Source: an uncultured Gammaproteobacteria bacterium (GTDB taxonomy: Bacteria > Patescibacteriota > Patescibacteriia > Patescibacteriales > GWC2-42-12). Taken from it: a stretch of DNA of 64,000 nt. Of the stretch, positions 1 to 64,000 are shown piece by piece. The translations under genes were made by a program, and so were the position numbers. The DNA lies in assembly GCA_964560005.1 (NCBI GenBank), contig CAZLKB010000003.1, positions 174,951-238,950 of the forward strand, written 5' to 3'. Within the stretch, counting starts at the first letter, position 1, and the number at the start of each line of letters is the position of its first letter. The notes under the pieces are model-generated. The model was not told where the DNA came from, made no database searches, and was given only the letters and a program-made list of their open reading frames with translations.

Positions 1-693
1 ACCGGCGGCGACGAATCGGCTTTATTCGCCGCCGAATTGTTCCGTCTCTACGCCAGATTTGCCGAAAGGCAAGGCGCCAAACTGCAAATTCTTTCCGCCA
101 ACCGCATCGGCATCGGCGGCTATAAAGAAGTGATCTTTTCTATCAGCGGAAAAAATATTTACGGCAATCTAAAGTATGAAGCCGGGACGCATCGAGTCCA
201 AAGAGTACCGACAACGGAAAAAGCCGGCCGGGTTCATACCAGCGCCGTTACCGTAGCGGTTATGCCCGAAGCGGAAGAAATTGATCTGGAAATCCGTCCG
301 CAAGACATTAAAATTGATACTTTTTGCTCTTCCGGACCGGGCGGGCAAAGTGTAAACACCACATACTCGGCTATTAGAATCACCCACCTGCCAACCGGCT
401 TGGTAGTCACCTGCCAAAACGAAAAATCCCAACATCAAAACAAAGAGCAAGCCATGCAGATATTGCGTTCCAGGCTGTTAGCTAAGATGGAAGAGGAAAA
501 ACGCGCCAAAGAGTCGGCCCAAAGAAAACAGCAAATCGGTTCCGGCGACAGAAGCGACAAAATCCGCACTTATAATTTCCCCCAAGATCGCTTTACCGAC
601 CACCGCATTAAGCAAAATTGGCACGGTTTAACCAGAATTATGGACGGAGATATCGGAGAAATTATTGAAGCGTTAAAAAAGGCCGCCAAATAA
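1..693 (+). CDS. prfA: Peptide chain release factor 1, C-terminal part (5' end outside window)
   Basis: Frame open from base 1; PxT-type tripeptide (RVQRVPTTE) and GGQ motif ([12 protein letters not shown]); followed directly by prmC. Confidence 0.93.
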
Positions 694-698
694 AAATC

Positions 699-1631
699 AT
701 GACTATAGACCAAGCTCTAAAACTTGCCGCCGAAAAATTAGGCGCTAAACATATTAATCTTCCGCGCTTAGAGGCGGAAATTTTATTATCCGGCATTCTA
801 AAAAAACCGATTGAATTCTTGCTGGTTCATGGAGAAATTAAATTAACTCCTAAGGCAAACTCCAGATATCAACAACTGTTAAAAAAGCGGCTTAAAGGCG
901 AACCAATCGCTTATTTAACCGGCCACAAAGAATTCTTCGGACTGGACTTTATGGTGAATAAGAATGTTTTAATCCCCCGCCCCGAAACTGAGTTAATGGT
1001 GGAAGAAGCGCTAAGGCTCATAGCTCATAACTCACAGCTCGTAACTTTTATCGATATCGGTACGGGCAGTGGTTGTATAATTATAAGCTTAGTCAAAAAT
1101 TTTATTTCCAAATTTCTAACTTCCCTGCCTACCCGGAAAGCAGAAGATCCCCAATTTCTAGCGTCAGATATATCATTAAAAGCTTTGGCTATCGCTAAAA
1201 AAAATGCTCGTTCTCATTATGTTTATAAACAAATAAAATTTATCCAGGGCGATTTGTTAACTCCTGTTATTCATGATTCATTATTCATGATTCATAGTTC
1301 TCTTATCATTCTCGCCAATCTCCCCTATATCCGTAAAACTTGGAAAAATAATTGTTCAGCGGATACAATCGGTCTTAATTTTGAACCAAAAATTGCGCTG
1401 TTTACCGGCAAACGAGGCCTTGAACTGTATGAAAAATTGTTTAAACAAATAAGCATATTATGCGTTATGCGTTACGCGTTACGCGACATCACGGTCATGT
1501 TAGAATTTGACCCTAGGCAGGCGAAGATGATGAAAAAGTTGATCAAGCGGGAACTGCCTCAAGCGAAAATCCAAATAAAAAAAGACCTGGCCGGTCTTGA
1601 TCGTTTTGCGATTCTACAAATTAATCTCTAA
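699..1631 (+). CDS. prmC: Release-factor glutamine methyltransferase (HemK/PrmC family) with repeat-derived insertions
   Basis: SAM motif IDIGTGSGC; catalytic tetrapeptide present as NLPY (canonical NPPY); position after prfA. Confidence 0.87.
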   Translation: MTIDQALKLAAEKLGAKHINLPRLEAEILLSGILKKPIEFLLVHGEIKLTPKANSRYQQLLKKRLKGEPIAYLTGHKEFFGLDFMVNKNVLIPRPETELMVEEALRLIAHNSQLVTFIDIGTGSGCIIISLVKNFISKFLTSLPTRKAEDPQFLASDISLKALAIAKKNARSHYVYKQIKFIQGDLLTPVIHDSLFMIHSSLIILANLPYIRKTWKNNCSADTIGLNFEPKIALFTGKRGLELYEKLFKQISILCVMRYALRDITVMLEFDPRQAKMMKKLIKRELPQAKIQIKKDLAGLDRFAILQINL

Positions 1632-2107
1632 TTATTGGTAGCTATATTTATTCCAGATTTACCGGCCCTAGAGTTTGATTCCAAAAAATAGCTTAGTTTA
1701 AAATTATTACTTTTGTCGGAATAATAAAAATAACAAAACCCTTCTTGCCCGACACTAATAGCGCCGTTTGACTGTATTGGCTCCGACATCGGCCAAAGCG
1801 GATCGGTCGGCAATTCCGGCAATACTTTAGCGGCTACCAGCTCGGCGCCAACGCCGGAGGCGGCCTGCAAGCACTCGCCGGTTGAGAACGGATAGCCGCT
1901 AAGAGAATTGCTAAAATATTGAAGCAAGGCTTGATTAATCTTAGCTATGCTTTGCGCCCTGACCGAGTCTCTGGCGCGCATTCTTGAAATATTTAGAGCG
2001 GCCGCCGAAAAGACGATCACTAGGCCGATAACTAATATAACCGCCAAATATTTAGCTAAGGCGAACTTGCCCTGGTTATTTAATTTTAAGCCAAATTTTG
2101 ACTTCAT
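1628..2107 (-). CDS. Type IV pilin-like small membrane-anchored protein with degenerate N-terminus
   Basis: N-terminal hydrophobic helix then RARDSVRAQSIAKINQALLQY, the pattern found after the helix of type IV pilins; no G/FTLxE cleavage motif. Confidence 0.4.
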   Translation of the reverse strand: MKSKFGLKLNNQGKFALAKYLAVILVIGLVIVFSAAALNISRMRARDSVRAQSIAKINQALLQYFSNSLSGYPFSTGECLQAASGVGAELVAAKVLPELPTDPLWPMSEPIQSNGAISVGQEGFCYFYYSDKSNNFKLSYFLESNSRAGKSGINIATNN

Positions 2108-2216
2108 AGCAAGCTGTTATTTTTCACCAAGAATAGATTGATCACATTTTTTTTATTAACCTCAGGCCGAAAAATCCCGTCTAAACTTAAATGATATCAA
2201 CATTATAAAAATAAAC

Positions 2217-2250
2217 AAAACCTCCCCTATGAATTTTAGCGGGAGGTTTT
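2217..2250 (-). terminator. Stem-loop terminator after rplY
   Basis: aaaacctcccc / gggaggtttt stem; T-run follows on the - strand. Confidence 0.6.
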
Positions 2251-2271
2251 GTTATACAATTCAAATAATAA

Positions 2272-2973
2272 CTATTTATTGGTTTCTGCGGGCTTCTTTT
2301 CGGCCTTAGCTTCTTTCCCCTGAGCTTCTTTCTCCGGGGCTGTTTTATCCTGACCCGCTAAAGCGGCTTCGCCTTCAACCGGCGCGCCTTCAACCGGTTT
2401 AGGCGCTTCCACTTCAATCTTAGTCTCAACCACGCCGACCACAGCTTCGTTGGTAGCGCTGGCTAGCTCCACGCCCTTAGGCATAATCAAGTCATGTAAT
2501 CTGATAAATTGGTTGAAACTTTCTAATTTGGAAATATCAACTTCAATATGGCTGACCAAGTCTCCGGGCAAGCAGCTGACCTGGACCGTATCCATGTTTT
2601 TTACCAAAGTCCCGCCTAAATCTTTCACCGCTTTCGCCTCGCCGATAAAACTTAAAGGAATTTCAGCAATGATCTTTTTAGCCATATCCACCTGGTAGAA
2701 GTCAATATGAATAATATTATCGGTAATGCCGTCCCGTTGGACATCCTTTACGATAACCTTGGTCGGATTTTCCGCGCCAATGGATAAATCAACCAAATTA
2801 AATTCACCGGCTATCTGAAAGGCTTTTTCAAAATCATGCTTCTTAACTTTAATATTTTTATTGGCCAAACCGGAGCCGTAAATAACCGCCGGAATAAAGC
2901 CGGTACCTCTGATTTTTTTAGCCTTACCGTCGGCTTCACCAATCAACAAGGCCTTTAACTGTACTTTTGTCAT
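2272..2973 (-). CDS. rplY: Ribosomal protein L25/Ctc with acidic/Lys-rich C-terminal tail
   Basis: N-terminus KIRGTGFIPAVIYGSG and overall L25/Ctc-like layout. Confidence 0.9.
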   Translation of the reverse strand: MTKVQLKALLIGEADGKAKKIRGTGFIPAVIYGSGLANKNIKVKKHDFEKAFQIAGEFNLVDLSIGAENPTKVIVKDVQRDGITDNIIHIDFYQVDMAKKIIAEIPLSFIGEAKAVKDLGGTLVKNMDTVQVSCLPGDLVSHIEVDISKLESFNQFIRLHDLIMPKGVELASATNEAVVGVVETKIEVEAPKPVEGAPVEGEAALAGQDKTAPEKEAQGKEAKAEKKPAETNK

Positions 2974-3107
2974 ATAATAACGAATTTAAGGCGAATTATA
3001 AACGGATAATACACGAATTAAACTGAACTATAGAAACTTTATACAAATTATTATAAATTCTCTATAATTCGCTACAATTCGAGATTAATTGGCATTTAAC
3101 TCGCTTT
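2974..3107. repeat. AT-rich word dyad (CGAATT word family)
   Basis: cgaatt/aattcg words in opposite orientation in the two halves of the spacer. Confidence 0.55.
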
Positions 3108-4214
3108 TTAGTAATTTATTTTAGATCTTATAATGATGCTTTCCATCACCCCGACCAGCATTAAACTGGACAATAAGCCGCTGCCGCCATAGCTGACCAA
3201 GGGCAAAGATATGCCCACGACCGGCAAAATACCGAGATTCATACCTATATTAATAAACATTTCAATAAAAATCAAGCTGACCGAGCCCAAAATGAAAAAA
3301 ACTCCGAAATCATTGTTGATTCTTTTTAGGTGATAAATAGACCGATAAAAAAATATACCAAAGAATAATAAAATAAGCAAGACCCCGATAAAACCCAGCT
3401 CTTCGGCAATGACGGCAAAAATAAAATCAGTTTGAGCTTCGGGCAAAAACTTAAGCTGCGATTGCGACCCGAACCCGAGGCCGCGGCCGGCTAGTCCGCC
3501 GGCGCCAACCGCGATAATCGCCTGTGAAACATTATAGCCTTGATCCAGGTCATTAAACGATGGATTCAAAAAGGTGTTTATTCTTTCTTTCTGATAATCC
3601 TGAAACACAAAGTACCAAGAACCGGTAAAAATAACCGCTATGGCTAAAAAAATCATCAAAAAATATTTTTTACTGAAACCAACCAGCGCCACCATGGCCA
3701 GCCATAATAAAAATAGAACAAAGGCCGAACCGAAATCCGGTTGCGCCAGCACCAGAACGATAAATAACAAAACTCCGCTGCCGGAAACCAAGAGATGTTT
3801 AAACTCTTTAATTTTAAGCGAAATTGAAGAAAAATATTTTGCCAAAAATAAGACCAAAATAAATTTTATCAATTCAACCGGCTGGAGGTTGAAACCGCCC
3901 AGATTATACCAACCCCTGGTGCCGCGGTTCACTTGGCCGAAAATTAAAACTCCGACTAATAAAATAAAACCGATGATATAAAAATACCTATGATAACTTC
4001 TTAAATTATTATAATCAAAAAAAGCAAACAAAAAAAGCAAAACCATGCCTAAAACGATAAAAAGGATTTGCTTTTTAAAATTTAGCAGGTCTAACTGCGA
4101 ACGCCCCAGCGCTACGCTATAAATTTCCGCTAAACCGAAGCAGACCAATAAAACCACCGGGGCGAATAGGATCCAGTCAAAATTTTTTAAATATGAAACT
4201 AATTTATTAAACAT
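3108..4214 (-). CDS. SEDS-family peptidoglycan glycosyltransferase (FtsW/RodA/SpoVE)
   Basis: About 10 TM segments; C-terminal LPxxGxxLPLxSYGGSxLL-like motif (GISLPLVSYGGSGLLSS). Confidence 0.88.
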   Translation of the reverse strand: MFNKLVSYLKNFDWILFAPVVLLVCFGLAEIYSVALGRSQLDLLNFKKQILFIVLGMVLLFLFAFFDYNNLRSYHRYFYIIGFILLVGVLIFGQVNRGTRGWYNLGGFNLQPVELIKFILVLFLAKYFSSISLKIKEFKHLLVSGSGVLLFIVLVLAQPDFGSAFVLFLLWLAMVALVGFSKKYFLMIFLAIAVIFTGSWYFVFQDYQKERINTFLNPSFNDLDQGYNVSQAIIAVGAGGLAGRGLGFGSQSQLKFLPEAQTDFIFAVIAEELGFIGVLLILLFFGIFFYRSIYHLKRINNDFGVFFILGSVSLIFIEMFINIGMNLGILPVVGISLPLVSYGGSGLLSSLMLVGVMESIIIRSKINY

Positions 4215-4337
4215 TAATCTAAATTACCAATGACTAATGACAAATGTCAAATCAATGTCAAATGACAAATTACAAATTTGCTACGCTTACGCTGAAAATT
4301 ATTTTGTCATTGGAAATTTGTCATTTGTCATTTTAAT
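4215..4337. repeat. AT-rich word dyad (AATGACAAAT / ATTTGTCATT family)
   Basis: Left half has aatgacaaatg words, right half their complements; the 15-mer gtcatttgtcatttt (4320-4334) recurs inside rsmI at 51071-51085. Confidence 0.7.
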
Positions 4338-5303
4338 CTACTTTTTTTCCCCCACCCCTCCTTCGTAAGGAATATAAATATCATCTTTCATAATATTAAT
4401 TTCGGGAATAACTTTTACCGAATCAACCCAGCCGATCGCCCCCGGCCAACTGATTTCAATAAATCTTTTTTCGCCGGACATAAAATCGTTTAAAGTATAA
4501 TGGTTTACATTTACCAGCTCGCCGCCGCCGTAAAGCAGAATCGCGAAGCCGATATCCCAATAATTATAAGCCGTATGATTAGTCGCGTTGAAACTCAGCT
4601 GGTTTAAATTTAACTTTTCGGATAATGGGCTTGAATTCGAGGGCGTGAACTTAATATCAGCGCTTTCAATATTTAAATGCTCCTGATAATATTGATTCCA
4701 ATCGGAAATTTTATGCTGATCAATCCTCTGCCAGCTGATGTTTTCCATAATCAGCTGGGCTTGATCCGGCTCGTAAGTAAAATCTTGAGCCAGGGAAAAG
4801 AAATATTTAGTTTCTCCGGGCAGTATAAAACCCTTGGCTTTCGGCGTCTGAAGCTCGGCGGCAATAAAATAATAATCAAACTCCACCCACCATTTCTGAT
4901 TCTCGTTGGTCAACTGGGCGTAGAGATCATATTTTTTATCAGTTGATCTCAAAATGCCGATCGGTGCGATAGACAACGGCTTGGCGCTAATTTGTAAAAT
5001 ATAATCATGGCCGATGCTGTTGGTTTCAACTAATTGTTTCACTAATATACTGTCTTCGTTCATCCCGCGGGCTAAATAGTAAGCAAAGCCATAAATAGAA
5101 TAAGTCCAAGAAACCACGCCGACTAAAATTAAAAAACCATAGAACAATTTTCTGAATAATTGCTTATGTTCAACATACCATAAGCCGATTTCCAGCTGTT
5201 TGGTAGTCACTCCCTCGGGTCCGCTATAATTTTTCAGCTTGGCTTCAATCTCTCTTTGTTTAATTTGTTCTTGATTTTGATTAATACTTTGTTGGTTATC
5301 CAT
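4338..5303 (-). CDS. Hypothetical membrane protein
   Basis: 321-aa ORF, polar N-terminus, TM segment(s), large C-terminal domain; no motif recognised. Confidence 0.6.
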   Translation of the reverse strand: MDNQQSINQNQEQIKQREIEAKLKNYSGPEGVTTKQLEIGLWYVEHKQLFRKLFYGFLILVGVVSWTYSIYGFAYYLARGMNEDSILVKQLVETNSIGHDYILQISAKPLSIAPIGILRSTDKKYDLYAQLTNENQKWWVEFDYYFIAAELQTPKAKGFILPGETKYFFSLAQDFTYEPDQAQLIMENISWQRIDQHKISDWNQYYQEHLNIESADIKFTPSNSSPLSEKLNLNQLSFNATNHTAYNYWDIGFAILLYGGGELVNVNHYTLNDFMSGEKRFIEISWPGAIGWVDSVKVIPEINIMKDDIYIPYEGGVGEKK

Positions 5304-5384
5304 GTTTTTATTTTAACATAAACCATCCCGATATAGCAAACAACCAATTCAGTTTATTTATCATAATATCAGGAAATTTTCCCC

Positions 5385-5413
5385 TTGCCAGTAACTCCAT
5401 TTTTTGCTAAAAT
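5385..5413 (+). promoter_or_regulatory. Candidate sigma70-type promoter for gyrB
   Basis: TTGCCA - 17 nt - TAAAAT. Confidence 0.45.
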
Positions 5414-5439
5414 TATAGTATAAGAAAGAATAAAAACAC

Positions 5440-7575
<2,136 letters not shown>

Positions 7576-7581
7576 CATATC

Positions 7582-7608
7582 TGTCATCGCGGGCTTGACC
7601 CGCGATCC
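7582..7608. repeat. TGTCAT-type hairpin element
   Basis: tgtcatcgcgggcttgacccgcgatcc; stem atcgcggg/cccgcgat. Confidence 0.8.
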
Positions 7609-7632
7609 ATTTCCATAATTTACACAAACAAA

Positions 7633-7678
7633 ATGAAGGCGAGGAAATATTTCCTCGCCTTCATTTTTCCTTTTATTG
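7633..7678 (+). terminator. gyrB rho-independent terminator
   Basis: atgaaggcgagg / cctcgccttcat stem followed by T-run. Confidence 0.8.
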
Positions 7679-7704
7679 ACAAATGAAATAATTAATGTTA
7701 AATA
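7676..7704 (+). promoter_or_regulatory. Sigma70-type promoter of the 7.7-8.1 kb cassette
   Basis: TTGACA - 17 nt - TAAATA. Confidence 0.6.
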
Positions 7705-7714
7705 TTTATTGCAA

Positions 7715-7752
7715 GAATGCATTGTGCGTTCTAAAACGGAATGCGTGCATTC
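7715..7752 (+). promoter_or_regulatory. 5' leader hairpin
   Basis: gaatgcattgtgcgttc ... gaatgcgtgcattc pair with G-U tolerance; covers the first in-frame ATG (7741). Confidence 0.45.
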
Positions 7753-7773
7753 AAGCAAGAAAGAAAGAGTGCT

Positions 7774-8067
7774 ATGGCCGATACAACAAAACTGGCTGGT
7801 ACATTCGAAGCGTGGAGAGGTATTGTTGGAATACCGCCCGAACATTTAGGCGGCGCAATTGTGCGTTGCCAAGAGCTCGGGTTACAACCAAAGACGTGCG
7901 GGTATCAGGACGAGAGGGTTCTTGTTTCTGTTACAATACCCTGTAGCGTCTGCCAAAGTCTGGTTCAAGACTTTACCCTAAAGTGGCTAAGGCCATTCCA
8001 TGCCGCCCTCTATCACGGGGCAAAGGTGTCTCTAATCTGTCCTCCTGACAATTTAACGACGCCATAA
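7774..8067 (+). CDS. Orphan 97-aa protein with 5 Cys (includes CSVC); could instead be a structured RNA
   Basis: ORF between own promoter and own terminator; purine-rich aagaaagaaagag before ATG; no family recognised. Confidence 0.4.
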   Translation: MADTTKLAGTFEAWRGIVGIPPEHLGGAIVRCQELGLQPKTCGYQDERVLVSVTIPCSVCQSLVQDFTLKWLRPFHAALYHGAKVSLICPPDNLTTP

Positions 8068-8091
8068 GTTCCATGATTTTTTGTCAACCAT

Positions 8092-8124
8092 GCCCCGAGT
8101 AGAAAACGAAAGGGGCTTTTTTTT
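8092..8124 (+). terminator. Rho-independent terminator of the 7.7-8.1 kb cassette
   Basis: gcccc ... ggggc stem followed by T8. Confidence 0.75.
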
Positions 8125-8133
8125 CCAAAATTA

Positions 8134-9951
8134 TTATTTTCTATTTTTTATCTTCTCTTTTACTTCTTTAATAAATTCTTCTTTACCAATTTCTCTTGTA
8201 GTCTTCTCTCCCCTATCCCTAACTGCCAATTTCTCGGAGTTCATTTCCCTATCCCCGACTACAAGCATATATGGCACTTTTTCGGCCACGGCTTTTCTGA
8301 TTTTATTGCCCACGGTCTCGTCCGTTTCATCAACTTCCACTCTGATATCTCCTTGCTTGAATTCACCAGCTAATTTTTTACAAAATTCCACATGAGCCGC
8401 GCCCACGGAAACGATTTTCACCTGCACGGGCGACAGCCAAACCGGAAAAGCTCCGGCGTAATGTTCAATCAGAAAGCCGACGAGGCGCTCATGAACCGAT
8501 AACGGCGCACGATGAATACAGTATGGCATTTTTTCCTTACCGTCCTTATCAACATAGATCAAATTGAATTTCTGCGGTTGGGCGAAGTCAAGTTGGACTG
8601 TGCCTAGCGTATATTCTTTACCGATAACCGAATAAATATTAATATCAATTTTTGGCCCGTAAAAAGCCGCTTCGTTCTCTGCTTCGTAAAAATCGGCTTT
8701 TAATTCTTCTAAAACTTCGCGTAGAATCTGTTCATTTTCTTTCCAAGCCTTAGGCAAGTCTACATACTTGCCGCCCAAATCTTTGGGATCATGCTTTGAT
8801 AAGCGGTATTTAACCGTAGTCACACCGAATAATTTATAGTAATATTCATGGAGCTCGATTACTTCTTTAATTTCTGCTTTAACCTGGTCCGGCCGGACAT
8901 AAATATGTGCATCATTCATCATCATCGCTCTAACCCGGAATAAACCCTGCAGTTCTCCGCTTTTTTCGTAGCGATGGCACATGCCGTACTCAGCCAATTT
9001 AAGCGGCAACTCTCTATAACTGCGCGGCTTACTTGCATAAATGGTGTGATGGAACGGGCAATTCATAGGTTTTAAATAGTACTTTTCTCCGTCTATATCC
9101 ATAGGCGAATACATGCTTTCTTTATAATGAGGCAGATGCCCGCTTTTATAAAATAAATCTTCTTTAGTTATAAGCGGCGTAGAGACTCTTTGATAACCTA
9201 GCGCGGCCTCTTTCTCTTTGGCTAATTTTTCCAGTTCGTCGCGTAAAATTGTACCTTTCGGCAGCCAAATCGGCAACCCGGCGCCTATTTCATCACTAAA
9301 AGTAAAAATATCCAGCTCTTTTCCTAATTTCCTATGATCCCTCTTCTCCGCTTCAGCCATCATTTTTAGATAATTATCCAGCTCCTGCCGGGTTAAAAAA
9401 GCTAAACCATAAATTCTGGTAAGCATTTTATTTTTTTCGTCTCCCCGCCAATAAGCTCCAGCCAGCTTGTCCAATTTCCAGCTGCCGTTTTGCACCTGGC
9501 CGCTGGATTTTAAATGCGGGCCGCGGCATAAATCCTCAAACTCACCCAATTTATAATAACTAACCGTTTTTACCTGTGCTGAGCCAGCCGAAGCATCTCC
9601 GGTCTTCTTCAGGTCTTTTACCAGTTCTAGCTTATACTCTTGCCCGCTCTTTTTTTCTCTAGCTAAAGCTTTGGCGACGGTCATTTCCGATTTTTCAAAC
9701 AACAGGTTGGCCTTAATAATATTTTTCATTTCTTCTTCAATTTTCGGTAGATCGCCGTCGGTAATTTTCTCTTTGCCAAAATCAATATCATAGTAAAAAC
9801 CGTTGTCCACTGCCGGACCGATGGCGAATTTCACCTTTGGGTACAATTTTAAAACCGCCGCGGCCATAATGTGCGACATTGAATGCCGCATTAATTCTAG
9901 CTTGTCCACCGAAGCTTTAGCGGAGGTGGGCTTTTCATTTTTTTCTGGCAT
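8134..9951 (-). CDS. thrS: Threonyl-tRNA synthetase
   Basis: Class II core and editing/second-additional-domain motifs (MRHSMSHIMAAA, FRVRAMMMNDAHIY, anticodon-binding C-terminus). Confidence 0.96.
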   Translation of the reverse strand: MPEKNEKPTSAKASVDKLELMRHSMSHIMAAAVLKLYPKVKFAIGPAVDNGFYYDIDFGKEKITDGDLPKIEEEMKNIIKANLLFEKSEMTVAKALAREKKSGQEYKLELVKDLKKTGDASAGSAQVKTVSYYKLGEFEDLCRGPHLKSSGQVQNGSWKLDKLAGAYWRGDEKNKMLTRIYGLAFLTRQELDNYLKMMAEAEKRDHRKLGKELDIFTFSDEIGAGLPIWLPKGTILRDELEKLAKEKEAALGYQRVSTPLITKEDLFYKSGHLPHYKESMYSPMDIDGEKYYLKPMNCPFHHTIYASKPRSYRELPLKLAEYGMCHRYEKSGELQGLFRVRAMMMNDAHIYVRPDQVKAEIKEVIELHEYYYKLFGVTTVKYRLSKHDPKDLGGKYVDLPKAWKENEQILREVLEELKADFYEAENEAAFYGPKIDINIYSVIGKEYTLGTVQLDFAQPQKFNLIYVDKDGKEKMPYCIHRAPLSVHERLVGFLIEHYAGAFPVWLSPVQVKIVSVGAAHVEFCKKLAGEFKQGDIRVEVDETDETVGNKIRKAVAEKVPYMLVVGDREMNSEKLAVRDRGEKTTREIGKEEFIKEVKEKIKNRK

Positions 9952-9960
9952 ATTATCTTA

Positions 9961-10100
9961 TTGTTATTGCGAGGAATTTTACCCCCTTTAACAAAGGCCC
10001 GTCTCGTCCGCCTCGACTACGCCTTTGAGGCGAGACGGGCCTTGGTCTTGCCGAGGCGGAGGGTTAGGGGGATTTAAATCCTTTTACTTCGCATTGATAA
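9961..10100. repeat. Cluster of GC-rich mini-hairpin repeats in the thrS leader
   Basis: ccccctttaacaaagg; palindrome gcccgtctcg...cgagacgggc (9997-10040); gagggttagggggatttaaatcc. Confidence 0.7.
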
Positions 10101-10101
10101 A

Positions 10102-10653
10102 TTATTTATTTCTTAATTTCTTATAATCGTTTTTTAAAATACTCATTATTATTACATCAATAAATTTTCCATGTTTATAAACCGTTTGTCTATGTAAGCC
10201 TTCTTTTTTAAAGCCGCATTTTTCATAGCATCTTATACCTCTTTTATTAAAAGTAAATACTCCCAACTCTATTCGGTTCAGTTTTAATTTTTTAAATCCA
10301 AATTTTAAAATCGTTCTTAATGTATCCGCGCCTAAACCCTGCCCCCAATAATTTTTATCGCCGATAACGATGCCCCAAGTAGCTTTTAAATTTTTCTTCG
10401 TATCAATTTGTTGTAGTCCTGTGTTACCAATTAGTTCTCCATCTTTTGTATAGATTGCCCACCTGATCGCTGTTTTGTCGCACTTTGACTTATTAATAAA
10501 TTCTATTTCTTTCTTTAATGTCAGGCCGCTATGGTCGCGTCCTAAATACATATCCACTCCAGGGTCCTTAAACCAACGCAAAAAACTTTCCGCCTGGCTT
10601 AAATTTAACGGTTTCAAAATTACTTTTTTCCCTTTTAATATCGGCGCTTTCAT
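10102..10653 (-). CDS. GNAT-family N-acetyltransferase (RimJ/RimL-like)
   Basis: WGQGLGADTLRTILKFGF and NKRGIRCYEKCGFKKEG motifs; start moved to Met51 because residues 1-50 are translated repeat elements. Confidence 0.85.
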   Translation of the reverse strand: MKAPILKGKKVILKPLNLSQAESFLRWFKDPGVDMYLGRDHSGLTLKKEIEFINKSKCDKTAIRWAIYTKDGELIGNTGLQQIDTKKNLKATWGIVIGDKNYWGQGLGADTLRTILKFGFKKLKLNRIELGVFTFNKRGIRCYEKCGFKKEGLHRQTVYKHGKFIDVIIMSILKNDYKKLRNK

Positions 10654-10662
10654 ATATTTTTC

Positions 10663-10689
10663 TGTCATTGCGGGCTTGACCCGCAATCC
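10663..10689. repeat. TGTCAT-type hairpin element
   Basis: tgtcattgcgggcttgacccgcaatcc, near-identical to 7582-7608. Confidence 0.8.
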
Positions 10690-10747
10690 AGGAGTTAGTA
10701 GTACGCTTGTTAGTTTTACATTATCATTGTTAGCGCTACGCCCTCCT

Positions 10748-10802
10748 GGATTCCGGCTTCGCCCCGCAGATGCGGGGCTCTCCTTCGGAGGCCGGAATGA
10801 CA
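10748..10802. repeat. TGTCAT-type element (reverse orientation) with nested CCCCGCAGATGCGGGG hairpin
   Basis: ggattccggc ... gccggaatgaca with ccccgcagatgcgggg inside; the latter recurs at 38653 and as a variant at 10934. Confidence 0.7.
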
Positions 10803-11044
10803 ATTTTATTATTTTATTTAAAAACCCCGTCTCAATGCACTACAAAATAATGCACTGGGACGGGGCTCAAGTCGCCTCGTGGTTCCACCCAATTTCCCCG
10901 CCCAAGGCGGGACACTCTTTTATTCGGCTTAGCCCCGCATCCGCGGGGTCCCGCATAAAACGGGACTATACTTGGTAATATAGCAATCGCCTAAATGTAA
11001 TATTATTATATATTATTCAGACAAAATGTCAATGATTAGTTTGC

Positions 11045-11246
11045 GCTTGTTTGTGCTGAGCTTGAATAATTTATTTTCGGAGTGAGGACTGTTTGAGCCC
11101 CCACCATTTTTTCTCCTCATGTCACAAACAATCAAAAGTTACTTAATTTGGTTTGAGCAATAATTTTTCTAAGAGTTCTTAAAAAATGGTGTGGGCGAGT
11201 TCCGCAGCGAGAAAATAAATTATTCAAGCTCAGCGCGTTAACAAGC
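11045..11246. repeat. About 200-bp foldback (MITE-like) element
   Basis: Arms gcttgt..tgctgagcttgaataatttattttc.. and ..gaaaataaattattcaagctcagcg..acaagc; shares the ATTTATTTT..GCGAG / CCGCAGCGA..AAATAAAT core with 58503-58650. Confidence 0.75.
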
Positions 11247-11247
11247 T

Positions 11248-12681
11248 TTATTTTTTTATCACAATTTCAATCCGGTCAACCAGGTTAGGCATCTTCCTGA
11301 CGAAGGAGGGAAAAAACTTTATTTCATAACCGGATATTTCCGGCAAACTATTTAAATAGGCTTTCAGCTGCGCTTCGCTCAACCCGGCCAAATTATTTTT
11401 TTTAATTATGCCGGCGGTATTTTTTAGGGTTACTTTGGCATTAGAAATTACATTCACCGAGGCTGTGCCTTGGCTTAGATCAAAGTTGGCCAGAGCATAG
11501 GTGGTGTCCGGCCTGATAAATTCCACGATTTCTTTATCATCGGCTAAAGCAGCGGTTAAATTAGATTGAACCTGCGCATAAACATCATTACTCTTAAAAG
11601 CAACCACTGTCACCTTTGTTTTCATGTTGATGATAAAGCTGGCTTTTTCCTGGCCAACCTTTCCCTGCACCTCTTGGCTGATGGAATTATTGTCAACTTC
11701 AAAAATTGATTGGTCATAATCCTGATAAGCCAAGCTTATCTCTTTTTTAGCTTTGTCCAAAAGATCCGCTTTAAGTTCGTTAACTGCGTTATCTATATCG
11801 CTTTGCCGGATGATATGCTTTACTTTTTCGCTATAGATCATAGGCTCCTTGCTGGTAGCATAAATTTTATCCTGAAGTCCGGCCCAAAGCCCGGGAATGG
11901 TAAATTTGCTCGGTCCGATAGCCATGTCGGGACTGGCTTCATCGGCGTAGACCTCAGCTTCCACGCTGCCCCCGGCCGGCACATTAACGGTATTTTTCAG
12001 CCGGTAAAGTTTATTGCTCTGGCTTAATAGCCTGGTTGAGGCCACTAGCGGCTGATTCTTTATATAACTGTTTACGATTGTAACTTTACCGCTGACTTCT
12101 TCGCCTAGGGTTTCTTTACCGCTTGAAGCAAAAGTCCGAGATTGCTCTACCGGCACCTGTCTGACTATTCCTTGAATCTCGCCTGAAACCGCGGCCGAAC
12201 TGTTAGCTTTATCAATTATCGTCAAGCTTAAGCTGTCGGCGATTTTTTCTTGCGTTGGTATGATAACTAAAGTAACTTTTGAAAAGCTGAAATATAATAC
12301 GGCAAAAACCAAAAAAATTGTTAAGGCGATAAAACTAAAAGCAATCTTGCGATAAATGTTTCTGACCGCACCCGCCTGCCGGCCGGGCAGATTCTTTTTT
12401 ATAACAGAAGAATTTTTTTTAATTTTAAGCTCGGCTTTAGGCATTGGCTGATCAATAGTAATATTATCGCCGGGCTTAAAGGGCGATACATCTTCTTTTT
12501 CGCCAGAGGGCGCCTGCCTGCTCGTCTCGCTTCCAGCGCCGAGTCTAGGCGGGGAGCTCCGGTGAAGCGGGCCGGCAGGCAGAGATCCGCCTTTGGCGGA
12601 TTTCTTAGCCTTTTTTTTTGGTCTCTTCACATTTTTGGGCGGATTATTTTGAGACGGAGTTAAAAAATTTGTTTCTGGCAT
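11248..12681 (-). CDS. Hypothetical membrane-anchored protein
   Basis: 477-aa ORF from Met23 (MPETNF); basic low-complexity N-terminus containing repeat-derived sequence, one TM, large extracytoplasmic domain. Confidence 0.6.
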   Translation of the reverse strand: MPETNFLTPSQNNPPKNVKRPKKKAKKSAKGGSLPAGPLHRSSPPRLGAGSETSRQAPSGEKEDVSPFKPGDNITIDQPMPKAELKIKKNSSVIKKNLPGRQAGAVRNIYRKIAFSFIALTIFLVFAVLYFSFSKVTLVIIPTQEKIADSLSLTIIDKANSSAAVSGEIQGIVRQVPVEQSRTFASSGKETLGEEVSGKVTIVNSYIKNQPLVASTRLLSQSNKLYRLKNTVNVPAGGSVEAEVYADEASPDMAIGPSKFTIPGLWAGLQDKIYATSKEPMIYSEKVKHIIRQSDIDNAVNELKADLLDKAKKEISLAYQDYDQSIFEVDNNSISQEVQGKVGQEKASFIINMKTKVTVVAFKSNDVYAQVQSNLTAALADDKEIVEFIRPDTTYALANFDLSQGTASVNVISNAKVTLKNTAGIIKKNNLAGLSEAQLKAYLNSLPEISGYEIKFFPSFVRKMPNLVDRIEIVIKK

Positions 12682-12687
12682 ATAAAT

Positions 12688-12812
12688 TTCACGCAACTCA
12701 TAACTCGTAGCTCGTCCGCCTCGGCTTCGCTTTAGCGAGACGGGCAACTCTTTTATCCAAGATTTTGAGTTACCAGTTATGAGTTACGAGTTGTGAGTTG
12801 CGAGTTGCGAGA
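12688..12812. repeat. Word dyad (ACTCATAACTCGTA / GAGTTACGAGTT family) enclosing a GCCCGTCTCGC-family element (12710-12745)
   Basis: caactcataactcgtagctcg on the left, gagttaccagttatgagttacgagttgtgagttgcgag on the right. Confidence 0.7.
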
Positions 12813-12871
12813 TGTAAGTTATGATAATATAATTATTATACCAATTTCCCGCATTACTGTCTATGTCTAAA

Positions 12872-15800
12872 CTATTTTTTAAAAATTTTATTGATTTCCT
12901 CGGTTAAAAATCGGTCATATTTAACTTTAAAATCGGTCTCCACCAGGTTAGCGGCATCAGCCGAAGCCAATTTAAAAAATACTTTTTTATCGCCGCTATT
13001 ATTAGTTAAAACTTCTTTTAATTTAGCCAAAATATCGCTCTTTACGCTAGCGTCTAAATTAATAAATAACTTATCGTCTTTAACGACTACATGCCTGGAA
13101 GCCGGCCACGGCTCCGCGGCTGGCGCCGCCTTACCGTTTCCTACCGCCGCCTTCGCGGCACGGGGATAAAATTTTCTCATTCCGAAGTTATTTTGGCCGC
13201 CGCCGTTCAGAGGATATCCCCTGGCCGAGTCATTGATGGCGGCGGTAAACTTCTTTATAACCTCCGCGGAAGTTTCCGGACTCAACTCAATGGTTTTATT
13301 GCATAGCAGTTTCAACTCCTGATCTTTATCTGACAGCTTGCCTTGGCAAAGCAAGACTTTGCCTTCCTGCCAAATTAAATTATTTTCTTTTAACAGGCTG
13401 GGGAAAACTAAAACTTCAATATTGCCGGTCAGGTCTTCAATTTTGACGAATAACATGGGTTCGGAGGAACGAGTCATGATTTTTTTTATCTTGGTTATCA
13501 CCCCGCCGACGATTACCTGATAATCGGTTAAATGGCTACCTAATTCAGCCACCGGTAAAACCGCTGGATTTAAAATTTTCTTATAACCGGCGAAGGGATG
13601 ATCGCTGATATAGAGCCCGAGCAATTCCTTCTCCCAAATTAATTTTTCTTGAGGCTTAGCCGCCGGCGCCTGCCCGAGCTTAAGCTTGCGGCTGAAATTC
13701 GCGCCGGGGGTGTCCGTAAACAAGCTGGTCTGGCAGTTATTTTTGGCTTTGGCCGTATCGCGGTTAAATTCCAAGATGGTTTCCATATTGCCCAAGAGCT
13801 GGCCGCGTTCGCCGAAATTATCCAAACCGCCGCTCTTGATCAGGCTCTCCAGCGATTTTTTATTTAAATCCTTGTCGCAGACTCTTTCCAATAAATCAGT
13901 AAAATCTTTATAGGGGCCGTTTTGTTTGCGCTCTTTGATTATTTCCTCGGCAATATGGTCGCCGATATTTTTTATGGCCTTCAGCCCGAAACGGATAGTG
14001 CTAGAGGCTTCATTTTGGCCGACCGCAATATTTTTTTCCGTGCCGCTGGTAACTACGGTAAAAGATTCATAGGATTGATTTATATCCGGCGGCATGACTT
14101 TTATGCCCATGTGGCGGCATTCATCAATTTCAATGGCAATCCGGTCGGTATTCTCTTGATCGGCGGTTAGGAGGGCGGCCATGAATTCGGTTGGCCAATG
14201 CGATTTTAAGTAGGCGGTTTGATAGCCGATTAGAGCGTAGCAGGCGGCGTGGCTCCGATTAAAGCCGTAGCCGGCGAACGGCTCAAGAAATGAGAAAATC
14301 TTTTCCGCTTGCTGGCTGGCGATCGCGTTTCGGACGCAGCCTTCAATGAACTTCTCTTTTTGCTCAACTAAGAGCTTGGCTATTTTTTTACCCATGGCTT
14401 TTCTTAAAACATCGGCTTCGGCCATGGTGAAACCGGCTAAGTCCCGAGCGATTTGCATGACCTGCTCCTGATAGATGGCCACGCCGTAGGTCTTGGCCAA
14501 AATCGGCTCAAGCTTGGGATGAAGATAGTGCGGCTTTTTGCGGCCATGTTTGCCGTTGATATAATCGGGAATCCACTCCATCGGACCCGGGCGATACAGC
14601 GCCACCATGGCGATAATATCTTCAAACCCGGTCGGTTTAAGCTCGCGCAAATATCTTTTCATGCCGCTGGATTCAAACTGAAAGACGCCGGTGGTTTCTC
14701 CGGCCTGAAATAATTTATAAGTTGGCTTGTCGTCTTGGGGAATTTTATCAATCTCTATGGCCAAGCCGCGGGTGTTTTTAATAATCTTTATAGCCGATTC
14801 AATAATGGTTAAGTTTTTTAAGCCCAGAAAATCCATTTTTAAAAGGCCCAAATCTTCCACCGGGTGCATGGAATATTGAGAAATAATCGTCCGATCCGAA
14901 GACGAGGCATATTGCAAAGGCACATACTCGGTTAAAACATCTTTAGTGATGATAACCGCGCAGGCGTGGGTGGAAGCGTGGCGCGCCACGCCTTCCAGCC
15001 TCTTGGCATAATCTATCACCCGCCTGGCCGCTTCGTCATGCTTGTAAAGTTCTTTCAGTTCGCCTATTTCGTCAACCGCCTCCTTAATTTTAGAAAACAT
15101 GGGAATCATCTTGGCCAGCTTATCGCACAGCTCATAGGGGTAGCCCAGAACCCGGCCGACATCGCGAATCGCCGCCCGCGCCGCCATAGTGCCGAAGGTA
15201 ATTATTTGCGCCACATGATCTTTGCCGTATTTAGCTTCAACATAACGCAGCACCTCGTCGCGCCTGATATCGGCGAAATCCATATCAATATCGGGCATGG
15301 AAATTCTATCGGGATTTAAAAACCGTTCAAACAGCAAGTCATACTTAAGCGGATCAATATTGGTAATATTTAATAAATACGAGACCAGCGACCCGGCCGC
15401 CGAACCTCGGCCCGGTCCGACCACAATCTTGCTGGCTTTCGCCCAATTAACGAAATCGGCCACGATTAATATATATGACGACCAGCCCATATTCTTAATG
15501 ACTTTAAGTTCATAATCCATTCTCTGTCCGGTGGCCGCATCAATCTGCTCATAACTCTTGCCATAGCGAAAAATTAAACCCTGGCGGCATAAGTTATCCA
15601 GATGAGTTTCAATGTCTTGGCCTCCCGGAACGGCAAAAAACGGCAGCTGAATTTTCCCCAATTCTATTTCAAGATTGCAGGCTTCAGCTATTTTTTCCGT
15701 ATTTTCTATGGCCTCCGGCACATCCTTAAAGGCTTCAATCATGGTTTTAACCGAACGGAAAGAATAATCTCCGCCCAGCATCATCATTCTGTCCCGATCT

Positions 15801-16492
15801 TCTTTTTTCTTTTTGGTTTGCAGGCATAATAGAACATCTTGAGGCTCGTCATCATCTTTATTTAAATAATGAACATCGTTAGTGGCAACCAGGGGAATAT
15901 TAAATTCACGCGATATGGCTATGAGCGCGCGGTTGACCTGCTCTTGGTTTTCTAAGTTCGGATGGCTTTGCAATTCCAAATAAAAATTTCCTTGGCCGAA
16001 CAAAGCGTTGTATTCTAAAACCCTCTTCTTGGCTTTATCTAATTTTCCGGCCGCGATCAGCCGTGGGATTTCTCCGGCCAAACAGGCGGTCAAGGCGATT
16101 AAGCCTTCGCTATGCCTAGATAAGACCTCCCAATCAATCCTGGGCTTATAATAAAAGCCTTCTAAGTGGGCGATGGAAGTCAATTTGATTAAATTTTGGT
16201 AGCCGACTTTATTCTTAGCTAAGAGTACCAAGTGATAGTTCCTTTCATCTGACTTTACATTTTTATCCAAGCGGGATACCGGCGCCAGATACGCCTCTAC
16301 GCCGATAATCGGCTTTATACCGGCCTTTTTGCATTTTTGATAAAATTCAATCGCGCCATACATAACGCCGTGGTCGGTAATAGCTAACCCCGAACAGCCT
16401 TCGTCTTTGGCTTTCTGAACCAATTCATCAATCTTGGTCAAGCCGTCAAGCAAAGAATAATGGCTATGGACATGGAGATGAGTGAATCTCAT
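12872..16492 (-). CDS. dnaE: DNA polymerase III alpha subunit
   Basis: PHP domain start MRFTHLHVHSHYSLLDG, palm/fingers motifs, OB fold; start moved to Met11 because the first 10 codons are a TTGAAAATT word repeat. Confidence 0.96.
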   Translation of the reverse strand: MRFTHLHVHSHYSLLDGLTKIDELVQKAKDEGCSGLAITDHGVMYGAIEFYQKCKKAGIKPIIGVEAYLAPVSRLDKNVKSDERNYHLVLLAKNKVGYQNLIKLTSIAHLEGFYYKPRIDWEVLSRHSEGLIALTACLAGEIPRLIAAGKLDKAKKRVLEYNALFGQGNFYLELQSHPNLENQEQVNRALIAISREFNIPLVATNDVHYLNKDDDEPQDVLLCLQTKKKKEDRDRMMMLGGDYSFRSVKTMIEAFKDVPEAIENTEKIAEACNLEIELGKIQLPFFAVPGGQDIETHLDNLCRQGLIFRYGKSYEQIDAATGQRMDYELKVIKNMGWSSYILIVADFVNWAKASKIVVGPGRGSAAGSLVSYLLNITNIDPLKYDLLFERFLNPDRISMPDIDMDFADIRRDEVLRYVEAKYGKDHVAQIITFGTMAARAAIRDVGRVLGYPYELCDKLAKMIPMFSKIKEAVDEIGELKELYKHDEAARRVIDYAKRLEGVARHASTHACAVIITKDVLTEYVPLQYASSSDRTIISQYSMHPVEDLGLLKMDFLGLKNLTIIESAIKIIKNTRGLAIEIDKIPQDDKPTYKLFQAGETTGVFQFESSGMKRYLRELKPTGFEDIIAMVALYRPGPMEWIPDYINGKHGRKKPHYLHPKLEPILAKTYGVAIYQEQVMQIARDLAGFTMAEADVLRKAMGKKIAKLLVEQKEKFIEGCVRNAIASQQAEKIFSFLEPFAGYGFNRSHAACYALIGYQTAYLKSHWPTEFMAALLTADQENTDRIAIEIDECRHMGIKVMPPDINQSYESFTVVTSGTEKNIAVGQNEASSTIRFGLKAIKNIGDHIAEEIIKERKQNGPYKDFTDLLERVCDKDLNKKSLESLIKSGGLDNFGERGQLLGNMETILEFNRDTAKAKNNCQTSLFTDTPGANFSRKLKLGQAPAAKPQEKLIWEKELLGLYISDHPFAGYKKILNPAVLPVAELGSHLTDYQVIVGGVITKIKKIMTRSSEPMLFVKIEDLTGNIEVLVFPSLLKENNLIWQEGKVLLCQGKLSDKDQELKLLCNKTIELSPETSAEVIKKFTAAINDSARGYPLNGGGQNNFGMRKFYPRAAKAAVGNGKAAPAAEPWPASRHVVVKDDKLFINLDASVKSDILAKLKEVLTNNSGDKKVFFKLASADAANLVETDFKVKYDRFLTEEINKIFKK

Positions 16493-16590
16493 AATTTTCA
16501 ATTCATAATTTTCAATTTTCAAACAATTTTCAATGCTTTAATTTTCAATTGAAAATTGGTCATTGTAAATTGAAAATTTTTTTCTGTACA
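16493..16590. repeat. AT-rich word dyad (AATTTTCAA / TTGAAAATT family)
   Basis: Contains the perfect palindrome aattttcaattgaaaatt. Confidence 0.7.
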
Positions 16591-16672
16591 AATTTAACGA
16601 AAAGCAATTCCATTATTACCAAATTAGACGCATTAAAGGCACAACATATTTGTGCCTCCTTTTAACTATTTA

Positions 16673-16700
16673 AATATAGCATTTTTTAGAGAAATGGCAA
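16673..16700 (-). promoter_or_regulatory. Candidate promoter upstream of dnaE
   Basis: On the - strand: TTGCCA - 16 nt - TATATT. Confidence 0.4.
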
Positions 16701-16743
16701 ACAAAAAAACAGGCTTTTTTCCTGCTATTTGTGTTTAACTAAT

Positions 16744-17073
16744 TTATCTAATAATTTCGCACCACTTAAACGATCCTAGGCATTCGTAAGTATTAATCTT
16801 ATAGCCCGGCTCGCAACTAATGCCGGCCGGCCTTAAATTATAGGCCGCCATAAAGACAACCGAATTAAAACAGCAATCATAGGCTTTTTTATCTTTATTA
16901 TCGCAGCGCGCCGCTAATTCTTTGTAATACTTATTAAAATTTTCCGCCTGATTTTTGTTTCTTCCGGCCGCTTGCGATTTTATCAGCCAATTTAATAGAA
17001 AAACCGCTATAACAAAAACTACTATATATATTATAATTAATCTTTTCGAAAAATGGCTTTTTATTCCTTCCAT
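16744..17073 (-). CDS. Small membrane-anchored Cys-rich protein
   Basis: 109 aa, N-terminal TM helix, 6 Cys in the C-terminal half; no family recognised. Confidence 0.5.
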   Translation of the reverse strand: MEGIKSHFSKRLIIIYIVVFVIAVFLLNWLIKSQAAGRNKNQAENFNKYYKELAARCDNKDKKAYDCCFNSVVFMAAYNLRPAGISCEPGYKINTYECLGSFKWCEIIR

Positions 17074-17106
17074 AATTCATGATTTATTATTCATAATTCT
17101 AACTTC

Positions 17107-17985
17107 TTACTTCTTAATTTTCGCTACCATTTCTCCCAGCTCTTCGTCGCCAAAAAAATAAATAATCACTTCCCCGCCCTTGCCCTTCCTTTTGATTTCC
17201 GCTTTAGTGCCGAAAAATTGGCGGAAGGCGAATTCTTTATCCTTGTCCGCGTAATTAATCTTAATCCTGGCCTGCTTAGTCCCGCCCATAATCCTGGTTT
17301 CCTGAATGGCATCGCTGACTGTCATATTATTTCTTAATATTTTTTTATACAGCGCGATTTGCATGGCTTCGTTTTCCAGCCCGACGATGGTTTTAGCATG
17401 TCCTTCGTTAATCCGGCCCTGGATTAAAGCCGTTTGGATTTCTTCGGGCAGGTTTAAATACCTAATGGTATTGGCTATCACCGGCCGCGATTTCCCCACC
17501 CTGGCGGCCAGTTCGTCTTGGCTTAAATTAAACTCATCAATCAGCTTGCGATAAGCGATCGCGGTTTCAATTGAGTTCAAGCCTTCCCTCTGCAAATTTT
17601 CCACCAAGGCGACTTCCAGCTTTTGCTGTTCGTCCGCCTGCCTGATAATAGCCGGCACCGCGGTTAAACCTATGGCTTGCGCCGCCCTTAGCCGGCGTTC
17701 ACCCGCGATTAATTCATACTCGCCGTCTTTCTTAGTTACTATCAAGGGCTGAATTATGCCGTATTGCTTAATGGAATCTATGAGCTCGTTATGCTGAAAT
17801 TCGCTAAAATGCTTGCGAGGCTGCATGGGATTAACCTGAATCTTCTCCGGGTTGATTTGCAGTACCCTGTCTTTATCCGACTCACTTACTACATCAATCA
17901 CTGCTTCGCCGCCGGATGTGACTGGAATTTTTTTTACTTTCTGCGGAATAAGCGAACTTAAACCGCGGCCGAGGCTATTAGGCAT
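17107..17985 (-). CDS. parB: Chromosome partitioning protein ParB/Spo0J
   Basis: ParB box GERRLRAA, HTH region LSQDELAARVGKSRPVIANTIRYL. Confidence 0.93.
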   Translation of the reverse strand: MPNSLGRGLSSLIPQKVKKIPVTSGGEAVIDVVSESDKDRVLQINPEKIQVNPMQPRKHFSEFQHNELIDSIKQYGIIQPLIVTKKDGEYELIAGERRLRAAQAIGLTAVPAIIRQADEQQKLEVALVENLQREGLNSIETAIAYRKLIDEFNLSQDELAARVGKSRPVIANTIRYLNLPEEIQTALIQGRINEGHAKTIVGLENEAMQIALYKKILRNNMTVSDAIQETRIMGGTKQARIKINYADKDKEFAFRQFFGTKAEIKRKGKGGEVIIYFFGDEELGEMVAKIKK

Positions 17986-18030
17986 ATTATTATTAAATTA
18001 ATATTTAGTTTATTGACAAAAACTTTAGTA

Positions 18031-18162
18031 AAATTTTCAAACACCAATTTTCAATTTTCAATGAATTTTCAAAGTTATAATTTTCAAACTTTCCACCATT
18101 TTTATTTGTAAATTGATTCATTGTAATTTCATTGAAAATTGAGAATTGAAAATTGAAAATTA
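18031..18162. repeat. AT-rich word dyad (AATTTTCAA / TTGAAAATT family)
   Basis: ccaattttcaattttcaatg ... cattgaaaattgagaattgaaaattgaaaatt. Confidence 0.7.
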
Positions 18163-18164
18163 AT

Positions 18165-18935
18165 TTAATACTTCCTTTCTAAATCAATCACTTCCCTGGC
18201 CAATTTCTCGTAAGCTCGGCCACCCTTTGATTTCGGATCATAATGTAAAATTGATCGGCCGAAACTCGGCGCTTCAGCCAGTTTTACGCTTCTGGGGATG
18301 ACGCTTCTAAAAACTTTATTGGGAAAATATTGATATAGTTCATTCATCACCGAACTGGACAAGCGGTTTCTCTTGTCATACATAGTAATAACCGCGCCCA
18401 TAATACCTAATTCGGTCTTTAAATTATTTTGCACCAAGCTGATAGTATCTAAGAGCTGGCCCAAGCCTTCCAGGGCGAAATATTCGCTTTGTATCGGTAT
18501 TAAGACTTGATCTGCCGCCACTAGGCTATTTACGGTTAGCAGTCCGAGCGAAGGCGGCCCGTCAATTATAATATAATCGTATTCGTCTTTAATCTGATTT
18601 AAAATTTGCGACAGTTTGAATTCCCGATTCTCTAAATTGACCAATTCAATGCCGGCGCCGGCTAAAGCAATCGTGGCCGGAGCGATTTTATAGCCGTCTT
18701 GCAAAGTATATTTAATCACTTCAAAAATTGTTTTATGGCCGATTAAGGCTTCATAAATGCCGTGCTCTAAATTTTTATGGTCAATGCCTAAGCCGGAAGT
18801 GGCGTTGGCCTGGGGGTCAACATCAACCAACAGCACCTGTTTTCCCAAATAAGCCAGATAAGCACCCAAATTTAAAGCCGTGGTGGTCTTGCCCACCCCG
18901 CCTTTTTGATTAACTATGGAGATAATTTTACCCAT
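18165..18935 (-). CDS. parA: Chromosome partitioning ATPase ParA/Soj
   Basis: Deviant Walker A NQKGGVGKTT; start moved to Met10. Confidence 0.93.
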   Translation of the reverse strand: MGKIISIVNQKGGVGKTTTALNLGAYLAYLGKQVLLVDVDPQANATSGLGIDHKNLEHGIYEALIGHKTIFEVIKYTLQDGYKIAPATIALAGAGIELVNLENREFKLSQILNQIKDEYDYIIIDGPPSLGLLTVNSLVAADQVLIPIQSEYFALEGLGQLLDTISLVQNNLKTELGIMGAVITMYDKRNRLSSSVMNELYQYFPNKVFRSVIPRSVKLAEAPSFGRSILHYDPKSKGGRAYEKLAREVIDLERKY

Positions 18936-18962
18936 TATAAAAGTGTAAAATGAAAAAATCAA

Positions 18963-19075
18963 AATTAAAAATGACAGTTAAAAATGTAAAATTAAATATT
19001 TAAACATTTTAAACTTTACATTGTCATTTTACACTTTGATATTTACATTTTACATTTGTATTATACCCCATTTCT
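18963..19075. repeat. AT-rich word dyad (TGTAAAAT / AAAATGACA family)
   Basis: The 18-mer aaaatgacagttaaaaat is shared with the groEL upstream spacer (30618-30740). Confidence 0.65.
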
Positions 19076-19083
19076 CTCCTCTT

Positions 19084-19114
19084 TGACAAATTCATAAAAA
19101 AACTTTATTATAAT
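19084..19114 (+). promoter_or_regulatory. Candidate promoter of tRNA-Leu
   Basis: TTGACA - 19 nt - TATAAT, about 15 nt before the tRNA 5' end. Confidence 0.5.
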
Positions 19115-19128
19115 ATCAAACATAAATT

Positions 19129-19215
19129 GCCGATGTGGTGAAATTGGTAAACGCGCACGACTCAAAATCGTGTGGCTTAACGGCCTTGTGGGTTCGAGTC
19201 CCACCATCGGCACCA
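19129..19215 (+). tRNA. tRNA-Leu (anticodon CAA), class II with long variable arm, CCA encoded
   Basis: Acceptor GCCGATG/CATCGGC, anticodon arm CACGA-CTCAAAA-TCGTG, variable arm GGC..GCC, T arm GTGGG-TTCGAGT-CCCAC, 3' ACCA. Confidence 0.93.
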
Positions 19216-19216
19216 G

Positions 19217-19245
19217 AAAGCTAGAACCAGGAGGTTTAGCTTTTT
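19217..19245 (+). terminator. Terminator after tRNA-Leu
   Basis: aaagcta ... tagcttt stem plus T-run. Confidence 0.55.
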
Positions 19246-19302
19246 ATGTTCCTTTAATCGGTAAAAAACAATAGTAAACATAAACAAAAGAAAGGCATAG
19301 TA

Positions 19303-20643
19303 ATGAAACTAGGTAATGTATGGTTGGTCGGCAACGACGCCCGGGCTCATGCCATGGCGGAAGCAATCAAAAGGTCAAGCCAAAAGGTGCGGCTTACCGC
19401 CTGGATGGAAAAATCTAATCCCGGCATCAAGGACTTAGCGGACAAGGTGATTATAGGCGATGGCTATGATGAGCTTATAGACCATGCTTCTTTTTATGGC
19501 AATACCGATTTGGCCATTATTAGCCCGGAAAAGCCACTAATGATAGGGGTAGCCGATGACCTTAGGAATTTCGGCGTGTCCACGGTCGGACCCGGACAAA
19601 AACCAGCTCAAATAGAAGGGTCAAAAGCCTGGGCCAGGGGTTTGATGGTCAAACACCATATTCCGGGCATGCCGATATTCGGGGTTTTTAGTAACCTGGA
19701 CGGGCTTGAACAATATCTTGAGGCGAATCAGCCATTCGTACTGAAGCCCGACGGTTTGACCGGCGGCAAGGGGGTTCAGGTCCAAGGCGAACACTTCAAC
19801 ACGGTTGCCGAGGCAATGACAATCTGCCGGGAAATTCTGGAAAAACACGGCGCTGTGGTTGTGGAGGAAAAACTCGAAGGCGAGGAATTTTCTCTGCAAT
19901 GCTTCTGCGACGGTACCAATGTCGTAGCCACGCCCCCGGTTCAGGATCACAAGCGCCGTTTAATCGGCGACCAAGGCTTAAACACCGGCGGTATGGGCTC
20001 GTATTCCTGCGCCAATCAGCTGCTGCCTTTTCTAACATCAGCCGACCTGGAACAAGCCACTGAAATCGTTAGGCAAACCGTTAAAGCCATACGGAAAGAA
20101 ACCGGAGAGCCTTTCCAGGGCTTTCTCTACGGCGGGTTTATGAAAACCGCCCGAGGCATTATGCTGATAGAGTTCAACGCCCGCTTAGGCGACCCGGAGG
20201 CCATTGATGTCCTGTCGCGTCTGGAAACCGATTTTCTGGACATCTGCCGTTCTATCGCCAGTCCGGAGAGATACGGCGGTCTGGACCGAATAGACATCAA
20301 ATTCAAGCCCCGGGCCACGGTAGTAAAATATGTGGTGCCGGTCTATTACGGCATGCCGAGAAATCTATCAACCCCGATCGCGTCCGATCTAATTCAGATC
20401 GGCGACTTAGGGAAAGCGCAACTGTATTATTCTTCCGTAAACGCGGACGCTGCCGGCATCCACCTGACCTCTTCACGCGCTATAGCCGTTCTAGGAACGT
20501 CCGCTGATATCACCGAAGCGGAAAGAATCGCCGAGCAAGGGGCTCGAGCCGTTACCGGCGCCGTGGATCATCGTCCGGACATTGGCAGGGCCGCGCTGAT
20601 CGCTAAACGAGTGCTACACATGAAACAGCTAAGGGGGGAATAA
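19303..20643 (+). CDS. purD: Phosphoribosylamine-glycine ligase (GAR synthetase)
   Basis: ATP-grasp layout; KPDGLTGGKGV, VQDHKRRLIGDQGLNTGGMGSY, IEFNARLGDPE. Confidence 0.9.
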   Translation: MKLGNVWLVGNDARAHAMAEAIKRSSQKVRLTAWMEKSNPGIKDLADKVIIGDGYDELIDHASFYGNTDLAIISPEKPLMIGVADDLRNFGVSTVGPGQKPAQIEGSKAWARGLMVKHHIPGMPIFGVFSNLDGLEQYLEANQPFVLKPDGLTGGKGVQVQGEHFNTVAEAMTICREILEKHGAVVVEEKLEGEEFSLQCFCDGTNVVATPPVQDHKRRLIGDQGLNTGGMGSYSCANQLLPFLTSADLEQATEIVRQTVKAIRKETGEPFQGFLYGGFMKTARGIMLIEFNARLGDPEAIDVLSRLETDFLDICRSIASPERYGGLDRIDIKFKPRATVVKYVVPVYYGMPRNLSTPIASDLIQIGDLGKAQLYYSSVNADAAGIHLTSSRAIAVLGTSADITEAERIAEQGARAVTGAVDHRPDIGRAALIAKRVLHMKQLRGE

Positions 20644-20674
20644 ACTGTCTTACACCATCAACAAAAACAACACG

Positions 20675-20707
20675 GGGTTTCGCGCCAATAAGCGAAATCC
20701 TTTTTTT
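20675..20707 (+). terminator. Terminator after purD
   Basis: gggtttcgc ... gcgaaatcc stem followed by T7. Confidence 0.7.
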
Positions 20708-20782
20708 ATTAAAAAATTCAAATTTTATTACCGTCTTAAAATCACCCGGGGTTTGTGTGACGAGCTAACCGCCAAAGAAAAT

Positions 20783-20800
20783 TGTCATTCCCGGGAAGGC
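20783..20800. repeat. Truncated TGTCAT-type element
   Basis: tgtcattcccgggaaggc; only one half present. Confidence 0.5.
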
Positions 20801-20886
20801 AGTAATATATATATAGTTTGTATATTCCGTATGATACCATTATAACGTCTATAGTGTTACGAAGTCATTGAACCACTTCGTTTTAC

Positions 20887-20916
20887 TTGACAAAATATTA
20901 AAACTATGATTATATA
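20887..20916 (+). promoter_or_regulatory. Candidate promoter for the 62-aa ORF
   Basis: TTGACA - 18 nt - TATATA. Confidence 0.4.
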
Positions 20917-21014
20917 TAATGTTATCCAATTATTAAAATATAATAAATCCCTTCCTAAATCATGTACAAACAAATTAAATATAACAAAAACAACAAGTAA
21001 AGAATGAGAAAATA

Positions 21015-21203
21015 ATGAAAAGAAGATCTTTAATAATCATTGCATTAATCGTTCCCATTGCTGTGGTAACATTCTGGACTGCAGTCCAGAATGCCCTTCA
21101 ACACAAATGGTGGTTATTTGCCTGTAATATCCTAACAATTTTCTGTTCTGTAGGCGTCACAATGCTACAATGGGAAATATATAAAAATACACCTCCCGAC
21201 TAG
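21015..21203 (+). CDS. Orphan 62-aa two-TM membrane peptide
   Basis: Two hydrophobic helices; own promoter-like and terminator signals; AT-rich unlike the flanking pur genes. Confidence 0.45.
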   Translation: MKRRSLIIIALIVPIAVVTFWTAVQNALQHKWWLFACNILTIFCSVGVTMLQWEIYKNTPPD

Positions 21204-21232
21204 AAGGTGTCGAGGAATGCGCCTTGCCAAAT

Positions 21233-21267
21233 CCCGCTATGTCGAAATAAAACTGGCGGGTTTTTTT
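21233..21267 (+). terminator. Terminator after the 62-aa ORF
   Basis: cccgc ... gcggg stem followed by T7. Confidence 0.6.
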
Positions 21268-21316
21268 ATTTGCCTTTTCCGCGCTTTTATACTAATGTTT
21301 AATTAAACAAAAGGAG

Positions 21317-21346
21317 GACCGAACCCAAATAAGGTTTGGTCTTTTT
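21317..21346 (+). terminator. Second stem-loop plus T-run (terminator or attenuator) upstream of the purB unit
   Basis: gaccgaacc ... ggtttggtc stem followed by T5. Confidence 0.4.
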
Positions 21347-21417
21347 GGCCTTTAACAACCCCTAAAATGGGGATAATAGCAAAACAACAAACACCAAAAC
21401 AGAAAGAAAGTAATAAT

Positions 21418-21639
21418 ATGAAAAATGACAATGAAGCGTTTTTACTGTGGATTCAGCGCAAGCATAACTCGGATAGTTTCTGCTCCGAGCTGGTGGAAAC
21501 TTGCAAGATAGAATTTGCCAAGCATGAGGGGCTGGACAACGACGGACGCAGTGCAATTTACCGGACTCAGCGCGAAAAAATCCACACCAAACACCACGCG
21601 AGATTAAAAAAGCATTTGCGAGTCAGATGCAATTCGTAA
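21418..21639 (+). CDS. Orphan 73-aa basic protein
   Basis: ATG preceded by the A/C-rich leader acaccaaaacagaaagaaagtaataat; 40 bp before purB; no family recognised. Confidence 0.4.
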   Translation: MKNDNEAFLLWIQRKHNSDSFCSELVETCKIEFAKHEGLDNDGRSAIYRTQREKIHTKHHARLKKHLRVRCNS

Positions 21640-21679
21640 ATCAGCGACAAAAATCAAAACCAAAAAGAAAGAGAAGAAT

Positions 21680-23305
21680 ATGAAAACTGCATATAAACAC
21701 ACTGAAAAACTATTAAATAGCATGGTTGAAGGCTACGGAACAAATCTTTTACCTTTAGGGGATTTATTTAGGCTAGAACTGTCGAACGAAGATAGACAAA
21801 GACAGAATTCCCCCATTCCGGCGCTTGGTAGATACCATAAAAGTGTCGCTTTCATGGAGAATGTGACCTCGGCCCGGTCAATCGGCAAAAAGAGATTCAT
21901 GGTGCTGATCGCCTACTTCATCGCTTTGAGCAAGCTGATGGCTGGCTACAACGGAAAATTCCGCCGGGTCAGCGGTAAATTAACCAAGGTTGAAATCAAA
22001 TACCTTAAACGGCTCGGCACCGAACCAGAAGAAATCAAAATGGCCGAACAAGTTGAAAAAGTTTCCGAACACGATACGGCGGCCGCCGGAGATTATTTAA
22101 AACTCCGCATCCTTTACGATTATGTGGTCGGCGGCAAGAAAATCCTGGCCAATTTGTGCCGGAAAATCGAAGCCTTCCATTACGCCGCTACCTCCGAAGA
22201 CATTATGAGCGTTGTCTTCGGTCTAATCGCCAATGAGCTGGTTTATGTGCATTTTATGCGCAAGCTCATGGACTTCTGCGACCACATGGTAAGATTCGTG
22301 GAAACATTTCCGCAGCTACTGCTTATGCCGGAGTTAACCCATGATCAGTTCGCCGAACCAACCACCTACGGCAAAAAGGTCGCCAACGCCCTTGAGGCAA
22401 TTAATACGACAATCCATGACCATCTGCTTGAAGGGGAATCTTTCCGAACCTTTACCGCTAAATTCAATGGCGGGATCGGCGGTTTTGTTACTCACTGCGC
22501 CGCCTATCCGGACATTGCTTGGTGGTCTTTTTCCAGAAGGTTTGTCACCGGCTTCGGCCTGCATCATGAAATGATGACTTACCAATGCGTTCCCTACGCC
22601 CGGGAAGCCCAAATCCTCCGGACAATTATGACCATCTTCGATCAAATCGTGAAAATACTGGAGGATTTCATCAAGCTGGCTAGCGCTCCGGCTCATTTCT
22701 TCCAGAAAGAAAAGAAACCTGGCGCCAAAGGATCGTCCTTGATGCCTAAGGTTAACCTCTGGCAGATTGAGGGCGCAATCGTCATGCTGGAAAAAACGCA
22801 GCACAACCTGGCCTTTCTGGCGGAGAAACTGCAAAAATTCCCGCACGCGGGCAACATGAAGAGGTCATTTCTACTCCGCGATATGGGGAATGATTTCATG
22901 CCCGCTTTCATTGCCTTCGACAGAATTATGAAGGAGATGAAGATCTGCATTGCGAACCCGGAACGAATCGAAGCCGCTTTCGCGGCATCTCCGGGTATGG
23001 CCGGCAGTGCCATGCAAACGGTTCTGAAGCGAGAGGGCGCGTCCGGTGACGCTTACCGAATTGTTCAAAAAGCAGCCGTTAATCCAGACGGCAGTTACAA
23101 CAACTCAGAGCAATTTCGCCTCATCTTAGAAAGGGGGATGGACGAAATGAAATTGCGACGAAAGTTAAGGAATGAACTCCTTGGCCTCCTGGATTACAAG
23201 CGCTTAGCCGAACCTAGCCGCCAAATGGCAGAAAAATGCCTGGCTCGGTTGAAGAGAAGCTTCGCGGATTACAGGAAACGCACCAACACAATAAAAACCT
23301 TCTAA
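21680..23305 (+). CDS. purB: Adenylosuccinate lyase, long variant (541 aa)
   Basis: Aligns by eye with E. coli-type PurB: ALGRY, SEHDTAAAGDYL, ATSEDI, LTHDQFAEPTTYGKK, FNGGIGGFVTHCAAYPDIAW, signature loop GSSLMPKVN. Confidence 0.86.
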   Translation: MKTAYKHTEKLLNSMVEGYGTNLLPLGDLFRLELSNEDRQRQNSPIPALGRYHKSVAFMENVTSARSIGKKRFMVLIAYFIALSKLMAGYNGKFRRVSGKLTKVEIKYLKRLGTEPEEIKMAEQVEKVSEHDTAAAGDYLKLRILYDYVVGGKKILANLCRKIEAFHYAATSEDIMSVVFGLIANELVYVHFMRKLMDFCDHMVRFVETFPQLLLMPELTHDQFAEPTTYGKKVANALEAINTTIHDHLLEGESFRTFTAKFNGGIGGFVTHCAAYPDIAWWSFSRRFVTGFGLHHEMMTYQCVPYAREAQILRTIMTIFDQIVKILEDFIKLASAPAHFFQKEKKPGAKGSSLMPKVNLWQIEGAIVMLEKTQHNLAFLAEKLQKFPHAGNMKRSFLLRDMGNDFMPAFIAFDRIMKEMKICIANPERIEAAFAASPGMAGSAMQTVLKREGASGDAYRIVQKAAVNPDGSYNNSEQFRLILERGMDEMKLRRKLRNELLGLLDYKRLAEPSRQMAEKCLARLKRSFADYRKRTNTIKTF

Positions 23306-23342
23306 GGAAGGCAAACAACAAATCAAAAACAAAAAAAACACA

Positions 23343-23873
23343 ATGAAAAAAAGAATCGTCGCAATCATTATTGGATCAAAAAGTGACGCACCGCAATGCC
23401 TAGAGGGTGCATTGTGGCTTCAAGAGCAACAGACTAAGGGCTTAGTCCATGTCTACCGAGCATATGTCAAAAGCACGCACAGGCACAAAAAAAAGCTGCT
23501 TTGGCTTCTCGACAGTCTTCACTATGCCGACCCGGAAAAAAAGGTTGATGTCATTATCGCCGGCGCAGGCAAGGCTGCGGCTCTCCCGGGAGACATTGAC
23601 GCCTATCTAAGAAACGAACTCGGCGACACCAGTATAAAGGTTGTCGGCGTGGCCTTCAAAAGCAAAACCAAAGGGGACGACGAGGCTGCGGCCTTAAGCA
23701 TCACCAAGGTTCCCGGCACTCAGGTAACTTACGCCGGCCAGGGAGAGGCGGGATTCTTAAAGGCCTGCAAAATGGCCTTAGACGACTCGCTACCGGAAAT
23801 CCATCTAGCGGAAATTCCGCCCAGCCTAGACCTGAACCTTGCTCAATTCATCGAGCTGGCAGAGCAACAGTAG
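23343..23873 (+). CDS. PurE-family protein (AIR carboxylase / N5-CAIR mutase fold) with atypical motifs
   Basis: IIIGSKSDAPQ, VKSTHRHK (canonical SAHRTP), DVIIAGAGKAAALPG (canonical AAHLPG). Confidence 0.72.
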   Translation: MKKRIVAIIIGSKSDAPQCLEGALWLQEQQTKGLVHVYRAYVKSTHRHKKKLLWLLDSLHYADPEKKVDVIIAGAGKAAALPGDIDAYLRNELGDTSIKVVGVAFKSKTKGDDEAAALSITKVPGTQVTYAGQGEAGFLKACKMALDDSLPEIHLAEIPPSLDLNLAQFIELAEQQ

Positions 23874-23955
23874 TAAACACCTCCACGGCTCGCCTGAGTG
23901 AAACAAGCCCGGGCGAGCCGGCAAATCAAAAACACAAACCAAAGAAAGAAAATAA

Positions 23956-24867
23956 ATGAAAACAAAACCAATGCTTAAATGCAATTTCCCGTTGCTGGGA
24001 ACGCCCCATCAAGGCAAGGTCAGAGACATGTTCGACCTGGTTCCCTACATGCTCATGGTCGCTACCGACCGTATTTCGGCCTTTGATGTGATCTTGCCCA
24101 ACGGCATCCCGCGCAAAGGCGAAGTCTTAACCCAATTGTCGGCGCTTTGGCTGAAACAGCTGGCCGGAGTCATGCCCAACCAGTTGGTTTCCTGCGACCC
24201 GCGCGAATACCCGAAAATCTGCCGTCCATATAGGCAGGAATTGGATGGCCGCAGTATGCTGGTCCATAAAGCCATACCATTTGAGGTAGAGTGCGTTGTC
24301 CGCGGATACCTGGCCGGCTCGAGCTGGAAATCGTATCAGAACGACAAAACCATCTGCGGTATTCAGCTGCCACCCTGGCTCAAGGAATCGGATAAATTAC
24401 CTGAACCGATATTCACTCCTGCGACCAAGGCTCCGGGCGGCGCTCACGACGAGAATATCAACTTTGAGCGCATGATAAGAATAGTCGGCTGGAGGAACGC
24501 AACTCTTCTGAAACTGGCAAGCCTGGTGCTGTACGACCGCGCCCAAAGACTGGCCGAACCGGCCGGCATTATCATCGCCGACACCAAGTTTGAGTTCGGA
24601 CTTGGCCCTGACGGCGAGATCATCTTAATCGACGAAGTTCTGACCCCGGATTCATCCCGTTTCTGGCCGGCTGATCAATACAGGCCCGGCGGTCCCCAGT
24701 CGAGCTTTGATAAACAGTTCGTCCGAGACTACCTGGAAGAGGTCGGCTGGAACAAACGGCCGCCCGCGCCAAAACTACCGGAGCGAGTCGTTCGAAAAAC
24801 CAGCGAAAAATACCTAGAAGCCTACGAACGCTTAGCCAAGGTACTGGCATATCACCAGGAGGAATAA
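23956..24867 (+). CDS. purC: SAICAR synthetase (long form)
   Basis: GKVRDMFD, VATDRISAFDVILPNGIPRKG, IIADTKFEFG, LIDEVLTPDSSRFW. Confidence 0.93.
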   Translation: MKTKPMLKCNFPLLGTPHQGKVRDMFDLVPYMLMVATDRISAFDVILPNGIPRKGEVLTQLSALWLKQLAGVMPNQLVSCDPREYPKICRPYRQELDGRSMLVHKAIPFEVECVVRGYLAGSSWKSYQNDKTICGIQLPPWLKESDKLPEPIFTPATKAPGGAHDENINFERMIRIVGWRNATLLKLASLVLYDRAQRLAEPAGIIIADTKFEFGLGPDGEIILIDEVLTPDSSRFWPADQYRPGGPQSSFDKQFVRDYLEEVGWNKRPPAPKLPERVVRKTSEKYLEAYERLAKVLAYHQEE

Positions 24868-24873
24868 ACACAA

Positions 24874-24909
24874 AGGACACTAAGCTTAAAAGCTCGTGTC
24901 CTTTTTTTT
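24874..24909 (+). terminator. Terminator closing the pur block
   Basis: aggacac ... gtgtcct stem followed by T7. Confidence 0.8.
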
Positions 24910-24921
24910 ATGAAAAAATTT

Positions 24922-27189
24922 TTATTTACTTAACTCCCCTATCTTTTTCTCCATCTCCGCATTCCCCGGATTCAATTCCAAAACTTTCTGATAATATTTT
25001 AAAGCTTCTTCAGTATCGCCCTTGGCCTCATAAGCGACGGCTAAACTATATAAGCTGTTGGAATGCTTTGGAGAAATTGTTAAAACCAGCTTAAACCTGA
25101 CTATGGCTTTATCAATTTCTTTATGATTAAAATAATATCTGCCCAGTTCATAATAAACCTCCACGCTCTCAACCTCGCCCGCCAGCTCATTCAATAGCGC
25201 CAGGGCTTGATTATCTTTTTTATTGCTTAAATAAATTTTAGCCAAGCCGAATTTAGCTTCATAATAATCGCTCTTTAGCTCTAAAGCCCTATTATAATAT
25301 TTTTCCGCATTAACCGGGTCGTTATTGTTGGCATAGGCTTTAGCCAGCTCGGCGGCCAAGACCGGATTAGTCGGTTCAAGCGAAACGGCTCGGCTGAAAT
25401 ATTTAACCGCCCAAGCCTCGCTGCCTTGAGTTAACGGCCTGATATCGCGGTATATCATGCCCAAGGTTTCCTGGGGTAGGACGGAGTTAGGCGCTAAAAC
25501 CTCGGCTTGCCCGGCTAGCGCCAAGGCCTGGGCGATATTCGCTTGGATATTCGCGTTATCTCTTTGTTCAATCGGTTTTAGAGCTTCCGCCTTAGTTTTA
25601 TTTAAATAAAAATCGGCTAGGCTTATCCTAAAATTATAGCGGTAAGGATTTAATTTAACCGCGGCCGTTAAGTTGGCCTGGCGATTCAGCCTTTTTGAGG
25701 CGAAAATATCGGCGATAAAAAATCTGATTTCAAAAACCAAGAGTACGGCCCAAAGCGCGATTAAAAAAAATAAAACTAAATAAAATAGCCAATGGAATAT
25801 ATCGATTTTCTTTAAATCAATTATTTTTTCTTTAAAAACAACCTGATTCCGGCTTTGCCAAAAGGCGATGATTAAGCTTAAACAGAACCAAAAAATAAAA
25901 TTTAAAACCGTGTTGGTAAAAGAAAATAACCGGGCAAAAAATATTAAAATAAAAACGATCAACAGGCCGGCGATTAGATAATAATCTTGATTAGATAAGG
26001 CCGCCGGCAGGCCTTTCAGATGCTGCCTGATTAAAACGATATTTAAATAAATCACTAAGCTGATTATTAAAAAATAGCTTAGCGCGGTCAAACCGCCGGC
26101 GGTTGCCAGCATCTCTAAAAAATTTGAACTGCTTTTATCAAACCTAATCTGCCAAAAAGCGCTTTGGTTTAATTCGGCCGGACGGTAAAGAGAAAAGCCG
26201 TAGGCAAATGTTCCCGGGCCGCTGCCAAGCGCCGGATACTGCTTAACCGCTTCTTCGGTGATCGCAAGAGATTGATCGTGTGTCAATAAAATTTCTCCGG
26301 GTAAATCCTGTCCCGTGGCTCTTTTTACTAAATTTACATTAGGCCAAGCCAGCATAACCACCGCTATTAGCAATAAAATCGCGGGAATTAACAGCTGGTA
26401 ATTTAAGATCGCCTTAAGCTTGCCTCTTTGATCCAGCCAGTAGAAAAAAATTATTAAAATAGCGCCCAGACCGAGTAGAGCCCAAATTAAATAATAATTA
26501 ATGAACAGTAAAATTATTAAAAAAATCGCTAAAACTGCGCTGAAAAAAATATGGCTATGCTTTTTAAGACTATTTTGAGTTAAAAAATCAGCCAAGCCGA
26601 TTGAGACGAAGGCTAAAAAAATTCCCAAGGCGATGAGCGAACTGCCGGCTAAATTAAATAATCCGGCTGAAAAAAAGTTTACCCATCTATCCGCGGCCGC
26701 GCTTAGCCAGCCGAAGACGGAGAAAAGAAATACAACGGCAACGACCGCCGAAGAATAAAACAATATTTTTAATAAATCAATGATTTTTTTTGTGCTGTCG
26801 GCGATCTCGCTGTTAATTATTAAAAAATAAAGGATTACCAGGCTGAATAAACCCAGCCAGGCATCGGTTGAGCGTCCGAAATAACCGAAAAAAGACGAGA
26901 AACGGTCAAGGCTGAGCCAAGAAGCGGCTAGAGCCAATAATAAAAAAATTAAGACCGGTAAATTCAACGGATTAATTTTCAATTTTAATTGTCCCGGCGC
27001 CAAGGCTTTAATCAGCCAAAGGAAAAGCGCCAGAGGCATAGTGAGCCAAAGCAAAAACTGCTTATTAAACTCAAAATATTCACTCGTCCAAGGTAAAAAA
27101 AACAAAGGCAGGAGAAAAATTGTCGCCTTTATTAATATTACAACAGATTTATCTAATTTATTGATAATCTTATCTGCCATCACATTCAA
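24922..27189 (-). CDS. Polytopic membrane protein, O-antigen ligase/polymerase-like, with C-terminal TPR repeats
   Basis: More than 12 TM helices then repeated A..YY..A...P TPR-like units (AEKYYNRALELKSDYYEA, ALKYYQKVLELNPGNAE). Confidence 0.7.
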   Translation of the reverse strand: MNVMADKIINKLDKSVVILIKATIFLLPLFFLPWTSEYFEFNKQFLLWLTMPLALFLWLIKALAPGQLKLKINPLNLPVLIFLLLALAASWLSLDRFSSFFGYFGRSTDAWLGLFSLVILYFLIINSEIADSTKKIIDLLKILFYSSAVVAVVFLFSVFGWLSAAADRWVNFFSAGLFNLAGSSLIALGIFLAFVSIGLADFLTQNSLKKHSHIFFSAVLAIFLIILLFINYYLIWALLGLGAILIIFFYWLDQRGKLKAILNYQLLIPAILLLIAVVMLAWPNVNLVKRATGQDLPGEILLTHDQSLAITEEAVKQYPALGSGPGTFAYGFSLYRPAELNQSAFWQIRFDKSSSNFLEMLATAGGLTALSYFLIISLVIYLNIVLIRQHLKGLPAALSNQDYYLIAGLLIVFILIFFARLFSFTNTVLNFIFWFCLSLIIAFWQSRNQVVFKEKIIDLKKIDIFHWLFYLVLFFLIALWAVLLVFEIRFFIADIFASKRLNRQANLTAAVKLNPYRYNFRISLADFYLNKTKAEALKPIEQRDNANIQANIAQALALAGQAEVLAPNSVLPQETLGMIYRDIRPLTQGSEAWAVKYFSRAVSLEPTNPVLAAELAKAYANNNDPVNAEKYYNRALELKSDYYEAKFGLAKIYLSNKKDNQALALLNELAGEVESVEVYYELGRYYFNHKEIDKAIVRFKLVLTISPKHSNSLYSLAVAYEAKGDTEEALKYYQKVLELNPGNAEMEKKIGELSK

Positions 27190-27305
27190 TGAAAAATTAA
27201 AATTTCAAAATGTAAAATGACAATGCAAAATGTAAAATTATTTTTATTTAGACATTTTAAACTTTTAATTGTCACTTTTAATTTTGATTTTTACATTTTA
27301 AATTT
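27190..27305. repeat. AT-rich word dyad (TGTAAAAT / AAAATGACA family)
   Basis: aaaatgtaaaatgacaatgcaaaatgtaaaatt ... aattgtcacttttaattttgatttttacatttt. Confidence 0.65.
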
Positions 27306-28367
27306 TTACCCCTCTTCCCTTATTGCCTTCCTGCCTTCTTCCCGACTATCAAAAATATCCTTGATAAAAACCGCTAAAGCCGTGGCCACCGGGATGGAAA
27401 GAATGGCGCCGATAACGCCGGCTAATTTAAAACCGGCCAGCATGGCTAGAATGCTGATGATCGGATTCAAACCCACCGCTTTTTCCATTATTTTCGGATA
27501 GAGAAAATTGCCTTCTATAAACTGTATGATATAAAATAATATTATAACGAAAACAGCCAACAGCGGCGCCTGGGTAAAAGCGATAAAAACCGCCGGCAGC
27601 GAGCCGAAAACCGCCCCCATATAAGGTATGAAGGAAAACAAACCGACTAAGATAGCCAGTATCAAGGCGTAATTAACCCCCAAAATCAAGAGTCCGATGT
27701 AGGTCGCGATGGCTAAGACCAGCCCTAAAATAAGCTGCCCCCTTAACCAATAGCCCATCTTAATTTGCACCCGGTTAACCAACTGCATGATATAGGACTG
27801 ATGCTTTTCCGGCGCCACGGACCAAACCAGTTTCTTCATAGCGCTTTCCTCCACCACCATGTAAAAAGTCAAAACTAAAATTAAAATAAAAGAAACGATG
27901 CCGCCGAAAATATTGGTTACCGTGAAAAAAATTCCTGAAGCCGTTGTTTGCAAATAGTTGGACAGAAGATCCAAGGACCCTTGGAACTTATCGGCCGCGC
28001 CGTATTTTAACGAGTAGTCTCTTAAATCGCTGAATTTTGAATAAAGAGATTCAAAATAGCGCGGGAAATTACTGGAAAGATCGTTAATTTCTTTCATGAT
28101 TACCGGAATAATCAGATACAAGGCCATTCCCAGGATGGCGAAAACCACGAAATATAAAAACAGCACGCTCAGCGAACGCGGGATTTTCTTTTTCTTGAGC
28201 CAGTCAACCCAGGGATTTAAGGCGCTGGCGAAAACCAAGGAGACAAAAAAGAGAATCAGGATATCGCCGACTAAATATAAAAAATACAGCAAAACAAAAA
28301 TCGCGATTATTTTTATTATGGTGGAGCTGGAAATATTAATATTGACCGGATGCTTGTTGAACTCCAT
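27306..28367 (-). CDS. AI-2E family transporter (PerM/UPF0118)
   Basis: 8 TM layout, FIPYMGAVFGSLPAV motif; start moved to Met37 (Met24 at 28406 also possible) because a terminator hairpin lies in the longer ORF. Confidence 0.83.
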   Translation of the reverse strand: MEFNKHPVNINISSSTIIKIIAIFVLLYFLYLVGDILILFFVSLVFASALNPWVDWLKKKKIPRSLSVLFLYFVVFAILGMALYLIIPVIMKEINDLSSNFPRYFESLYSKFSDLRDYSLKYGAADKFQGSLDLLSNYLQTTASGIFFTVTNIFGGIVSFILILVLTFYMVVEESAMKKLVWSVAPEKHQSYIMQLVNRVQIKMGYWLRGQLILGLVLAIATYIGLLILGVNYALILAILVGLFSFIPYMGAVFGSLPAVFIAFTQAPLLAVFVIILFYIIQFIEGNFLYPKIMEKAVGLNPIISILAMLAGFKLAGVIGAILSIPVATALAVFIKDIFDSREEGRKAIREEG

Positions 28368-28424
28368 ATCATTATAATTAATCTTTATGCTATAATTATA
28401 AAACATTAAATGAATTTCAGCAAT

Positions 28425-28478
28425 AAAAAAGAGCCTTGGCGGATAGTTCGTTAAATGGTAACGAATCTCCGCCAAGGC
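28425..28478 (-). terminator. Strong rho-independent terminator on the - strand
   Basis: gccttggcgga / tccgccaaggc 11-bp stem extended by ttcgtta/taacgaa; T6 follows on the - strand. Confidence 0.75.
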
Positions 28479-28492
28479 GTTGATGCAAGGTG

Positions 28493-28699
28493 CTATTGCG
28501 CCAGCAGACGCTGCGATATTGCACGGATATGTTGCGTACCCGTTTCGGGCATTTGAGTTATAAGCTTTCTGGCCTCAAGCCGACCCCCTTCGCTCAAAGC
28601 GTTGCGCGCTAAGAGCAGCAACGCCGTCGCCATGATGGCGGATACAGCTGGCGAGACACATTTTGGAAACCAGCAAAAGAGCCTGCAAGTTATCGCCAA
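28493..28699 (-). CDS. Possible small protein (46-68 aa) in a GC-rich island; could be ncRNA or a gene remnant
   Basis: ORF ends 15 nt before the terminator; internal ATG gives MATALLLLARNALSEGGRLEARKL...; no RBS or family recognised. Confidence 0.3.
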   Translation of the reverse strand: MAITCRLFCWFPKCVSPAVSAIMATALLLLARNALSEGGRLEARKLITQMPETGTQHIRAISQRLLAQ

Positions 28700-28800
28700 A
28701 CTGGGGTGGTTCCCTCGGCTAACAAAATAGCCAAATAGCCATTTTAAACCACGCGCCGCGGCGGTTCGTCACTAAGACGACCCCACGGCTTTTTTTAATT

Positions 28801-28958
28801 GCAAATTAAAAGCGAATTAAACACGAATATATCGCTAATTAAATGCGAATTCAGCGAATAAAAACAGGCGTGGAGTAATTCCCGCGCCTGTTTTGGGCAA
28901 ATTATAAAATTCGCTAAATTCGCATTTCATTCGTTCTTATTCGCTTTTCATTCGCGAT
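28801..28958. repeat. Word dyad (CGAAT family) around the groEL terminator
   Basis: gcgaattaaacacgaat...gcgaattcagcgaat versus attcgctaaattcgcatttcattcg...; central hairpin caggcg..cgcctg (28860-28891) with a T-run on the - strand. Confidence 0.7.
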
Positions 28959-30740
<1,782 letters not shown>

Positions 30741-31031
30741 TTATTCTAGTACCGCTAATATATCACTTTCGGAAATTATAAGATATTCCACTCCGTCAAC
30801 CTTGACTTCGTCCGGAGAATATTTTTTAAACATAACCTTGTCGCCGACTTTTACGGACATCTTGGCCGTCTGGCCATTGTCCAGCATCTTGCCAGAGCCT
30901 ACGGCCACGACTTCGCCTTTTTCCGGCTTTTCTTTATCCACCGTATCAGGCAAAACTATGCCCGACTTGGTAACTTCGTCTTGAACGATTGGCTTCACGA
31001 TAATGTGATCGCCTAAGGGTTTTAATTTCAT
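30741..31031 (-). CDS. groES: Co-chaperonin GroES
   Basis: MKLKPLGDHIIVKP..., mobile loop; start moved to Met16 because upstream codons are a word repeat. Confidence 0.95.
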   Translation of the reverse strand: MKLKPLGDHIIVKPIVQDEVTKSGIVLPDTVDKEKPEKGEVVAVGSGKMLDNGQTAKMSVKVGDKVMFKKYSPDEVKVDGVEYLIISESDILAVLE

Positions 31032-31070
31032 AAATCTCATAACTCGTAGCGCGTAACTCATAACTCGATT

Positions 31071-31112
31071 TGTCATTGCGAGGAGCCCGTAATCAGGCGA
31101 CGAAGCAATCTC
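31071..31112. repeat. TGTCAT-type hairpin element in the groES leader
   Basis: tgtcattgcgaggagcccgtaatcaggcgacgaagcaatctc. Confidence 0.7.
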
Positions 31113-31161
31113 ACGAATATTTATTACACGCTCAAGTTTTATTAATTATTAATTTTTCTTT

Positions 31162-31188
31162 TTAGCACTTAAGCAGTCAGAGTGCTAA
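31162..31188. promoter_or_regulatory. CIRCE operator (HrcA binding site)
   Basis: TTAGCACTT-N9-GAGTGCTAA versus consensus TTAGCACTC-N9-GAGTGCTAA, directly downstream of the groES promoter. Confidence 0.88.
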
Positions 31189-31198
31189 CTGTTATTGT

Positions 31199-31227
31199 AT
31201 TTTAGCCTCTGGCTTGATAGTTGTCAA
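31199..31227 (-). promoter_or_regulatory. groESL promoter
   Basis: On the - strand: TTGACA - 17 nt - TAAAAT, immediately followed by CIRCE. Confidence 0.7.
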
Positions 31228-31267
31228 GAGTTTAAATTTTGGCTTATTTTAGAGATAGAGCTCTAAT

Positions 31268-31296
31268 AAAAAATCCGTCAACCTTGGGCTGACGGA
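31268..31296 (-). terminator. Terminator of the 31313-32098 gene
   Basis: tccgtca ... tgacgga stem; T6 follows on the - strand. Confidence 0.7.
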
Positions 31297-31312
31297 AGTG
31301 AAGAAACAGAAT

Positions 31313-32098
31313 TTATTTTGCGATGAAACCGCGAACTTCGACCCGACCGTCGAATCCCCTAGCCGCCTTAGTAGCGACATGCATAAGTAAACCGAGTTGA
31401 TCTTCATCTTTAGCCGAAACCACGACATAGAAAGGATTATCTTTGGTAAATCTTTGCCCAAAACCATGGTCCCCCAAAGCAATACTTGCCAGTGTCTCAA
31501 TTTCTTTTTGTATGTAATCACTGCTCAAACCCAGAGCCTTTCCACTAGACATAAAGCCGGCCGGTAATTCTTTTAAAGCACCGGGGTTAAACTTACCGGT
31601 GCCGTCAAGATAGATCGCTCGCTCATTATGTACCGGACCGGACATTTCTGCTGCGCTGGTATGCGCGTATTCGGCGCCTAATTTTTCCGCCAGTTCTTTA
31701 CTGAAATGAGCCGCCAACTGGTCCGATGAAGTTACGCCAATAGGCAAGAATTCACCAGCTTCCTGGATTTGCTTGAATTTAATGGCGGCGGCGCCGCAAC
31801 CGTCGTGGCTTTTTACCACTCTTATCTTGCCCTTATTCCGGCGGACGAATTCTGCCACCTCGTCTTCTGAAGCCAAAATAAGATCTCCGGCAACGCCGCA
31901 GCGATGTTCGGTGCATCGGCCGTCAGAACAACCCAACTCTTCAGGCTCTTTCTCAAAGGCCTTCTTCGTATCAAGCTGTGCCATAATTTCCTCCATGAGT
32001 TTGCCCCGCTTTAAGCCTTGAATAAAAGGCAGCTGCTCCGACTTTTGCCAGAGCCTTTCTGTTTCCTCAGCATGGCCGTGTTCATGATTTGTGCTCAT
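31313..32098 (-). CDS. Hypothetical 261-aa protein with beta-carbonic-anhydrase-like CxDxR / HxxC metal-site motifs
   Basis: GGAGG 9 nt before ATG (MSTNHEHGH); motifs GCSDGRC and SHDGCGAA; own terminator. Confidence 0.6.
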   Translation of the reverse strand: MSTNHEHGHAEETERLWQKSEQLPFIQGLKRGKLMEEIMAQLDTKKAFEKEPEELGCSDGRCTEHRCGVAGDLILASEDEVAEFVRRNKGKIRVVKSHDGCGAAAIKFKQIQEAGEFLPIGVTSSDQLAAHFSKELAEKLGAEYAHTSAAEMSGPVHNERAIYLDGTGKFNPGALKELPAGFMSSGKALGLSSDYIQKEIETLASIALGDHGFGQRFTKDNPFYVVVSAKDEDQLGLLMHVATKAARGFDGRVEVRGFIAK

Positions 32099-32134
32099 AT
32101 TTTCTGTTCCTCCTTCTATTTTGTTTGTTTTCAT

Positions 32135-32239
32135 TTTATCTAAACTATATACGAATTACAAATTTATTACAAATTTACGAATAATTAAGTATTTTAGTCA
32201 TAAATTTGTAAATTTGTACAGGATTTGTAATTTGTATAC
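32135..32239. repeat. AT-rich word dyad (ACAAATTTAC / GTAAATTTGT family)
   Basis: cgaattacaaatttattacaaatttacg ... cataaatttgtaaatttgtacaggatttgtaatttgta. Confidence 0.65.
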
Positions 32240-32677
32240 TTATTCCAAATTTTTTAATTTCCTCCACCTCTTCACCGCCTTGGTTCTGGCCAATTCCCGC
32301 TCGAGCGACGCATTAATTTCCGCGAAATTCACTTTCTCGCCAGATCTGGCCTGCTTTTTCAGTTCTTCGGCGCGGCTCCGGCCGGCTTCGGCGCGAGCCA
32401 GGTCTATTTCTTCGGCACGTTCAGCGATATCGGCTAAAATTACCACCTTGTCTTTCTGCACTTCTAAAAAGCCGCCGGAAATTGAGATGATTTCGTCGGT
32501 GCCGTCTTTCTTTTTAATCTGAACCACGCCCGGCATTAAACTGGACACTAAGGGAATATGATTGGGCAAGACCGTAATCTCTCCCATCTTAGTCGGCAGG
32601 GTGATTTGCGAAATCTCCTCTTTTAAGATAATACGTTCTGGTGTGACAATCTCAAATTTTATGAAATTATTGCTCAT
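32240..32677 (-). CDS. atpC: ATP synthase F1 epsilon subunit
   Basis: FKFEIVTPERI start typical of epsilon; last gene of the atp cluster; start moved to Met11. Confidence 0.9.
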   Translation of the reverse strand: MSNNFIKFEIVTPERIILKEEISQITLPTKMGEITVLPNHIPLVSSLMPGVVQIKKKDGTDEIISISGGFLEVQKDKVVILADIAERAEEIDLARAEAGRSRAEELKKQARSGEKVNFAEINASLERELARTKAVKRWRKLKNLE

Positions 32678-32702
32678 TTTTGTTATTTTATAATTTTCCT
32701 TA

Positions 32703-32776
32703 CCCACAAATCTACAAATCGGCTACGAATATTACGAATATTTGTATTATTTGTAGCAAATTCGTAGATTTGTGGG
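32703..32776. repeat. 74-bp palindromic dyad upstream of atpC; a second copy lies upstream of typA
   Basis: cccacaaatctac...gtagatttgtggg; the 20-mer tacaaatcggctacgaatat is identical at 56269-56288. Confidence 0.85.
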
Positions 32777-32787
32777 TTGGTAATAAT

Positions 32788-34316
<1,529 letters not shown>

Positions 34317-34383
34317 TGTCATTCCCGCGAAAGCGGCCTGTTTTCCTCTTCTGCGCCGAGGTCAGCACCGAGGAGTAATCCAG
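34317..34383. repeat. TGTCAT-type element, extended form (left end of the atpG-atpD insert)
   Basis: tgtcattcccgcgaaagcgg...gcgccgaggtcagcaccgaggagtaatccag. Confidence 0.7.
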
Positions 34384-34407
34384 AAATTCCATACCTTCGA
34401 CGAGAGA

Positions 34408-34436
34408 TTGACTAATTATTAATTATATAATATATT
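34408..34436 (+). promoter_or_regulatory. Promoter antisense to the atp operon
   Basis: TTGACT - 17 nt - TATATT. Confidence 0.55.
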
Positions 34437-34508
34437 ATATTGTTAGGTTAATATCAATCGCACATTCCAACAAAACGGTGGCGACCGAATACGCGAAAAG
34501 GAAAAATC

Positions 34509-34706
34509 ATGAGAACTGTCTTGGTAAAAGGTACATATGCTCCCTTCCTTATGAGCGAAAAAGCCGCGAAACGTGGCAAGCACATTATTCTTCTTGGGCA
34601 CAAAGCAATCGGAACCGCTAACGCCAAGAAAGGCAACGGCCGTGCTTTGTCTAACGGCAGGAAAAATAGGAACTTCAGGCATGTCCCGGAAACCCTACTT
34701 GATTAA
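34509..34706 (+). CDS. Orphan 65-aa highly basic protein, antisense within the atp operon
   Basis: AAGGA 8 nt before ATG; 14 Lys/Arg versus 3 Asp/Glu; followed by a clean terminator; no family recognised. Confidence 0.4.
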   Translation: MRTVLVKGTYAPFLMSEKAAKRGKHIILLGHKAIGTANAKKGNGRALSNGRKNRNFRHVPETLLD

Positions 34707-34728
34707 CGCCAAGTGGCCTCGTTCTGCC

Positions 34729-34760
34729 GCCACCGACTTCAAAAGTTGGTGGCTTTTTTT
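34729..34760 (+). terminator. Rho-independent terminator of the antisense cassette
   Basis: gccaccgac / gttggtggc stem (one G-U) followed by T7. Confidence 0.8.
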
Positions 34761-34823
34761 ATTTAAAGAACTTTCTTCTCTTTCTGTAATGCCGGGGCGG
34801 AGCGGAACGATAGCATGTTTTAC

Positions 34824-34890
34824 TGTCATGCCGGACTTGATCCGGCATCTCATGAATTAAATGAGATCCTGAATCAAGTTTAGGATGACA
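34824..34890. repeat. Composite TGTCAT...ATGACA inverted pair (three hairpins)
   Basis: tgtcatgccggacttgatccggcatc - ctcatgaattaaatgag - gatcctgaatcaagtttaggatgaca. Confidence 0.85.
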
Positions 34891-34936
34891 GATTAGAGCT
34901 CCTTGCAGTCGCTCCCTCCAGTATAACAACACCACA

Positions 34937-35866
34937 CTACTCCGCCAGCGCGTTAGCCCCGGCGCTAATTTCAGCTATTTCCGAGGTGACTCCCGCTTGC
35001 CTGGCTTTATTATATGATAAGGTCAATTCACCCACCATATCGGAGGCCGCGTCCGTAGCCTGATGCATGGCCAGCCGCCGCGCGCTTTGTTCGGAAGCGT
35101 TGGATTCCAGCAAGGCCTGGTACAGCTGAATTTCAATCAACCGAGGCAGCATATCATTTAAAACTTCTTCCGGGCTGGGTTCAAAAATATAATCATTGCT
35201 AACTTGCGCATTAGATTGCTGCTCGCCTTGTTTTTCCCCGACACTGCCTAAATCCTCATCTATTTTGCTTATATCTATGGGTAAGAGCTGTTTTAGGCGA
35301 GGCAGTTGTTTCGCGGCATTAACGAAATCGGTGTAAGCTACCAGAACTTTGTCATACTTGCCGGATAAATAATCATCAATAATCATTTTCGCCACCGCCG
35401 TGATTTCACCGACCTCGTCAATATAATCCAGCTTGGGAAAATCGGCCGCCACTTCAAAACCAAAATTTTTGTGCACCATCCCGCCTTTCTTGCCGAGTAA
35501 AATAAATTCATGGCTGATATTTTTACCATCGCCGCCAACTGCGTGTTTCTTAATTGATTCAATGGCTTTTTTTATAATCACTGAATTAAATCCGCCGCAT
35601 AAGCCGCGGTTGGAAGTAATTAAAATAATGGCTGCCTTTTTTATTTCTTTTCTCTTGAATAACAACGGGTGGAGAGTTTGGCTGTCTCTGCCTCGCGCCA
35701 AATCTAAAACCGTGGCCCAGCTTAAATTTGCGTAAGCCCTGGTCTTCAGCACCGCTTCAATGGCTTTACGCATCTTCGCGGCCGAAACCATTTCCATAGC
35801 CCGCGTAATTTTCTTGGTATTGCCAATGGACTTTATTCTTTTTTTGATGTCGCGTGTATTTGCCAT
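34937..35866 (-). CDS. atpG: ATP synthase F1 gamma subunit
   Basis: MANTRDIKKRIKSIGNTKKITRAMEMVSAAKMRKA start and C-terminal ITSEIAEISAGANAL helix. Confidence 0.95.
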   Translation of the reverse strand: MANTRDIKKRIKSIGNTKKITRAMEMVSAAKMRKAIEAVLKTRAYANLSWATVLDLARGRDSQTLHPLLFKRKEIKKAAIILITSNRGLCGGFNSVIIKKAIESIKKHAVGGDGKNISHEFILLGKKGGMVHKNFGFEVAADFPKLDYIDEVGEITAVAKMIIDDYLSGKYDKVLVAYTDFVNAAKQLPRLKQLLPIDISKIDEDLGSVGEKQGEQQSNAQVSNDYIFEPSPEEVLNDMLPRLIEIQLYQALLESNASEQSARRLAMHQATDAASDMVGELTLSYNKARQAGVTSEIAEISAGANALAE

Positions 35867-35877
35867 TCGTCTTTTAT

Positions 35878-35946
35878 TGTCATCCTGAACTTGATTCAGG
35901 ATCTACTTTTTTGCCGAATAGATTCCGGGTCAAGCCCGGAATGACA
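35878..35946. repeat. Composite TGTCAT...ATGACA inverted pair
   Basis: tgtcatcctgaacttgattcaggatc ... gattccgggtcaagcccggaatgaca. Confidence 0.85.
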
Positions 35947-35953
35947 TAATATA

Positions 35954-37516
35954 TTATTTCACCAAATACTCCACCGTCTCCTTATAATCCTCAACCAGTT
36001 TCTTCATCTCCCCTTCCAGCTTTTCGTTTAACTCCTTCTTCTCGGCGATTTCTTTTAATATCTTAGCGCCGCTGGTAGCCGCGTATTTATGAAGCCCGGC
36101 TTCAAATTCCGCGATTTTTTCCACCGGCACATTATCCGCCAAACCGTTAATCAAAGCAAAGAAAATCAAAACTTGATTGGCTACGGCGAGGGGCGAATAT
36201 TGGCCCTGCTTAAATATTTCCTGTAATCTCTTGCCGCGCTCCAGCTTAGCTTTAGTGTCCTTATCCAAATCAGAACCGAATTGGGCGAAAGCGGCCAATT
36301 CTCTGAACTGCGCCGCCTCCAGCTTCATTTTTCCGGCAACTTTCTTCATGGCTTTTATCTGCGCAGAACTGCCGACCCGGGAAACCGAGAGGCCGGCGTC
36401 CACGGCCGGACGGCTGCCCTGATAAAACAATTCCGGCATTAAATAAATTTGGCCGTCGGTAATGGAAATGACATTGGTCGGAATATAGGCCGACATATCC
36501 CCGGCTTGGGTTTCAATAATCGGCAAAGCGGTAATGGAACCGCCGCCGTATTCCTTACTCAACTTGCAGGCTCTTTCCAATAATCTGGAATGTAGATAGA
36601 AGACATCGCCGGGATAGGCTTCGCGGCCGGGCGGGCGCCTTAAAAGCAAGGAAATTTCACGATAGGCTACCGCGTGCTTAGACAAATCATCATATACTAT
36701 TAAAACATCTTCGCCCTTGTCTAAAAAGTATTCGGCCATGGCGCAGCCGGCATATGGAGCGATATAGAGGAGTGATGCCGGATCCGAGGCTCCGGCCAAG
36801 ACAACCGTGGTATATTCAAGCGCGCCCGATTGTTCCAACTTAGCCACCATGCTCGCCACTTTAGATTCTTTCTGCCCGATGGCTACATAAATACACTTCA
36901 TGTTTTGGCCTTTTTGATTGATAATCGTATCTATAGCTATGGCGCTTTTGCCGATCTGGCGGTCGCCGATAATCAATTCTCTTTGCCCGCGGCCGATAGG
37001 AATAATCGCGTCAATAACCTTGATTCCGGTCTGAACCGGCTCCTTAACTCCCTGGCGGGTAATTACGCCCGGCGCGATTTTTTCCACCGGATAAAATTTT
37101 TCCGCCTCTATTTCCCCCTTGCCGTCCAGCGGCTGGCCCAAGGCGTTAAGCACGCGCCCGATAACGCCAGGTCCCACCGGCACCTCCAGAATTTTTTTCA
37201 GGCATCTTACCTCGTCGCCCGCTTTAATTTTTGAACTATCGCCCAAAATTATGGCTCCGACTCGATCTTCTTCCAAATTAAGCGCCACGCCATAAGACTT
37301 TTCATTTTCAACCAATTCGCGTTCATTCGCGTTCATTCGCGATGAATTCGTGATCTCCAACATTTCCGACATCATGACATCGGAGATGCCTTCAATTCTG
37401 GCAATGCCGTCGCCGACTTCAATCACCCGGCCGACGGTTTGCTCCTTCACGCTAGCCTTATAACCGGCGATTTGCTCTCTTAATTGTTCAACGATAAAAT
37501 CTTTGGTATTATTCAT
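35954..37516 (-). CDS. atpA: ATP synthase F1 alpha subunit with an in-frame repeat-derived insertion near the N-terminus
   Basis: Walker A GDRQIGKS, typical alpha motifs; extra [19 protein letters not shown] segment. Confidence 0.98.
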
Positions 37517-37620
37517 ATAAATTTTTAATTTATAATTTTGAATTTTGATTAAATTTTTAATAATTAATTATTAAACCATTCAAAATTAATTCAAAACTCA
37601 AAATTCATTATTCAAAATTT
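37517..37620. repeat. AT-rich word dyad (GAATTTT / AAAATTC family)
   Basis: ttttgaattttgatt ... ttcaaaattaattcaaaactcaaaattcattattcaaaatt. Confidence 0.6.
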
Positions 37621-38022
37621 TTATTTTATCATCCTATCTTTTAAACCCTCTAGTTGCGCTTTCAGGCTGCCATCAATAATCTTATCGCCATATTTAATAA
37701 CCACTCCGCCCAGAATATTTTTATCAACTATTTCGTCAACTTTGATTTCTTCCGCTCCGGAATGTTTGGCAATATAAGTTTTTAGCAATTTCACGGTTTC
37801 CCGGCTTAATTCGTTGGCGCTCAGTATTTCCGCTTCTACCTGGCCGCGTTCGGTCTGCCAAACCTTAGTAAATTCTTTTATAATCTTATCCGCCGATGCG
37901 ATTTTATTTTTCTCTGCCAATATTTCCACAAACTTTTTTATAACAGGTTTAACATCGGCGGCCGATTTACCTTCGACCGATTCATATAAACTTAAAGCGA
38001 ATTGTTTAGCGGTAATACGCAT
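37621..38022 (-). CDS. atpH: ATP synthase F1 delta subunit (short form, 133 aa)
   Basis: Position between atpF and atpA; C-terminal GGVVIKYGDKIIDGSLKAQL typical of delta/OSCP. Confidence 0.85.
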   Translation of the reverse strand: MRITAKQFALSLYESVEGKSAADVKPVIKKFVEILAEKNKIASADKIIKEFTKVWQTERGQVEAEILSANELSRETVKLLKTYIAKHSGAEEIKVDEIVDKNILGGVVIKYGDKIIDGSLKAQLEGLKDRMIK

Positions 38023-38108
38023 AAAAAATAATTTCTAACAATAATTGAAAATTTAGACATTATTACATTGAAAATTGTTTGAAAATTGAGAATTGAAAAT
38101 TGAAAATT
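38023..38108. repeat. AT-rich word repeat (TTGAAAATT family)
   Basis: cattgaaaattgtttgaaaattgagaattgaaaattgaaaatt. Confidence 0.6.
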
Positions 38109-38597
38109 TTATCTCACTATTTTCCTAATTATTTCCAAATCATCTTTCTTGTCGAGCTTCTTGTCCAATATTTTTTCCACAGTTAAGACAACCAAGTCGG
38201 CCACTTCTTTCTTTATTTCTTTTAAAGTCCTGGCCTTTTCCGCCTGCATTTTCTGCTTTTCCTGATTAATAATTTGGCCGATCTCTTCTTTGGCGCGAAC
38301 GATCGCCTCTGATTTTTTAGCTTCCGCTTGCTCGTTGGCTTTTTCCAAAATCAAGTTGGCCTGCTTTTTTGCTTCGGCCATGGTTTTATTAAATTCATCT
38401 TTGGTTTCCGATAATTTTTTTTCAATCTGCTTGGCTTCGTCCAAGCTCTTGGCGATCTTACCCGACCTTTCGGCCATGATTTTAACTAAAGGCTTAAAAG
38501 CAAACCAATACAAAACCGCCAGAACAATGGCGAAATTAATAATCTGCGCCAAAAATAGCCGCCAATCAAGATGAAATGTTTCTATAATATTTTCCAT
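38109..38597 (-). CDS. atpF: ATP synthase Fo subunit b
   Basis: Single N-terminal TM then a long charged coiled coil; operon position. Confidence 0.88.
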   Translation of the reverse strand: MENIIETFHLDWRLFLAQIINFAIVLAVLYWFAFKPLVKIMAERSGKIAKSLDEAKQIEKKLSETKDEFNKTMAEAKKQANLILEKANEQAEAKKSEAIVRAKEEIGQIINQEKQKMQAEKARTLKEIKKEVADLVVLTVEKILDKKLDKKDDLEIIRKIVR

Positions 38598-38790
38598 AAT
38601 GAATAATGTAAAATGTAAATCTCAAAATGAAAAATGCTAGCTCCGCTAACACCCCGCAGATGCGGGGTCATTGCAGAGCAATGACAATGAAAAATTCAAA
38701 ATGAATTAATAATTTTACATTTTTAATTGTCATTTTTAGATTTACATTTTCAACTTTACATTTTTAATAATCTCACCCCTGCCCCAGCCA
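38598..38790. repeat. 220-bp spacer: TGTAAAAT word dyad enclosing GC-rich hairpins
   Basis: ccccgcagatgcgggg (38653-38668) and gtcattgcagagcaatgac (38667-38685), flanked by tgtaaaatgtaaat / atttacatttt words. Confidence 0.7.
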
Positions 38791-38817
38791 ACTAAGCGGG
38801 AGCAGTGCGTAAAACTA

Positions 38818-39064
<247 letters not shown>

Positions 39065-39140
39065 GGGAATGTTAAATTTATGCTCAAACGCTAATTTATA
39101 ATCCTAATATTTTTAATATATTTTTAATTTGTTAAAATCC

Positions 39141-39992
39141 CTAGTGTTCTTCTACTGTCGCCATCATTGTTAAATAAGTCAGGATCAGCATGGCGAAGAT
39201 CAAGGCCTGAATCACGCCGACCATAACTTCCAAAAACATAAAAGGTATGGGTAAGCCGAAAGCCAGGATAGCGGCCATGGAAGCGACTAAGACTTCGCCG
39301 GCGAAAATATTGCCGAAAAGCCTGAATGACAGACTGGCGATTTTGGCTAATTCACTGATAATTTCCAGCAAACCGACGAAAAACTTAATCGGATTGACTA
39401 TTAACACCGCTGGATCCTTAAATACTTTCTTGGGAATTTCAATCAAGGCCTTCAAATTGATAAACTTATTAGAATAATTCCAGAGGCCGATCGCGACCAT
39501 GCCGAAGATATGGCTGGCGGCCACGCCGATAATAGCCAGGGCAAAAGTGGTATTCAGGTCGGCCGTGCCGCCTCGAAAAAATGGAATAAACAGCTTTCCG
39601 CCATGCTCGGAAACTACCTGGCCGATGGAGCCGATGCCGGGCAACAGCCCCAGCCAATTATTAAGCAATATAAAAATAAAAAAACTAAAGACAAAAGGAA
39701 AAAATTTTAAAGATCTCTGGCGCGAACCGGTTACCGAATCAAATGTATCTAGAAGCATTTCCATAACCGCCTCTAGAATATTCTGCAAGCGGCCCGGAAT
39801 CAGTTTGACTTTTTTTCTAAAATATAACCCAAAAATCACTACCGCGAAAACGACCAGCCAGGTATTAAGCAAGGAGTTAGTAATAGAAAAATTGCCGACT
39901 TGATAAATTTGCTCGGCGTATAGAGTATGATGTTCCTGAATCTGCGTTTGCGCCGAACTAGCTTCAGTGTTCAGTTGTTCGGTAGTTTGCAT
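39141..39992 (-). CDS. atpB: ATP synthase Fo subunit a
   Basis: Polytopic; conserved Arg helix LSFRLFGNIFAGE. Confidence 0.93.
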   Translation of the reverse strand: MQTTEQLNTEASSAQTQIQEHHTLYAEQIYQVGNFSITNSLLNTWLVVFAVVIFGLYFRKKVKLIPGRLQNILEAVMEMLLDTFDSVTGSRQRSLKFFPFVFSFFIFILLNNWLGLLPGIGSIGQVVSEHGGKLFIPFFRGGTADLNTTFALAIIGVAASHIFGMVAIGLWNYSNKFINLKALIEIPKKVFKDPAVLIVNPIKFFVGLLEIISELAKIASLSFRLFGNIFAGEVLVASMAAILAFGLPIPFMFLEVMVGVIQALIFAMLILTYLTMMATVEEH

Positions 39993-40005
39993 AATATAAA
40001 TTAAA

Positions 40006-40317
40006 TTAATTTTTTGGCTCTCCGGTTCTATCCTTGCCTAGATTATCCGGCTTAACAAATTTTTTTAATTCTCGGCTGGTGCTTCTAATCAAGCCGATCA
40101 TGGAAATAATAAAGGCTATGCCAATACTGGAAAGAAATAGCCAAGGCTCGGTCTGATATTTCTCGTCCAGCCATTTTCCCAGATACATGGCAATGATAAC
40201 CGGCGCGGTAATCCAGACTGATAATTTCAAAAACATCATTATGGCCGGCTGCCACCAAGCCGTTTTATCTTGGTTCTTTGGCACATTTCTCCCTTTTAAA
40301 TCACCTACTCCGTCCAT
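40006..40317 (-). CDS. Small membrane protein, AtpI/AtpZ-like, first gene of the atp cluster
   Basis: 103 aa, two TM helices, 13 bp upstream of atpB. Confidence 0.5.
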   Translation of the reverse strand: MDGVGDLKGRNVPKNQDKTAWWQPAIMMFLKLSVWITAPVIIAMYLGKWLDEKYQTEPWLFLSSIGIAFIISMIGLIRSTSRELKKFVKPDNLGKDRTGEPKN

Positions 40318-40379
40318 ATTTTTTCTTGCTTATTCGCATCTGCCCAATTTGCCTGCCTGCCGGTAGGTAAATGGTGCTC

Positions 40380-40418
40380 GCCCGTCTCGCCTAAAGGCGA
40401 AGCCGAAGCGGACGAAGC
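40380..40418. repeat. GCCCGTCTCGC-family GC-rich element
   Basis: gcccgtctcgcctaaaggcgaagccgaagcggacgaagc; copies at 12710-12745 (reverse) and 9997-10040 (palindromic variant). Confidence 0.8.
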
Positions 40419-40538
40419 GATAACTAAAAAAATATTCAAGGGCGTCATAGTCCTTGAATTTCTTCAAATTATTCGCTCCTGCCTGCTGGTCTAACTACTC
40501 GTATATTACATATCAAACAGGCGGAGCTGCCCACTTAT

Positions 40539-40567
40539 TTTATACAGTAAAAAATAAAAATAGTCAA
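40539..40567 (-). promoter_or_regulatory. atp operon promoter
   Basis: On the - strand: TTGACT - 17 nt - TATAAA, about 215 nt before the atpI-like start. Confidence 0.65.
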
Positions 40568-40655
40568 CTCATAAAATCTCGTAACCCATAACTCACAACT
40601 CGTAACTGCTTTAGCACGGCATTTTGAGTTACGGGTTACGAGTTATGAGTTGCGA
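40566..40655. repeat. Word dyad (ACTCATAACTCGTA / GAGTTACGAGTT family)
   Basis: ctcgtaacccataactcacaactcgtaact ... gagttacgggttacgagttatgagttgcgag. Confidence 0.75.
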
Positions 40656-40660
40656 GAAAC

Positions 40661-41500
40661 TTATATCTTAAACAGCTTCCTGGCATTGGCCGTACTAACC
40701 TCGGCGATCCTTAAAAAACTTAGATTTTTTATTTCCGCGATTCTTTCAGCAACTTTTTTTACTAACAGCGGTTCGTTGCGCTGGCCGCGGAAGGGTTCGG
40801 GCGTCATGTAAGGACAGTCGGTTTCAATCATAAATTTATCGTTCGGTATCCGGCGAATCAAATCATCCCATTTGGCGGAAAAAGTTATCAAGCCGGTAAA
40901 AGAGACGATTAAGCCTAAGGAAAAGTACTGCCAGGCCAGCTCCTCGTCGCCGGAAAAACAATGCATCACTCCCCAGACCTTGTCTTTCGCCATATCGCTC
41001 TTATAGTCTTTTTTAAAAGTTTTTAAAACCTCTAGCATATCATCGTGCGCCTGGCGGCAGTGGATTATAGCCGGCAATTTAAGATTATGGGCCAGCCTGA
41101 GCTGATCGTAAAAAACTTTTTTTTGCTTCTGCTTAATCGCGGTAGCATCGGCCGTAATGTCAAGCTGATAATAATCCAAACCGATCTCGCCGATGGCCAC
41201 GACTTTTTTAAATTGTCCTAATTTTTCGTAGACATCATAGCTGAATTCCTCTTGGCGCGTATTAAAATCATAGTCATCGCCGGAAATTTCCCGGGCATGA
41301 GTATGCACCGGGTGCAGGCCAACCGCGGCGTAGACGCCTTTTTCGTATTTATTGGCGTATTCTAAGGCGCGCTTTGAAGTCTTAACTTCCGAACCGACTA
41401 AAATCATCCAGGTGTCGCCCGCCAAAGAACGGCGAATCACTTCGTCGGCATCGTTTTTAAAAGCGTTAAAATTAACGTGAGCATGGGTATCGATGAGCAT
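40661..41500 (-). CDS. tatD: TatD-family metal-dependent hydrolase
   Basis: MLIDTHAHV start and HxH...H...H...D pattern; the ATG at 41515 is supplied by a TGTCAT element, so Met6 is preferred. Confidence 0.9.
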   Translation of the reverse strand: MLIDTHAHVNFNAFKNDADEVIRRSLAGDTWMILVGSEVKTSKRALEYANKYEKGVYAAVGLHPVHTHAREISGDDYDFNTRQEEFSYDVYEKLGQFKKVVAIGEIGLDYYQLDITADATAIKQKQKKVFYDQLRLAHNLKLPAIIHCRQAHDDMLEVLKTFKKDYKSDMAKDKVWGVMHCFSGDEELAWQYFSLGLIVSFTGLITFSAKWDDLIRRIPNDKFMIETDCPYMTPEPFRGQRNEPLLVKKVAERIAEIKNLSFLRIAEVSTANARKLFKI

Positions 41501-41509
41501 AAACAACTT

Positions 41510-41570
41510 TGTCATTCCCGCGAAGGCGGAAATCCATTTCCTTTGTCATTGCGGGCTCAGACCCGCAATC
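41510..41570. repeat. Two tandem TGTCAT-type hairpin elements
   Basis: tgtcattcccgcgaaggcggaaatcc and tgtcattgcgggctcagacccgcaatc. Confidence 0.85.
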
Positions 41571-41575
41571 TAGAA

Positions 41576-41728
41576 TTTTTAATTTCCAATTTTATAATTT
41601 TTAAATAAATCTTAATTTTTAATTTTTAAAATAATAACTTTGGCTATTTTACTGTTTGAAAATTAAAAAATTTAATCATTAAAAATTGTTTGAAAATTGA
41701 AAATTAGAAATTGAAAATTCTTGATTTA
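41576..41728. repeat. AT-rich word dyad (AATTTTTAA / TTGAAAATT family)
   Basis: tttaatttccaattttataattttt ... aaaaattgtttgaaaattgaaaattagaaattgaaaatt. Confidence 0.6.
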
Positions 41729-42364
41729 CTATTCCCTTATCACTTTTATATTCTCCATATCTCTTAAATCTATTAATTTAGATGGTTTCGCGTTCGCGCA
41801 TTCTCCCGCGTCAATCGCCAGGTCTGGCAAAACCGTAAAATATTTTTCCAAGCCTCTTACATTATCCAGAGGCGGCTCGCCGGTTTTATTCAAACTGGTG
41901 GAAACGATAGGAAAGCCAGCCTTACTAATCATTTTAATCAAAAATTCACTTTTTGGCAATCTAACGGCCAAACTATTTAAGCCGCGGGTTAATTCTTCAG
42001 GCAAATTTTTCCTGCCTTTAAAAATAACAGTGGTCGGCCCGCTTTTTACCCCCTTAATAAAGGGGGTTAGGGGGATTTTTCGTACTCCCCAAACCTTTTT
42101 TAAATACTCCATCTGTTCCTCGCTAACTTCACAATACTCTTTCAGCATGATAAAATCACTTATTAAAATTATGAATGGCTTTTCATCCCTGCCGCCCTTT
42201 ATCTTTTTTATCTTTTCCACCGCTCGCGCATCGCGCGCGTCGCAGCCCAGACCATAAATCGTATCGGTCGGATAAGCGATCACTAAACCGCGCTTTAAAT
42301 AATCCACGATTATGTCTATTTGTTCTGGAGTTATTTTATTTATGTCTATTTTTATGGTTTGCAT
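41729..42364 (-). CDS. tsaC: L-threonylcarbamoyladenylate synthase (TsaC/YrdC family) with an in-frame repeat insertion
   Basis: VIAYPTDTIYGLGCDA, VSTSLNKTGEPP; the W-GPTTVIF motif is interrupted by 16 extra residues. Confidence 0.9.
   Translation of the reverse strand: MQTIKIDINKITPEQIDIIVDYLKRGLVIAYPTDTIYGLGCDARDARAVEKIKKIKGGRDEKPFIILISDFIMLKEYCEVSEEQMEYLKKVWGVRKIPLTPFIKGVKSGPTTVIFKGRKNLPEELTRGLNSLAVRLPKSEFLIKMISKAGFPIVSTSLNKTGEPPLDNVRGLEKYFTVLPDLAIDAGECANAKPSKLIDLRDMENIKVIRE
42048..42079. repeat. GC-rich CCCCCTTAATAAAGGGGGTTAGGGGGATT element inside tsaC
   Basis: Same family as intergenic copies at 44701-44745, 44812-44842 and 10069-10090. Confidence 0.85.
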
Positions 42365-42372
42365 TTGTCATT

Positions 42373-42398
42373 TATCATTCCCACGAAGGCGGGAATCC
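42373..42398. repeat. TGTCAT-like element (TATCAT variant) overlapping the 3' end of the upstream CDS
   Basis: tatcattcccacgaaggcgggaatcc; its complement encodes GFPPSWE plus the stop codon. Confidence 0.75.
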
Positions 42399-43445
42399 AG
42401 AATTTATTTTTTTTTTCAAAATTTTCACTACCCCATTATCCGCGTCCACTTCCACCAAGTCGCCGTCATGCAAAACCTTAGTGGCAATTTTGGTGCCGAT
42501 GATGCAGGGCTTTTTAAGCTCACGCGCAACAATGGCCGCATGACAGGTAATACCACCTTCATCAGTGACAAAGGCGGCGGCTTTTCTCATTGCTGATATA
42601 AAATCTGGCGTTGTCATTGAACTAACGAGAATTTCACCACTCTTAATTTTAAAAATATCTTTATTCTTTAAAATAATTTTGACAACACCACGTGCTTTCC
42701 CTCTATAAGCAACCTGTCCAGTAAAATGGTCTATTTCTGATAAATTTTGCTCTCCCTCAAGAATAAAATTGAATTTTTTCTCCAGTTTTTTTAAATCATT
42801 GACGGTTATCAACTCATCTCCATTTAAAACTAACGTTTTCTTTTTTCTGACTTTTAGCTGGCTTTTAGTTGGGATTAAATTTTTTCTAATCTCATTTAAA
42901 CTTATAAAACTGGAAAGTTCACCTAGCTCGGGATAAATTTTTCTAAGAGCTGTTTCAATTGAGTGGAAAGCGTCATATTCCACTTTATCTATTTTGCGTC
43001 TTATCCCTATCATAAAATTTCTTTCTGGTTCGCTGTAGCTCATGTCGTTCGGAATAAACAAAGAGGCATAAATCAGCAACCAAAAATCTCCTAGTACCTC
43101 CGTAAAGACTAATAAATCCTTTCTTGTTGGGTGAGGGTTGGCATAAAATTTCTCCAGTACCGGAATCTGACGCAAGTGTTTCTCGGAAAAAATTTTCAAA
43201 AATTTTTGTTTTTCGGCCATCTTATCTTCAAAAATTTTTCGTAATTCTTTATCAAGCGGATTCTCATTTCTGTATGCTTTAGCGAGGCCACCTTCAATTA
43301 AAAAAATGTAGCGCGGGAAAGTCTTAATTTTCTTTCCAAAAAATTCCTTATATCTCCCGCCCCATACTTGGCAGAGAATTAAAGGAAAATCTCTGACAAA
43401 GGCCTTCGGAATAATTATCGGTTTTCTCTTGAACATAATAGTCAA
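42375..43445 (-). CDS. PEP-utilising-enzyme mobile (phosphohistidine swivel) domain protein with an unknown N-terminal domain
   Basis: C-terminus LVSSMTTPDFISAMRKAAAFVTDEGGITCHAAIVARELKKPCIIG matches the swivel domain of PpsA/PPDK-type enzymes. Confidence 0.75.
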   Translation of the reverse strand: MTIMFKRKPIIIPKAFVRDFPLILCQVWGGRYKEFFGKKIKTFPRYIFLIEGGLAKAYRNENPLDKELRKIFEDKMAEKQKFLKIFSEKHLRQIPVLEKFYANPHPTRKDLLVFTEVLGDFWLLIYASLFIPNDMSYSEPERNFMIGIRRKIDKVEYDAFHSIETALRKIYPELGELSSFISLNEIRKNLIPTKSQLKVRKKKTLVLNGDELITVNDLKKLEKKFNFILEGEQNLSEIDHFTGQVAYRGKARGVVKIILKNKDIFKIKSGEILVSSMTTPDFISAMRKAAAFVTDEGGITCHAAIVARELKKPCIIGTKIATKVLHDGDLVEVDADNGVVKILKKKINSGFPPSWE

Positions 43446-43506
43446 TTATCCATAATAGTAACCAAACAAAATTGGAATATGAGACTTTCGTAATTCTTGC
43501 GTCCAC

Positions 43507-44691
43507 CTACCTCCCCTTATTCACGTGCACGACTTTGGCCGGCGGGAAGCCGTTGAAGTAAGTTGAGGAAGCGATGGAGTAGGCGCCGATATTCTCGGCG
43601 TATAAGAGGTCGTGGATTTGCAAGTCAATGGGCAGTTCGTCGGAGGTGGAAATAGTGTCAAAAGCATCGCAGGTTGGGCCGAAAGTGGAGCAAACCTTAG
43701 TCTCGCCGTCTTTAAAAGCGTGGAGCGGATTAAATTGATGGTCGAAAACCTGGCCGGAAAAAGTATGATAAACGCCGTCATTCAGGTAATAGCAGGTTTT
43801 GCCGTCGCGAATGGCCTTGCCCACGATTTTTGTTACCACCACGCAGGCGGTCGCTACCATAAACCGGCCAGGTTCGGCAATAATCTGGACATTGTCATTT
43901 TTGAATAAACGCTTAAATTCCGAATTCAGCTTTTTAGCCAAGCTGGCGAACGATTGCACCTCGACCGTGTACTGCGCCGGAAAACCGCCGCCGATGTCCA
44001 AAACTTTTTTCCTCTTGCCTTCTTTATCTATAAAACCGATCGGATATTTTCTTAAATCCGCTTCTTTAAAAATTGACGAAGCTAAAGTTAAGGATTGGAC
44101 ATAGTTGTCAAAATTACAGCATTGGCTACCCACGTGAAAACTGATACCTTCCACGCCCAGCCCGTAACTTATGGCTTCGGCGATTAAATCCACGGCTTCG
44201 CCCGGATGAGCGCCGAACTTTGACGACAGTTCTACCACCGAGCCGGTATTGGGCACGCGGATGCGCAAGACTAAACCGGCGTCCGGCGCGTGTTCTTTTA
44301 TTTTTTTCAGTTCTTCGGAATTATCAAAAGTAACCAAAGGTTTATATGGATTCAATTCTTTCAACGTTTCCACCGGCTTAATGGTATTGGCGTAAATTAT
44401 TTTGTCCCAGATAAAATCCTGCCGCTCTTTAGCCGGTAAATTCTTAATATTTTCGTGCACGGTCATAAACTCGGGAAAAGACGCCACGTCGAAGCTCGCA
44501 CCCATATCATACATGGTTTTTACGATTTCCGGATTGGAATTGGCCTTGATGGCGAAATAAATTTGCACATCCGGCAATCTTTTTTTGAACTCGCGGTAAT
44601 TTTCCCTGATTTTATCATGGTCAATAATGAATATCGGCGTGCCATGCTTGGCCGCCAAGTTCTGCAATAATTTTTTTTGTTCTTGGTTCAT
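43507..44691 (-). CDS. PLP-dependent ornithine/diaminopimelate-type decarboxylase (alanine-racemase fold), likely ornithine decarboxylase
   Basis: YFAIKANSNPEIV (PLP-Lys), DIGGGFP, GPTCDAFD, EPGRFMVA motifs. Confidence 0.86.
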   Translation of the reverse strand: MNQEQKKLLQNLAAKHGTPIFIIDHDKIRENYREFKKRLPDVQIYFAIKANSNPEIVKTMYDMGASFDVASFPEFMTVHENIKNLPAKERQDFIWDKIIYANTIKPVETLKELNPYKPLVTFDNSEELKKIKEHAPDAGLVLRIRVPNTGSVVELSSKFGAHPGEAVDLIAEAISYGLGVEGISFHVGSQCCNFDNYVQSLTLASSIFKEADLRKYPIGFIDKEGKRKKVLDIGGGFPAQYTVEVQSFASLAKKLNSEFKRLFKNDNVQIIAEPGRFMVATACVVVTKIVGKAIRDGKTCYYLNDGVYHTFSGQVFDHQFNPLHAFKDGETKVCSTFGPTCDAFDTISTSDELPIDLQIHDLLYAENIGAYSIASSTYFNGFPPAKVVHVNKGR

Positions 44692-44700
44692 ATTATTTTT

Positions 44701-44842
44701 GCCCCTTTTAACAAAGGGGGTTAGGGGGATTTAAACCCTCCTTCTAAAGGAGGGTTAGGGAGGTTTCCGCCGGAGGCGGATCCGCCTTTGGCGGAAAATT
44801 AACATTGATTAACCCCCTTAATCCCCCTTTATAAGGGGGACG
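44701..44842. repeat. Array of GC-rich mini-hairpin repeats
   Basis: cccctttaacaaaggggg, ccctccttctaaaggaggg, tccgccggaggcgga, atccgcctttggcgga and cccccttaatccccctttataaggggga in one spacer. Confidence 0.85.
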
Positions 44843-44851
44843 GTAATACTT

Positions 44852-46300
44852 TTAATCTATAAACAAAAAGCTCTCAAATTGCCAAGGATCGGGGTTAGGC
44901 TTAGCGGCCGGATTTTCTTTAAAATAAACTACGCGATTTTTCAGCGGAGTCCAGTCGGAGCGAGTAGAAATAAAATTACCTAAATAAGGTTTAGCAATGT
45001 CTAAAACAAAATCATGGGGCAGGTCATCGGGCAGATTCAGCCCTTTTCTCGGATTTTCCAGCATCCATAAAATCGCCGCTATGACGCCGGCCGCTACCTG
45101 TAAAGTGGTGGCGTTTTGGCCCGGCACCAATTCCCTAGTCTGGTCAATGGATAGGGCGCTCCCCGTCCACCAGCTCTTATAAGCATGCCCCATTATTAAA
45201 GCACCCAAAGTATCGGTGCCGGTAGTGATTTCGTCCTGTAAAATTCTTAATTTGGGCGGTAAAACATAATTCAAGCCCCTTAATTCGCAAAGCGAGGACA
45301 AAGTTTCATGACAAGGCATGTAAGCGTAATGCACGGTCGGCCGATAAACGGCCTTTCCAGCCTCCCAGACAGTAAGCCGGTCAGAGATGCCAAAGGCTTC
45401 GCCATGGCGAATTACCATGCCCACGATTTCTTCGTTCGGTATCCAGCTCCTTACCCAGGTGTTAATTCCCATCTGCGCCAAAAAAATCTGATTTTTCGGC
45501 CCATAAGACGGCAGATGCGCTAAAGCCGGCAAGGTTTTCTCGTGCGTACCCCAGCCCATTTCAGCCGGCGCAGTGCCTTCTTCCCTTAAACCTTCAATAC
45601 TCCAAGTGCCCACGAATTCGTTAACTTCTTTCGGCCGATTGGTAATCTGCGTGTCCCGCTCGCTGCAGTGGATTACTTTAACGCCTAATTTCTCCGCCAG
45701 CCTGGGGAAGTCTCTTTTTTTTATGTAATCATATAATTCTTCTTCCTCCGCCTGACTGACTTTTTTTTCTTTAATTAAGCTTACGGCGATATCAATCAAC
45801 CCTTGCTTGACAAAATGTGAAATCAGACCCGGGTTAGCGCCATGGTCTACCACTGCCGTGGGTGCGTCATGCCAATTTTTCGACATTTCCCGAAGCTTCA
45901 TCTGCCTAAAGTAAAGCGATTTTTCAAAAGGAGTCTCTTTAAAAACTCCGCCCAAAGAATCCCAAACCTCAACCGAAGCGTTAACATATAAAACATTATG
46001 GTCGTGGCACCAGCCGATAATGTCATCGGCGCCGATATTCCAAGCCAAATCCACGACCAGCCCGCCGTCGTCAACATATTTAGCCAGAGTTTTACCTAAA
46101 TCTTCTTTGGTAATCCTCTCTAAAGCAAAGTTCAAGCCATTATCCGTGTACTTTTTTAAAGCTCTGGTCTTGTCTTCAAAATCAATAATCGTAATATTTT
46201 TTAGCGGCGCTTCAATTTTTTCTAAAAAGATCGGCAAGGTGCATTGTGCCACCGCGCCATAGCCGATGATAAGAATTTTTTCTGAGAATTGTTTTTTCAT
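44852..46300 (-). CDS. hss: Homospermidine synthase
   Basis: Collinear by eye with bacterial HSS: IIGYGAVAQCTLP, HGANPGLISHFVKQ, ERDTQ, YRPTVHYAY, GQNATTLQVAAGV, DPWQF; start at Met12. Confidence 0.9.
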   Translation of the reverse strand: MKKQFSEKILIIGYGAVAQCTLPIFLEKIEAPLKNITIIDFEDKTRALKKYTDNGLNFALERITKEDLGKTLAKYVDDGGLVVDLAWNIGADDIIGWCHDHNVLYVNASVEVWDSLGGVFKETPFEKSLYFRQMKLREMSKNWHDAPTAVVDHGANPGLISHFVKQGLIDIAVSLIKEKKVSQAEEEELYDYIKKRDFPRLAEKLGVKVIHCSERDTQITNRPKEVNEFVGTWSIEGLREEGTAPAEMGWGTHEKTLPALAHLPSYGPKNQIFLAQMGINTWVRSWIPNEEIVGMVIRHGEAFGISDRLTVWEAGKAVYRPTVHYAYMPCHETLSSLCELRGLNYVLPPKLRILQDEITTGTDTLGALIMGHAYKSWWTGSALSIDQTRELVPGQNATTLQVAAGVIAAILWMLENPRKGLNLPDDLPHDFVLDIAKPYLGNFISTRSDWTPLKNRVVYFKENPAAKPNPDPWQFESFLFID

Positions 46301-46432
46301 AAATTTAAAATTTAAAATAAAGTATTTACTCATGCCTTTAATTAAATTATAGCTTGTATTAATAAAAAAGCAAGCAGAAAATCAAATTTTCTACTCTAAA
46401 ATAACCGAAAAAAATGTTTGTGAAAAAAGCTA

Positions 46433-46461
46433 TGGACATTTTCTGATATTAGTGCTATGAT
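46433..46461 (+). promoter_or_regulatory. Candidate promoter of the 46.5-47.7 kb cassette
   Basis: TGGACA - 17 nt - TATGAT. Confidence 0.45.
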
Positions 46462-46494
46462 TTTTGATTATTTTGTTCATTGAGAATTCAGCGC

Positions 46495-46547
46495 TAAATG
46501 CCGAATTAAGAGCCATAAAAATGCTTGTGCTTTTAATTCGGCATTTA
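46495..46547 (+). promoter_or_regulatory. Leader hairpin with perfect 15-bp arms
   Basis: taaatgccgaattaa - 23 nt - ttaattcggcattta; no T-run after it; 32 nt before the ATG. Confidence 0.6.
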
Positions 46548-46579
46548 CAAAAAAACAACGCAAACACAAAAATAAAAAA

Positions 46580-47089
46580 ATGAGTAAAAAAACTGTTGAT
46601 TTCGTGACGCATGCAGAAAATTACCCAGGGTCAAATCCGAGCCTGACGGCGACCGGGTGCCTGGATGTACGAAAGATAAAAGAGTTAGTCTTAAGTCCGA
46701 CGCATGTATACTGCGGCACGGGCAGGCGCCACGAAGAAACCCGCAGAGAACTCGGCCTTGAACTTGTGCCGACAACCTGGACCCCGGCGATTGGCGGGGC
46801 GGAATCTTCAGCCGTTGTAGATGACCAGGAATTAGTCATATTGGCTGACGGCACGCCTATTCCGCGCAAGAACTACAAGCCAACGATTGACTTCGTGACT
46901 TCAATGCTGGTTTTGCTGGATCAGGCGCCCAATCACTCCGTCATAATTTCCGGACGGCACAACTTAATGATGCTCGGGGTAACAGACCCCCGGCCGGCAA
47001 CCGTGTATCGCATCAGCTTTAAGGGCAAACCTACAATACATAATGTGAAAATCCAGGAGGTCAAAAAAACCGTCGATAAAGGAACTTAA
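46580..47089 (+). CDS. Histidine-phosphatase-superfamily protein, SixA-like, with RHG changed to THA
   Basis: VDFVTHAEN...LTATGC...VYCGTGRRHEET...VIISGRHNLMML parallels the SixA/PGAM-fold order RHG...LTxxG...SPxxRAxQT...SH. Confidence 0.55.
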   Translation: MSKKTVDFVTHAENYPGSNPSLTATGCLDVRKIKELVLSPTHVYCGTGRRHEETRRELGLELVPTTWTPAIGGAESSAVVDDQELVILADGTPIPRKNYKPTIDFVTSMLVLLDQAPNHSVIISGRHNLMMLGVTDPRPATVYRISFKGKPTIHNVKIQEVKKTVDKGT

Positions 47090-47133
47090 GCTGCCTATTC
47101 TTAAAAAAAACAAAAACAAACCAAAACAAAACA

Positions 47134-47616
47134 ATGAAAAAATTAATAATACGGCGATCCGGTAGCGGGCATAATCCGAATAGCATCAGCCGCGATGAGA
47201 TGGTGCAGGCATCACGCCAAGGCATGATGATGCTACACGCCTTGCATCCTAAGATTGTTTTTTATGAACTAACGATCAACGCTGTCCTAACCGCTTTTGC
47301 ATTCTGCGCGGGCATGAGTACATTCCCAGCCCTTACGCAGGGCATCAATATGGATCCACTGCATCGTAGCTCGGCTGACGAATCGCTTGGCTTTTGCCGC
47401 GATACGGTTGAGTCCATCTTCAATCAAATTAAGGACGGTGAAACGGGAATGGCGTTTTTAAGCGACCTGTTCGTTTCACTGGCGATTCACGCTTTCAGCG
47501 ATACCCGCATTAATGAAGAAATAGAGGGAATAGTTTTGTACCAAGACGACGGCGAAATCCGGGTCACCGGAAAAATTCCAGCCAAAAAACGAAAAACGGC
47601 CCTAGAGCCGGCTTAA
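47134..47616 (+). CDS. Hypothetical 160-aa protein (possibly a degenerate paralogue of the preceding gene)
   Basis: LIIRRSGSGHNPN near the N-terminus and LAIHAFSD late in the protein loosely echo the same fold order; weak. Confidence 0.45.
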   Translation: MKKLIIRRSGSGHNPNSISRDEMVQASRQGMMMLHALHPKIVFYELTINAVLTAFAFCAGMSTFPALTQGINMDPLHRSSADESLGFCRDTVESIFNQIKDGETGMAFLSDLFVSLAIHAFSDTRINEEIEGIVLYQDDGEIRVTGKIPAKKRKTALEPA

Positions 47617-47621
47617 CCAAC

Positions 47622-47687
47622 AGCGAGGTCGCGGAAGTCAAGACGCATAACTATGCGCTTCTACTTCCGCCCTCGCTCTTTTTTTAT
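47622..47687 (+). terminator. Long-stem terminator of the cassette
   Basis: agcgaggtcgcggaagt ... acttccgccctcgct followed by a T-run. Confidence 0.8.
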
Positions 47688-47718
47688 TAAATTTTAGAGT
47701 AAAAAAATAGTTAATTTT

Positions 47719-48657
47719 CTACAACGTCGTAATCGGCCTACTTTGCGTAATATAAAATTTATTTTTCACCAAGGCCCATTCAATATCCTGCGGCTTCTTA
47801 TAATGAAGTTCTATATTTTTACAAATTTTCGCCAGCTCCACGATTTGCTTGCCGGTTAATTTCTGCTTGCCGCCCTGCTTAACCGACAGCTTTTTATGTA
47901 CATTACCACTCTTGACACCATGCGTTATCATCATGCTTTGCTCCGACACATTGATATCTAAAATGGAAAAATCGTTTTTATGGATAACATAAGTATCCGG
48001 CGTGATCTGGCCAGAAACGATAGCCTCGCCTAACCCGAGTCCTGCTTCTATCACCATTTGATTATAATCCTTGGTTACCGGATGAACGGTGAAGCAAATG
48101 CCGGACACTTCGGACTGCACCATGGTCTGAACGACTACGGCCACGGACACTGACTTCTTGTTCATTTTTTGTTCAAAGCGATAGAAAATCGCCCGCGGCG
48201 TAAATAAAGACGACCAGCAAAGCTGGACATTTTTTAAAACTTGTTTTTCGGTAGTATTTAAATAGGTTTCCAGTTGCCCGGCCCAAGCCGCGGCGGAACT
48301 ATCTTCCGCGGTGGCCGACGATCGCACAGCCACATATTTGGCTTTTAACTTTTTAAAATTGTCCATTACTTCCGCGGCAATATCTTTCGGCATCTTGGCT
48401 TTTAAAATCATGGCGCGAATTTCATTTGACGACCGATCCACGGAATTTATGTCCTGATGATTGACTTTTTTTAAAGTCGCTTCAATTTCCATATCCAAAT
48501 CGGTTTCTTCTAAAAATCTATCAAAAGCCGAAGCTAAAACCACAAAACCGGGCGGCACCGGTATACCCGCCTTTGTCATTTCGCCTAAAGAAGCGCCCTT
48601 GCCGCCGGCTATTCGCACATCTTTTTTCGTTAGTTGTTTAAAGGTTTTGGTGAACAT
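47719..48657 (-). CDS. PEP/pyruvate-binding (ATP-grasp) N-terminal domain protein of the PpsA/PPDK family
   Basis: AGGKGASLGEM, VAVRSSATAEDS, PQDIEWAL...QSRPIT as in the PpsA N-terminal domain; ends after this domain. Confidence 0.85.
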   Translation of the reverse strand: MFTKTFKQLTKKDVRIAGGKGASLGEMTKAGIPVPPGFVVLASAFDRFLEETDLDMEIEATLKKVNHQDINSVDRSSNEIRAMILKAKMPKDIAAEVMDNFKKLKAKYVAVRSSATAEDSSAAAWAGQLETYLNTTEKQVLKNVQLCWSSLFTPRAIFYRFEQKMNKKSVSVAVVVQTMVQSEVSGICFTVHPVTKDYNQMVIEAGLGLGEAIVSGQITPDTYVIHKNDFSILDINVSEQSMMITHGVKSGNVHKKLSVKQGGKQKLTGKQIVELAKICKNIELHYKKPQDIEWALVKNKFYITQSRPITTL

Positions 48658-48675
48658 ACTATTTTTATTTTTAAT

Positions 48676-49176
48676 TTATACCATCCCCTTGAATTTTCCC
48701 ATTAATTGCGGTATAAGCGGCAGAATAACTTTGGTAAAATTAATCAAAAACGGCGCCACTTGCGAGTTATTTAGCCAGCCCGAAAATGAAGATTGTGAAA
48801 TGTAAAGTAAAATCAAACCTAAAACCAAGCCGCCCTCAATAAAGCCCAGAGCCACGCCGGCCAGTCGATTAATTGTTTTTAAAAAAGGAATCACTGATAA
48901 AAGGTCAAAGGTTCGGTCTAAAATGGCGAAAACAAAGCCAATCAGCCGATTGACCAGGGTAAAGAGAATAATAAAAGTAATGATTTTCCCGGCCACCTCA
49001 TGGCCAAAAAATAAATATTTTGCCCATTCAAAAACCGTCGGATAAAAAATAAAGGCCAGCCATAGCCCCAGCACCATGCCGAGGAGCGAGCCGATCGTCC
49101 TGATCAGCCCGAAAAACAGGCCATAAAAAATAAAACCGGCAAGAATCAGTAATAGAATAACATCAAAGATGGGCAT
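48676..49176 (-). CDS. cvpA: CvpA-family membrane protein
   Basis: MPIFDVILLLILAGFIFYG start and 4-TM layout; start moved to Met13 because earlier codons are a TGTCAT element. Confidence 0.78.
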   Translation of the reverse strand: MPIFDVILLLILAGFIFYGLFFGLIRTIGSLLGMVLGLWLAFIFYPTVFEWAKYLFFGHEVAGKIITFIILFTLVNRLIGFVFAILDRTFDLLSVIPFLKTINRLAGVALGFIEGGLVLGLILLYISQSSFSGWLNNSQVAPFLINFTKVILPLIPQLMGKFKGMV

Positions 49177-49187
49177 AGACTTGGTAT

Positions 49188-49257
49188 TGTCATTGCGGCC
49201 TCCGAGCCGCAATCTTCTCTGTCAATTCATAGATCCCGGGTCAAGCCCGGGATGACA
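49188..49257. repeat. Composite TGTCAT...ATGACA inverted pair
   Basis: tgtcattgcggcctccgagccgcaatc ... gatcccgggtcaagcccgggatgaca. Confidence 0.85.
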
Positions 49258-49265
49258 ACCTAAAA

Positions 49266-50726
49266 TTAAATTCTCGGGAACAGCGGCTCGCCTTTCTTTA
49301 TTTGCTTCTCGCTGAATTGCTTAATGATTTTTTCGGAGACCGTAGGCATAAACGGCTTCAGTAGATTGGCCGCATTTAAAATATCCTGGGCAATGGGTTT
49401 TAAAATGTTCTCAATCTCCGTTCGTCCTGAGCCTGCCGAAGGATTCTCTATTTTCCACGGCTTGGTTTCACTTAAAATTTCGTCGCTCGCTCTTAATTTT
49501 GCCCATAATAATTTAAGCGCTTCATCAAATTTAAAAGCTGCCAAATGATCGGCATATTCCTTGATTATTTTTTTATCACTATCTAGTTTTAATTTTAATG
49601 CCAAATTATTTTTTTCTATCAAATTAGCGACCCGAGCAGCTAAATTACCCAAGCCGTTGGCTAAATCGGCGTTATATTTGTCATTGAATTTTTCAAAGCT
49701 GATATCCCCGTCGTGGCCGAATGCCGCCGCGCTCATTATCAGATAGCGGCTGGCGTCAACGCCGTACTTTTTCACCAGATCAAGCGGCGCGATCACGTTG
49801 CCTAAAGACTTGCTCATTTTCTGGCCGTTGATTTTAAAATAGCCGTGCACAAAAATGGCTTCTGGTAATCTCAATCCCAGGGACAACAGCATGGCCGGCC
49901 AAATCGTGGCATGTACTCTTAGTATATCTTTGCTCATCAGTTGAACGTTTGGCGGCCAATAATTTAAATCCCCCTTGACCTCTTTATTAAAGGGGGCGAT
50001 AGAACCGTCCCAGCCAAGACCGGTCAAATAATTTAAAAACGCGTCAGCCCAAACATAGACGGTATGAGATTTATCCCAAGGAATGGGTATGCCCCAGCTA
50101 ATGTTCTTTCTGGAAAAAGAAATATCTTCTAAGCCTTCTTTTTCGTAAAAACTGATAATTTCGTTTTTTCGATTCAGGGGTAAAATTTGTAATTCATCGT
50201 TTTTTATTTTCTTAAGCAATTCATCCTGATATTTTGACAATTTAAAAGTGTAGCATTCCTCGCTCATTTTTTCCGGAACTAAATTATGATCCGGGCATTT
50301 GCCGTCCACTAAATCTCGCTCGCTTTTATACTGTTCGCAGCCGCGGCAATAAAGGCCCTGGTATTTTCCTAAATAAATATCGCCCTTGCCGTACATATAC
50401 TGCAAAGCCTCTTGCACGGCCGCCGCGTGCTTCGGGTCGGTGGTGCGCAAAAAATTATCGTTGGAAATATTCAATTCTTTCCAGGCCTGTTGGAATTTTG
50501 CCGAGATCTCGTCGGCGTACTGTTTCGGTTCCATTTTCATGGCTACGGCTTTTTCATTGATTTTGGCGCCATGCTCGTCCGTGCCGGTTAAAAAAAATGT
50601 TTTATCGCCTTTAAGCCGGTGCCAGCGCGCCAAAACATCGGCCGCCACGGTCGTATAAGTATGCCCGATATGAGGCACGTCGTTAACATAATAGACCGGA
50701 GTGGTAATATAAAATTTTTTTGACAT
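49266..50726 (-). CDS. metG: Methionyl-tRNA synthetase (short form)
   Basis: HIGH motif (PHIGHTYT), KMSKS motif (QKMSKSLGN), Zn knuckle CxxC...CPDH. Confidence 0.96.
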   Translation of the reverse strand: MSKKFYITTPVYYVNDVPHIGHTYTTVAADVLARWHRLKGDKTFFLTGTDEHGAKINEKAVAMKMEPKQYADEISAKFQQAWKELNISNDNFLRTTDPKHAAAVQEALQYMYGKGDIYLGKYQGLYCRGCEQYKSERDLVDGKCPDHNLVPEKMSEECYTFKLSKYQDELLKKIKNDELQILPLNRKNEIISFYEKEGLEDISFSRKNISWGIPIPWDKSHTVYVWADAFLNYLTGLGWDGSIAPFNKEVKGDLNYWPPNVQLMSKDILRVHATIWPAMLLSLGLRLPEAIFVHGYFKINGQKMSKSLGNVIAPLDLVKKYGVDASRYLIMSAAAFGHDGDISFEKFNDKYNADLANGLGNLAARVANLIEKNNLALKLKLDSDKKIIKEYADHLAAFKFDEALKLLWAKLRASDEILSETKPWKIENPSAGSGRTEIENILKPIAQDILNAANLLKPFMPTVSEKIIKQFSEKQIKKGEPLFPRI

Positions 50727-50872
50727 AAATATGACAATTTTTAATTTCTAATTTTCAATTTTTAAACAATTTTCAATGACTTAATTTTCAATTTTAAAAA
50801 CCAGGGGCATTGAAAATTGAAACATTAAATCATTGTTTGAAAATTGAAAATTGAAAATTGAAAATTTTTTAA
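50727..50872. repeat. AT-rich word dyad (AATTTTCAA / TTGAAAATT family)
   Basis: ctaattttcaatttttaaacaattttcaatg ... cattgaaaattgaaac...gtttgaaaattgaaaattgaaaattgaaaatt. Confidence 0.7.
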
Positions 50873-51610
50873 CTATTTTCCCACAATAACCACGAACTCC
50901 CCCTTCTGATCGTTTTTATCCGCTTTAATTTTTTCAATTATGCTTTTTAAATCGCCACGATAAACCGTTTCATGCATCTTGGACAGCTCGCGGCATACCA
51001 CTACTGATGTTAAATTTGCCATTTTACTTTTGTCATTTGGATTTTGACATTGATTTGTCGTTTGGCATCCGTCATTTGTCATTTTCTCCAGCTCGTCTAA
51101 AAACTTCAAGATTCTATGCTTAGATTCATAAACCACTACCGGATACTCGCTGGTTGCGATTTTTTTAATAAAAGTCTGCCGCCCCTTTTTATGCGGCGGA
51201 AAACCCATAAAAATAAATTTATCCGTGGGTATGCCGGAGATTGATAAAGCGGCCGTAACCGCCGACGGTCCGGGCACGGCTTCAATCTGCACCTCGTTAT
51301 TTAATTTCTCCAAAATTATTTGGATCAGCTTGCCGCCCGGATCGGAAATGCCGGGCGTGCCGGCGTCGGACACCAGGGCCAAATTTTTGCCGCTTGCCAG
51401 CAAATCTATTACTTCATTTTCTTTGCTTAAACCGGAATGCTGATGGTAAGAAATCGTCGGAGTTTTTATATTATAACGTTTGAGCAAGACCGAAGTAACG
51501 CGCGTATCTTCGCATAATATAAAATCGACTTCGCCTAATATGCGAAGCGCTCTCATGCTGATATCCTCTAAATTGCCGATTGGCGTGGCCACGATGTATA
51601 GGGTGGACAT
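50873..51610 (-). CDS. rsmI: 16S rRNA (cytidine1402-2'-O)-methyltransferase with an in-frame repeat insertion
   Basis: LYIVATPIGNLEDIS, CEDTR, SDAGTPGISDPG; start at Met10. Confidence 0.92.
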   Translation of the reverse strand: MSTLYIVATPIGNLEDISMRALRILGEVDFILCEDTRVTSVLLKRYNIKTPTISYHQHSGLSKENEVIDLLASGKNLALVSDAGTPGISDPGGKLIQIILEKLNNEVQIEAVPGPSAVTAALSISGIPTDKFIFMGFPPHKKGRQTFIKKIATSEYPVVVYESKHRILKFLDELEKMTNDGCQTTNQCQNPNDKSKMANLTSVVVCRELSKMHETVYRGDLKSIIEKIKADKNDQKGEFVVIVGK

Positions 51611-51725
51611 AATAAAAATTAAAAATGCAAAAATCAAAATGTAAAATTATTGTAAAATTATTTCGTGAAAAATTTTTAAAATTTTTCACTCCATAATTTT
51701 TAACTTTAATTTTTAAATTTTACAT
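51611..51725. repeat. AT-rich word dyad (TGTAAAAT family)
   Basis: aaaatgcaaaaatcaaaatgtaaaatt ... tttaatttttaaattttacattt. Confidence 0.55.
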
Positions 51726-53411
51726 TTACATAATCTCTTCCTTCCTCTCCTTAACATACTTGGTCCAATCTTCGGCGATACCGACGAAAACCTTAAAGGG
51801 CGCTTCAATAATAAAGTCTAAAATTAAAACAAAGAAGTTAAGCCGGGAAAACTTCTCGTTAAGCCATTTGCCGACTTCAATTATCGGCACATAGAAAAAG
51901 TCCGTCACAAAGGAAAAAATGCTTTCTTTGCCTTCAAGAATGTACATCTCGCGGGCGACTTTCCTGATTCTTAAGCTGAAAAAACTTACTAAAGTCAGAA
52001 AAAATAGGAAGATCACGATGCTGACGAAAGTAAAATGAATCCTGTTCAATATATAAATTACCAGGCCGAAAGTTATAAGGAAAGTAGCCGCGTAAATCAC
52101 GGTGAAAACCCCGCTAATGCCTCTTTTCCGTTTAGCCGGCGGCTTTAAAATTATCGGCTCTTTTTTCTCTTTCTCTTTAAAGACAATTTCCTCCACCCCC
52201 TGAACGATTCTGCGCGTATTGGCCTCCGACGGCATTCTGGTAAATAAAACTATTAAAAATAAAAGTAGCGGCGGAAAAGCGACATTGATAGCCAAAGAAG
52301 TATAATTCAATATTTCTCCCAGCCAAAGAGTAACCGGTATTTCCAAAATCAAGGCCAAAATCATTTTAGTCAAGAAAATATAAATAATACTTCTAACCGC
52401 GGCTCGGCGCAATTTTACCTTGGACTCGTGATATCTTTTCAGGGTGAACTTTTTAACCAAGCGCGGAAAGGCCTTGGGATCTTCTTTGATATCTTCATAG
52501 ACCCTGACCGGATCGTCGGTAATCACATCATTTAAAATCGTATAATAAACCGAATAATGGCCGACCAGCTTGTTTATCTGCGCGGCCAGAGGGTGGTTCA
52601 TCTGCTCGCTAATCGCCTTCCCGGTGTCTCCTAAACGGTTGGATAAATAGGTAATTTCTTCGTCCGTGGCTTTTTCCCAGTTTGCGTTAAAATATTTAAG
52701 CAGTAAAAACTCCAACATGTCGTTATCAAATTTCATGAAAATGCGATGAATGCTCAAATAAATCTGAATCTCTTTATCCGGCCGGTAGATTGAATCGTCC
52801 GGTAAAACCACATGCTTTGACAGCAATTTAAACATGTTGTTGACAATGGTTTGCGATACTGGATCAACGCATAATTTTTCTTCTATTTCCGCCGAAGCCA
52901 CGGCTAAAATCCATTTGCTGATTTCATTTTTTTGCCGGTCGTCGGAGATTTTTGACAAACTCTCCTTCCTTAATTTTAAATATTTATCTATCACTAAAGC
53001 AATCTCCGATATTTTAGTTTCCGGTAATTTATTGTTTGGCAGATAACCGGCTCTAATCAGCTCAACTAAAAGATTATTGGCAATATCCTCGGCCTCAAGC
53101 GTTTTTAACTGCGCCTCAATTATTATTTGCCTTTTTAGAACCCTTAAAATTGAGCTTTTCCGCAACAAATACTCCTCTTTGTAGTCAACTGAATTACGGA
53201 TTTTTTCATAATAAAAAGCCAGCCTGGAAATCAGGTCGGATACCTTTATTCTCGGGACATCTTCCTCGTCTTCCGCCTTATTTTGTTCGCGGTAAATTAC
53301 CTGGAATAACCTCTTGGCATCTTCGTTGGGCGTAAAAACCACTTCTACTTTTCTAGACATTGTAGGGTTTATAGGCATATTTTTTATTGAATTTCCACAA
53401 CCGTTCTGCAC
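51726..53411 (-). CDS. Hypothetical large membrane protein
   Basis: 561-aa ORF; soluble N-terminal half, 5-6 TM helices in the C-terminal half; no family recognised. Confidence 0.6.
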   Translation of the reverse strand: MQNGCGNSIKNMPINPTMSRKVEVVFTPNEDAKRLFQVIYREQNKAEDEEDVPRIKVSDLISRLAFYYEKIRNSVDYKEEYLLRKSSILRVLKRQIIIEAQLKTLEAEDIANNLLVELIRAGYLPNNKLPETKISEIALVIDKYLKLRKESLSKISDDRQKNEISKWILAVASAEIEEKLCVDPVSQTIVNNMFKLLSKHVVLPDDSIYRPDKEIQIYLSIHRIFMKFDNDMLEFLLLKYFNANWEKATDEEITYLSNRLGDTGKAISEQMNHPLAAQINKLVGHYSVYYTILNDVITDDPVRVYEDIKEDPKAFPRLVKKFTLKRYHESKVKLRRAAVRSIIYIFLTKMILALILEIPVTLWLGEILNYTSLAINVAFPPLLLFLIVLFTRMPSEANTRRIVQGVEEIVFKEKEKKEPIILKPPAKRKRGISGVFTVIYAATFLITFGLVIYILNRIHFTFVSIVIFLFFLTLVSFFSLRIRKVAREMYILEGKESIFSFVTDFFYVPIIEVGKWLNEKFSRLNFFVLILDFIIEAPFKVFVGIAEDWTKYVKERKEEIM

Positions 53412-53562
53412 TAAATTAGTAAAGCGATTATTCGAATGTGCCCCATTTGTAGCGGGGCTCCGCCAATGGCGGATGACTTTATATTAACATTTATCCCATA
53501 AAAAATCAACTACTAAAAAGCGACCTAGTATTTCCTAGGCCGCTCGCAAAAAATTTTTAATA

Positions 53563-53790
53563 TTACATCTTAAAATACTTTTCCACTTCTCTCTTGATCC
53601 ACCAGATCTTATAAGCCAAGTAGAAAAAGGCGTAGGCTATCACTAAGATAAATAATCCGATCACCAGCTTCAAAACGAAATCCGTCCAAACGATTAGGAT
53701 ACCCAGCATGACTAAAATCAAGCCGGTAACAATTAAGTTGATAATTGTCCATCTAACTTTTCTTTGAATTTTTTTCAGTAAATTTTGCAT
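53563..53790 (-). CDS. Small two-TM membrane protein
   Basis: 75 aa, two hydrophobic helices. Confidence 0.5.
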   Translation of the reverse strand: MQNLLKKIQRKVRWTIINLIVTGLILVMLGILIVWTDFVLKLVIGLFILVIAYAFFYLAYKIWWIKREVEKYFKM

Positions 53791-53919
53791 AAACTCTATT
53801 TATAATGATTTATAATATTATTATACCATAAAATTCATCTGATAGCATAATCAACGATTAAAATTTACTATAAATAATGAAAGTGATATAATCATAATAT
53901 AATTGAATCATAAAAATTT

Positions 53920-54315
53920 ATGAAAATCATCAAAGAATTTAAAGAGTTCGCCCTAAAAGGCAACATGGTTGACCTGGCGGTCGGCGTAATCATCGGCGGC
54001 GCCTTCGGTAAAATTATCGCCTCCATCGTCAACGATTTAATTATGCCGCCGCTTAGCTTAATCACCGGCGGAGTTAATTTTAAAGAGTTAAAAATCGTCT
54101 TAAGCCGGGCCGCCGACGGTACCGTTGCCGCGGCTTGGAATTACGGCAATTTTCTCCAAACCACGATTGAGTTCCTGATTATTGCCTTAATTATTTTTCT
54201 GATGATAAAAGCCATGAACAAACTAAGGAAGAAAGAAAAAGAAGAGGCGCCAGCGCCCGTGATTCCGAAGCAGGAACAGCTACTGGCAGAAATCAGAGAT
54301 CTATTAAAGAAATAA
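53920..54315 (+). CDS. mscL: Large-conductance mechanosensitive channel
   Basis: [39 protein letters not shown] matches the MscL N-terminus/TM1. Confidence 0.93.
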
Positions 54316-54344
54316 AAGCGAATAAAAAAACGACATATATTACT

Positions 54345-54412
54345 TGTCATCCCGGGCCTGACCCGGGATCTTATGGTTAAGCCATAGATCCTGAATCAAG
54401 TTCAGGATGACA
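54345..54412. repeat. Composite TGTCAT...ATGACA inverted pair between convergent mscL and typA
   Basis: tgtcatcccgggcctgacccgggatc - tatggttaagccata - gatcctgaatcaagttcaggatgaca. Confidence 0.85.
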
Positions 54413-54430
54413 TTTAGTATATTGTCGTTT

Positions 54431-56221
54431 TTATTTTCCTCTGGCCGCCTTGGTCCGGTCGTTCCTGGTTAAATAAATTTTTCTTAAGCGCACGCTCTTG
54501 GGCGTAACTTCCAGGTATTCATCGGCTTTCATAATGCCCAGTCCCCGCTCCAAAGTAATTTCATACGATGGAGTCAGCCTGATGGCTTCGTCCGAACCGG
54601 AAGCGCGCATATTGGTTAACTGCTTGCCCTTAATCGGATTAACTTCCAGGTCATTGCCCTTGGCCACATTGCCGATAACCATGCCTTCATAAACTTGAAC
54701 ATTGGCGTCTACATATAACTGGCCGCGTTCCTGCAGATTCCATAAGGAAAAAGCTAAAGCCTTGCCCGCGGCCATGGAAACCATGGAACCGAGCTCGCTC
54801 TTGGCGATTTCGCCGACATGAGGCTTAAAACCGATGGCATGGGTGTAAATAATCCCCTCGCCTCTGGTATCAACCACGAATTCATTGCGATAGCCTAATA
54901 GTCCTCGGGTGGGAATTTCAAAAATCATCCTGATGGCGCTATGCTCCGGCTTCATTTCTTTCATTAAGCCTTTCCGTTTGGATATTTTTTCAATAATGAC
55001 GCCGGATAAATCTTTGGGCGCGTCAATCATTACTTCTTCAAAGGGTTCAAGTTTTATGCCCTTTTCTTCTTTAATAATTACGGTTGGCTGGGAAACTTGC
55101 AGTTCAAAGCCTTCTCGCCTCATATTTTCCAGCAAGATGGCGATATGCAACTCGCCCCGGCCGTAGACTTTATAATAATCGCCGGCAGTAAAGTCAATTT
55201 TTAAACCGACATTGACTTCTAATTCTTTTTCCAGGCGCTCCTTAATTTGGCGGCTGGTGACATACTTGCCCTCGCGGCCGGCGAAGGGAGAATTATTGAC
55301 TAAAAAATTCAAGGAAATCGTGGGCTGATCTATGGCGATAGCCGGCAAAGGCTCTTGATCGTCCGAAGCGCAAATGGTTTCGCCGATATAGATATCAGGG
55401 AGCCCCGCGATCATCACAATATCTCCGGCCACGGCCTGTTTAACCTCTTTTCTTTTCACGCCCTCAAAAGTATATAGTTTGCTGATTTTACCGTTTCTAA
55501 CCGCGCCTTCCGGTTTTTTTATGATTACATTATCCCCTTGCTTAACGATACCTTCATAAATCCGTCCGATAGCCAAACGGCCGATAAAATTATCGTAAGC
55601 CAAATTAAACGGCTGAATTTTAACCGGCATTTTTTCCGCATTTTTGCTTCCGGCCGGTTTAACTTTTTCTAAAATTACATCCAAAAGAGGCGTTAAATCG
55701 CGGCTATCGTCTTTCATGCTTTTTTTGGCGATGCCTTGCTTGGAAATAGCGTAAACCGTCGCGAAATTAAGCTGTTCGTCCGAGGCGCCCAAATCTAAAA
55801 ATAATTCGTAAATTTTTTCCAAAGTCCATTCCACTCTGGCCGCCGGCTTGTCAATTTTATTAATTACCACGATCGGGTGAAGCCCCAGCTCCAGAGATTT
55901 TTTTAAAACGAACTTAGTTTGCGGCATGGGCCCTTCCTGCGCATCCACCACTAAGAGCACCGAGTCAATGGATCTTAAAACCCGCTCCACCTCCGAACCG
56001 AAATCCGCGTGGCCTGGCGTGTCCACGATATTTATTTTCGCGCCTTTATAAAGCACCGAAGTATTTTTTGAATAAATAGTGATGCCGCGCTCCACTTCCA
56101 GGGCGTTTGAGTCCATGCTGACGCCAGGCTCGGTCATCCCGGTCTGTTGCATTAATTTATCGGTTAAAGTGGTTTTGCCATGGTCAACATGAGCGATAAT
56201 GGCGATATTTCTAATTTCCAT
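54431..56221 (-). CDS. typA: Translational GTPase TypA/BipA
   Basis: IRNIAIIAHVDHGKTTL, DTPGHADF, NKID; EF-G-like domain order, 596 aa. Confidence 0.96.
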   Translation of the reverse strand: MEIRNIAIIAHVDHGKTTLTDKLMQQTGMTEPGVSMDSNALEVERGITIYSKNTSVLYKGAKINIVDTPGHADFGSEVERVLRSIDSVLLVVDAQEGPMPQTKFVLKKSLELGLHPIVVINKIDKPAARVEWTLEKIYELFLDLGASDEQLNFATVYAISKQGIAKKSMKDDSRDLTPLLDVILEKVKPAGSKNAEKMPVKIQPFNLAYDNFIGRLAIGRIYEGIVKQGDNVIIKKPEGAVRNGKISKLYTFEGVKRKEVKQAVAGDIVMIAGLPDIYIGETICASDDQEPLPAIAIDQPTISLNFLVNNSPFAGREGKYVTSRQIKERLEKELEVNVGLKIDFTAGDYYKVYGRGELHIAILLENMRREGFELQVSQPTVIIKEEKGIKLEPFEEVMIDAPKDLSGVIIEKISKRKGLMKEMKPEHSAIRMIFEIPTRGLLGYRNEFVVDTRGEGIIYTHAIGFKPHVGEIAKSELGSMVSMAAGKALAFSLWNLQERGQLYVDANVQVYEGMVIGNVAKGNDLEVNPIKGKQLTNMRASGSDEAIRLTPSYEITLERGLGIMKADEYLEVTPKSVRLRKIYLTRNDRTKAARGK

Positions 56222-56257
56222 GAATTCTTAAAATTATCTATTTATAACTCGCGCCTA

Positions 56258-56335
56258 CCCTACAAATTTACAAATCGGCTACGAATATCACAAATAATAT
56301 TTGTACTATTTGTAGCTGATTTGTAGATTTGTGGG
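56258..56335. repeat. Second copy of the palindromic dyad seen upstream of atpC
   Basis: ccctacaaatttacaaatcggctacgaatat...gtagctgatttgtagatttgtggg; lies 37 bp upstream of the typA start. Confidence 0.85.
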
Positions 56336-56430
56336 TTGTAAAAAAACTGCCACACAAAGCGGCAACTTTATATTTTACTATAATACATCTTTTAAATAAA
56401 GTCAAGGAAAATAAAATAAAAATAAATTTC

Positions 56431-56466
56431 TTGACAACATATGCTAAATCATCTAATATGTTGTCA
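56431..56466 (+). promoter_or_regulatory. Promoter with an embedded perfect 11-bp inverted repeat (operator-like)
   Basis: TTGACA - 17 nt - TAATAT; TGACAACATAT - 13 nt - ATATGTTGTCA spans the -35 to +1 region. Confidence 0.65.
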
Positions 56467-56496
56467 GTCAAATTAACGGAAAAAAATAAAAATAAA

Positions 56497-57006
56497 ATGA
56501 AAACAAACGCAAATGAGGAGGCCGAGCGTATAGCGCTGGCAATAGTCAAAAACACCGCTCATAATAAGGGTATATTTTTTAGGCCGAAGGACACTGTGGA
56601 GGACCTGAAAAAGATGTCCGAGGAAATCGGAATTTCCGTGATTTATCTGGCCTACTTCATCGCCCGGGAAATTCTGGGCGAAATCTTTTGGCGCTGCACC
56701 GGCGTGAAAATCCAAATTGAAGTTTTCAGCCAGCCCGGTTTCAACGGCTATAATGCCGGCGCAGTGGCTTTAACCCTTCTAAAGCACGACCATGACGCCA
56801 GGAAAATCGCCCGCGCTCTGAAAGAAGAGAGCGTGAGAGCCAGTCAGCTCCCGGAAAATCTGCAGAGAATATTTGATGAGCAGGTGAAATACGCCGGCAT
56901 AAGCAGTCAAGAGCTGGCGATCTTCTACCGTCAGGAAATCGTTCCAACGGTTTCGGCGTCGGGAAGCCAAACCAGCTCTTTTACCAAGGAGGCTCGTGGC
57001 GGTTAA
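56497..57006 (+). CDS. Orphan 169-aa protein
   Basis: First ATG after the promoter; GC-rich ORF; own terminator; no family recognised. Confidence 0.55.
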   Translation: MKTNANEEAERIALAIVKNTAHNKGIFFRPKDTVEDLKKMSEEIGISVIYLAYFIAREILGEIFWRCTGVKIQIEVFSQPGFNGYNAGAVALTLLKHDHDARKIARALKEESVRASQLPENLQRIFDEQVKYAGISSQELAIFYRQEIVPTVSASGSQTSSFTKEARGG

Positions 57007-57027
57007 GAAGCCGCTTTCGCGTTAACC

Positions 57028-57056
57028 CGCGTCCGATTAAAACTCGGACGCTTTTT
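57028..57056 (+). terminator. Rho-independent terminator
   Basis: gcgtccga ... tcggacgc stem followed by T6. Confidence 0.85.
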
Positions 57057-57079
57057 TATATAGGACATACGCGTTTGGA

Positions 57080-57194
57080 CTCGAGGCAGGTGGTTGTTTT
57101 GAGCGCATACGAAATTGTAGCGATTTTCCGCCAAATCATTTAGCGGAAAATCACCCAAATTTCGTCCTAAGCGAAAAATAACCCCCACCTCGGG
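57080..57194. repeat. About 115-bp foldback (MITE-like) element
   Basis: ctcgaggcaggtgg..ttttgagcgcatacgaaattg ... caaatttcgtcctaagcgaaaaa..ccccacctcggg; core shared with 63801-63945. Confidence 0.75.
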
Positions 57195-57250
57195 CTATCC
57201 GGAGTCGCGAATATAAATATGCCATTCTATGACCAAACGCGTAAATCCTG

Positions 57251-58495
57251 TTATAAAGACTCTTCTGCCGCGCTTTCCCCTGCCACATACCCGGTGCTCC
57301 AGGCGGCTTGCAGGTTATAGCCTCCGGTCGGGCCGTCTATATCCAAGAGTTCGCCAGCGATAAATAGATTATTAACTAGCTTTGACCGCATGGTGCGAGG
57401 ATCAATTTGTTTTAAAGACACGCCTCCGGCCGTAACCATAGCTTTATCAAAGTCTTCAAGCGCTTTAAAAGTCAGCTTGAAATGCATAAATATTTTTATC
57501 AAGGCCATCCTCTCGGTTTTGGTTATGGCGCTGGATTGCCTGTCGGCATTAATTGATAATAATTTTAATATAACCGGCGTTAACCTGGACGGAATTAAAC
57601 CCGCCAGGCTATTGCTAAATAATTTTTTACCGTTTTTCACTAAAATACTTTGCAATTTTTTGTCAAATTGAGCGGCATCAATTTCAGGAAAAAAATCAAG
57701 TTCCACTATTAAACCGCTAACTGATTCAGTGCCAACGAATCTGCTTAAATCCAGAACCGCCGGCCCGCTTAGTCCGGAAGAAGTAAATATAATATCTCCG
57801 ATAACAGAAGCTAGTTTTTTATTACTATTCCATAAACTAATACCCGCATTATTCAAACTTAAACCCTGCAACTCTCTGATAAATTTCTCTTTTACCAAGA
57901 TCGGCGTCAGCGCCGGCCTAAGCGGTAAAATCGTATGGCCTAGTTGCCTTAACCATTCATAGCCGGAACCGCTTGACCCGGTCGAAGGATAAGATTTTCC
58001 ACCGGTGGACATAATATAATTTTGCGCTTTAATTTCTTCTCCATCGACTAAAATGATTTTTTCTATCTTTCCATTTTTAGCAATAATTTCTTTAACTTCC
58101 GCGTTAAGGCGGATTTCCACTTCTTTTCTTTTCACTTCATCAAGTAAAACCTTAAGTACATCGGCGGCCTTATCGCTCTGCGGAAAAACTTGATTGTTTT
58201 TTTCTGTTTTCAGTCTTAGCCCGCGGCTCTCAAAAAAATCAATCACCTCGGACGCGCCGAATTTATTAAACGCGGAAATTAAAAACTTGCCTTTAGGGCC
58301 GAAGCGCGAGGCTAGCAATTTCGCGTCAGTTAAATTGTTGGTTAGATTGCATCGTCCGCCGCCGGTAATTAAAAGTTTAACTCCCGGACGATGATTTTTT
58401 TCAACCAGAAGCACGCGCGCGCCCGACTCTCCGGCTCGTATCGCGGCCATTAAACCGGACGGACCGGCGCCGATTATTATGACATCATAATTCAT
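57251..58495 (-). CDS. FAD-dependent oxidoreductase, HI0933/BaiN-like family
   Basis: DVIIIGAGPSGLMAA dinucleotide fold, GGGRCNLTN motif, C-terminal GGYNLQAAWSTG. Confidence 0.88.
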   Translation of the reverse strand: MNYDVIIIGAGPSGLMAAIRAGESGARVLLVEKNHRPGVKLLITGGGRCNLTNNLTDAKLLASRFGPKGKFLISAFNKFGASEVIDFFESRGLRLKTEKNNQVFPQSDKAADVLKVLLDEVKRKEVEIRLNAEVKEIIAKNGKIEKIILVDGEEIKAQNYIMSTGGKSYPSTGSSGSGYEWLRQLGHTILPLRPALTPILVKEKFIRELQGLSLNNAGISLWNSNKKLASVIGDIIFTSSGLSGPAVLDLSRFVGTESVSGLIVELDFFPEIDAAQFDKKLQSILVKNGKKLFSNSLAGLIPSRLTPVILKLLSINADRQSSAITKTERMALIKIFMHFKLTFKALEDFDKAMVTAGGVSLKQIDPRTMRSKLVNNLFIAGELLDIDGPTGGYNLQAAWSTGYVAGESAAEESL

Positions 58496-58502
58496 ATTTG
58501 GT

Positions 58503-58650
58503 AGATTGTGCTAGTTATAGCCGTAGAGTTTTGGCTAAATTTATTTATTTTTGAAGCGAGGAATGACCGGCCGGCACATAATGAATTTGATCCGCAGCGA
58601 AAAAATAAATGAATTTAGCCAAAACTAAAATCATTAATTAGCACAATTTC
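58503..58650. repeat. About 150-bp foldback (MITE-like) element
   Basis: gattgtgcta..gttttggctaaatttatttatttttgaagcgagg ... ccgcagcgaaaaaataaatgaatttagccaaaac..tagcacaattt. Confidence 0.75.
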
Positions 58651-58685
58651 TATTTATTTAATTATACCACAAACAACTGACTGCC

Positions 58686-58737
58686 TTGACAGCCGGTTGA
58701 CAATAATCTAATATTTAAAGTTAGTTAAGTCAACCGG
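58686..58737 (+). promoter_or_regulatory. Promoter overlapped by a 9-bp inverted repeat
   Basis: TTGACA - 17 nt - TAATAT; CCGGTTGAC - 27 nt - GTCAACCGG brackets the -10 and start region. Confidence 0.6.
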
Positions 58738-58790
58738 AAAGCACCTTATAACAACATCAAAAATCAATACAGAGAACGACAGGAGAGATC

Positions 58791-59444
58791 ATGCAAAAAA
58801 TAATTGAAAAATCGGTCAGCCTGCTTATTATGACTCGGTTGAAAATCAAACCGGACGGTCCGGAAGAATTGGTAGCCGTACTTCAACGGCGAGGAGAGTT
58901 TAATCACGAAACTATGGGACCGGAGTCGTGGCCCGGCGTTGACCAGCTCACGGTTCATGGGAAAATCAAGAATAGCGAAAGCGACAAGGGCGCGCTTTGC
59001 CGCGAAACCCGGGAAGAACTGGGAGGAGACTTCGTCAGTGGCAAACTGGCCTGGGAGGCAATCACCGCTAATATGATTGAAATCGGCCGGGTGGAAAAAC
59101 CCGATAAAGTCATAGTTCACTACGCTATTGAAGTTTTAGCTCTGGCTTTGCCGTTATTCCGTCTTAACTCTTCCACCGGCGGTCTGCGGCTAATCACGAA
59201 GTCTGATCTATCTGACATCCAGGCGGTTCCTAACTGGAACTGTAATAAAACGGACGGAGTCTACGCCAGAAGGACCTTCGCCATGTTTCCGGACGAGATC
59301 AAGGCGCTGAAACAAGCCTTCACCATCTTCGACAACCGGACAACTGCAACTCCTTGCGCAGAAGTTATTGAGGATGCTGTGCTCGCAGGACATCTACGCA
59401 AGGTGGCGCAAGTGTCATTAAACCCAACGCCATCGGCCGCTTGA
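58791..59444 (+). CDS. Nudix hydrolase family protein
   Basis: Complete Nudix box G-x5-E-x7-RE-x2-EE-x-G: GKIKNSESDKGALCRETREELGG. Confidence 0.85.
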   Translation: MQKIIEKSVSLLIMTRLKIKPDGPEELVAVLQRRGEFNHETMGPESWPGVDQLTVHGKIKNSESDKGALCRETREELGGDFVSGKLAWEAITANMIEIGRVEKPDKVIVHYAIEVLALALPLFRLNSSTGGLRLITKSDLSDIQAVPNWNCNKTDGVYARRTFAMFPDEIKALKQAFTIFDNRTTATPCAEVIEDAVLAGHLRKVAQVSLNPTPSAA

Positions 59445-59452
59445 TAAACACG

Positions 59453-59489
59453 CCGCAATGATTGGAAAACCAATTCTTGCGGTTTTTTT
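59453..59489 (+). terminator. Rho-independent terminator
   Basis: ccgcaa..attgg aaaa ccaat..ttgcgg followed by T7. Confidence 0.85.
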
Positions 59490-59640
59490 ATTTTTGCATT
59501 ATCTTAATTAAGAAATAATTTTGTCTTCTTAAAATTTTCCTTATCATTTTCTACTACCTGCCGGTTTTCCGGAGATTTTGGCATAAGTTTATTCAGTTTA
59601 AAATAGTTATACCGATATTATACCATTTATCCCGCTAATA

Positions 59641-59886
59641 AAAAAACGGGTGACTTTGATTTAATTTCTCAAGGTTACCCGTCTGGGCTACTTATTGCTT
59701 GCGTCTGCAAGCAACCCCTCCCATCATGCCCAAGGAGGGAGTCGCCGGACAGCACGTCTTAATTGTTGTTATTGTTGTTTGATCTGTACATAAAATAGGC
59801 GCCTTTTTAATGAGCCATACTTCACTTTAAGGTTAATACAACTAACCCTCGTGGATCGTTTAACCCTCGTGGATCGTTGTTCCGTT
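59641..59886 (-). ncRNA. Candidate about 245-nt structured small RNA of unknown class
   Basis: Own promoter (59893-59921), tandem 18-nt repeat forming ACGA-loop hairpins, 8-bp hairpin ttgcttgc-agac-gcaagcaa, terminal hairpin plus T6; no ORF longer than 10 codons. Confidence 0.4.
59843..59878. repeat. Perfect tandem direct repeat, 18 bp x2
   Basis: taaccctcgtggatcgtt taaccctcgtggatcgtt. Confidence 0.95.
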
Positions 59887-59892
59887 ATTTTG

Positions 59893-59921
59893 ATAATAGC
59901 ACAGCTCTTTTTTTCTGACAA
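59893..59921 (-). promoter_or_regulatory. Candidate promoter of the small RNA
   Basis: On the - strand: TTGTCA - 17 nt - TATTAT, starting 20 nt after the stop of the upstream gene. Confidence 0.5.
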
Positions 59922-59941
59922 GGCTAAGATTACAGGCTAGA

Positions 59942-60544
59942 TTAATACAGCGCCATTTCTTCCGAGCTGATATTAAAAATTTCTTTGCCGAAATAATGCG
60001 TCCTTAACTCCGCTAAATTCAAAATATGGTGCTTGCCGCCTTTAACGATTTCATAGACTCTTATCTCTCCCCGCTGGCGAATTAGCTGGCCGTTTAAATG
60101 TCCGCGCGTCTGATATTTAGACAGCTCTTCCGCTGTAGTTTTTATAATCGCCCGGCCTCGGTATTTCTCCAGCTCTTTTAAATTCGCGATCTGTTTTTTC
60201 GCTTGGTCTTGGATAATATAAATTTTACGATCACCGGCCCGCAGTAAAGTCCCGTCCGGATAAATTTTTTCGCCTAAAACCCGCGTATCGGCCGCGACCG
60301 GCCGAATTTCCGCTGTCTGGTTCTCGCTAAGCTGGCTGGCCGGCTGATTCTGTATCGGTAATATACCCGACCCGCCGCTATTTTGAATTATCGGCGCCGG
60401 CGCGATTATAACCGGCTCTTCTACCGGCGGATTATTTCCGGACACTGCGCCGGGGTTAGTGCTGATTGAACCGGTAATTTCCGAGGCGCCGGCGCCGGAA
60501 GAAAAAAACATGGATAGAATAATAACCAATAATACTTTTTTCAT
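59942..60544 (-). CDS. Secreted hypothetical protein
   Basis: Signal peptide MKKVLLVIILSMFFSSGAGA; 200 aa; no family recognised. Confidence 0.6.
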   Translation of the reverse strand: MKKVLLVIILSMFFSSGAGASEITGSISTNPGAVSGNNPPVEEPVIIAPAPIIQNSGGSGILPIQNQPASQLSENQTAEIRPVAADTRVLGEKIYPDGTLLRAGDRKIYIIQDQAKKQIANLKELEKYRGRAIIKTTAEELSKYQTRGHLNGQLIRQRGEIRVYEIVKGGKHHILNLAELRTHYFGKEIFNISSEEMALY

Positions 60545-60568
60545 GGGATTTTTGTGATTATATTTTAT

Positions 60569-61957
60569 TTATTCCGTCAAAATACCGTAGCTTGAGCTAT
60601 AATAGCCCGCCGTCGTGCCGACCGGCACTTTCATTCTAACGATTATTTTAACCTGCCGTCCGGCGGCCGCTCCGTTGTCAATCCCGGCTATGTCGGCGCC
60701 AGCCGCCGGATAAGCCGCGTTAGCCGTAATGTCGTGCCAAATCGTACCGTTATCCACGCTATATTGCATGTTGGCGGCGGCGTCCAGAGCGGTTCCGCCG
60801 ATCCATTGATTAAATTTCATTTTCAAAGTAGTTTCCGCCTGATTCCAGACCGTGATATTAAATTCCCATTGCCAGCCGTCCGCGTATTGGTTATTAGCTC
60901 TGGCCGAAGATTCGGTCATTGTTAGAGAATCCAAAGTAATGCCGCAAGGTAGGGTGGTGAAACTGCCGTCGCTGGTTTGGTCATTTTCCGTGGCGTCAAT
61001 ATTCTCGGCATAAATAACATAATGGTAAACGGTGGCGCAGGCCAGGCCGGTTAAATCTATAACCTTAGTAAAGTTCGCGCTTACGGTGCTAGACGCGGTT
61101 GAACTGGCGTAAGCGGTATTTAATCCATACCTGACCAGCGCATTGCCCGCGGAATTAACCTGAAAAACTATTTGCGCGTTAGTTGAATTAATATTTTGTA
61201 CCGGTGCGGCGTCGGGCGTAATGGTCAATAAAACCGTACCGCCGATATCATCGTCGCCGCCGATCGCCGCTCCGTTTTTTGGCGTCGGATTGCTTGACTG
61301 CATGAAATCAACATTATTATTATCGCTATCTTCTCCGCTGGATGTCCTGACAATGCTTCCGCCTGCCAACGGGTTAGCTGCCGCGGAGCTGCCTTCATAA
61401 AATAAAGCTGCGCCAAAGCCGACAAAATCAATGATATCCAAATCGGTGGAACTGGCAATATTGTCATTATTATTCACCAGATAAATTATATTATCATTGG
61501 TTAAAGAAAATGTACTGCCCGCCGCCAAAACATCGGCTAAATCCTTTAAACTCTGCGTCGTTGACGCATGATCTCTAACGATCAATAAATAACCTCCGGC
61601 AGGAATAATACTATTATTCACCCCGACGCCGGAAAAAGATTTTTTATATAAGCTGGCGCCCGAGGAATTTGTTTTCTGGATAGACCAGCTACTTAAATCA
61701 ATGGGTGCGGCAGTTGGATTATAAAGCTCAACCCAATCATCATAGGCGCCTCCGGCGCTAACAGCGCCTTCAATGCTGACTTCATTTATCACTACATGAT
61801 CAGCTAAGGCGGCTTTAGCCTGATCAGCCAGGCCAAGACCTAAGCCGATTAGAAAAAATAAAAAAACGCCCACGGTAAATCCATTAGGCATTTTGCCCGC
61901 TTCACAGAGAAGCAAGCCTCCCCTCCTTTGGTTGCTCATAATTTTGTTTATCGCCAA
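60569..61957 (-). CDS. Lamin-tail-domain (LTD) extracellular protein; start uncertain
   Basis: VVINEVSIEG...DDWVELYNPTAAPIDLSSWSI matches the LTD core; hydrophobic signal/anchor; Met at 61939 or 61891 are alternative starts. Confidence 0.78.
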   Translation of the reverse strand: MAINKIMSNQRRGGLLLCEAGKMPNGFTVGVFLFFLIGLGLGLADQAKAALADHVVINEVSIEGAVSAGGAYDDWVELYNPTAAPIDLSSWSIQKTNSSGASLYKKSFSGVGVNNSIIPAGGYLLIVRDHASTTQSLKDLADVLAAGSTFSLTNDNIIYLVNNNDNIASSTDLDIIDFVGFGAALFYEGSSAAANPLAGGSIVRTSSGEDSDNNNVDFMQSSNPTPKNGAAIGGDDDIGGTVLLTITPDAAPVQNINSTNAQIVFQVNSAGNALVRYGLNTAYASSTASSTVSANFTKVIDLTGLACATVYHYVIYAENIDATENDQTSDGSFTTLPCGITLDSLTMTESSARANNQYADGWQWEFNITVWNQAETTLKMKFNQWIGGTALDAAANMQYSVDNGTIWHDITANAAYPAAGADIAGIDNGAAAGRQVKIIVRMKVPVGTTAGYYSSSYGILTE

Positions 61958-61988
61958 GCCGGCGATAAAGATTAAGAATTATAATTAA

Positions 61989-62018
61989 ATTATAAAATAT
62001 AACAAAGAAAATTGTCAA
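61989..62018 (-). promoter_or_regulatory. Candidate promoter for the LTD gene
   Basis: On the - strand: TTGACA - 18 nt - TATAAT. Confidence 0.5.
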
Positions 62019-62170
62019 TTAAATTAATATTTTCTATAACAAACCAACTATATATCTTTAATGATTTGTTTATGCTTTAAAAACTTAATCATATTACTGC
62101 TTCCCGCCCATAGCTTAAGCGCGCTTAAAAAGCCTAAGAAATCCTAAAATAGTCAACCGGTTTAATTCAG

Positions 62171-63784
62171 TTATATTTTACCACTTTTTTCCTGCTTTAA
62201 CAATTTTGACCGTTGTAATTTAATTATAATGAATATGGCTAAAAAATAATATAAAATTATCCAGCCAATGGACAAATAGCTGATTTCTAAAGAACTGTGC
62301 GGCAGGCTAGCGAAAAACCTTACCGCCGCTAGAATATATTTGGTTAAAATCAAACTGGGCAGAAAAAAAATAAACGACCAGCCGGGCAGAAAAAAACTTA
62401 TAGGCAAGGCCGCTAAAATTAAAACGGTTAAAATCGGCAAAGCCCAAAGCACGGCTAAGTTGGCCAAGGGCGCAATCAAAGAGATCTGCGAAAAATTATA
62501 AGCCAAGATCGGCAAAGTAAATACTTGCGCGGCCAAGGTAATCAAAAGCGCATCGCTTAAACCTTTTAATTTAGGCAACTTAATCTTTTCCCATAAGGCT
62601 TCAAGGATTGGATAAGCATAAACCAGGCCGGCGATAGCTAAAAAGGACAACTGAAACCCCACGTCATCGCGCAACAATTTTGGATTAATAATTAGCAGTA
62701 CGGCCGCGGTTAGAACTAACGAATTAGTCATTTTATTCAGCCGGCCCAGCTTTAAAGCCCAAAGCACTAAGAAGCCCATCAGTCCGGCGCGCATGGCCGA
62801 TGCCGGCAAACCCACTAAGACAATATAACCGGCTAAAAACAATGTCGCCAGATAAAAGGCATACCGACGGCTAAGGCCAATAGCTAACAGCACCACCATC
62901 ACTATGGCCGCTAAAATGCTAATATTAAAGCCGGACACGGCCATAATATGGGTTAAGCCGGCTTTTTGAAAATCATCTCTGATGCTTTGGGGCAAGCCTT
63001 TTTGCCCGCCGAAAACGATCGGCCGGGCTAAGCTGGACTCCGGTTCGCTTAAGCCGAAATCAATTAAACCGGACATAATCTTCTTAAAATTAATAATATT
63101 CCGATAAAATATATTTCCTCCGCCCGCCCGCTCAACTTTTATCTTAGGATAATAACCAACCGAATAGATATCATAGCGAGCCAAGTAGCGGTCATAAGCA
63201 AAACCCTTGAACTCTTCCGGCTGGACTAATTCACCGGTGATTTCCAGCTCATCGCCGTATTGAAATTCCGGATATAAATTAACGGTCAATAAAAGTTTGC
63301 CGGAAACTTTTCTGCAAAGCCCGGAGTTAACCTCGGCGTTAGGGCAAAGCTCGCCAACCTTAATTTTTAATTTCTGGCTCGTTTCCCTGATGTCCGGTTC
63401 GTCGGCTATAAACCCGCGCACTACCACTTCTTGATCGCCCGCTTGTTCCAGAGATAAGTTATAATGCCAAACTTTATCCGGCGTATTTACCGGCAGGCTG
63501 GCGGAGTAGCGCCAAATAGCGAAAAATAAAATTGCTACAAATAAAAAAACCAAGCGAACGATTTTTTGTCCAATTGGTTTTTCATACCGCCAAAACAGAA
63601 AGGTTAGAATCAAAAAAAATACAGTCAGGCCGAACCACCAAATTTTATACTGAAGCAGCCCGGCAGGCCCGCCCGCCGGCCAGGCGGGAAAAAACGAAGC
63701 TAAGGCAATGCCTAAAATAAAAACCAGGCAGCCGATTAAAAAAACTTTGCCTTTAGAAAACATTACCCCTCCTTGTATATGCAT
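62171..63784 (-). CDS. comEC: ComEC/Rec2 DNA internalisation channel (no C-terminal metallo-beta-lactamase domain)
   Basis: N-terminal TM plus OB-like region, then competence domain (GLTHIMAVSGFNISIL, polytopic C-terminal part); 537 aa. Confidence 0.9.
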   Translation of the reverse strand: MHIQGGVMFSKGKVFLIGCLVFILGIALASFFPAWPAGGPAGLLQYKIWWFGLTVFFLILTFLFWRYEKPIGQKIVRLVFLFVAILFFAIWRYSASLPVNTPDKVWHYNLSLEQAGDQEVVVRGFIADEPDIRETSQKLKIKVGELCPNAEVNSGLCRKVSGKLLLTVNLYPEFQYGDELEITGELVQPEEFKGFAYDRYLARYDIYSVGYYPKIKVERAGGGNIFYRNIINFKKIMSGLIDFGLSEPESSLARPIVFGGQKGLPQSIRDDFQKAGLTHIMAVSGFNISILAAIVMVVLLAIGLSRRYAFYLATLFLAGYIVLVGLPASAMRAGLMGFLVLWALKLGRLNKMTNSLVLTAAVLLIINPKLLRDDVGFQLSFLAIAGLVYAYPILEALWEKIKLPKLKGLSDALLITLAAQVFTLPILAYNFSQISLIAPLANLAVLWALPILTVLILAALPISFFLPGWSFIFFLPSLILTKYILAAVRFFASLPHSSLEISYLSIGWIILYYFLAIFIIIKLQRSKLLKQEKSGKI

Positions 63785-63800
63785 AATGAACTATATTTTA

Positions 63801-63945
63801 GGTCGCTGGGAAGAGAAGCGGTTTTGAGCGAATATGAAATTGTATTATTTTTTCTTTAAATTATCCAGACCCAATATATAATAATTTAAAGAAAAAATAC
63901 TCAAATTTCATCCTGAACGAAAAACCGCTTCTCTTCCCAGCGACC
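63801..63945. repeat. 145-bp near-perfect foldback (MITE-like) element upstream of comEC
   Basis: About 25-bp terminal arms ggtcgctgggaagagaagcggtttt / aaaaccgcttctcttcccagcgacc, inner arms tttctttaaatta / taatttaaagaaa. Confidence 0.85.
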
Positions 63946-64000
63946 AGTATTAAAAATCTATATAAACGGATCTTTCTTGGTAAAATCCGGCAACATCACG

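Follow-up and report, generated by a model that had tools for sequence, protein, structure and literature searches.

Opposite-strand units with A/C-rich, unstructured leaders in a 64-kb segment of a Patescibacteria chromosome

Introduction

Self-contained units on the + strand interrupt operons of core genes read from the - strand in the window analysed here, a stretch of 64,000 nt (contig CAZLKB010000003.1, positions 174,951 to 238,950), and raise the question of what unites them. The window is a chromosome segment of a Falkowbacteria-like Patescibacteria, and the closest relatives of its AtpD are found in Falkowbacteria/Patescibacteria MAGs. An earlier note described the units as a family of accessory cassettes of common origin or common regulation, sharing a grammar of promoter, leader and terminator. 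Its positions for the units were correct, although 20887-21267 lies within the pur block that it also listed; the observation was confirmed in part and the interpretation gained partial support.

The favoured reading, with a probability slightly above even, is that the + strand units are normal lagging-strand genes, each transcribed on its own, that they differ in their history, and that A/C-rich unstructured leaders unite them. The set would comprise a purD unit and a purB-purE-purC operon, both kept by close relatives; a pair of degenerate histidine-phosphatase-fold genes that is conserved but diverges fast; a Nudix hydrolase gene and two orphans, of 169 aa and 261 aa, as small genes specific to the lineage; and, probably, one or two units that are RNA or tiny open reading frames (ORFs).

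Gene map and strands

The GC skew is negative across the whole 64 kb and, together with the gene map, indicates that the - strand is probably the leading strand, encoding 38 of the 42 core genes. The four core genes on the + strand (prfA, prmC, gyrB and mscL) had not been listed in the earlier note. The + strand is enriched in A and C.

Promoters, terminators, composition and repeats

The following terminators, each a stem-loop with a T-run, were identified at the units.

Ends at 8124, 20701, about 21261, 24909, 34760, 47687, 57056 and 59489, + strand
End at 31274, - strand

The promoter at 7676 (TTGACA-17-TAAATA) was read from the sequence, and that at 20887 contains TTGACA. A promoter scanner gave 10/12 for each of the promoters at 34408, 46433, 56431 and 58686, 12/12 for the core promoters at 11032 and 62018, and 11/12 for those at 19089, 12863 and 31227, which are counted as core. 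The promoter and terminator grammar is present at the units but is not specific to them, being found equally at core genes; the excess of coding over spacer GC is likewise true of the units and of all genes in the window. Because the core signals are equal or better, none of these features singles out the units. The grammar follows orientation: units that face the neighbouring operons would each need their own sigma-70 promoter and intrinsic terminator.

Coding GC is 0.486 in the genes of the units (cassette genes) and 0.430 in core genes (p=1.6e-4), and codon usage differs between the two classes by about 10 sd in a permutation test. This large difference mostly follows the replication strand. 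The share of NNY codons that end in C divides the genes almost perfectly into the two strands, and on this measure the + strand core genes group with the cassettes. The GC3 and AT3 skews of the + strand cassettes match those of the + strand core genes. Codon usage was rejected as a sign of foreign origin, since the signal sorts by strand. The codon fraction, the shared skews and the A and C enrichment of the + strand also favour a reading in which the units are nothing special, their leaders reflecting replication-strand compositional bias and the selective picking of A-rich examples.

A REP-like element (GTCAT-palindrome-ATC) gave 15 pattern matches, of which three are chance hits in coding sequence and about 12 are convincing. 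Core intergenic gaps contain at least nine of the convincing elements, and no more than two or three adjoin cassettes. The abutment of several units on repeats is therefore not specific to the units, and the elements were rejected as cassette boundaries because most copies flank core genes.

Leaders before start codons

The leaders divide the two classes. In the 30 nt upstream of the start codon, T makes up 10% or less in 10 of 13 cassette genes and in none of 41 core genes (Fisher p=1.2e-8), and the mean T fraction over a 35-nt leader is 0.14 and 0.36, respectively (p=8e-6); these statistics are not fully independent of the classes, since the cassette class was partly drawn up in the earlier note from the leaders themselves, and the start codons of some core genes were called by the analyst. 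The A/C-rich leader that had been proposed as typical of the units is thus specific to them in the window. The cassette tract is 30-60 nt of almost only A and C, in which a weak run of purines, GAAAGA or GGAG, sometimes occurs 8-15 nt before the start, whereas core leaders are Shine-Dalgarno (SD)-less, T-rich and often have a 7-nt period. SD motifs precede 3 of 13 cassette genes and 1 of 41 core genes; the rest of the window is SD-less.

The initiation regions (-35 to +25) of cassette genes are open, with a median MFE of -0.9 kcal/mol and an unpaired probability of 0.80, compared with -5.8 kcal/mol and 0.56 for core genes; internal coding windows fold at -10.9 kcal/mol. Non-SD initiation is favoured by weak structure around the start codon (PMC5397173). 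A tract of A and C cannot pair with itself, and the RNA around the start codon would thus be entirely open. The A/C tract may serve SD-independent loading of the 30S subunit, a reading against which the real SD motifs of three cassette genes count; the 16S anti-SD tail and rpsA are located outside the window. Alternatively, the tract may act as a binding site or as a rut-like element.

With only four core genes on the + strand, it is difficult to tell the effects of strand and class apart in the window. Exceptions to the pairing of leader and strand nevertheless occur on both strands. The + strand core genes gyrB and mscL have T-rich leaders (T fractions 0.40 and 0.37), the - strand gene at 31313-32098 has an A-rich one, and in the relative L161 (L numbers denote relatives' loci) one - strand gene has a pure A/C leader. 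Strand therefore does not explain the leader class. The attribution of the same leader style and an own terminator to 31313-32098 proved right on both counts.

The leader type also persists across diverged orthologues. The pur genes of L161, L162 and L163 (purC 65-70% identical) keep A/C leaders although the leader sequence itself has changed, and the core genes flanking pur there retain T-rich heptamer leaders. Homologues of the histidine-phosphatase-like genes have A/C leaders in L173/L174 and L170-172, and an A-rich leader carrying GGAG in L169. Three relatives have the A/C leader before their orthologous pur operon, and other genomes have it before homologues of 46433-47687, so that it looks selected, and selection would maintain the tract. 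Strict A/C leaders number 4 in the 64 kb here and 3 in 2.34 Mb of relatives' loci, an approximately 50-fold higher density. Conservation in orthologues, this density, the exceptions on both strands and an AT3 skew of about 0.07, too small to move leader T from 36% to 0-10%, make strand bias with selective picking quite unlikely as the whole explanation.

The A-rich tracts might also be operators of a common post-transcriptional regulator, like the Hfq/Crc CA motifs (AAnAAnAA), with the units forming one regulon. AANAANAA occurs within -40 to +3 of 8 of 13 cassette genes and 10 of 41 core genes (p=0.003), and such motifs, with the way they act, have been described for Pseudomonas and Azotobacter (PMC5429807). 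Such an enrichment is expected from base composition alone, however, the window contains neither Hfq nor Crc genes, and the pur, Nudix, phosphatase-like and orphan functions give no clear regulon logic. Such a regulon is considered very unlikely.

The pur genes

The features of the pur block are as follows.

19083-20701, + strand, tRNA-Leu(CAA)-purD unit with a TTGACA-17-TATTAT promoter, an A-rich leader and a terminator at 20674-20701
19129-19215, + strand, tRNA-Leu(CAA)
19303-20643, + strand, purD (Pfam)
20887-21261, + strand, small unit with a TTGACA promoter, an A/C-rich leader and a terminator
21262-24909, + strand, purB-purE-purC operon with a conserved promoter and a terminator at 24873-24909
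From ATG 21418, + strand, possible 73-aa ORF in the leader region of the operon
21680-23305, + strand, purB-like lyase (Pfam Lyase_1/ASL)
23343-23873, + strand, purE (Pfam)
23956-24867, + strand, purC (Pfam)

The earlier identification of Pur enzymes is supported for purD, the purB-like gene, purE and purC, all above the Pfam gathering scores (GARS_A, 178 bits; Lyase_1, 50.2, cutoff 27; AIRC, 49.3, cutoff 30; SAICAR_synt, 234). The genes purF, N, L, M and H were not found in the window, where the purine pathway is incomplete. Only a weak promoter had been noted for the block at 19303; the strong TTGACA-17-TATTAT promoter lies upstream of tRNA-Leu, with which purD is presumably co-transcribed. 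The small unit contains a 62-aa ORF (21015-21203) for a two-helix membrane protein, a singleton in the protein collection with a weak codon score (-0.08).

An A/C-rich spacer lies upstream of each gene of the purB-purE-purC operon. Its 5' hairpin with a T-run, AAGGAGGACCGAACC...GGTTTGGTCTTTTTGGCC, at about 21310-21356, is a leader element conserved in L161 and L162. Synteny is kept in the close relatives L161-L163, in the order parB-parA / pur / TPR-AI2E-groEL. PurC is 65% identical to that of a Patescibacteria relative and about 62% identical to Verrucomicrobia proteins.

The histidine-phosphatase-fold module

46433-47687, + strand, two-gene module with a TGGACA-17-TATGAT promoter, pure A/C leaders and a terminator
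46506-46543, + strand, 5' UTR hairpin
46580-47089, + strand, histidine-phosphatase-fold protein of 169 aa
47134-47616, + strand, distant paralogue of 160 aa

The protein encoded at 46580-47089 belongs to a family with at least 150 representatives and is itself unrecognised by Pfam; weak His_Phos_1 matches were obtained for 4 of 43 family members. The SixA-like phosphatase fold proposed earlier is supported by an AlphaFold2 model from a 43-sequence alignment (pLDDT 95.1, pTM 0.89), used in place of an unusable single-sequence model (pLDDT 32). A Foldseek search with the model against the PDB gave probability 1.0 and TM of about 0.6 to RosC, PGM, PGAM5 and SixA. At the position of the RHG catalytic motif the protein has T10-H11-A12, with Thr for Arg; the family consensus there is VTHG, and R50-H51 is conserved. 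Judged from sequence and model, the pair appears to be conserved, fast-diverging, degenerate histidine-phosphatase-fold genes.

The module keeps its position in close relatives, adjoining a saccharopine-dehydrogenase gene, and L169 has a homologous module. At the orthologous locus of L173 the upstream DNA is 74% identical, the proteins are 39% and 22% identical and the gene order is swapped. This better conservation of upstream DNA than of proteins would fit a platform that stays constant while its cargo is replaced. Under this extended reading two translation-initiation regimes would coexist in Patescibacteria of this lineage: T-rich, 7-nt-periodic leaders for core genes, and portable platforms (sigma-70 promoter, 5' hairpin and pure A/C, structure-free leader) for a class of GC-rich genes that evolve fast or can be exchanged, with a shared accessory pool as the source of the cargo. 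It is put forward as an unlikely possibility.

Unit 7676-8124, a candidate RNA

7676-8124, + strand, autonomous unit with a TTGACA-17-TAAATA promoter, a GC-rich body of about 400 nt and a terminator

The product of this unit is more likely to be a structured non-coding RNA than the protein of the 108-aa ORF at 7741-8067. Its fold z is -5.65; a separate control computation gave -4.7, compared with -0.37+/-1.11 for 36 coding sequences and -1.7 for the reverse complement. The ORF has a codon LLR of -0.06, under every confident gene, and its start region is strongly structured (-21.4 kcal/mol). The unit has no match in Pfam, PHROG or Rfam; 7712-8118 matched no Rfam covariance model even at E<=1, and ARAGORN found no tmRNA. 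At a permissive Rfam threshold no unit gave a match. The gyrB/thrS gap is 558 nt here and 58-174 nt in relatives, where the unit is absent, and comparison with the empty site revealed no evident target-site duplication. The RNA candidates at 7712, 34443 and 59635 have no DNA homologue in more than 160 relatives' loci (blastn, nhmmer).

Other small units

31274-32220, - strand, unit with a GGAGG SD, a terminator at 31274-31296 and weak promoter candidates at 32161-32220
31313-32098, - strand, 261-aa orphan, a singleton cluster with a coding score of 0.15
34408-34760, + strand, unit between atpG and atpD with a TTGACT-17-TATATT promoter and a strong terminator at 34729-34760
34509-34706, + strand, possible 65-aa basic ORF, coding score 0.011 (0.009 antisense)
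56431-57056, + strand, monocistronic unit with a TTGACA-17-TAATAT promoter, an A-rich leader and a terminator at 57029-57056
56497-57006, + strand, 169-aa orphan, coding score 0.22
58686-59489, + strand, monocistronic unit with a TTGACA-17-TAATAT promoter, an A/C-rich leader with AGGAG and a terminator
58791-59444, + strand, divergent Nudix hydrolase, a singleton cluster

The description of the units as genes must be qualified for two of them, as neither 7741-8067 nor 34509-34706 is a convincing ORF. The latter is doubtful; its unit has a fold z of -1.1 and is flanked by REP-like elements at 34315 and 34825. The atpG/atpD gap of L002 and L003 is occupied by small ORFs on the opposite strand that are unrelated and that have a promoter and a terminator of their own. 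The 261-aa orphan is absent between atpC and groES in L003, and the 169-aa orphan has no family match and no homologue in 160 relatives' loci. The protein at 58791-59444 scores 17.5 bits against Pfam PF00293 (E=0.004), under the gathering cutoff of 21.1, but its translation has a complete Nudix box (GX5EX7REUXEEXGU; G57-KIKNS-E-SDKGALC-RE-T-R-EE-L-G-G), which upholds the earlier assignment as a Nudix hydrolase. In L081 other genes stand in place of 56431-59489, including the - strand HI0933-like gene 57251-58495. Inverted repeats around 57251-58495 were rejected as transposon ends, the two hairpins being unrelated.

Common origin and mobility

Common origin was not upheld: comparison of the cassette proteins with each other revealed no mutual similarity, and the leaders match one another only as low-complexity sequence. 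What stands is a recognisable class, with shared A/C-rich, T/G-poor leaders, higher coding GC and recurrence on the same genes in relatives. The proposed accessory layer fits most small units, which are missing from relatives' syntenic loci, but not the pur block and 46433-47687, both syntenic in relatives; conserved synteny, which the earlier note had named among the signs that would refute its reading, is thus seen for these two units.

The units could alternatively represent a horizontally exchanged accessory pool, each gene carrying its promoter, A/C leader and terminator into inter-operon gaps. Relatives of the protein at 46580-47089 point to mobility: one, 40% identical and with an identical A/C leader, adjoins a large serine recombinase, and a family member in a third contig adjoins a DDE transposase. 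The closeness of purC to Verrucomicrobia, nearly equal to that to the Patescibacteria relative, the near confinement of SD motifs to cassettes, the higher cassette GC and the absence of most small units from syntenic loci agree with such a pool, as do the variable gap contents, the atpG/atpD and h200/typA gaps holding different opposite-strand genes in different relatives. Against it, no integrase, transposase or recombinase was found among the window ORFs scanned and no terminal repeat is shared among the units in the window; the third-position skews equal those of resident + strand genes, close relatives share the position of two units and, for one of them, the 74% identical upstream DNA, and the cassette proteins are mutually unrelated. 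PHROGs, PADLOC and tblastn against phages gave nothing meaningful for the units, and a phage or defence origin was rejected on these searches. An exchanged pool is judged unlikely, and lagging-strand genes of mixed history remain the preferred reading.

Comparison with known systems

In the SD-independent initiation of Bacteroidota and cyanobacteria on unstructured or A-rich leaders (S1-assisted or structure-free), as here, there is little or no SD and a nucleotide bias keeps the start unfolded. The window differs in having two leader compositions in one genome, split by gene class, in tracts nearly without T and G and, compared with Bacteroidota, in classical TTGACA/TATAAT promoters. The CA motifs of Pseudomonas Hfq/Crc are likewise A-rich tracts, found at the start codons of some metabolic genes (PMC5429807), but the tracts here are much longer and contain C, and the likeness is one of motif only.

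Integron gene cassettes resemble the units in being small, compact, often orphan and accessory in character. They are, however, promoterless, attC-ended and arrayed in the same orientation beside an intI integrase, whereas the units have their own -35/-10 pairs and are dispersed over 52 kb, with no attC or integrase found; a repeat search detected no shared attC-like 3' element, and each unit ends in its own intrinsic terminator. Lagging-strand accessory genes or islets of streamlined genomes show the same co-oriented core, with variable genes in inter-operon gaps under their own promoter and terminator; here, two of the units, the pur block and the histidine-phosphatase-like pair, stay in place in close relatives, and most units share a distinctive leader. 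The modelled fold of 46580-47089 matches branch 1 of the histidine phosphatase superfamily (SixA, PGM, RosC), but the protein is shorter, has THA in place of RHG and lacks a Pfam match.

Implications

The reading of the units as mobile cassettes is corrected: their orientation accounts for their having promoters and terminators of their own, and replication-strand bias accounts for most of the difference in codon usage. Two RNA candidates emerged as by-products, the structured transcript of about 400 nt and the conserved hairpin leader before the pur genes. If the split between two leader types holds genome-wide, leader composition would allow core genes of uncultivated Patescibacteria to be told from niche or accessory ones by sequence alone, and would hint at how translation begins on the different gene classes of these SD-poor organisms.

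Genome setting of the opposite-strand genes

Fifty-five genes were called in the window, which has a GC content of about 43%. The + strand GC skew is negative in every 2-kb bin, so the - strand is the probable leading strand. Genes identified by Pfam on the - strand include thrS, dnaE, parAB, groES/EL, the atp operon, tatD, sua5, metG, rsmI, typA, L25, ftsW and comEC, and the + strand core genes are prfA, prmC, gyrB and mscL. AtpD, TypA and ThrRS have their nearest relatives (80-90% identity) in uncultivated Patescibacteria, the majority of them labelled Falkowbacteria. The window belongs to a 266-kb contig present in NCBI and Logan (run SRR12133404). Thirteen genes, mostly in self-contained + strand units, are treated as cassette genes and the rest as core genes.

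Units containing the cassette genes
7676-8124 (+), unit with a doubtful ORF
19083-24909 (+), pur units, with 20887-21261 inside
31274-32220 (-), unit of gene 31313-32098
34408-34760 (+), unit with a 65-aa ORF
46433-47687 (+), histidine-phosphatase-fold module
56431-57056 (+), cassette unit
58686-59489 (+), cassette unit

Leaders and initiation regions

What these units truly have in common is an A/C-only initiation region that is free of structure. Over the 35 nt before the start codon, cassette genes average 14% T and 57% A versus 36% T and 38% A in core genes, and G is scarce in both. With corrected start codons, T makes up 10% or less of the last 30 nt in 10 of 13 cassette genes versus 0 of 41 core genes (Fisher p = 1.2e-8). 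Strand does not explain the leader type, because gyrB and mscL on the + strand have T-rich leaders, gene 31313-32098 on the - strand has an A-rich leader, and L161, a locus of a relative, contains one gene on the core strand with a pure A/C leader. Strict A/C leaders number four in the 64-kb window versus three in 2.34 Mb of relatives' loci.

Folded from -35 to +25, the cassette genes have a median MFE of -0.9 kcal/mol and an unpaired probability of 0.80, the core genes have -5.8 kcal/mol and 0.56, and internal coding windows have a mean MFE of -10.9 kcal/mol. Nearly all core genes lack a Shine-Dalgarno (SD) motif: scored with a generic anti-SD, a duplex at or below -4.5 kcal/mol is present in 1 of 41. 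GGAGG, AGGAG or AAGGA is found in three cassette genes.

In about 12 core genes the leader is T-rich and repeats every 7 nt, as (AATTTTC)n, (TTTTACA)n, (TTTGTCA)n or (GAGTTAC)n, and none was found among the cassettes. Elements of this kind are present in either orientation and reappear from locus to locus, and the leader of groEL is conserved in L161.

Examples of low-complexity core leaders with a 7-nt period
16493-16571 (-)
18024-18161 (-)
38036-38108 (-)
41653-41719 (-)
50728-50866 (-)
4221-4334 (-)
12762-12825 (-)

Promoters, terminators and repeats

The earlier note had described a promoter, leader and terminator grammar shared by most units. The promoters it named are all present at 7676 (TTGACA-17-TAAATA), 20887, 34408, 46433, 56431 and 58686, the last four each matching at 10/12 positions, and a stem-loop with a T-run closes each unit as claimed. 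Predicted transcription starts are at 7711, 34443, 46468, 56466 and 58721. These signals do not mark the cassettes, since core promoters are as good or better (12/12 at 11032 and 62018; 11/12 at 19089, 12863 and 31227) and those of gyrB and mscL are TG-extended with 10/12. A promoter and terminator of its own is a requirement of any gene facing its neighbours. Coding regions more GC-rich than their spacers, also proposed as a cassette mark, are found throughout the window, where this is true of every coding region.

Several units had been said to abut repeats. At least 9 of about 12 convincing REP-like copies (GTCAT-palindrome-ATC) lie between core genes, and these elements are general intergenic furniture rather than cassette borders. 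Matches to the pattern GTCAT, GC-rich palindrome, ATC are at 7583, 10664, 34315, 34825, 35879, 35919, 41511, 41545, 49189, 49230, 53455, 54346 and 54385. They frequently form inverted pairs, chiefly in core intergenic gaps, and some are translated as N-terminal parts of ORFs that were called too long (e.g., 10102-10803 and 48676-49212). Two nested, self-complementary hairpins without mutual relation, 57062-57249 (about 190 nt) and 58505-58647 (about 140 nt), sit either side of the HI0933-like oxidoreductase gene (57251-58495) and could be either MITE-like elements or terminators acting in both directions.

Coding composition and codon usage

Cassette genes have a higher coding GC than core genes (0.486 vs 0.430, p = 1.6e-4), but gyrB, atpA/D and groEL match the cassettes in GC. 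In a permutation test the two sets lie about 10 sd apart in codon usage. This difference mostly follows the replication strand, because its chief signal, C- versus T-ending NNY codons, orders genes by strand (mscL 0.54, prfA 0.52 and gyrB 0.45 for C-ending codons, all among the cassettes; - strand genes all at or below 0.49), and the third-position GC and AT skews of + strand cassettes equal those of + strand core genes. These skews give no sign of recent import.

Candidate RNAs and doubtful open reading frames

The ORF 7741-8067 has a lower codon score than all confident genes, and its apparent start is buried in a structure of -21 kcal/mol. The 407-nt transcript 7712-8118 (+) has its own promoter and terminator and a fold z of -5.65, far stronger than shuffled sequence. 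In a separate control its z was -4.7, compared with -0.37 +/- 1.11 for segments of coding sequence; the antisense strand reached -1.7, so that folding is strand-specific. It has no Rfam match, no homologue on which covariation could be judged and no counterpart in the gyrB/thrS gap of relatives, and is a candidate novel structured RNA. The coding status of 34509-34706 (65 aa) is ambiguous by codon score and folding.

The non-coding gap 59635-59890 (-) has a - strand promoter at 59921 (TTGTCA-17-TATTAT with TG), a terminator near 59640, a fold z of -3.3 and no Rfam match, and is possibly a small RNA. A T-box-like leader, 10853-11009 (-), directly follows a perfect promoter (11032, TTGACA-16-TATAAT) and is itself followed by a GNAT acetyltransferase gene and, after that, thrS. 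It scores 33.8 bits against an Rfam cutoff of 93, and its T-box/terminator core matches well. In relatives, no GNAT gene stands between the position of this leader and thrS.

Presence in relatives

The proposed accessory status of the units is borne out in part: several are missing at relatives' loci, but the pur block and the 46433-47687 module keep their position. Cassette proteins gave no tblastn match in 160 relatives' loci around atpD and typA. The gyrB/thrS gap is 558 nt in the window versus 58-174 nt in three relatives (ThrRS identity 81-87%). In the relative's locus L003, atpC directly adjoins groES with no gene between, and in another (L081) a different opposite-strand gene fills the h200/typA slot. 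Small, unrelated opposite-strand ORFs, each with a TTGACA promoter, SD and terminator, fill the atpG/atpD gap of two relatives' loci, which suggests a slot within the atp operon that has taken up insertions repeatedly. Both have a strong GGGGG SD and adjoining palindromic repeats.

ORFs in the atpG/atpD gap
L002 9780-10000 (reverse strand), about 55 aa
L003 9540-9900 (reverse strand), membrane protein of about 100 aa

Variability is not limited to the + strand, because some - strand genes, namely 57251-58495 (HI0933-like), 47719-48657 (PPDK_N) and the gene for saccharopine dehydrogenase, are likewise missing from the relatives' loci compared here.

The pur block

Locus L161 shows the order parB-parA, lyase-purE-purC, TPR-AI2E ... 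groEL-groES, and the pur block is similarly arranged in L162 and L163. The pur genes of all three have A/C-rich leaders and higher GC, and T-rich heptamer leaders precede the core genes on either side. The sequence of the pur leaders varies between species and their composition persists; because composition outlasts sequence and the A/C tract is rare elsewhere, the comparison points to selection acting on leader composition. The first 17 codons of the ORF called at 21367 are actually A/C leader, which makes 21418 the likelier start.

A conserved promoter with hairpin/T-run, AACAAGGAGGACCrArCC-N6-7-GGTTTGGTCTTTTTGGCCTTTAA, precedes pur genes in three genomes. It includes AAGGAGG, a perfect SD-like sequence in a genome poor in SDs, the changes in its hairpin stem are solely G.U<->A.U, and it has no counterpart in Rfam. 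This element may control the pur operon as an attenuator or riboswitch.

Conserved pur leader element
Window 21262-21375 (+)
L162 about 1195-1262
L162 about 2735-2800
L161 about 2850-2925

The histidine-phosphatase-fold module

The gene 46580-47089 had been assigned a SixA-like fold, which is correct at fold level, but the arginine of the RHG motif is replaced. An alignment-based AlphaFold2 model (pLDDT 95) matches the histidine phosphatases RosC, PGM, PGAM5 and SixA in Foldseek with probability 1.0. The gene is no orphan: a HMMER scan gives at least 150 family representatives, mostly of 150-190 aa, with the consensus VTHG...NPGMT..G..QV..L...CGTG.RH.

The contigs L173 and L174 contain the same locus with a homologous module adjoining a saccharopine-dehydrogenase gene (68% identical). 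They and the relative with 87% ThrRS identity were recovered from the same samples, and we infer that all are from one organism. The 247 nt upstream, covering promoter, 5' UTR hairpin and A/C tract, are 74% identical to the window, whereas the module proteins show 39% and 22% identity in swapped order. A further module copy (L169) has a similar terminator. In several contigs, a 40%-identical family member is preceded by an identical A/C leader; it adjoins a large serine recombinase, with a DDE transposase in one contig.

The close relative represented by L173 (634-4574) and L174 has four clustered histidine-phosphatase-like paralogues, with the RHG variants RKHS, THGD, RRHS and RHGD. Three have a GC of 0.53-0.55, the RHGD type has 0.45-0.48 and the flanks have 0.38-0.40; A/C leaders are present on two. 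In the window, PEP-synthase/PPDK-like domains are split across 42375-48657 (PPDK_N at 47719-48657, PEP-utilizers at 42375-43445), with the + strand module and saccharopine dehydrogenase-like and Orn/DAP decarboxylase-like (polyamine-type) genes between them. In L173 a 493-aa PEP-utilizers gene directly adjoins the histidine-phosphatase-like module.

Interpretation

The earlier observation is confirmed in part and its interpretation supported in part: the units, their signals and, for most, their leader style are as described, but the specificity of the promoter/terminator grammar and the common origin were not borne out. A common origin is unsupported because the cassette proteins, compared with one another, form no sequence family, no mobility machinery was found in the window, and two units are long-resident. 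A shared accessory gene pool is a possible, minority reading. Control by a common regulator is another. Cassette leaders are enriched in AAnAAnAA motifs (compare PMC5429807).

The A/C-only, structure-free start region would allow SD-independent ribosome loading. This reading agrees with comparative work (PMC5397173) in which initiation without an SD is favoured where the RNA around the start codon is weakly structured. The cassette leaders are a variant of known SD-independent leader usage.

Follow-up and report, generated by a model that had tools for sequence, protein, structure and literature searches.

The purine genes beside tRNA-Leu(CAA) are probably genuine de novo biosynthesis genes at an ancestral site, with a mosaic history and with the rest of the pathway most likely encoded elsewhere in the genome. 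The stretch of DNA analysed, a 64 kb window, belongs to a CPR/Patescibacteria chromosome, as had been proposed in a preliminary description: its GroEL falls in a 90% cluster with Parcubacteria GW2011_GWC2_42_12, and named homologues come from Falkowbacteria or Patescibacteria. On the + strand the order is tRNA-Leu(CAA), PurD, an adenylosuccinate-lyase-type protein (lyase'), a PurE-fold protein (PurE') and PurC, followed by a strong terminator. These are the same four enzyme families as those encoded by bacterial purD, purB, purE and purC, where PurD catalyses step 2 of the pathway and PurE, PurC and PurB catalyse consecutive steps. Unlike the pathway of E. coli or B. subtilis, this locus has only four of the roughly 11 genes, arranged in two units beside a tRNA, and its PurB and PurE members are highly divergent. 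A Pfam scan of 47 ORFs with a length of 120 aa or more, 11 of them without a match, found no additional pur gene in the window, in agreement with the preliminary description. Its four gene identities (GAR synthetase, adenylosuccinate lyase, PurE-fold protein and SAICAR synthetase) are likewise upheld, by family scores and, for the lyase and the PurE-fold protein, by structural models.

Curated family scores show that PurD and PurC are canonical enzymes. PurD, the GAR synthetase (19303..20643, + strand, 446 aa), scores 349.8 bits against the TIGR00877 equivalog cut-off of 288, with GARS_A (ATP-grasp) at 178 bits, GARS_N at 61 bits and a weak GARS_C at 21 bits. The clusters nearest to it include PurF-PurD, PurD-PurN and PurC-PurD fusions. 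PurC, the SAICAR synthetase (23956..24867, + strand, 303 aa), exceeds the equivalog cut-offs of both NF010568 (401 bits vs 251) and TIGR00081 (222 bits vs 190).

The identity of lyase' (21680..23305, + strand, 541 aa; Pfam Lyase_1, 50 bits) is less direct. Its scores fall far short of the adenylosuccinate lyase (ASL) equivalog cut-offs, 163.7 vs 446 for NF006764 and 109.8 vs 326 for TIGR00928, and it belongs to a family of about 102 clusters at 35-79% identity whose source-named members are all from CPR/Patescibacteria lineages. In searches the E-values fall sharply, from 1e-85 to 1e-28, on reaching canonical PurB, and the family appears, from these comparisons, to be restricted to CPR. The motifs GRY, HDTAAA, TSED, TH.Q..EP and GSSxMP(x)KxN are kept across it, and in 32 members the catalytic serine loop, the catalytic histidine (TH..P), HD and TSxD are invariant or nearly so. 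The N-terminal GRY and the S...R motif are ASL-specific contacts with the ribose-phosphate of the substrate; R51, Y52, S396 and R400, which align with GRY and S..R of solved ASL structures, are invariant in the lyase' family. The subclade of the window has a catalytic serine loop one residue shorter than that of other members, MP-KVN vs MPNKSN. The AF2 model has a pLDDT of 90.9, its top 50 PDB matches are all ASL rather than fumarase, argininosuccinate lyase or CMLE, and the best of them is E. coli PurB (TM 0.87, target-normalised). Compared with the E. coli-type enzyme (PRK09285 / NF006764; PDB 2ptq, 2ptr, 3gzh), lyase' has the same fold and an ASL_C-type C-terminal domain and conserves GRY, HD, TSED, the catalytic histidine (TH..P) and the serine loop, but is only 20-30% identical and is longer at both termini (541 aa vs about 456). 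In Berkelbacteria L005 its relative adjoins purL and purQ. The conserved catalytic residues, predicted fold and gene position together suggest that lyase' is a very divergent, CPR-specific adenylosuccinate/SAICAR lyase, equivalent to PurB.

PurE' (23343..23873, + strand, 176 aa) presents a similar picture. It is above the Pfam AIRC cut-off (49 bits vs 30) but far below that of the class I PurE equivalog (TIGR01162, 40.7 bits vs 149.6). Its AF2 model (pLDDT 96.6) finds only class I PurE among its best PDB matches, with a TM of 0.72 and an rmsd of about 2 A. The fold is that of the class I N5-CAIR mutases of A. aceti, E. coli and L. pneumophila (PDB 2fw1, 1qcz, 6o55), and the GSxSD phosphate loop and the SAHR motif with its catalytic histidine are retained, here as GSKSD and STHR; S44, H46 and R47 do not vary among 30 PurE' sequences. 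The histidine of the SAHR motif is the key residue of class I PurE (PMC10484210). PurE' differs from these enzymes in being only about 30% identical, in a family-specific seven-residue insertion, DAYLRxxL, after the 70s loop, and in the loop itself, where the class I histidine is replaced by alanine: the sequence is AAALPG in the window protein and AAHLPG or ANHLTG in most of its family. It differs also in its surroundings, as neither the window nor any examined locus with PurE' showed a PurK. In L173, PurE' and PurC adjoin a large PurL. Residues, predicted fold and gene position again point to the expected function, and PurE' is probably a divergent class-I-like PurE doing the job of PurE.

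Comparison with relatives provided the most information about these two proteins and about the history of the locus. In four relatives with GroEL about 90% identical (L089, L172, L171 and L087) the block occupies the same parA/tRNA-Leu...TPR/AI-2E site, and their loci are collinear with the window at 68-85% nucleotide identity. The order in L089, whose dnaE and GroEL are 85% and 92% identical to those of the window, is parA, tRNA-Leu, PurD, PurB, PurE', PurC, TPR, and in L172 PurD, PurB, PurE', PurC, AI-2E. L171 has parA, tRNA-Leu, lyase, PurE, PurC, TPR, with no PurD, and L087 has parA, tRNA-Leu, lyase', PurC, TPR, with neither PurD nor PurE'. A block-adjacent tRNA-Leu(CAA) is present in L089 (94% identical to that of the window), L171 and L087; the short L172 contig yielded none. 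The lyase slot holds four mutually unrelated forms (21-36% identity), two of which, in L089 and L172, are canonical PurB (TIGR00928, 377 and 385 bits vs 326), and the PurE slot holds two types, either PurE' or, in L171, a canonical PurE (TIGR01162, 175 bits vs 149.6). The swapped slots lie between PurD, with 63-68% identity among relatives, and PurC, with 58-70%. The window PurD is 63-64% identical to its same-site counterparts in L089 and L172, and the window PurC 60-70% identical to those of all four relatives. These slot swaps, the retained catalytic residues and the high-confidence models, whose matches are all ASL or class I PurE, are why we assign lyase' and PurE' the jobs of PurB and PurE. 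Across CPR, relatives of both proteins recur beside PurC and PurL.

The locus is thus old, lineage-conserved and mosaic, with its middle genes repeatedly swapped between relatives. Identity between relatives is 53-70% for the pur genes, compared with 85-93% for the neighbouring ParA, GroEL and DnaE. The window PurC is 58-63% identical to PurC of Verrucomicrobiota and other non-CPR bacteria, against 26-42% for other CPR PurC. In the PurC tree the sequences of this Patescibacteria sublineage form one clade. Base composition had been called not decisive on its own in the preliminary description, yet it proved more telling than that: the GC3 values of the four pur genes (0.576-0.638) rank 1-4 of 47 (window mean 0.493, sd 0.062), with PurC at the window maximum of 0.638, and the outlier pattern is also seen in L089, with PurC showing it in L087. 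The GC3 outliers, the closeness of PurC to non-CPR PurC and the unrelated genes in the lyase and PurE slots all indicate an older exchange at the locus.

The block is not one transcription unit but two, tRNA-purD and lyase'-purE'-purC, as judged from computed terminators and predicted promoters. The single block described earlier therefore holds as a + strand run of genes, but not as one unit, as purD has a terminator of its own. A promoter-like site, TTGACA-17-TATTAT (19083..19111, + strand; consensus scan, 11/12 matches), is predicted upstream of tRNA-Leu(CAA) (19129..19215, + strand; ARAGORN, Rfam RF00005 60.3 bits) and probably also drives purD via read-through. The unit is closed by an intrinsic terminator (20674..20708, + strand) with a 10 bp stem at 20674-20701 and U7 (-15.2 kcal/mol, z = -4.2). 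An AT-rich spacer of about 1 kb with small ORFs separates it from a second predicted promoter-like site, TTGCCT-17-TAATGT (21270..21298, + strand), read by eye from an upstream alignment of the window with L089, L087, L088, L171 and L172; the sequence is kept 5' of the lyase gene in these five relatives. The second unit ends at an intrinsic terminator (24872..24912, + strand; hairpin 24872-24904 and U8, -15.4 kcal/mol, z = -4.8), in line with the strong terminator originally noted at the end of the block.

Each unit is preceded by the same type of leader, found by covariance model R1 5' of purD and lyase' and nowhere else in the window. Copy 1 (19209..19263, + strand), between the tRNA and purD, consists of a hairpin (AGCUAGAAC/GUUUAGCU), a U-run and CCUUUAA, and scores 42.3 bits (E 1.7e-07, filters off; fold -14.6 kcal/mol). 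Copy 2 (21307..21362, + strand) has AAGGAGG, a hairpin (GACCGAAC/GUUUGGUC), a U-run and CCUUUAA, and scores 63.4 bits (E 1.5e-12); outside the two copies, no site in the window exceeds 14.5 bits. For the leader pattern, 0.03 occurrences would be expected in the window and two are observed. Among 10 instances 92% of cells pair, with compensatory change in 4/9 pairs, and this pairing was matched by 0/500 shuffles and by none of the slid controls. The leader has no Rfam match and, at about 45 nt, is too short for a known riboswitch aptamer. The leaders of B. subtilis pyrG and of its pur operon are promoter-proximal terminator attenuators; like such attenuators of nucleotide-synthesis operons, the pur leader places a stable hairpin and a U-run 3' of a promoter-like site and 5' of the first pur gene, and it is repeated before both pur units. 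Copy 2 is a candidate transcription attenuator of the lyase'-purE'-purC unit, and the presence of one leader type before each unit suggests that both are regulated together.

It seems probable, then, that the locus was gained or re-seeded through gene transfer in an ancestor. The block would have occupied the parB-parA-tRNA-Leu...TPR protein-AI-2E transporter-GroEL site since before the Patescibacteria sublineage diversified, and its middle genes would later have been replaced in situ, several times. PurE', PurC and lyase' would carry AIR/N5-CAIR through CAIR and SAICAR to AICAR. The substrate of PurD, PRA, is too unstable for salvage, and the intact PurD therefore argues for the upstream steps; we infer that purF, purN/T, purL, purM, purH and possibly purK are most likely elsewhere in the genome. 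For the shunt on salvaged intermediates or the repurposed pathway suggested in the preliminary description we found no positive evidence, and PurD again points to upstream steps. De novo nucleotide synthesis is reported in a 2026 preprint to be missing from 93% of Patescibacteriota genomes (10.64898/2026.06.21.733656). If the rest of the pathway is present, this organism belongs to the minority of Patescibacteria making purines de novo.

Some observations count against this explanation, and they are also what lends weight to its rivals. The window holds no further pur gene in 64 kb, and the locus has eroded in L087 (PurD and PurE' gone) and L171 (PurD gone), so the window copy could itself be on its way out. 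The genome might accordingly lack purF, purN, purL, purM and purH, and the block be the leftover of a once-complete pathway in which only the lyase is active, converting adenylosuccinate to AMP in salvage, with PurD, PurE' and PurC idle or being lost. The absence of the pathway from most Patescibacteria (10.64898/2026.06.21.733656) fits such decay, as does the lower identity of the pur genes between relatives than of ParA, GroEL and DnaE. We nevertheless think it unlikely, if a serious competitor: the four ORFs are intact with their catalytic motifs, PurD and PurC exceed strict equivalog cut-offs, the four-gene arrangement is retained in L089 and L172, a conserved leader is maintained before both units, and PurL adjoins relatives of lyase' and PurE'. 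Also counted against our explanation are the sub-cut-off scores of lyase' and PurE', the serine-loop deletion in lyase', the His-to-Ala change in PurE' and the lack of a PurK near it. The scores and the two active-site changes, the gap separating each family from canonical sequences, and the family-specific insertion and conserved QC motif of PurE' would all suit paralogues with a non-purine role in other succinyl- or carboxy-transfer chemistry. Such repurposing is improbable, however, as canonical PurB and PurE fill the same operon slots in relatives, adjacency to PurC and PurL is recurrent across CPR, the ASL-specific GRY and S..R and the catalytic serine and histidine are invariant, and structural matches are confined to ASL for the one and class I PurE for the other.

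That the whole block arrived recently as a single tRNA-targeting mobile module is very improbable. The block resembles tRNA-targeted genomic islands in its adjacency to a tRNA and its atypical base composition, the four pur genes having the highest GC3 in the window, and the tRNA site bears traces of recombination in relatives: in L171 another tRNA-Leu(CAA) stands first and a 57-nt 3' remnant of the window-type tRNA comes after it, and L089 has a 26% GC GIY-YIG ORF beside the tRNA. Unlike such islands, however, the block has neither integrase nor att repeat, and every relative examined carries it at this site. No integrase or recombinase domain was detected in any ORF within or flanking the block, a 25-mer search of the window allowing up to three mismatches matched the tRNA 3' end only to the tRNA itself, and a repeat search of 18950-25150 found no repeats flanking the block, which agrees with what had been seen initially. 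The synteny of block, flanks and tRNA in L089, L172, L171 and L087 largely refutes a recent island, and the monophyly of PurC in this sublineage and the two units sharing a lineage-conserved leader also speak against it. Of the horizontally acquired module first envisaged at the tRNA, what survives is the older exchange; its recent arrival does not, given the same site in four relatives and the single PurC clade.

The spacing around the second leader differs between the window and the relatives compared. A small ORF (21367..21639, + strand; 90 aa from 21367, or 73 aa from the ATG at 21418) lies between leader copy 2 and lyase' and is absent from L087, L088, L089, L171 and L172, where the gap from leader hairpin to lyase start is about 55-85 nt. 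The AT-rich spacer upstream holds a small hydrophobic ORF of 62 aa (21015..21203, + strand) with no Pfam or NCBIfam match and no counterpart in L089 or L087, whose spacer is short. A weak hairpin and U-run follow 3' of this ORF, at 21229-21268.

The window comes from a Patescibacteria (CPR) chromosome, as its gene content and the names of its homologues indicate. It carries prfA/prmC, ftsW, gyrB, thrS, dnaE, parB/parA, groEL, an F-type ATP synthase operon, metG, typA and comEC. Those homologues of its proteins that have a source name are from Falkowbacteria and Patescibacteria, and its GroEL shares a 90% cluster with Parcubacteria GW2011_GWC2_42_12. The CPR-type genome of the preliminary description is thus confirmed, and so are its four purine genes, their tRNA neighbour and their terminal terminator. 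On the plus strand, a tRNA-Leu(CAA) (19129-19215, by ARAGORN and Rfam) is followed by PurD (19303-20643; TIGR00877, 350 bits, cut-off 288), a 541-residue protein of the Lyase_1 family (21680-23305), a 176-residue protein of the AIRC family (23343-23873), PurC (23956-24867; NF010568, 401 bits, cut-off 251) and a terminator (hairpin at 24872-24904 plus U8, z = -4.8). The two middle proteins, which we call lyase' and PurE', are divergent: the best NCBIfam match of lyase' is adenylosuccinate lyase at 164 bits (cut-off 446), and PurE' reaches 41 bits with TIGR01162 (cut-off 150). No further pur gene was found among the 47 tested window ORFs of at least 120 aa, as had been noted from the sequence. 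The public gene calls for the source genome begin later than the ORFs read here for both PurE' and PurC; the public PurE' (P0130) has 153 aa, leaving out the GSKSD phosphate loop, and the public PurC (P0161) has 298 aa.

The block had been suggested to be a module integrated at the tRNA, and this did not hold. There is no integrase at the block and no second copy in the window of the last 25 nt of the tRNA-Leu (up to three mismatches), absences already remarked on in the preliminary description, and no repeats flank the block. What decides against an island is the block's presence at this site in relatives. In L089 (GCA_030650415.1), whose DnaE, GroEL and ParA are 85%, 92% and 93% identical to those of the window, the order is parB, parA, GIY-YIG, tRNA-Leu(CAA), PurD, PurB, PurE', PurC, TPR, AI-2E, GroEL. 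The Logan contig L172 reads PDT, PurD, PurB, PurE', PurC, AI-2E; L171 (GCA_028707005.1) reads parA, tRNA-Leu, a 166-aa ORF, lyase, PurE, PurC, TPR, AI-2E, GroEL; and the JGI contig L087 reads dnaE, parB, parA, tRNA-Leu, a 197-aa ORF, lyase', PurC, TPR, AI-2E, GroEL. Nucleotide comparison shows the flanks, tRNA, purD, leader (described below) and purC to be collinear among the relatives at 68-85% identity. The block is therefore older than the divergence of these organisms, a lineage-conserved purine locus and no fresh island. The tRNA site has nevertheless been a point of recombination in this lineage: L171 has a different tRNA-Leu(CAA) (1558-1642) together with a 57-nt 5'-truncated remnant of the window type (1696-1752, 95% identical), about 50 nt after its own tRNA and interrupted by an insert. 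Between parA and tRNA-Leu, L089 has a 78-aa GIY-YIG ORF of 26% GC (6511-6747), absent from the window, which may be a homing-endonuclease-like mobile gene.

Within this stable setting the outer genes are steady (PurD 63-68% and PurC 58-70% identical among relatives), while the two slots between them vary. The lyase slot holds lyase' in the window and in L087 (70% identical to each other), a canonical PurB in L089 (8645-9940; TIGR00928, 377 bits), a second canonical PurB in L172 (2819-4147; 385 bits) that is merely 36% identical to the first, and a fourth form of 490 aa in L171 (2975-4447) that shares 21-28% identity with every other form. In close relatives, one operon slot is thus filled by four adenylosuccinate-lyase genes unrelated to one another (21-36% identity). 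The next slot holds PurE' in the window, L089 and L172 and a canonical PurE in L171 (4499-5014; TIGR01162, 175 bits, cut-off 150), and is empty in L087. Such repeated replacement in situ of unrelated purB and purE genes within an otherwise conserved operon offers a clean case, from nature, of genes whose shared position marks them as functionally equivalent; it also shows reduced genomes refreshing their metabolic genes through transfer.

About 102 clusters, at 35-79% identity, make up the family of lyase', and its named members are all CPR (Falkowbacteria, Doudnabacteria, Gribaldobacteria, Berkelbacteria, Patescibacteria). Beyond it, E-values fall sharply from 1e-85 to 1e-28, where canonical PurB begins. 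The adenylosuccinate lyase motifs are kept across the family: GRY (R51, Y52), HDTAAA, TSED, TH.Q..EP with the catalytic histidine, the serine loop GSSxMPxKxN, and S396/R400. The window's subclade, L087 included, has a one-residue deletion in the serine loop (MP-KVN). The AlphaFold model of lyase' (pLDDT 90.9) matched adenylosuccinate lyases in all of the top 50 PDB hits, best E. coli PurB at TM 0.87. The PurE' family is smaller, with about 30 clusters found. It keeps GSKSD and STHR, with S44, H46 and R47 invariant; the counterpart of H46 is the key catalytic residue of PurE (PMC10484210). A 7-residue insertion, DAYLRxxL, after the 70s loop is specific to the family, which also has a conserved QC motif. 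The second histidine of class I PurE (AAHLPG) is present in most members and is alanine in the window. The model of PurE' (pLDDT 96.6) matched class I PurE structures only, at TM 0.72.

Because of these motifs and folds, the adjacency of lyase' and PurE' to PurC across CPR, and the canonical PurB and PurE in the same slots of relatives, lyase' and PurE' are best read as doing the jobs of PurB and PurE, an activity predicted from sequence and models. NCBI names them 'lyase family protein' and 'AIR carboxylase family protein'; with names so generic and sequences so divergent, model-based pathway surveys could miss both. A literature search found no description of a CPR-specific PurB or PurE. An alignment search of genome contigs with lyase' returned at least three CPR loci among the matches listed, the HDTAAA motif being common to lyase' and canonical PurB. 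The loci listed in a PurC search of metagenomes matched universally conserved PurC peptides and none matched lyase' or PurE'; those among the matches listed are probably non-CPR. On another Patescibacteria contig, L009, a protein of 510 aa (7981-9513) with weak matches to OMP decarboxylase and orotate phosphoribosyltransferase is encoded ahead of lyase'. We considered PurF for this neighbour and rejected it in favour of a PyrF/PyrE-like fusion, which suggests that de novo pyrimidine genes may adjoin lyase' there.

The preliminary description treated the four genes as one block. Its terminal end stands, but the single unit does not: purD closes with a strong terminator of its own (20674-20701 plus U7), and a separate promoter-like site, TTGCCT-17-TAATGT (21270-21298, plus strand), precedes a structured leader and the lyase'-purE'-purC unit. 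The spacer downstream of the purD terminator is 1 kb long and AT-rich (36% GC). It contains a small hydrophobic ORF of 62 aa (21015-21203) with no family or database match and no counterpart in the relatives. A remnant of canonical purB in the spacer was rejected, tblastn with the L089 PurB giving no match. Between leader and lyase' start lies a basic ORF of 73-90 aa (21367/21418-21639), present in the window only and likewise without family match or counterpart, where the gap in relatives is merely 55-85 nt. Directly 5' of the lyase', purE' and purC start codons are A/C-rich, G-poor stretches of the type CAAATCAAAAACA... (repeat family D1; 21650-21683, 23319-23352 and 23922-23955, with others at 20971-21013 and 21380-21413), which may be a translation-initiation feature of the source genome.

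The leader is part of a non-coding stretch of about 130 nt 5' of the lyase gene, 73-76% identical in the window, L089, L087, L171 and L172 whichever form of lyase lies downstream, and recognisable in a further contig, L088. In order, it is made up of a promoter-like site, (A)AGGAGG, a hairpin of 9 bp (GNCCAAAC/GUUUGGNC), a U-run and then CCUUWAAAA. The leader occurs a second time 5' of purD in the window, directly after the tRNA, and in L089 and L172; the two copies of L172 are nearly identical, promoter included, and L087 has another copy after its tRNA. The ten instances (window 19209-19263 and 21307-21362; L089 6909-6961 and 8532-8586; L172 1200-1254 and 2714-2768; L171 2855-2909; L087 9046-9101 and 9882-9939; L088 9882-9931) are found 5' of pur transcription units only. 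Across them 92% of cells are paired, four of the nine pairs show compensatory changes, and the pairing beats all 500 shuffles and every slid control. A covariance model run with filters off over the 64 kb window found just the two leader sites (63 bits and 42 bits); the runner-up scored 14.5 bits. Several pairs are held solely as G.U, which favours an RNA hairpin and makes a PurR-type DNA operator, a palindrome in the DNA, the less likely explanation; the PurBox-like word CCGAAC occurs in the window copy only. A known riboswitch 5' of the pur genes was rejected, since Rfam at E <= 1 matched the tRNA alone, and a classical aptamer would need a longer leader. We regard it as a candidate attenuator coupling both pur units. 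Few cis-regulatory elements are known in CPR, and the leader would join them if a regulatory role is borne out. A weaker look-alike lies 5' of lyase' at a distant CPR locus (L003, 9918-9987).

Horizontal transfer survives as old, repeated exchange within a stable locus, to which composition and the history of PurC point as well as the slot swaps. The four pur genes are the top four of 47 window genes in third-position GC (0.576-0.638; window mean 0.493, sd 0.062); the chance of four named genes filling those ranks is 1 in 178,365. In L089 the pur genes have values of 0.59-0.71 against 0.36-0.51 for flanking genes, with the sole exception of an unannotated 203-aa ORF (0.60), and the PurC of L087 is likewise high. 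Expression level alone is insufficient to explain this, because the highly expressed groEL, atpA and atpD lie below the pur genes. Against PurC of Verrucomicrobiota, Thermodesulfatator, Proteobacteria and Bacteroidota, the window PurC has 58-63% identity, but just 26-42% against that of other CPR loci (L088, L090, L002). A neighbour-joining tree places the sublineage's PurC as one clade, sister to non-CPR sequences and far from other CPR PurC. For PurD no donor can be inferred from the ten nearest clusters, the one of them that is named being a Pacearchaeota (DPANN) archaeon at 44% identity. The PurD clade nearest to the window's contains natural fusions, PurF-PurD, PurD-PurN, PurC-PurD and PurD-HAD phosphatase (P0285, P0288, P0290, P0291, P0295, P0300).

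The usual description of CPR is that they cannot make nucleotides. We nevertheless lean towards a complete purine pathway in the source genome. PurD acts on PRA, which is too unstable for salvage; an intact, conserved PurD above its equivalog cut-off therefore implies steps both upstream and downstream. The first three of the PurD fusions also favour a complete pathway, as do a Berkelbacteria contig with lyase' beside purL and purQ and the contig L173, where PurE' and PurC lie beside a large PurL. A relic or partial pathway seems rather doubtful to us, with two points in its favour: PurD has been lost at this site in L087 and L171, and de novo nucleotide synthesis is reported to be absent from 93% of Patescibacteriota genomes, its genes being phylogenetically scattered (2026 preprint, 10.64898/2026.06.21.733656). 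The locus shows one CPR sublineage keeping a maintained, apparently regulated purine gene set.

Taken jointly, the features would describe a streamlined, lineage-specific purine synthesis, a picture that is improbable as a whole. PurE', carrying an extra segment after the 70s loop and with no PurK seen at its loci, would carboxylate AIR directly and make PurK unnecessary; lyase' would be a CPR-specific PurB; and the leader, too small for a classical riboswitch, would be a new purine-responsive attenuator. Were this true, surveys that rely on curated equivalog or KO models would overlook lyase' and PurE' and may under-count purine-making CPR genomes. Current views are refined and none is overturned. 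The main interest is in CPR-specific PurB and PurE variants unseen by curated models, their repeated replacement in situ and the shared leader.

Elsewhere in the window, a PEP-utilising mobile domain (42375-43445, 356 aa) and a PPDK N-terminal nucleotide-binding domain (47719-48657, 312 aa) are encoded by separate genes about 4 kb apart, and may together be a PEP synthase or PPDK-like enzyme split in two. An Orn/DAP/Arg-type decarboxylase adjoins a saccharopine-dehydrogenase-family protein (43507-44691 and 44852-46333). Such pairs are typical of the carboxy(nor)spermidine route to polyamines; in a reduced genome this one is notable.

Follow-up and report, generated by a model that had tools for sequence, protein, structure and literature searches.

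Hairpin repeats of the window

In the DNA studied here, the 87-nt spacer between atpA and atpG is occupied by a composite of two hairpin repeats in opposite orientation (35878-35946), which lies 7 nt past the atpA stop codon and 11 nt before the atpG start. The window, by which we mean the whole stretch of 64,000 nucleotides that was analyzed, is Parcubacteria (Patescibacteria) housekeeping DNA. Its GroEL shares a 90% identity cluster with a protein from Parcubacteria bacterium GW2011_GWC2_42_12. About 56 ORFs or genes were annotated with Pfam, and these include gyrB, thrS, dnaE, parAB, purD, groES/EL, the whole atp operon, tatD, tsaC, metG, mscL, typA and comEC. At its gathering thresholds Rfam recognizes only a tRNA-Leu in the window and no family for the repeat units.

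Units of this kind are placed in short spacers throughout the window, many of them within 6 to 50 nt of stop codons. The original prediction had put them at gene ends, in leaders such as that of groES and at a convergent gene junction, and this agrees with the mapped positions. Repeats are located within the atp operon. They also give rise to spurious start codons, in each case the ATG within ATGACA (10668, 31076 and 41515), and the C-terminus and stop codon of one gene have been rewritten by the repeat at 42375.

The hexamer TGTCAT is found 53 times in the window against an expectation of 14.9 +/- 3.7 and a shuffle maximum of 26. Unrelated AT-rich heptamer arrays are the source of part of this excess. 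A strict scan, which asks for GTCAT followed by a hairpin with at least seven of eight pairs, finds 12 units, whereas 100 second-order Markov randomizations yield a mean of 0.61 and a maximum of 2. The strict units start at 7583, 10664, 34825, 34866 (minus), 35879, 35922 (minus), 41511, 41545, 49189, 49233 (minus), 54346 and 54388 (minus). Together with approximately six decayed or long-loop variants the total comes to about 18, in agreement with the predicted number, and the individual sites are real.

A unit consists of T-GTC, an 8-bp stem starting with AT, a loop of 4 to 6 nt that is mostly CTTGA, the complementary arm and a C. This last C is invariant and usually followed by (C/T)A(G/T); tails in the window read CCAG, CCAT, CTAG, CTAT and similar. 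When 13 window units are aligned, the positions T, TCAT and ATC are invariant, GTC stands 5' of the palindrome in all 13 (with ATC in one unit) and C directly follows the palindrome in all 13. The stem is perfect in ten of the 12 strict units, and all 12 retain GTC and the 3' C. An 8-10-bp GC stem had been predicted; the stem is 8 bp long, and two of its pairs are an invariant A-T and T-A. The six inner pairs co-vary while GTC and the 3' C remain fixed: 96.9% of the cells in the 13-unit alignment are paired and six of the eight pairs have changed on both sides, values reached by none of 500 shuffles, though the test is partly circular because the alignment was selected by a structural scan.

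Four tight composites are present in the window, at the very coordinates predicted for elements of about 70 bp with TGTCAT/ATGACA outer ends. In each a forward unit is followed by a reverse unit, the TGTCAT ends point outward and the spacer measures 17 to 19 nt. A fifth composite is looser. DNA folding in the window yields z values from -4.7 to -7.3. The individual features are as follows (NTS, the repeat of Neisseria, is introduced in the next section).

35878-35946, plus then minus: focal composite; forward unit TGTCAT-CCTGAA-CTTGA-TTCAGG-ATC (35878-35903, plus), 19-nt spacer, reverse unit TGTCAT-TCCGGG-CTTGA-CCCGGA-ATC (35921-35946, minus); DNA fold z = -4.7 and -5.1
34824-34890, plus then minus: composite of GCCGGA (plus) and CCTAAA/TTCAGG (minus, one mismatch) with a 17-nt palindromic spacer; 46 nt past the atpG stop
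49188-49257, plus then minus: composite of TGCGGC with loop CTCCGA (plus) and CCCGGG with loop CTTGA (minus); 8 nt past the metG stop and 11 nt before cvpA
54345-54412, plus then minus: composite of CCCGGG with loop CCTGA (plus) and CCTGAA with loop CTTGA (minus), between the convergent stops of mscL and typA/bipA; predicted fold a three-way junction closed by TGTC/GACA, z = -6.0
10663-10802, plus then minus: loose fifth composite; forward unit 10663-10688 (TGCGGG, CTTGA loop), 59-nt spacer, reverse long-loop unit 10746-10802 with a nested CCCCGCAGATGCGGGG hairpin inside the loop; upstream of a GNAT acetyltransferase gene; DNA fold z = -7.3
7582-7607, plus: single unit TGTCAT-CGCGGG-CTTGA-CCCGCG-ATC, 6 nt past the gyrB stop
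41510-41570, plus: tandem forward pair just upstream of tatD; the first unit, 41510-41534, resembles the NTS of Neisseria (3 mismatches to its consensus) and carries a GAAG loop and one mismatch in the stem; the second, 41544-41570, combines a TGCGGG stem with a CTCAGA loop
42373-42397, plus: NTS-like unit, TATCATTCCCACGAAGGCGGGAATC then CAG, with 3 mismatches to the NTS consensus; starts TATCAT in place of TGTCAT and provides the final 8 codons and the stop of a minus-strand PEP-utilizer ORF
34317-34383, plus: 67-nt unit of the long type, upstream of atpD, whose termini read TGTCATT...AATCCAG; 57 of 66 positions (86%) agree with a copy that the relative L154 carries at another junction
31071-31110, plus: long-type unit TGTC-ATTGCGAGGAGCC...GCGACGAAGCAAT-C in the groES leader; this long type occurs as a composite in the relative L156
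38651-38686, minus: short variant TGTC-ATTGC-tct-GCAAT-GA, located upstream of atpF and joined to a CCCCGCATCTGCGGGG hairpin
20783-20806, plus: decayed copy TGTCATTCCCGGGAAGGCAGTAAT, stem mostly lost, 139 nt past the purD stop

Distribution and family identity

The same architecture of 26 nt is widespread. The pattern TGTCATNSYRRRCTTGAYYYRSNATC, which imposes no complementarity, matches more than 119 genome stretches (a lower bound), with about 20 phylum-level groups among the matches listed, as well as 33 viral stretches. Matching genomes include Patescibacteria, Bacteroidota, Alpha-, Beta-, Gamma- and Deltaproteobacteria, Melainabacteria and Spirochaetes, along with Elusimicrobia, Chloroflexi, Omnitrophota, Dependentiae, Planctomycetes and others. 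Among the 193 units listed, 164 are fully paired against an expected 1 in about 128, and more than 20 different stems are represented. Since the search pattern carries no pairing requirement, this result is non-circular evidence that pairing is maintained, and together with the six two-sided pairs of the window it bears out the compensatory stem changes that had been predicted.

A broader scan over all loci, which demanded GTCAT and a hairpin but not the 3' C, finds C after the palindrome in 365 of 379 units and T or C before GTCAT in 363 of 379; these counts are approximate because some loci overlap. Single units lie outside long ORFs in 92 of 103 cases. Close pairs (n = 122) are mostly arranged forward-then-reverse (85), against 15 in the opposite order and 22 on the same strand. 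The orientation of single units was also considered in relation to replication, as a possible avoidance of self-cleavage on the lagging-strand template: eight of the ten singles in the window are forward on the C-rich plus strand, but the genome loci divide 42 versus 40 by GC skew, and the bias in the window is therefore put down to chance.

A family with this anatomy was described recently in Neisseria and elsewhere. Chenal et al. (Nat Commun 2025, PMC11893778) define the NTS as CGTCATTCCCGCGMAVGCGGGAATCYRG, a variant NTSvar as CGTCATACTCGGGNNNNNCCCGAGTATC, and a degenerate "Ssn-related motif" (SRM). In Neisseria, SsnA is a single-domain GIY-YIG protein of 94 aa, of the cd10448 family; it and three homologues bind the hairpin only if the DNA is single-stranded (PMC11893778). 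These Ssn nucleases cut a few nucleotides upstream of the hairpin and do not accept the reverse strand as substrate. According to the same study, binding by SsnA depends above all on the C that follows the palindrome, cleavage depends above all on the three bases that precede it on the 5' side, and the loop is dispensable. The ssn genes are typically flanked by the motif, and dRS3 is the palindromic core of the NTS (PMC11893778).

The architecture of the window units corresponds to that of NTSvar. Under the published criterion for an NTS (at most 1 mismatch to the consensus; PMC11893778), none of the window units qualifies. The best matches, at 41510 and 42373, carry 3 mismatches (0 expected by chance), and the window units are thus SRM-like in anatomy rather than strict NTS. 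The NTS occurs without any mismatch in two relatives, L154 and L176, as well as in L112. The published SRM search pattern, HGTCWYN(0-2)YYVSBRHN(0-5)WNVSBRGN(0-2)RNCYNB (PMC11893778), matches just one of the 12 strict units, at 49229-49257 on the minus strand, which is the right arm of composite 49188-49257. Threading one unit by hand suggests that the pattern fails on the G required at the end of the 3' arm and on the longer stem. Given one SRM match among 12 and no unit within 1 mismatch of the NTS, the window units represent a subtype that the published pattern misses. As the CTTGA-loop subtype is widespread, published SRM censuses may undercount the family.

Taken together, the TGTCAT hairpins of this Parcubacteria host are probably members of the NTS/NTSvar/SRM superfamily, whose repeats are oriented hairpins, and we propose an Ssn-type partner for them. 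The prediction of a REP/MITE-like family was right in that the units are dispersed, oriented, intergenic and arranged in BIME-like pairs; the family to be named is nevertheless NTS/SRM, and the neighboring gene encodes a GIY-YIG protein rather than a RAYT. REP-like is correct in the generic sense only, with a partner that is probably of the Ssn type. The repeat family itself has been known since 2025, and the window adds a new host and a new subtype of a known kind. New are the host phylum, the subtype outside the published pattern, and the prevalent convergent-pair composite with an ssn-occupied and an ssn-free version of one locus. The Ssn-related motif family is thereby extended to Patescibacteria, with a ComEC gene in the same window, and repeats that litter the genomes of the candidate phyla radiation now have a published name and a testable protein partner.

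A GIY-YIG neighbor gene and the atp junctions

ORF clustering around the matches listed shows a single family that consistently adjoins the units: a GIY-YIG protein of 90 to 129 aa (PF01541, E about 1e-16 to 1e-18), first met near units in L044, L046 and L094. In all eight independent GIY-YIG loci recovered, the gene, which encodes 93 to 100 aa, has units within 10 to 160 nt. Usually a forward unit stands upstream, and either a reverse unit or a forward-plus-reverse composite downstream; in L094 the gene is bracketed by the exact 26-mer that forms the right arm of the focal composite. The neighbors obtain only sub-threshold matches in NCBIfam, and in the PDB nothing comes nearer to them than UPF0213 or UvrC, with E values of about 0.05 and above. 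By their PF01541 domain and their flanking units we regard them as candidate Ssn-type nucleases. A homologue search returns 3,362 proteins at E <= 1e-10, nearly all of 87 to 114 aa, Patescibacteria and Pacebacteria included. Most of the contigs with Ssn homologues are very short; repeats may be what breaks these assemblies.

The gene is linked to the atp operon in Patescibacteria relatives whose AtpG is 63 to 65% identical to that of the window. There it lies between atpG and atpD, and a group of Patescibacteria contigs shows the order atpA-atpG-GIY-YIG-(antisense ORF)-atpD. In L176, which was fetched via AtpG, the GIY-YIG gene comes directly after atpG and is followed by an exact NTS and a composite. 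A unit-ssn-unit-unit cassette occupies atpG|atpD in L176, L235, L240 and L241-L248.

The corresponding slot in the window, a spacer of 742 nt, holds composite 34824-34890 and the long unit but no ssn gene. Neither an HMM built from three GIY-YIG neighbors nor a regular expression nor tblastn at E up to 50 detects a GIY-YIG ORF within the 64-kb window. A hidden or decayed copy was considered as well; the best tblastn match (E = 0.04, 19354-19437) falls inside purD and is spurious. Composite 34824-34890 precedes a conserved antisense terminator (AAAAAAAGCCACC...GGTGGC) by about 75 nt, and in L235 and L241 a composite downstream of ssn lies at a similar distance from this terminator. Because the distance agrees and ssn is absent, the window composite appears to correspond to the ssn cassette minus its gene, at apparently the same site. 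Nucleotide alignment of atpG|atpD with the relatives aligns the atpG end only, the spacers being too diverged, and the orthology of the composite consequently rests on its position relative to the terminator. With the relatives carrying unit-ssn-unit-unit and the window a unit-unit composite, atpG|atpD forms a natural before-and-after pair.

The second junction, atpA|atpG, is occupied in a different way. Its spacer measures 1 to 22 nt in L155, L159, L160, L161 and L164. The window (87 nt), L156 (151 nt) and L154 (278 nt) have longer spacers, each filled with different TGTCAT-type units, which implies that this junction has been invaded repeatedly.

An alternative is that the units are of the SRM type in a genome that has since lost its Ssn gene, and thus inert leftovers that have no protein partner today and at most incidental effects. 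The atpG|atpD slot, which holds a GIY-YIG gene in relatives and only the composite and the long unit here, fits such a loss, as do the decayed copies at 20783, 34866 and 41511 and the published observation that, among genomes in which SRMs number more than 200, 19% have no SsnA homologue (PMC11893778). Against this, the ten perfect stems among 12 strict units, with GTC and the 3' C in every one, point to recent spread or maintenance, and the absence of ssn has been established for the 64-kb window, out of at least 266 kb. Moreover, the dominant CTTGA subtype is unlike the GAAA/GCAG-loop units around the atp-linked ssn of the relatives, and the partner gene of the CTTGA subtype may for that reason lie elsewhere. 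We therefore consider it unlikely that the units are orphans.

Mobility, RNA roles and comparison with known systems

The reading we prefer is that the window units are substrates of an Ssn-type enzyme in the host, and that this nuclease would take part in their spread. The sequences and their predicted folding suggest that a unit would form its hairpin once the DNA becomes single-stranded, during ComEC import, replication or repair. ComEC is a channel that imports single-stranded DNA, and Patescibacteria are thought to depend on DNA uptake. As ComEC is encoded in the window, single-stranded DNA brought in by this route is a plausible substrate, just as it is in Neisseria. By analogy with the characterized homologues (PMC11893778), the Ssn-type GIY-YIG protein would then bind the hairpin and its 3' C, and cleave that strand a few nucleotides away from GTC, on its 5' side. 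Each strand of a composite would present one forward unit at its 5' side, and the cuts would consequently bracket the whole element of about 70 bp, like the ends of an insertion sequence. Units and composites would have entered intergenic spacers that are short and AT-rich and that separate a stop codon from the start codon after it, where they would persist as selfish or neutral DNA.

Whether the composite is itself the mobile unit, as the original prediction supposed, is a separate matter. The idea is plausible, given that a composite without the gene takes the place of the cassette at an orthologous site, yet from one composite to another the spacers show no relationship beyond their C(C/T)A...T(A/G)G ends, a tandem array in L101 being the one exception. 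Conservation of the composites as whole elements was rejected on the same ground, which also speaks against simple copy-and-paste of entire composites. The flanks of the four tight composites contain no duplicated bases, in agreement with the predicted lack of a target-site duplication. That the composites of about 70 bp are non-autonomous, MITE-like derivatives of the unit-ssn-unit cassette is accordingly put forward as a tentative suggestion, with the odds against it. If it were true, Ssn elements would form a class of their own among mobile DNAs, with single-stranded hairpin ends and a GIY-YIG nuclease of about 95 aa as their sole protein. To our knowledge, single-domain GIY-YIG nucleases have no known transposition chemistry. 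The composite, together with the ssn-occupied and ssn-free alleles of atpG|atpD, offers a concrete route to asking whether Ssn nucleases mobilize DNA.

A role at the RNA level was part of the original prediction: the hairpins would be maintained as transcript terminators, barriers to 3'-to-5' decay or insulators instead of by a partner acting on DNA. REP and BIME sequences in enterobacterial operons have been proposed to act on mRNA decay, termination or insulation, and the stable hairpins here, many of them 6 to 50 nt from stop codons, would suit such functions. A composite between atpA (3 per complex) and atpG (1 per complex) could conceivably tune relative mRNA stability. Forward units, however, show no gene-strand bias (39 versus 39 over about 80 loci), and the focal composite sits inside the atp operon. 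A T-run in sense orientation is lacking, the sole terminator-like match on a unit is antisense to the atp genes, and terminator-like sites between 34000 and 36200 are not enriched (4 versus 3.1). Nor would a local hairpin retain unpaired GTC and C flanks, or identical 26-mers over the approximately 20 phylum-level groups listed. Finally, the units match no Rfam family, and SsnA does not interact with RNA (PMC11893778). Maintenance through RNA functions is in our opinion improbable, and this part of the prediction is not upheld.

Still less credible is a REP/BIME or MITE system moved by a RAYT/IS200-type Y1 or DDE enzyme through TGTCAT...ATGACA terminal inverted repeats: the inverted pairs with inverted outer ends resemble BIMEs (four tight and one loose in the window, a resemblance only) and both filled and empty orthologous sites exist, but such models fail because no such gene is present (no transposase among the approximately 56 window genes annotated with Pfam, no recurrent transposase family by unbiased ORF clustering near the 193 units of the 152 loci listed, and a GIY-YIG gene as the one actually flanked by units where a RAYT or transposase had been anticipated) and no target-site duplication is found, while a composite, unlike a MITE, carries a different hairpin in each arm.

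Comparison with known systems places the nuclease-based reading among single-stranded DNA elements. IS200/IS605 and PATE elements share with the present repeats the single-stranded hairpin ends, the lack of a target-site duplication and the occurrence of gene-less alongside gene-carrying forms, and IS200/IS605 shows how the system would work if the composites were mobile. They differ in that TnpA and TnpB are not found here and that the ends are inverted copies of one motif. REP/BIME-RAYT systems are similar in having short GC-rich extragenic palindromes that are oriented by an unpaired 5' motif, form inverted pairs, occupy gene ends and intra-operon sites, and, for REP-type hairpins, are recognized single-stranded. 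Here, however, the motif is GTC rather than a GTAG-like tetranucleotide, and the neighbor is a GIY-YIG nuclease whereas REP relies on a Y1 HUH transposase, of which none was found.

The dRS3/NIME repeats of Neisseria (ATTCCC-N8-GGGAAT) come closer for two units, 41510 and 42373, which contain an ATTCCC...GG(G/A)AAT core. Most stems of the window are different (TGCGGG, CCTGAA, CCCGGG and others), the flanks are not NIME-type arrays and no Nf-phage integrase context was seen. The closest system is NTS/SRM. Differences from it concern the dominant window subtype, with six variable stem pairs, a CTTGA loop and 11 of 12 units outside the SRM pattern; the Parcubacteria host, Patescibacteria being unmentioned in PMC11893778; the convergent-pair composite, which prevails among close pairs and is an arrangement undescribed in that paper; and the window without an ssn gene. 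What the two have in common is the oriented hairpin with (C/T)GTC on its 5' side and an invariant C then YRG on its 3' side, free loop identity, co-varying stems, a multi-copy and intergenic distribution spread over phyla and, in loci outside the window, a single-domain GIY-YIG gene of about 95 aa flanked by units.

Open reading frame ends formed by TGTCAT units

Three minus-strand open reading frames (ORFs) of the window, annotated as GNAT, groES and tatD, take their first in-frame ATG from the ATGACA end of a TGTCAT unit.

10668, 31076 and 41515, minus strand: unit-derived ORF starts

The N-termini created in this way are probably false extensions, since the Pfam match of the groES and GNAT ORFs begins 17-61 residues from the unit-derived start. 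For tatD, the reading of the sequence would place the true start at MLIDTHAH, residue 6 of the called ORF. Units can also form the opposite end of an ORF: at 42375-42400, the final 8 residues (SGFPPSWE) and stop codon of the PEP-utilizer ORF are encoded by the unit at 42373.

Other repeats in the window

Two further families of small palindromes and a set of short tandem arrays were found.

10761-10778 and 38651-38668: second small hairpin, (G/A)CCCCGC-AGAT-GCGGGG(C/T)
42048-42075 (inside tsaC) and 44700-44840: third palindrome family
4221-4333, 12766-12824, 18938-19062, 27188-27308, 30624-30736, 38605-38768, 39031-39063, 40578-40656, 50734-50866 and 51014-51084: AT-rich 7-bp arrays

Both copies of the second hairpin sit within, or are fused to, a TGTCAT unit. 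Members of the third family read ACCCCCTT-aata-AAGGGGGT-TAGGGGGA; the copy in tsaC, a Sua5/YrdC-family gene, is in frame and encodes ...IPLTPFIKGV..., and a cluster of 3 copies lies between two genes. Motifs resembling this palindrome are also seen in the related stretch L156, on both sides of a small ORF inserted in the spacer between atpG and the next gene, which by eye only was judged a putative DUF559/Vsr-like ORF.

Almost all longer intergenic regions of the window hold AT-rich tandem arrays with a period of 7 bp, such as AAATGAC (8.6 copies), TGAGTTA (8.4) and ACATTTT (7.9), or, as perfect repeats, AAATTAG (4.7) and TTGAAAA (4.3). TTTWCATTTT is observed 20 times against 2.6 expected. The arrays are the source of part of the TGTCAT excess in the window and have no relation to the TGTCAT hairpin family.

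The spacer between atpG and atpD

34509-34753, plus strand: basic antisense ORF of 65 aa, followed by a strong terminator

No Pfam match was obtained for this ORF. The terminator consists of GCCACCGACTTCAAAAGTTGGTGGC followed by T7, and this motif is kept at the same position in four relatives (L156, L174, L235 and L241), where an antisense ORF of 131 aa is called.

Units and nuclease homologues in other genomes

One viral-classed contig of 18.6 kb (IMGVR_UViG_3300037044_000272; stretches L020 and L022) carries 12 CTTGA-type units in approximately 17 kb, mostly arranged as composites. Either a phage with many Ssn motifs or a misclassified bacterial fragment would be a possible source. In a Melioribacteraceae MAG (L101, 147-869) one composite (ATCCCGAA ... 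TTCAGCAT) occurs five times in tandem with a period of approximately 145 nt and mutually related spacers of 62-66 nt, the sole case seen in which an entire composite is repeated, spacer included.

Among the annotated MAGs in the homologue-search list, the Patescibacteria GIY-YIG protein has homologues with 64-81% identity in Smithella, Nitrospirae, Omnitrophica, Bipolaricaulota and Deltaproteobacteria. Their contigs are mostly shorter than 3 kb. The pattern points to mis-binning, to horizontal transfer that occurs often, or to a combination of the two, and to assemblies that break at the repeats.

The window also encodes a competence channel, which is relevant because Ssn in Neisseria acts on imported single-stranded DNA.

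62174-63784, minus strand: ComEC-type competence channel gene (PF03772 and DUF4131)

Follow-up and report, generated by a model that had tools for sequence, protein, structure and literature searches.

Words of intergenic CGAAT arrays translated within the ATP synthase alpha subunit of Patescibacteria

RPEs (Rickettsia palindromic elements) measure about 150 bp each. They are discrete, have a family consensus and a conserved encoded peptide, and are found in frame in housekeeping genes (PMC10969869). Long simple sequence repeats with units of 5-11 nt are another type of repeat, represented by the TAACTGA heptamer arrays of Beggiatoaceae and Cyanobacteria (PMC4679880). As summarised in the same paper, Mrazek et al. 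2007 described repeats of 5-11 nt as arising by slippage. According to PMC9879509, tandem repeats of Borgs create disordered protein regions. In Pasteurellaceae and Neisseria, uptake sequences (USS/DUS) are present within coding regions (PMC2817400).

Here, we analyzed a 64-kb stretch of DNA from a Patescibacteria genome (the window), in which words that also fill intergenic spacers are translated within the gene of the ATP synthase alpha subunit (AtpA). Like RPEs, this is an intergenic-type repeat which is translated in frame in a conserved metabolic gene at a position compatible with the fold, and the insertion site in this conserved protein is structurally permissive, as for RPE- and MITE-type insertions. 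Palindromic hairpins are carried by the corresponding loops of the relatives L010, L020 and L054 (L numbers denote relatives). In contrast to RPEs, the unit shared in atpA is a word of 6-7 nt in an array with a period of about 10 nt, and the insert is one-armed and unstructured. RPEs are spread over many genes, whereas the atpA-type insert recurs at one loop, and it is found in Patescibacteria that live freely or as episymbionts instead of in Rickettsia.

With the TAACTGA-type repeats, the arrays described here share units of 7-11 nt, a concentration in spacers, a frequent location next to start codons and words which are specific to the lineage. These repeats, too, are sometimes translated in ORFs in three phases, where a period of 7 aa results from 3 x 7 nt. 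The ORF cases reported for them are located at protein termini or in hypothetical proteins, whereas the atpA array lies in the middle of a domain of a universally conserved enzyme. Furthermore, the atpA array differs from them by its inheritance across lineages and its frozen synonymous sites, and the spacer arrays by being typically inverted hairpin pairs. As in Borgs, one genome-wide process of repeat formation acts in spacers and ORFs, and the ORF copies are hydrophilic and disordered. The Borg ORF repeats are described in PMC9879509 as perfect amino-acid repeats and recent, whereas the atpA array is old and imperfect; its unit of 10 nt (or 7 nt) causes a single nucleotide word to be translated in three phases, unlike in Borgs.

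Similar to USS/DUS, a short motif is kept at the DNA level in genes, in several frames and with a preference for poorly conserved residues. DUS also form inverted pairs which serve as terminators in spacers. However, USS/DUS are single 9-12-mers that are hugely over-represented genome-wide, whereas CGAAT occurs in arrays with no longer consensus. No strong over-representation of a 9-12-mer was found for it, and over the window as a whole CGAAT/ATTCG shows no enrichment (128 observed, about 135 expected). We know of no uptake bias in these organisms. In the literature, no report of spacer-repeat translation in such genes of Patescibacteria was found.

The lengthened loop of AtpA

The gene is located at 35954..37516 on the minus strand and encodes an F1 ATP synthase alpha subunit of 520 aa. 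It is identified as an F-type alpha subunit by its three Pfam domains, all of which were matched (ATP-synt_ab_N, ab and ab_C; PF02874, PF00006 and PF00306), by the Walker A motif GDRQIGKS (pattern GDRQxGK[ST]) and by its location in a complete operon, together with the genes for an atpI-like protein and the a, c, b, delta, gamma, beta and epsilon subunits (atpI-like/B/E/F/H/G/D/C). The match to solved alpha subunits has an E value of 9e-205. A degraded DUF559 gene was searched for in the gap between atpG and atpD and was not found. In the epsilon subunit, a 10-nt periodicity at 32365-32395 encodes RAEAGRSRAEE, which appears to resemble the usual C-terminal helical region of epsilon subunits, so that this repeat was not taken as an insertion.

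The first-pass annotation had placed a CGAAT-word repeat in frame within atpA at 37295-37351, and its sequence and position were recovered as described. The segment encodes T56-S74 and lies within loop I55-Y75 of the N-terminal beta-barrel (37292..37354, minus strand), for which alignments give 21 aa compared with an ancestral length of 9 aa. It had been said to add 15-19 residues. The lower figure agrees with solved AtpA structures (+15 residues relative to the two structures shown in the alignment) but is slightly high for close relatives, because the 9-aa loop of the nearest insert-less relatives (FKTAKGSVY type) is only 12 residues shorter. In an AF2 model of mediocre quality (mean pLDDT 67.9), strands are predicted at residues 51-56 and 73-79 and coil at 57-72, with pLDDT<50 at 60-70. 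The insert is thus predicted to be a lengthened, disordered beta-hairpin turn of the N-terminal beta-barrel. As nucleic acid, the insert alone has no significant fold (z -0.74) and all four of its words point in the same orientation.

The four sense CGAAT words are located at 37315..37350 on the minus strand (ATTCG on the plus strand, starting at 37315, 37325, 37335 and 37346). They are spaced by 10, 10 and 11 nt and read in codon phases 2, 1, 2 and 3, so that all three phases are used. TRF detected a perfect 10-nt tandem repeat, CGCGAATGAA in sense, with 2.7 copies and a match of 100% (37315..37341, minus strand). Three units make 30 nt, which keeps the frame. The words are strongly clustered: at least four CGAAT/ATTCG words per 60 nt are found at only two places in the window, the spacer at 28813-28950 and atpA, and three words 9-11 nt apart occur only in the spacer at 28909-28954 and in atpA (5 overlapping matches against 0.01 expected). 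In the head-to-tail copies reported by TRF and in exceeding this chance expectation, the insert resembles a long simple sequence repeat with a 5-11-nt unit.

The density of CGAAT is 2.6 times higher in spacers than in CDS (38 in 9.0 kb vs 90 in 55 kb), and GCGAAT was observed 17 times in spacers against 6.2 expected. The spacer words gather at 2974-3107, 5304-5541, 28476-28958 and 32708-32787, which corresponds to 4-5 of about 47 spacers. Distances between the words cluster at 9-10 nt in spacers and at 10 nt in loops, whereas they show no peak in other CDS. The consensus of the arrays is R-CGAAT-W only, without a longer motif, and spacer words are 7-11 nt apart. An exact 12-mer, ATCGCGAATGAA, is common to the atpA loop and the spacer downstream of groEL (28947-28958). 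The claim that the atpA segment is built from the words of the spacers therefore stands, since both have the same R-CGAAT-W and the same spacing of 9-11 nt.

Conservation of the words was analyzed at the codon level. The codons ATC ACG AAT and (G/A)CG AAT recur unchanged in 6-7 of 7 lineages, and the residues between the words vary freely. Elsewhere in atpA, a single codon is kept across the 7 lineages in 26 of 307 conserved-residue columns (8.5%; Thr 0/9, Asn 0/5). ACG accounts for 85% of the Thr codons in the loops vs 23% elsewhere in atpA (P=7e-10); the corresponding values are 81% vs 30% for GCG, 28% vs 3% for CGA and 91% vs 37% for CAC. In short loops the conserved Thr is coded by ACT, ACC, ACG or ACA, and an ACGAAT seed is absent from all short loops examined. 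The identity of the words in the atpA array is maintained, either by homogenisation within the array or by selection on DNA or RNA. Conservation of the amino acids instead of the nucleotides in distant lineages that lack the repeat, which would have spoken against a spacer-type repeat, was not seen; across lineages it is the nucleotide word that is conserved and not the peptide.

The loop in related lineages

Among the 120 nearest relatives the AtpA loop measures 9-29 aa and falls into 17 length classes. It exceeds 9 aa in 51 of the 120, and 69 have no insert. A further 54 more distant loci, which had been missed by the first search pattern, were rechecked and all have an intact loop of 9 aa. 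This distribution (54/54 distant and 69/120 near relatives) agrees with the original reading of the segment as an insertion and shows that the short turn is ancestral and the long loop derived. The loop is the sole internal indel site of AtpA in the 120 relatives, with the exception of an indel of 2 aa found in 2 sequences, and atpA is highly conserved outside of it. Each recovered variant is in frame and free of stop codons, as the supposed preservation of the frame implies. Frameshifted on/off alleles, the mark of a phase-variable locus, were not among them, and atpA is a housekeeping gene. Comparison between lineages revealed in-frame duplications of 9, 21 and 30 nt.

A homologous CGAAT array with the same word layout is present in six other lineages with 77-87% AtpA identity, i.e., in at least 7 lineages. 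Because it is shared with lineages at synonymous saturation, the insertion event is old and does not represent a recent invasion of this genome. In L162 the homologous array differs at 2 positions within 37315-37341, so the perfection of the 10-nt repeat in the window is a product of local homogenisation. Loops of other lineages are filled with unrelated sequences, namely terminator copies, AAATCCG, GCGGACT and palindromes. Spacer-derived DNA has repeatedly entered the AtpA loop in frame in this clade, in which gains and losses of the insert are not countable since the AtpA tree is a rough, weakly resolved NJ tree. All compared sequences are metagenome assemblies.

Spacer arrays and their translated counterparts

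In spacers, R-CGAAT-W arrays usually occur as inverted pairs which form long hairpins. The spacer downstream of groEL (28801..28958, minus strand) is the best spacer match to the atpA loop. It reads in sense as stop codon, five CGAAT words, terminator hairpin and four ATTCG words, and folds at -58.6 kcal/mol (z -7.6). Further inverted arrays are located, with no strand assigned, at 2974..3107 (3+2 words, long hairpin, z -6.1) and in the divergent-promoter spacer at 5430..5541 (2+2 words, z -4.4), where the ATTCG words reach right to the start codon at 5542. The atpD-atpC spacer at 32711..32787 on the minus strand contains another one (1+2 sense words, hairpin, z -6.6). The polarity is fixed, with sense CGAAT after stop codons (23:7) and ATTCG before start codons (21:5). 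An Rfam search of the window gave one tRNA and no other family.

CGAAT arrays were also detected in spacers of L111, L113, L001, L106, L117 and L054. Orthologous spacers exchange their words yet retain their architecture. In L161, atpA keeps the four words and the orthologous groEL spacer now has other words. The array in atpA therefore outlasts those of the spacers, which is not what a model of purely neutral hitch-hiking predicts. Two clusters of CGAAT that had been counted as coding (9374 in L010 and 4294 in L018) in fact lie in spacers upstream of the true starts.

Several loops of relatives can be matched to spacers. The L010 loop holds a 37/39 copy of the groEL terminator of its own genome, the L011 loop matches a spacer array (AAATCCG) at 32/39 positions, and the core of the L020 loop matches spacers of L011 and L012. 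For the L011 spacer segment that is similar to the L020 loop, Rfam reported no family. In spacers, CGAAT reaches a density of 4.4/kb where the genome has a CGAAT insert vs 2.0/kb in insert-less genomes (Mann-Whitney P=0.005). The link between loops and their own genomes was analyzed with GC-containing hexamers in spacers; these replaced 9-mers shared between loops and own loci, which were swamped by A-rich low-complexity words. Loop hexamers are enriched in the own spacers of the window genome (P=8e-4), L111 (P=7e-8), L117 (P=0.016), L011 (P=0.004) and L014 (P=1e-4), and no enrichment was seen in the insert-bearing L009, L103, L105, L100, L054 and L028 with 1-6 kb of spacer per locus. The window spacers contain no donor-length copy of the loop (best score 31 vs a null of 22.8 +/- 2.7, maximum 36), and the best alignment spans 27-39 columns with similarity at the family level only. 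For this reason, capture from a spacer is deduced via the relatives. The palindrome of the L054/L112 loops has no other occurrence in the 169 fetched loci. Altogether, the proposed spacer-type origin is in line with the words in all codon phases, the codon choice forced by the word and the spacer copies in the L010 and L011 loops.

Translated arrays were also identified in the prmC gene of the window. At PrmC site 1 (1266..1301, plus strand), TRF detected a period-7 array (ATTCATG x4) which is translated as VIHDSLFMIHSS and forms an insertion compared with T. maritima HemK. Site 2 (1458..1487, plus strand) is a period-7 array (TTAYGCG x4) encoding LCVMRYALRD, where HemK has an 8-residue gap; the relative L169 has TTGCGAG x4 at this site. 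A heptamer array at a third PrmC site is found in relatives.

Origin and persistence of the atpA array

We consider it probable, at roughly 0.72, that a one-armed array of the intergenic R-CGAAT-W word of this clade is translated here, having been ancestrally copied into a permissive beta-hairpin turn. In the ancestor, a piece of a spacer-type array would have been copied into the solvent-exposed AtpA turn, likely by template switching or illegitimate recombination, and the array would later have been remodelled by slipped-strand events. Only stop-free and hydrophilic products with net changes in multiples of three would survive, e.g., 3 x 10 nt in the window and, in relatives, 9 nt or 3 x 7 nt. 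Among the orientations, CGAAT read in sense, with T/A/S-N, R-I/M and x-E-x as its products, would be the surviving one, and the product may be a disordered hydrophilic loop that is tolerated by F1.

Alternatively, the array could have been born in situ, with replication slippage expanding an ACG-AAT (Thr-Asn) seed that was there by chance. No spacer transfer would be needed, and the likeness would result from shared slippage and word preference. Slippage is the proposed source of 5-11-nt repeats (Mrazek et al. 2007 in PMC4679880), and the perfect 10-nt x 2.7 repeat, the in-frame duplications of 9 nt (KTNKTN in L105 and L117) and 21 nt (L100) and the (AAATCCG)n of L011 and L013 fit to it, as does a window loop without visible element boundaries or a donor-length match. 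However, the addition of single 10- or 7-nt units would frameshift atpA, the examined short loops hold no ACGAAT seed, and slippage cannot make GC-rich hairpins copied from spacers like those in the L010 and L020 loops. In addition, the loop words co-vary with the spacer words of the own genome in five lineages. Birth in situ is a possible but clearly less favoured origin; for the window array itself, the sequence comparisons fit capture from a spacer as well as slippage in place. Transposition of a discrete, MITE- or RPE-like palindromic element into atpA seems very improbable. In its favour, copies in spacers fold into long palindromic hairpins (z -4.4 to -7.6), two 30-nt palindromes occur in the L054 and L112 loops, and in-frame insertion has a precedent in the RPEs (PMC10969869). 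But the copies share a 6-7-nt word and not the full-length consensus of an RPE or MITE family, and the atpA insert is one-armed and unstructured, unlike the palindromic hairpins with terminal inverted repeats of such elements. Terminal repeats were not noticed on reading the sequences, orthologous spacers swap words with the architecture kept, and the L054 palindrome is confined to its loop in the 169 loci. That the segment stems from a chimeric assembly, belongs to a pseudogene or is bypassed in translation is hardly credible. The source is a metagenome assembly, and nothing else speaks for it. An identical protein is encoded on 2 contigs (NCBI and Logan sources), homologous arrays exist in many independent assemblies, no variant has a frameshift or a stop codon, the 54 loci missed at first have intact short loops, and the remainder of atpA is highly conserved.

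The array might also be kept in atpA as DNA or mRNA words that are read, for example, by a putative DNA- or RNA-binding protein specific to the clade or act as an uptake-type signal, with the peptide as a by-product. The spacing of 9-11 nt is similar to a helical repeat, and uptake sequences act comparably in coding regions (PMC2817400). The word codons are invariant despite synonymous saturation, whereas the inter-word residues vary, the atpA array outlives word turnover in orthologous spacers, and the polarity of the spacer arrays is fixed. On the other hand, we know of no binding factor, transcript end or phenotype for the CGAAT array, the word has merely 6-7 nt and no genome-wide enrichment, and the insert shows no significant RNA structure. 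Many close relatives have no insert yet an intact operon, and homogenisation within the array could equally hold the words alike. As an explanation on its own, such dual coding is rather unlikely, though conceivable; it is compatible with the captured spacer array, for which it could be the cause of the frozen words. Selection of the peptide itself for a role at the F1 crown, with a coincidental likeness to the spacer words, is improbable. A recognisable ITNxSR[IM]xAN[EK]RE pattern is retained in several lineages, the loop is located in the crown domain, and the delta subunit is short here (133 aa, matching positions 62-172 only of the OSCP profile). However, conservation coincides exactly with the word codons, synonymous sites included, and the residues between them are unconstrained. 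Moreover, unrelated sequences fill the same site in other lineages, AF2 predicts disorder, and the insert is missing in 69/120 relatives.

The genomes of Patescibacteria are small and commonly seen as streamlined. Their spacers here consist of lineage-specific arrays of 7-11-nt words with fixed polarity, which spill into coding sequence. Frozen synonymous sites in an otherwise unconstrained loop are a sign of selection or molecular drive on DNA or RNA. Going further, and only tentatively, R-CGAAT-W and the other word arrays of the clade may be nucleic-acid signals for a putative clade-specific factor, under purifying selection even inside atpA. The crown loop of AtpA would then be dual-coding with the peptide as a by-product, and such signals would have spread systematically into surface loops of conserved enzymes of Patescibacteria, with PrmC and perhaps tRNA T-loops as additional examples; we think this broader view is doubtful. 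In practice, the loops should be masked where AtpA and PrmC serve as annotation or phylogenetic markers. The single hotspot offers an evolutionary series from the ancestral 9-aa turn to terminator copies, word arrays and remodelled arrays. It shows that non-coding repeat DNA can join one of the most conserved enzymes known and leave the enzyme unbroken.

The atpA gene of the window and its variable loop

The first-pass annotation had described a CGAAT-word repeat at 37295-37351 which is translated in frame within atpA, and on re-reading of the window both the sequence and the frame were confirmed. The segment lies on the minus strand inside an ORF of 520 aa (35954-37516), which encodes the F1 alpha subunit, matches all three alpha/beta-family Pfam domains and belongs to a complete atp operon (atpI-like, a, c, b, delta, alpha, gamma, beta, epsilon). 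It encodes T56-S74 of AtpA; the full variable loop, I55-Y75 (37292-37354, minus strand), is the turn of a beta-hairpin in the N-terminal beta-barrel. On the sense strand the loop reads atc-ACGAAT-tcatcg-CGAAT-gaacg-CGAAT-gaacg-CGAAT-tgg, with four CGAAT words which are spaced by 10-11 nt and start at codon positions 2, 1, 2 and 3. TRF identified 2.7 perfect copies of a 10-nt unit on the same strand (37315-37341). The array is a real feature of the gene. By alignment, the turn in two solved alpha-subunit structures is 15 residues shorter than the window loop, and the Pfam beta-barrel match stretches 66 profile positions over 81 residues. AlphaFold2 with 56 homologues as input (mean pLDDT 67.9) places strands at 51-56 and 73-79 and coil at 57-72, with pLDDT < 50 at 60-70. 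The loop is predicted to be a disordered extension of the hairpin turn. CGAAT in sense orientation is translated into T/A/S-N, R-I/M or x-E-x, mostly hydrophilic residues, which may be the reason why the words occur in loops only in this orientation.

The delta (OSCP) subunit (37621-38022) comprises only 133 aa; its profile match is confined to positions 62-172 of 172, and it appears to be without most of its N-terminal domain, which in other F-ATPases binds the alpha N-termini. Delta subunits of 133 aa are likewise encoded in the related loci L161, L163 and L164. The atpG-atpD interval (34195-34936) contains 740 nt without a credible ORF, and a search for a DUF559 remnant or an Rfam family in it gave none; in relatives it is occupied by a DUF559 endonuclease-like gene. 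Free-standing DUF559 and PDDEXK_3 nuclease-like ORFs were also found between atp genes of relatives (L161 12711-13055; L164 2812-3210, 4333-4650 and 6850-7260).

Loop length and word conservation among relatives

The window comes from a Falkowbacteria-like organism within the Patescibacteria, and AtpA of the closest genome match is 88% identical to that of the window. Among the 120 nearest cluster representatives (75-87% identity), 69 carry a loop of 9 aa (FKTAKGSVY type) and 51 carry longer loops of 10-29 aa, with 17 length classes overall. No other site of AtpA varies in length in this set, except for the termini and a 2-aa indel present in two sequences. The 9-aa loop was also found in every one of 54 loci at greater distance (73-76% identity), with no frameshifted atpA gene among them, and the short turn is therefore ancestral. 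The DNA of long loops consists of short nucleotide repeats which vary by lineage. CGAAT words, sense only and in all three phases, occur in the window and in loci L161-L166, L103, L107, L105, L111, L113, L117 and L009. L011 and L013 contain (AAATCCG)4-5, a 7-nt unit giving a peptide period of 7 residues (KSEIRNP), L100 and L101 contain GCGGACT words with a 21-nt duplication, and L028 contains CGCGGAA x3. In L054 and L112 (about 10200-10290), a 45-aa loop holds a 30-nt palindrome (CGTCGCAGTC-N10-GACTGCGACG) twice; a search of all 169 loci fetched gave no other copy.

The window and L161, L162, L165, L163, L164 and L166 (77-87% AtpA identity) have homologous arrays in which the words are laid out alike. 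Outside the loop, where synonymous sites are near saturation, any two lineages share the codon at only 43-62% of the residues that they have in common. Across the seven lineages, one codon was kept in 26 of 307 same-residue columns (8.5%; Thr 0/9, Asn 0/5, Ala 1/34, Arg 0/17). In the loop, 6-7 of the 7 lineages have ATC ACG AAT and (G/A)CG AAT unchanged, and C-GAA-T is retained in the frame-3 words. Codon usage in the loop is dictated by the word: over 14 lineages, ACG (Thr) accounts for 85% in the loop vs 23% in the rest of atpA (P=7e-10), GCG (Ala) for 81% vs 30%, CGA (Arg) for 28% vs 3% and CAC (His) for 91% vs 37%. The conserved Thr of short loops is encoded by ACT, ACC, ACG and ACA in ordinary proportions.

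An insertion conserved at the amino-acid and not the nucleotide level, in distant lineages lacking the repeat, had been named as evidence against an invading spacer repeat. The opposite holds, since the word codons are kept and the residues between them vary freely (S/E/T/L/K, N/M/K/R/A, E/K/M). L161 retains the four words in atpA, yet its groEL spacer has switched to other words; the atpA array is more stable than the spacer arrays. The frozen words reflect either homogenisation within the array or selection on DNA or RNA.

Word arrays in spacers and in other genes

At least four CGAAT words within 60 nt occur at only two sites of the window, the spacer at 28813-28950 and atpA, and only there are three words spaced by 9-11 nt (0.01 expected). 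CGAAT is 2.6x denser in window spacers than in coding sequence and lies mostly in 2974-3107, 5304-5541, 28476-28958 and 32708-32787; GCGAAT occurs 17 times in spacers vs 6.2 expected. The typical spacer array, in the window and in relatives, is CGAAT...CGAAT, centre, ATTCG...ATTCG, and none of the paired spacer arrays listed has the reverse order. These arrays fold into long hairpins (-21 to -59 kcal/mol, z -4.4 to -7.6), and no shuffled array folds as well. The consensus is R-CGAAT-W alone in AT-rich surroundings. Neighbouring words that point the same way are spaced by 7-11 nt (mode 9-10 nt), a peak which is absent from ordinary coding sequence. Polarity relative to genes is fixed: in the window and 160+ related loci, the sense strand contains 23 CGAAT and 7 ATTCG within 40 nt after stop codons, and 21 ATTCG and 5 CGAAT within 40 nt before start codons.

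Several word families occur, CGAAT among them, and window spacers are rich in 7-, 11- and 13-14-nt arrays by TRF (AAATGAC x8.6, TGAGTTA x8.4, AAATTAG x4.7, TTGAAAA), many of them inverted pairs which form hairpins (z -3.5 to -5.9). Such tandem arrays make up most window spacers, e.g., 4221-4333, 12766-12824, 16493-16550, 18938-19062, 27188-27308, 39031-39063, 40626-40656 and 50736-50866, and ATGACA and TGACAA are the most over-represented spacer hexamers. In orthologous spacers of sister lineages the layout of stop codon, array and terminator hairpin is kept and the words are changed; downstream of groEL, for instance, L164 has ACACGGATTA. In the window, the array ATCGCGAATGAAAAGCGAAT... (28947-28961) directly follows the groEL stop codon TAG, and readthrough would give IANEKRIRTNEMRI, similar to the atpA loop peptides. 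Two near-identical 90-nt inverted CGAAT arrays in L111 (17550-17642 and 19306-19398), 1.7 kb apart, suggest that whole arrays can be duplicated.

Word clusters number 17 in coding sequence vs 44 in spacers, and the atpA loop accounts for 8 of the 17. Two further ones are upstream spacers mis-called as coding, and another encodes the C-terminal tail of an AtpI-like protein (L137 3414-3439, ...NNSNPRIDSNAS...) in ATTCG/CGAAT words, as if the ORF had been prolonged into a spacer array. PrmC (HemK; window 699-1631) is a second housekeeping gene carrying translated word arrays. It has three insertions relative to T. maritima HemK, all differing in length among 120 relatives. Site 1 (1266-1301; ATTCATG x4, peptide VIHDSLFMIHSS) and site 2 (1458-1487; TTAYGCG x4, peptide LCVMRYALRD) are period-7 arrays read in three phases; no array was detected at site 3 (1092-1166) in the window, and many relatives have peptides with a 7-residue period there, e.g., NYELRIMNYEL. 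Site 1 of L167 and L168 contains AATTCNN arrays including ATTCG words, and site 2 of L169 contains TTGCGAG x4. Repeat hairpins may also lie inside tRNA genes: two tRNA-like sequences of L011 (3354-3470 and about 3650-3760) have a T-loop (GGTTCG...CGAATCC) into which two hairpins, CCACGGCATCCGCCGTGG and CCCCGATGGATATCGGGG, are inserted. The Rfam tRNA model matches the first sequence over 117 nt at 30.4 bits; the second, recognised by eye, has no reported Rfam tRNA match, and ARAGORN called neither.

Origin of the loop DNA

The loop DNA of L010, CAAAAAATCCGACCCCGCCTCTCGCGAGAAGCGGGGCG, is identical at 37 of 39 positions to the intrinsic terminator AAAAAATCCGCCCCGCCTCTCGCGAGAGGTCGGGGCGGATTTTTT downstream of its own groEL (spacer 17479-17677). 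In L011, 32 of 39 positions of the loop array agree with a spacer array, and the L020 loop carries a GC hairpin between AAATCCG words, its core being found again in spacers of L011 (29/32) and L012. Spacer capture rather than growth in situ is shown for these three loops. The window loop is matched best by the groEL-downstream spacer (28801-28958, both arms), and the match contains a 12-mer without mismatch and a collinear run of four words. Its score (31) exceeds that of shuffled loops by only ~3 sd, with the highest shuffle at 36, and therefore points to a repeat-family relationship without an identifiable donor. We infer capture for the window array as well, because single 10- or 7-nt units cannot be added without a frameshift.

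CGAAT density in spacers was 4.4/kb in CGAAT-loop genomes, 3.1/kb with other inserts and 2.0/kb in insert-less genomes; once duplicates and loci with less than 800 nt of spacer had been dropped, the medians were 2.8, 2.0 and 1.3/kb, respectively (CGAAT-loop vs insert-less, Mann-Whitney P=0.005). Coding density was about 1.3-1.5/kb in all three groups. With 1-6 kb of spacer per locus, the most repeated hexamer of the loop was enriched in the locus' own spacers in the window (GCGAAT 17 vs 6.9 expected, P=8e-4), L111 (ACGAAT 25 vs 6.8 expected, P=7e-8), L117, L107, L011 and L014, and not in L009, L103, L105, L100, L054 and L028.

The best-supported reading is that the hairpin turn is a permissive site which repeatedly takes up spacer-type DNA that is then remodelled by slippage. 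Spacer DNA would be copied into the turn and reshaped, and only in-frame, stop-free and hydrophilic outcomes would pass selection; the window array is an old, inherited case. An artefact or an untranslated bypass is disfavoured, and so is a loop which is adaptive purely at the protein level; the words are kept at the nucleotide level in a loop that is in frame in all seven lineages sharing it. A discrete MITE- or RPE-like element is disfavoured as well. Rickettsia palindromic elements are alike in outcome, but they are discrete units of ~150 bp, unlike the word array (PMC10969869).

Long simple sequence repeats with 5-11-nt units (TAACTGA heptamers) are the same kind of repeat, but within ORFs they are located at termini or in hypothetical proteins, unlike the atpA array (PMC4679880). 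Borg tandem repeats reflect one process in spacers and ORFs, as here, but those in ORFs are reported to be perfect amino-acid repeats and recently formed, unlike the atpA array (PMC9879509). Uptake sequences in coding regions are similarly maintained at the nucleotide level, but they are long single motifs in genome-wide excess (PMC2817400), and CGAAT is not in excess across the window on both strands (128 observed vs ~135 expected). No report of translated spacer-word arrays in Patescibacteria was found in the literature. The interest of the atpA loop lies in the series of insertions at one hotspot together with the nucleotide-level constraint on the words.
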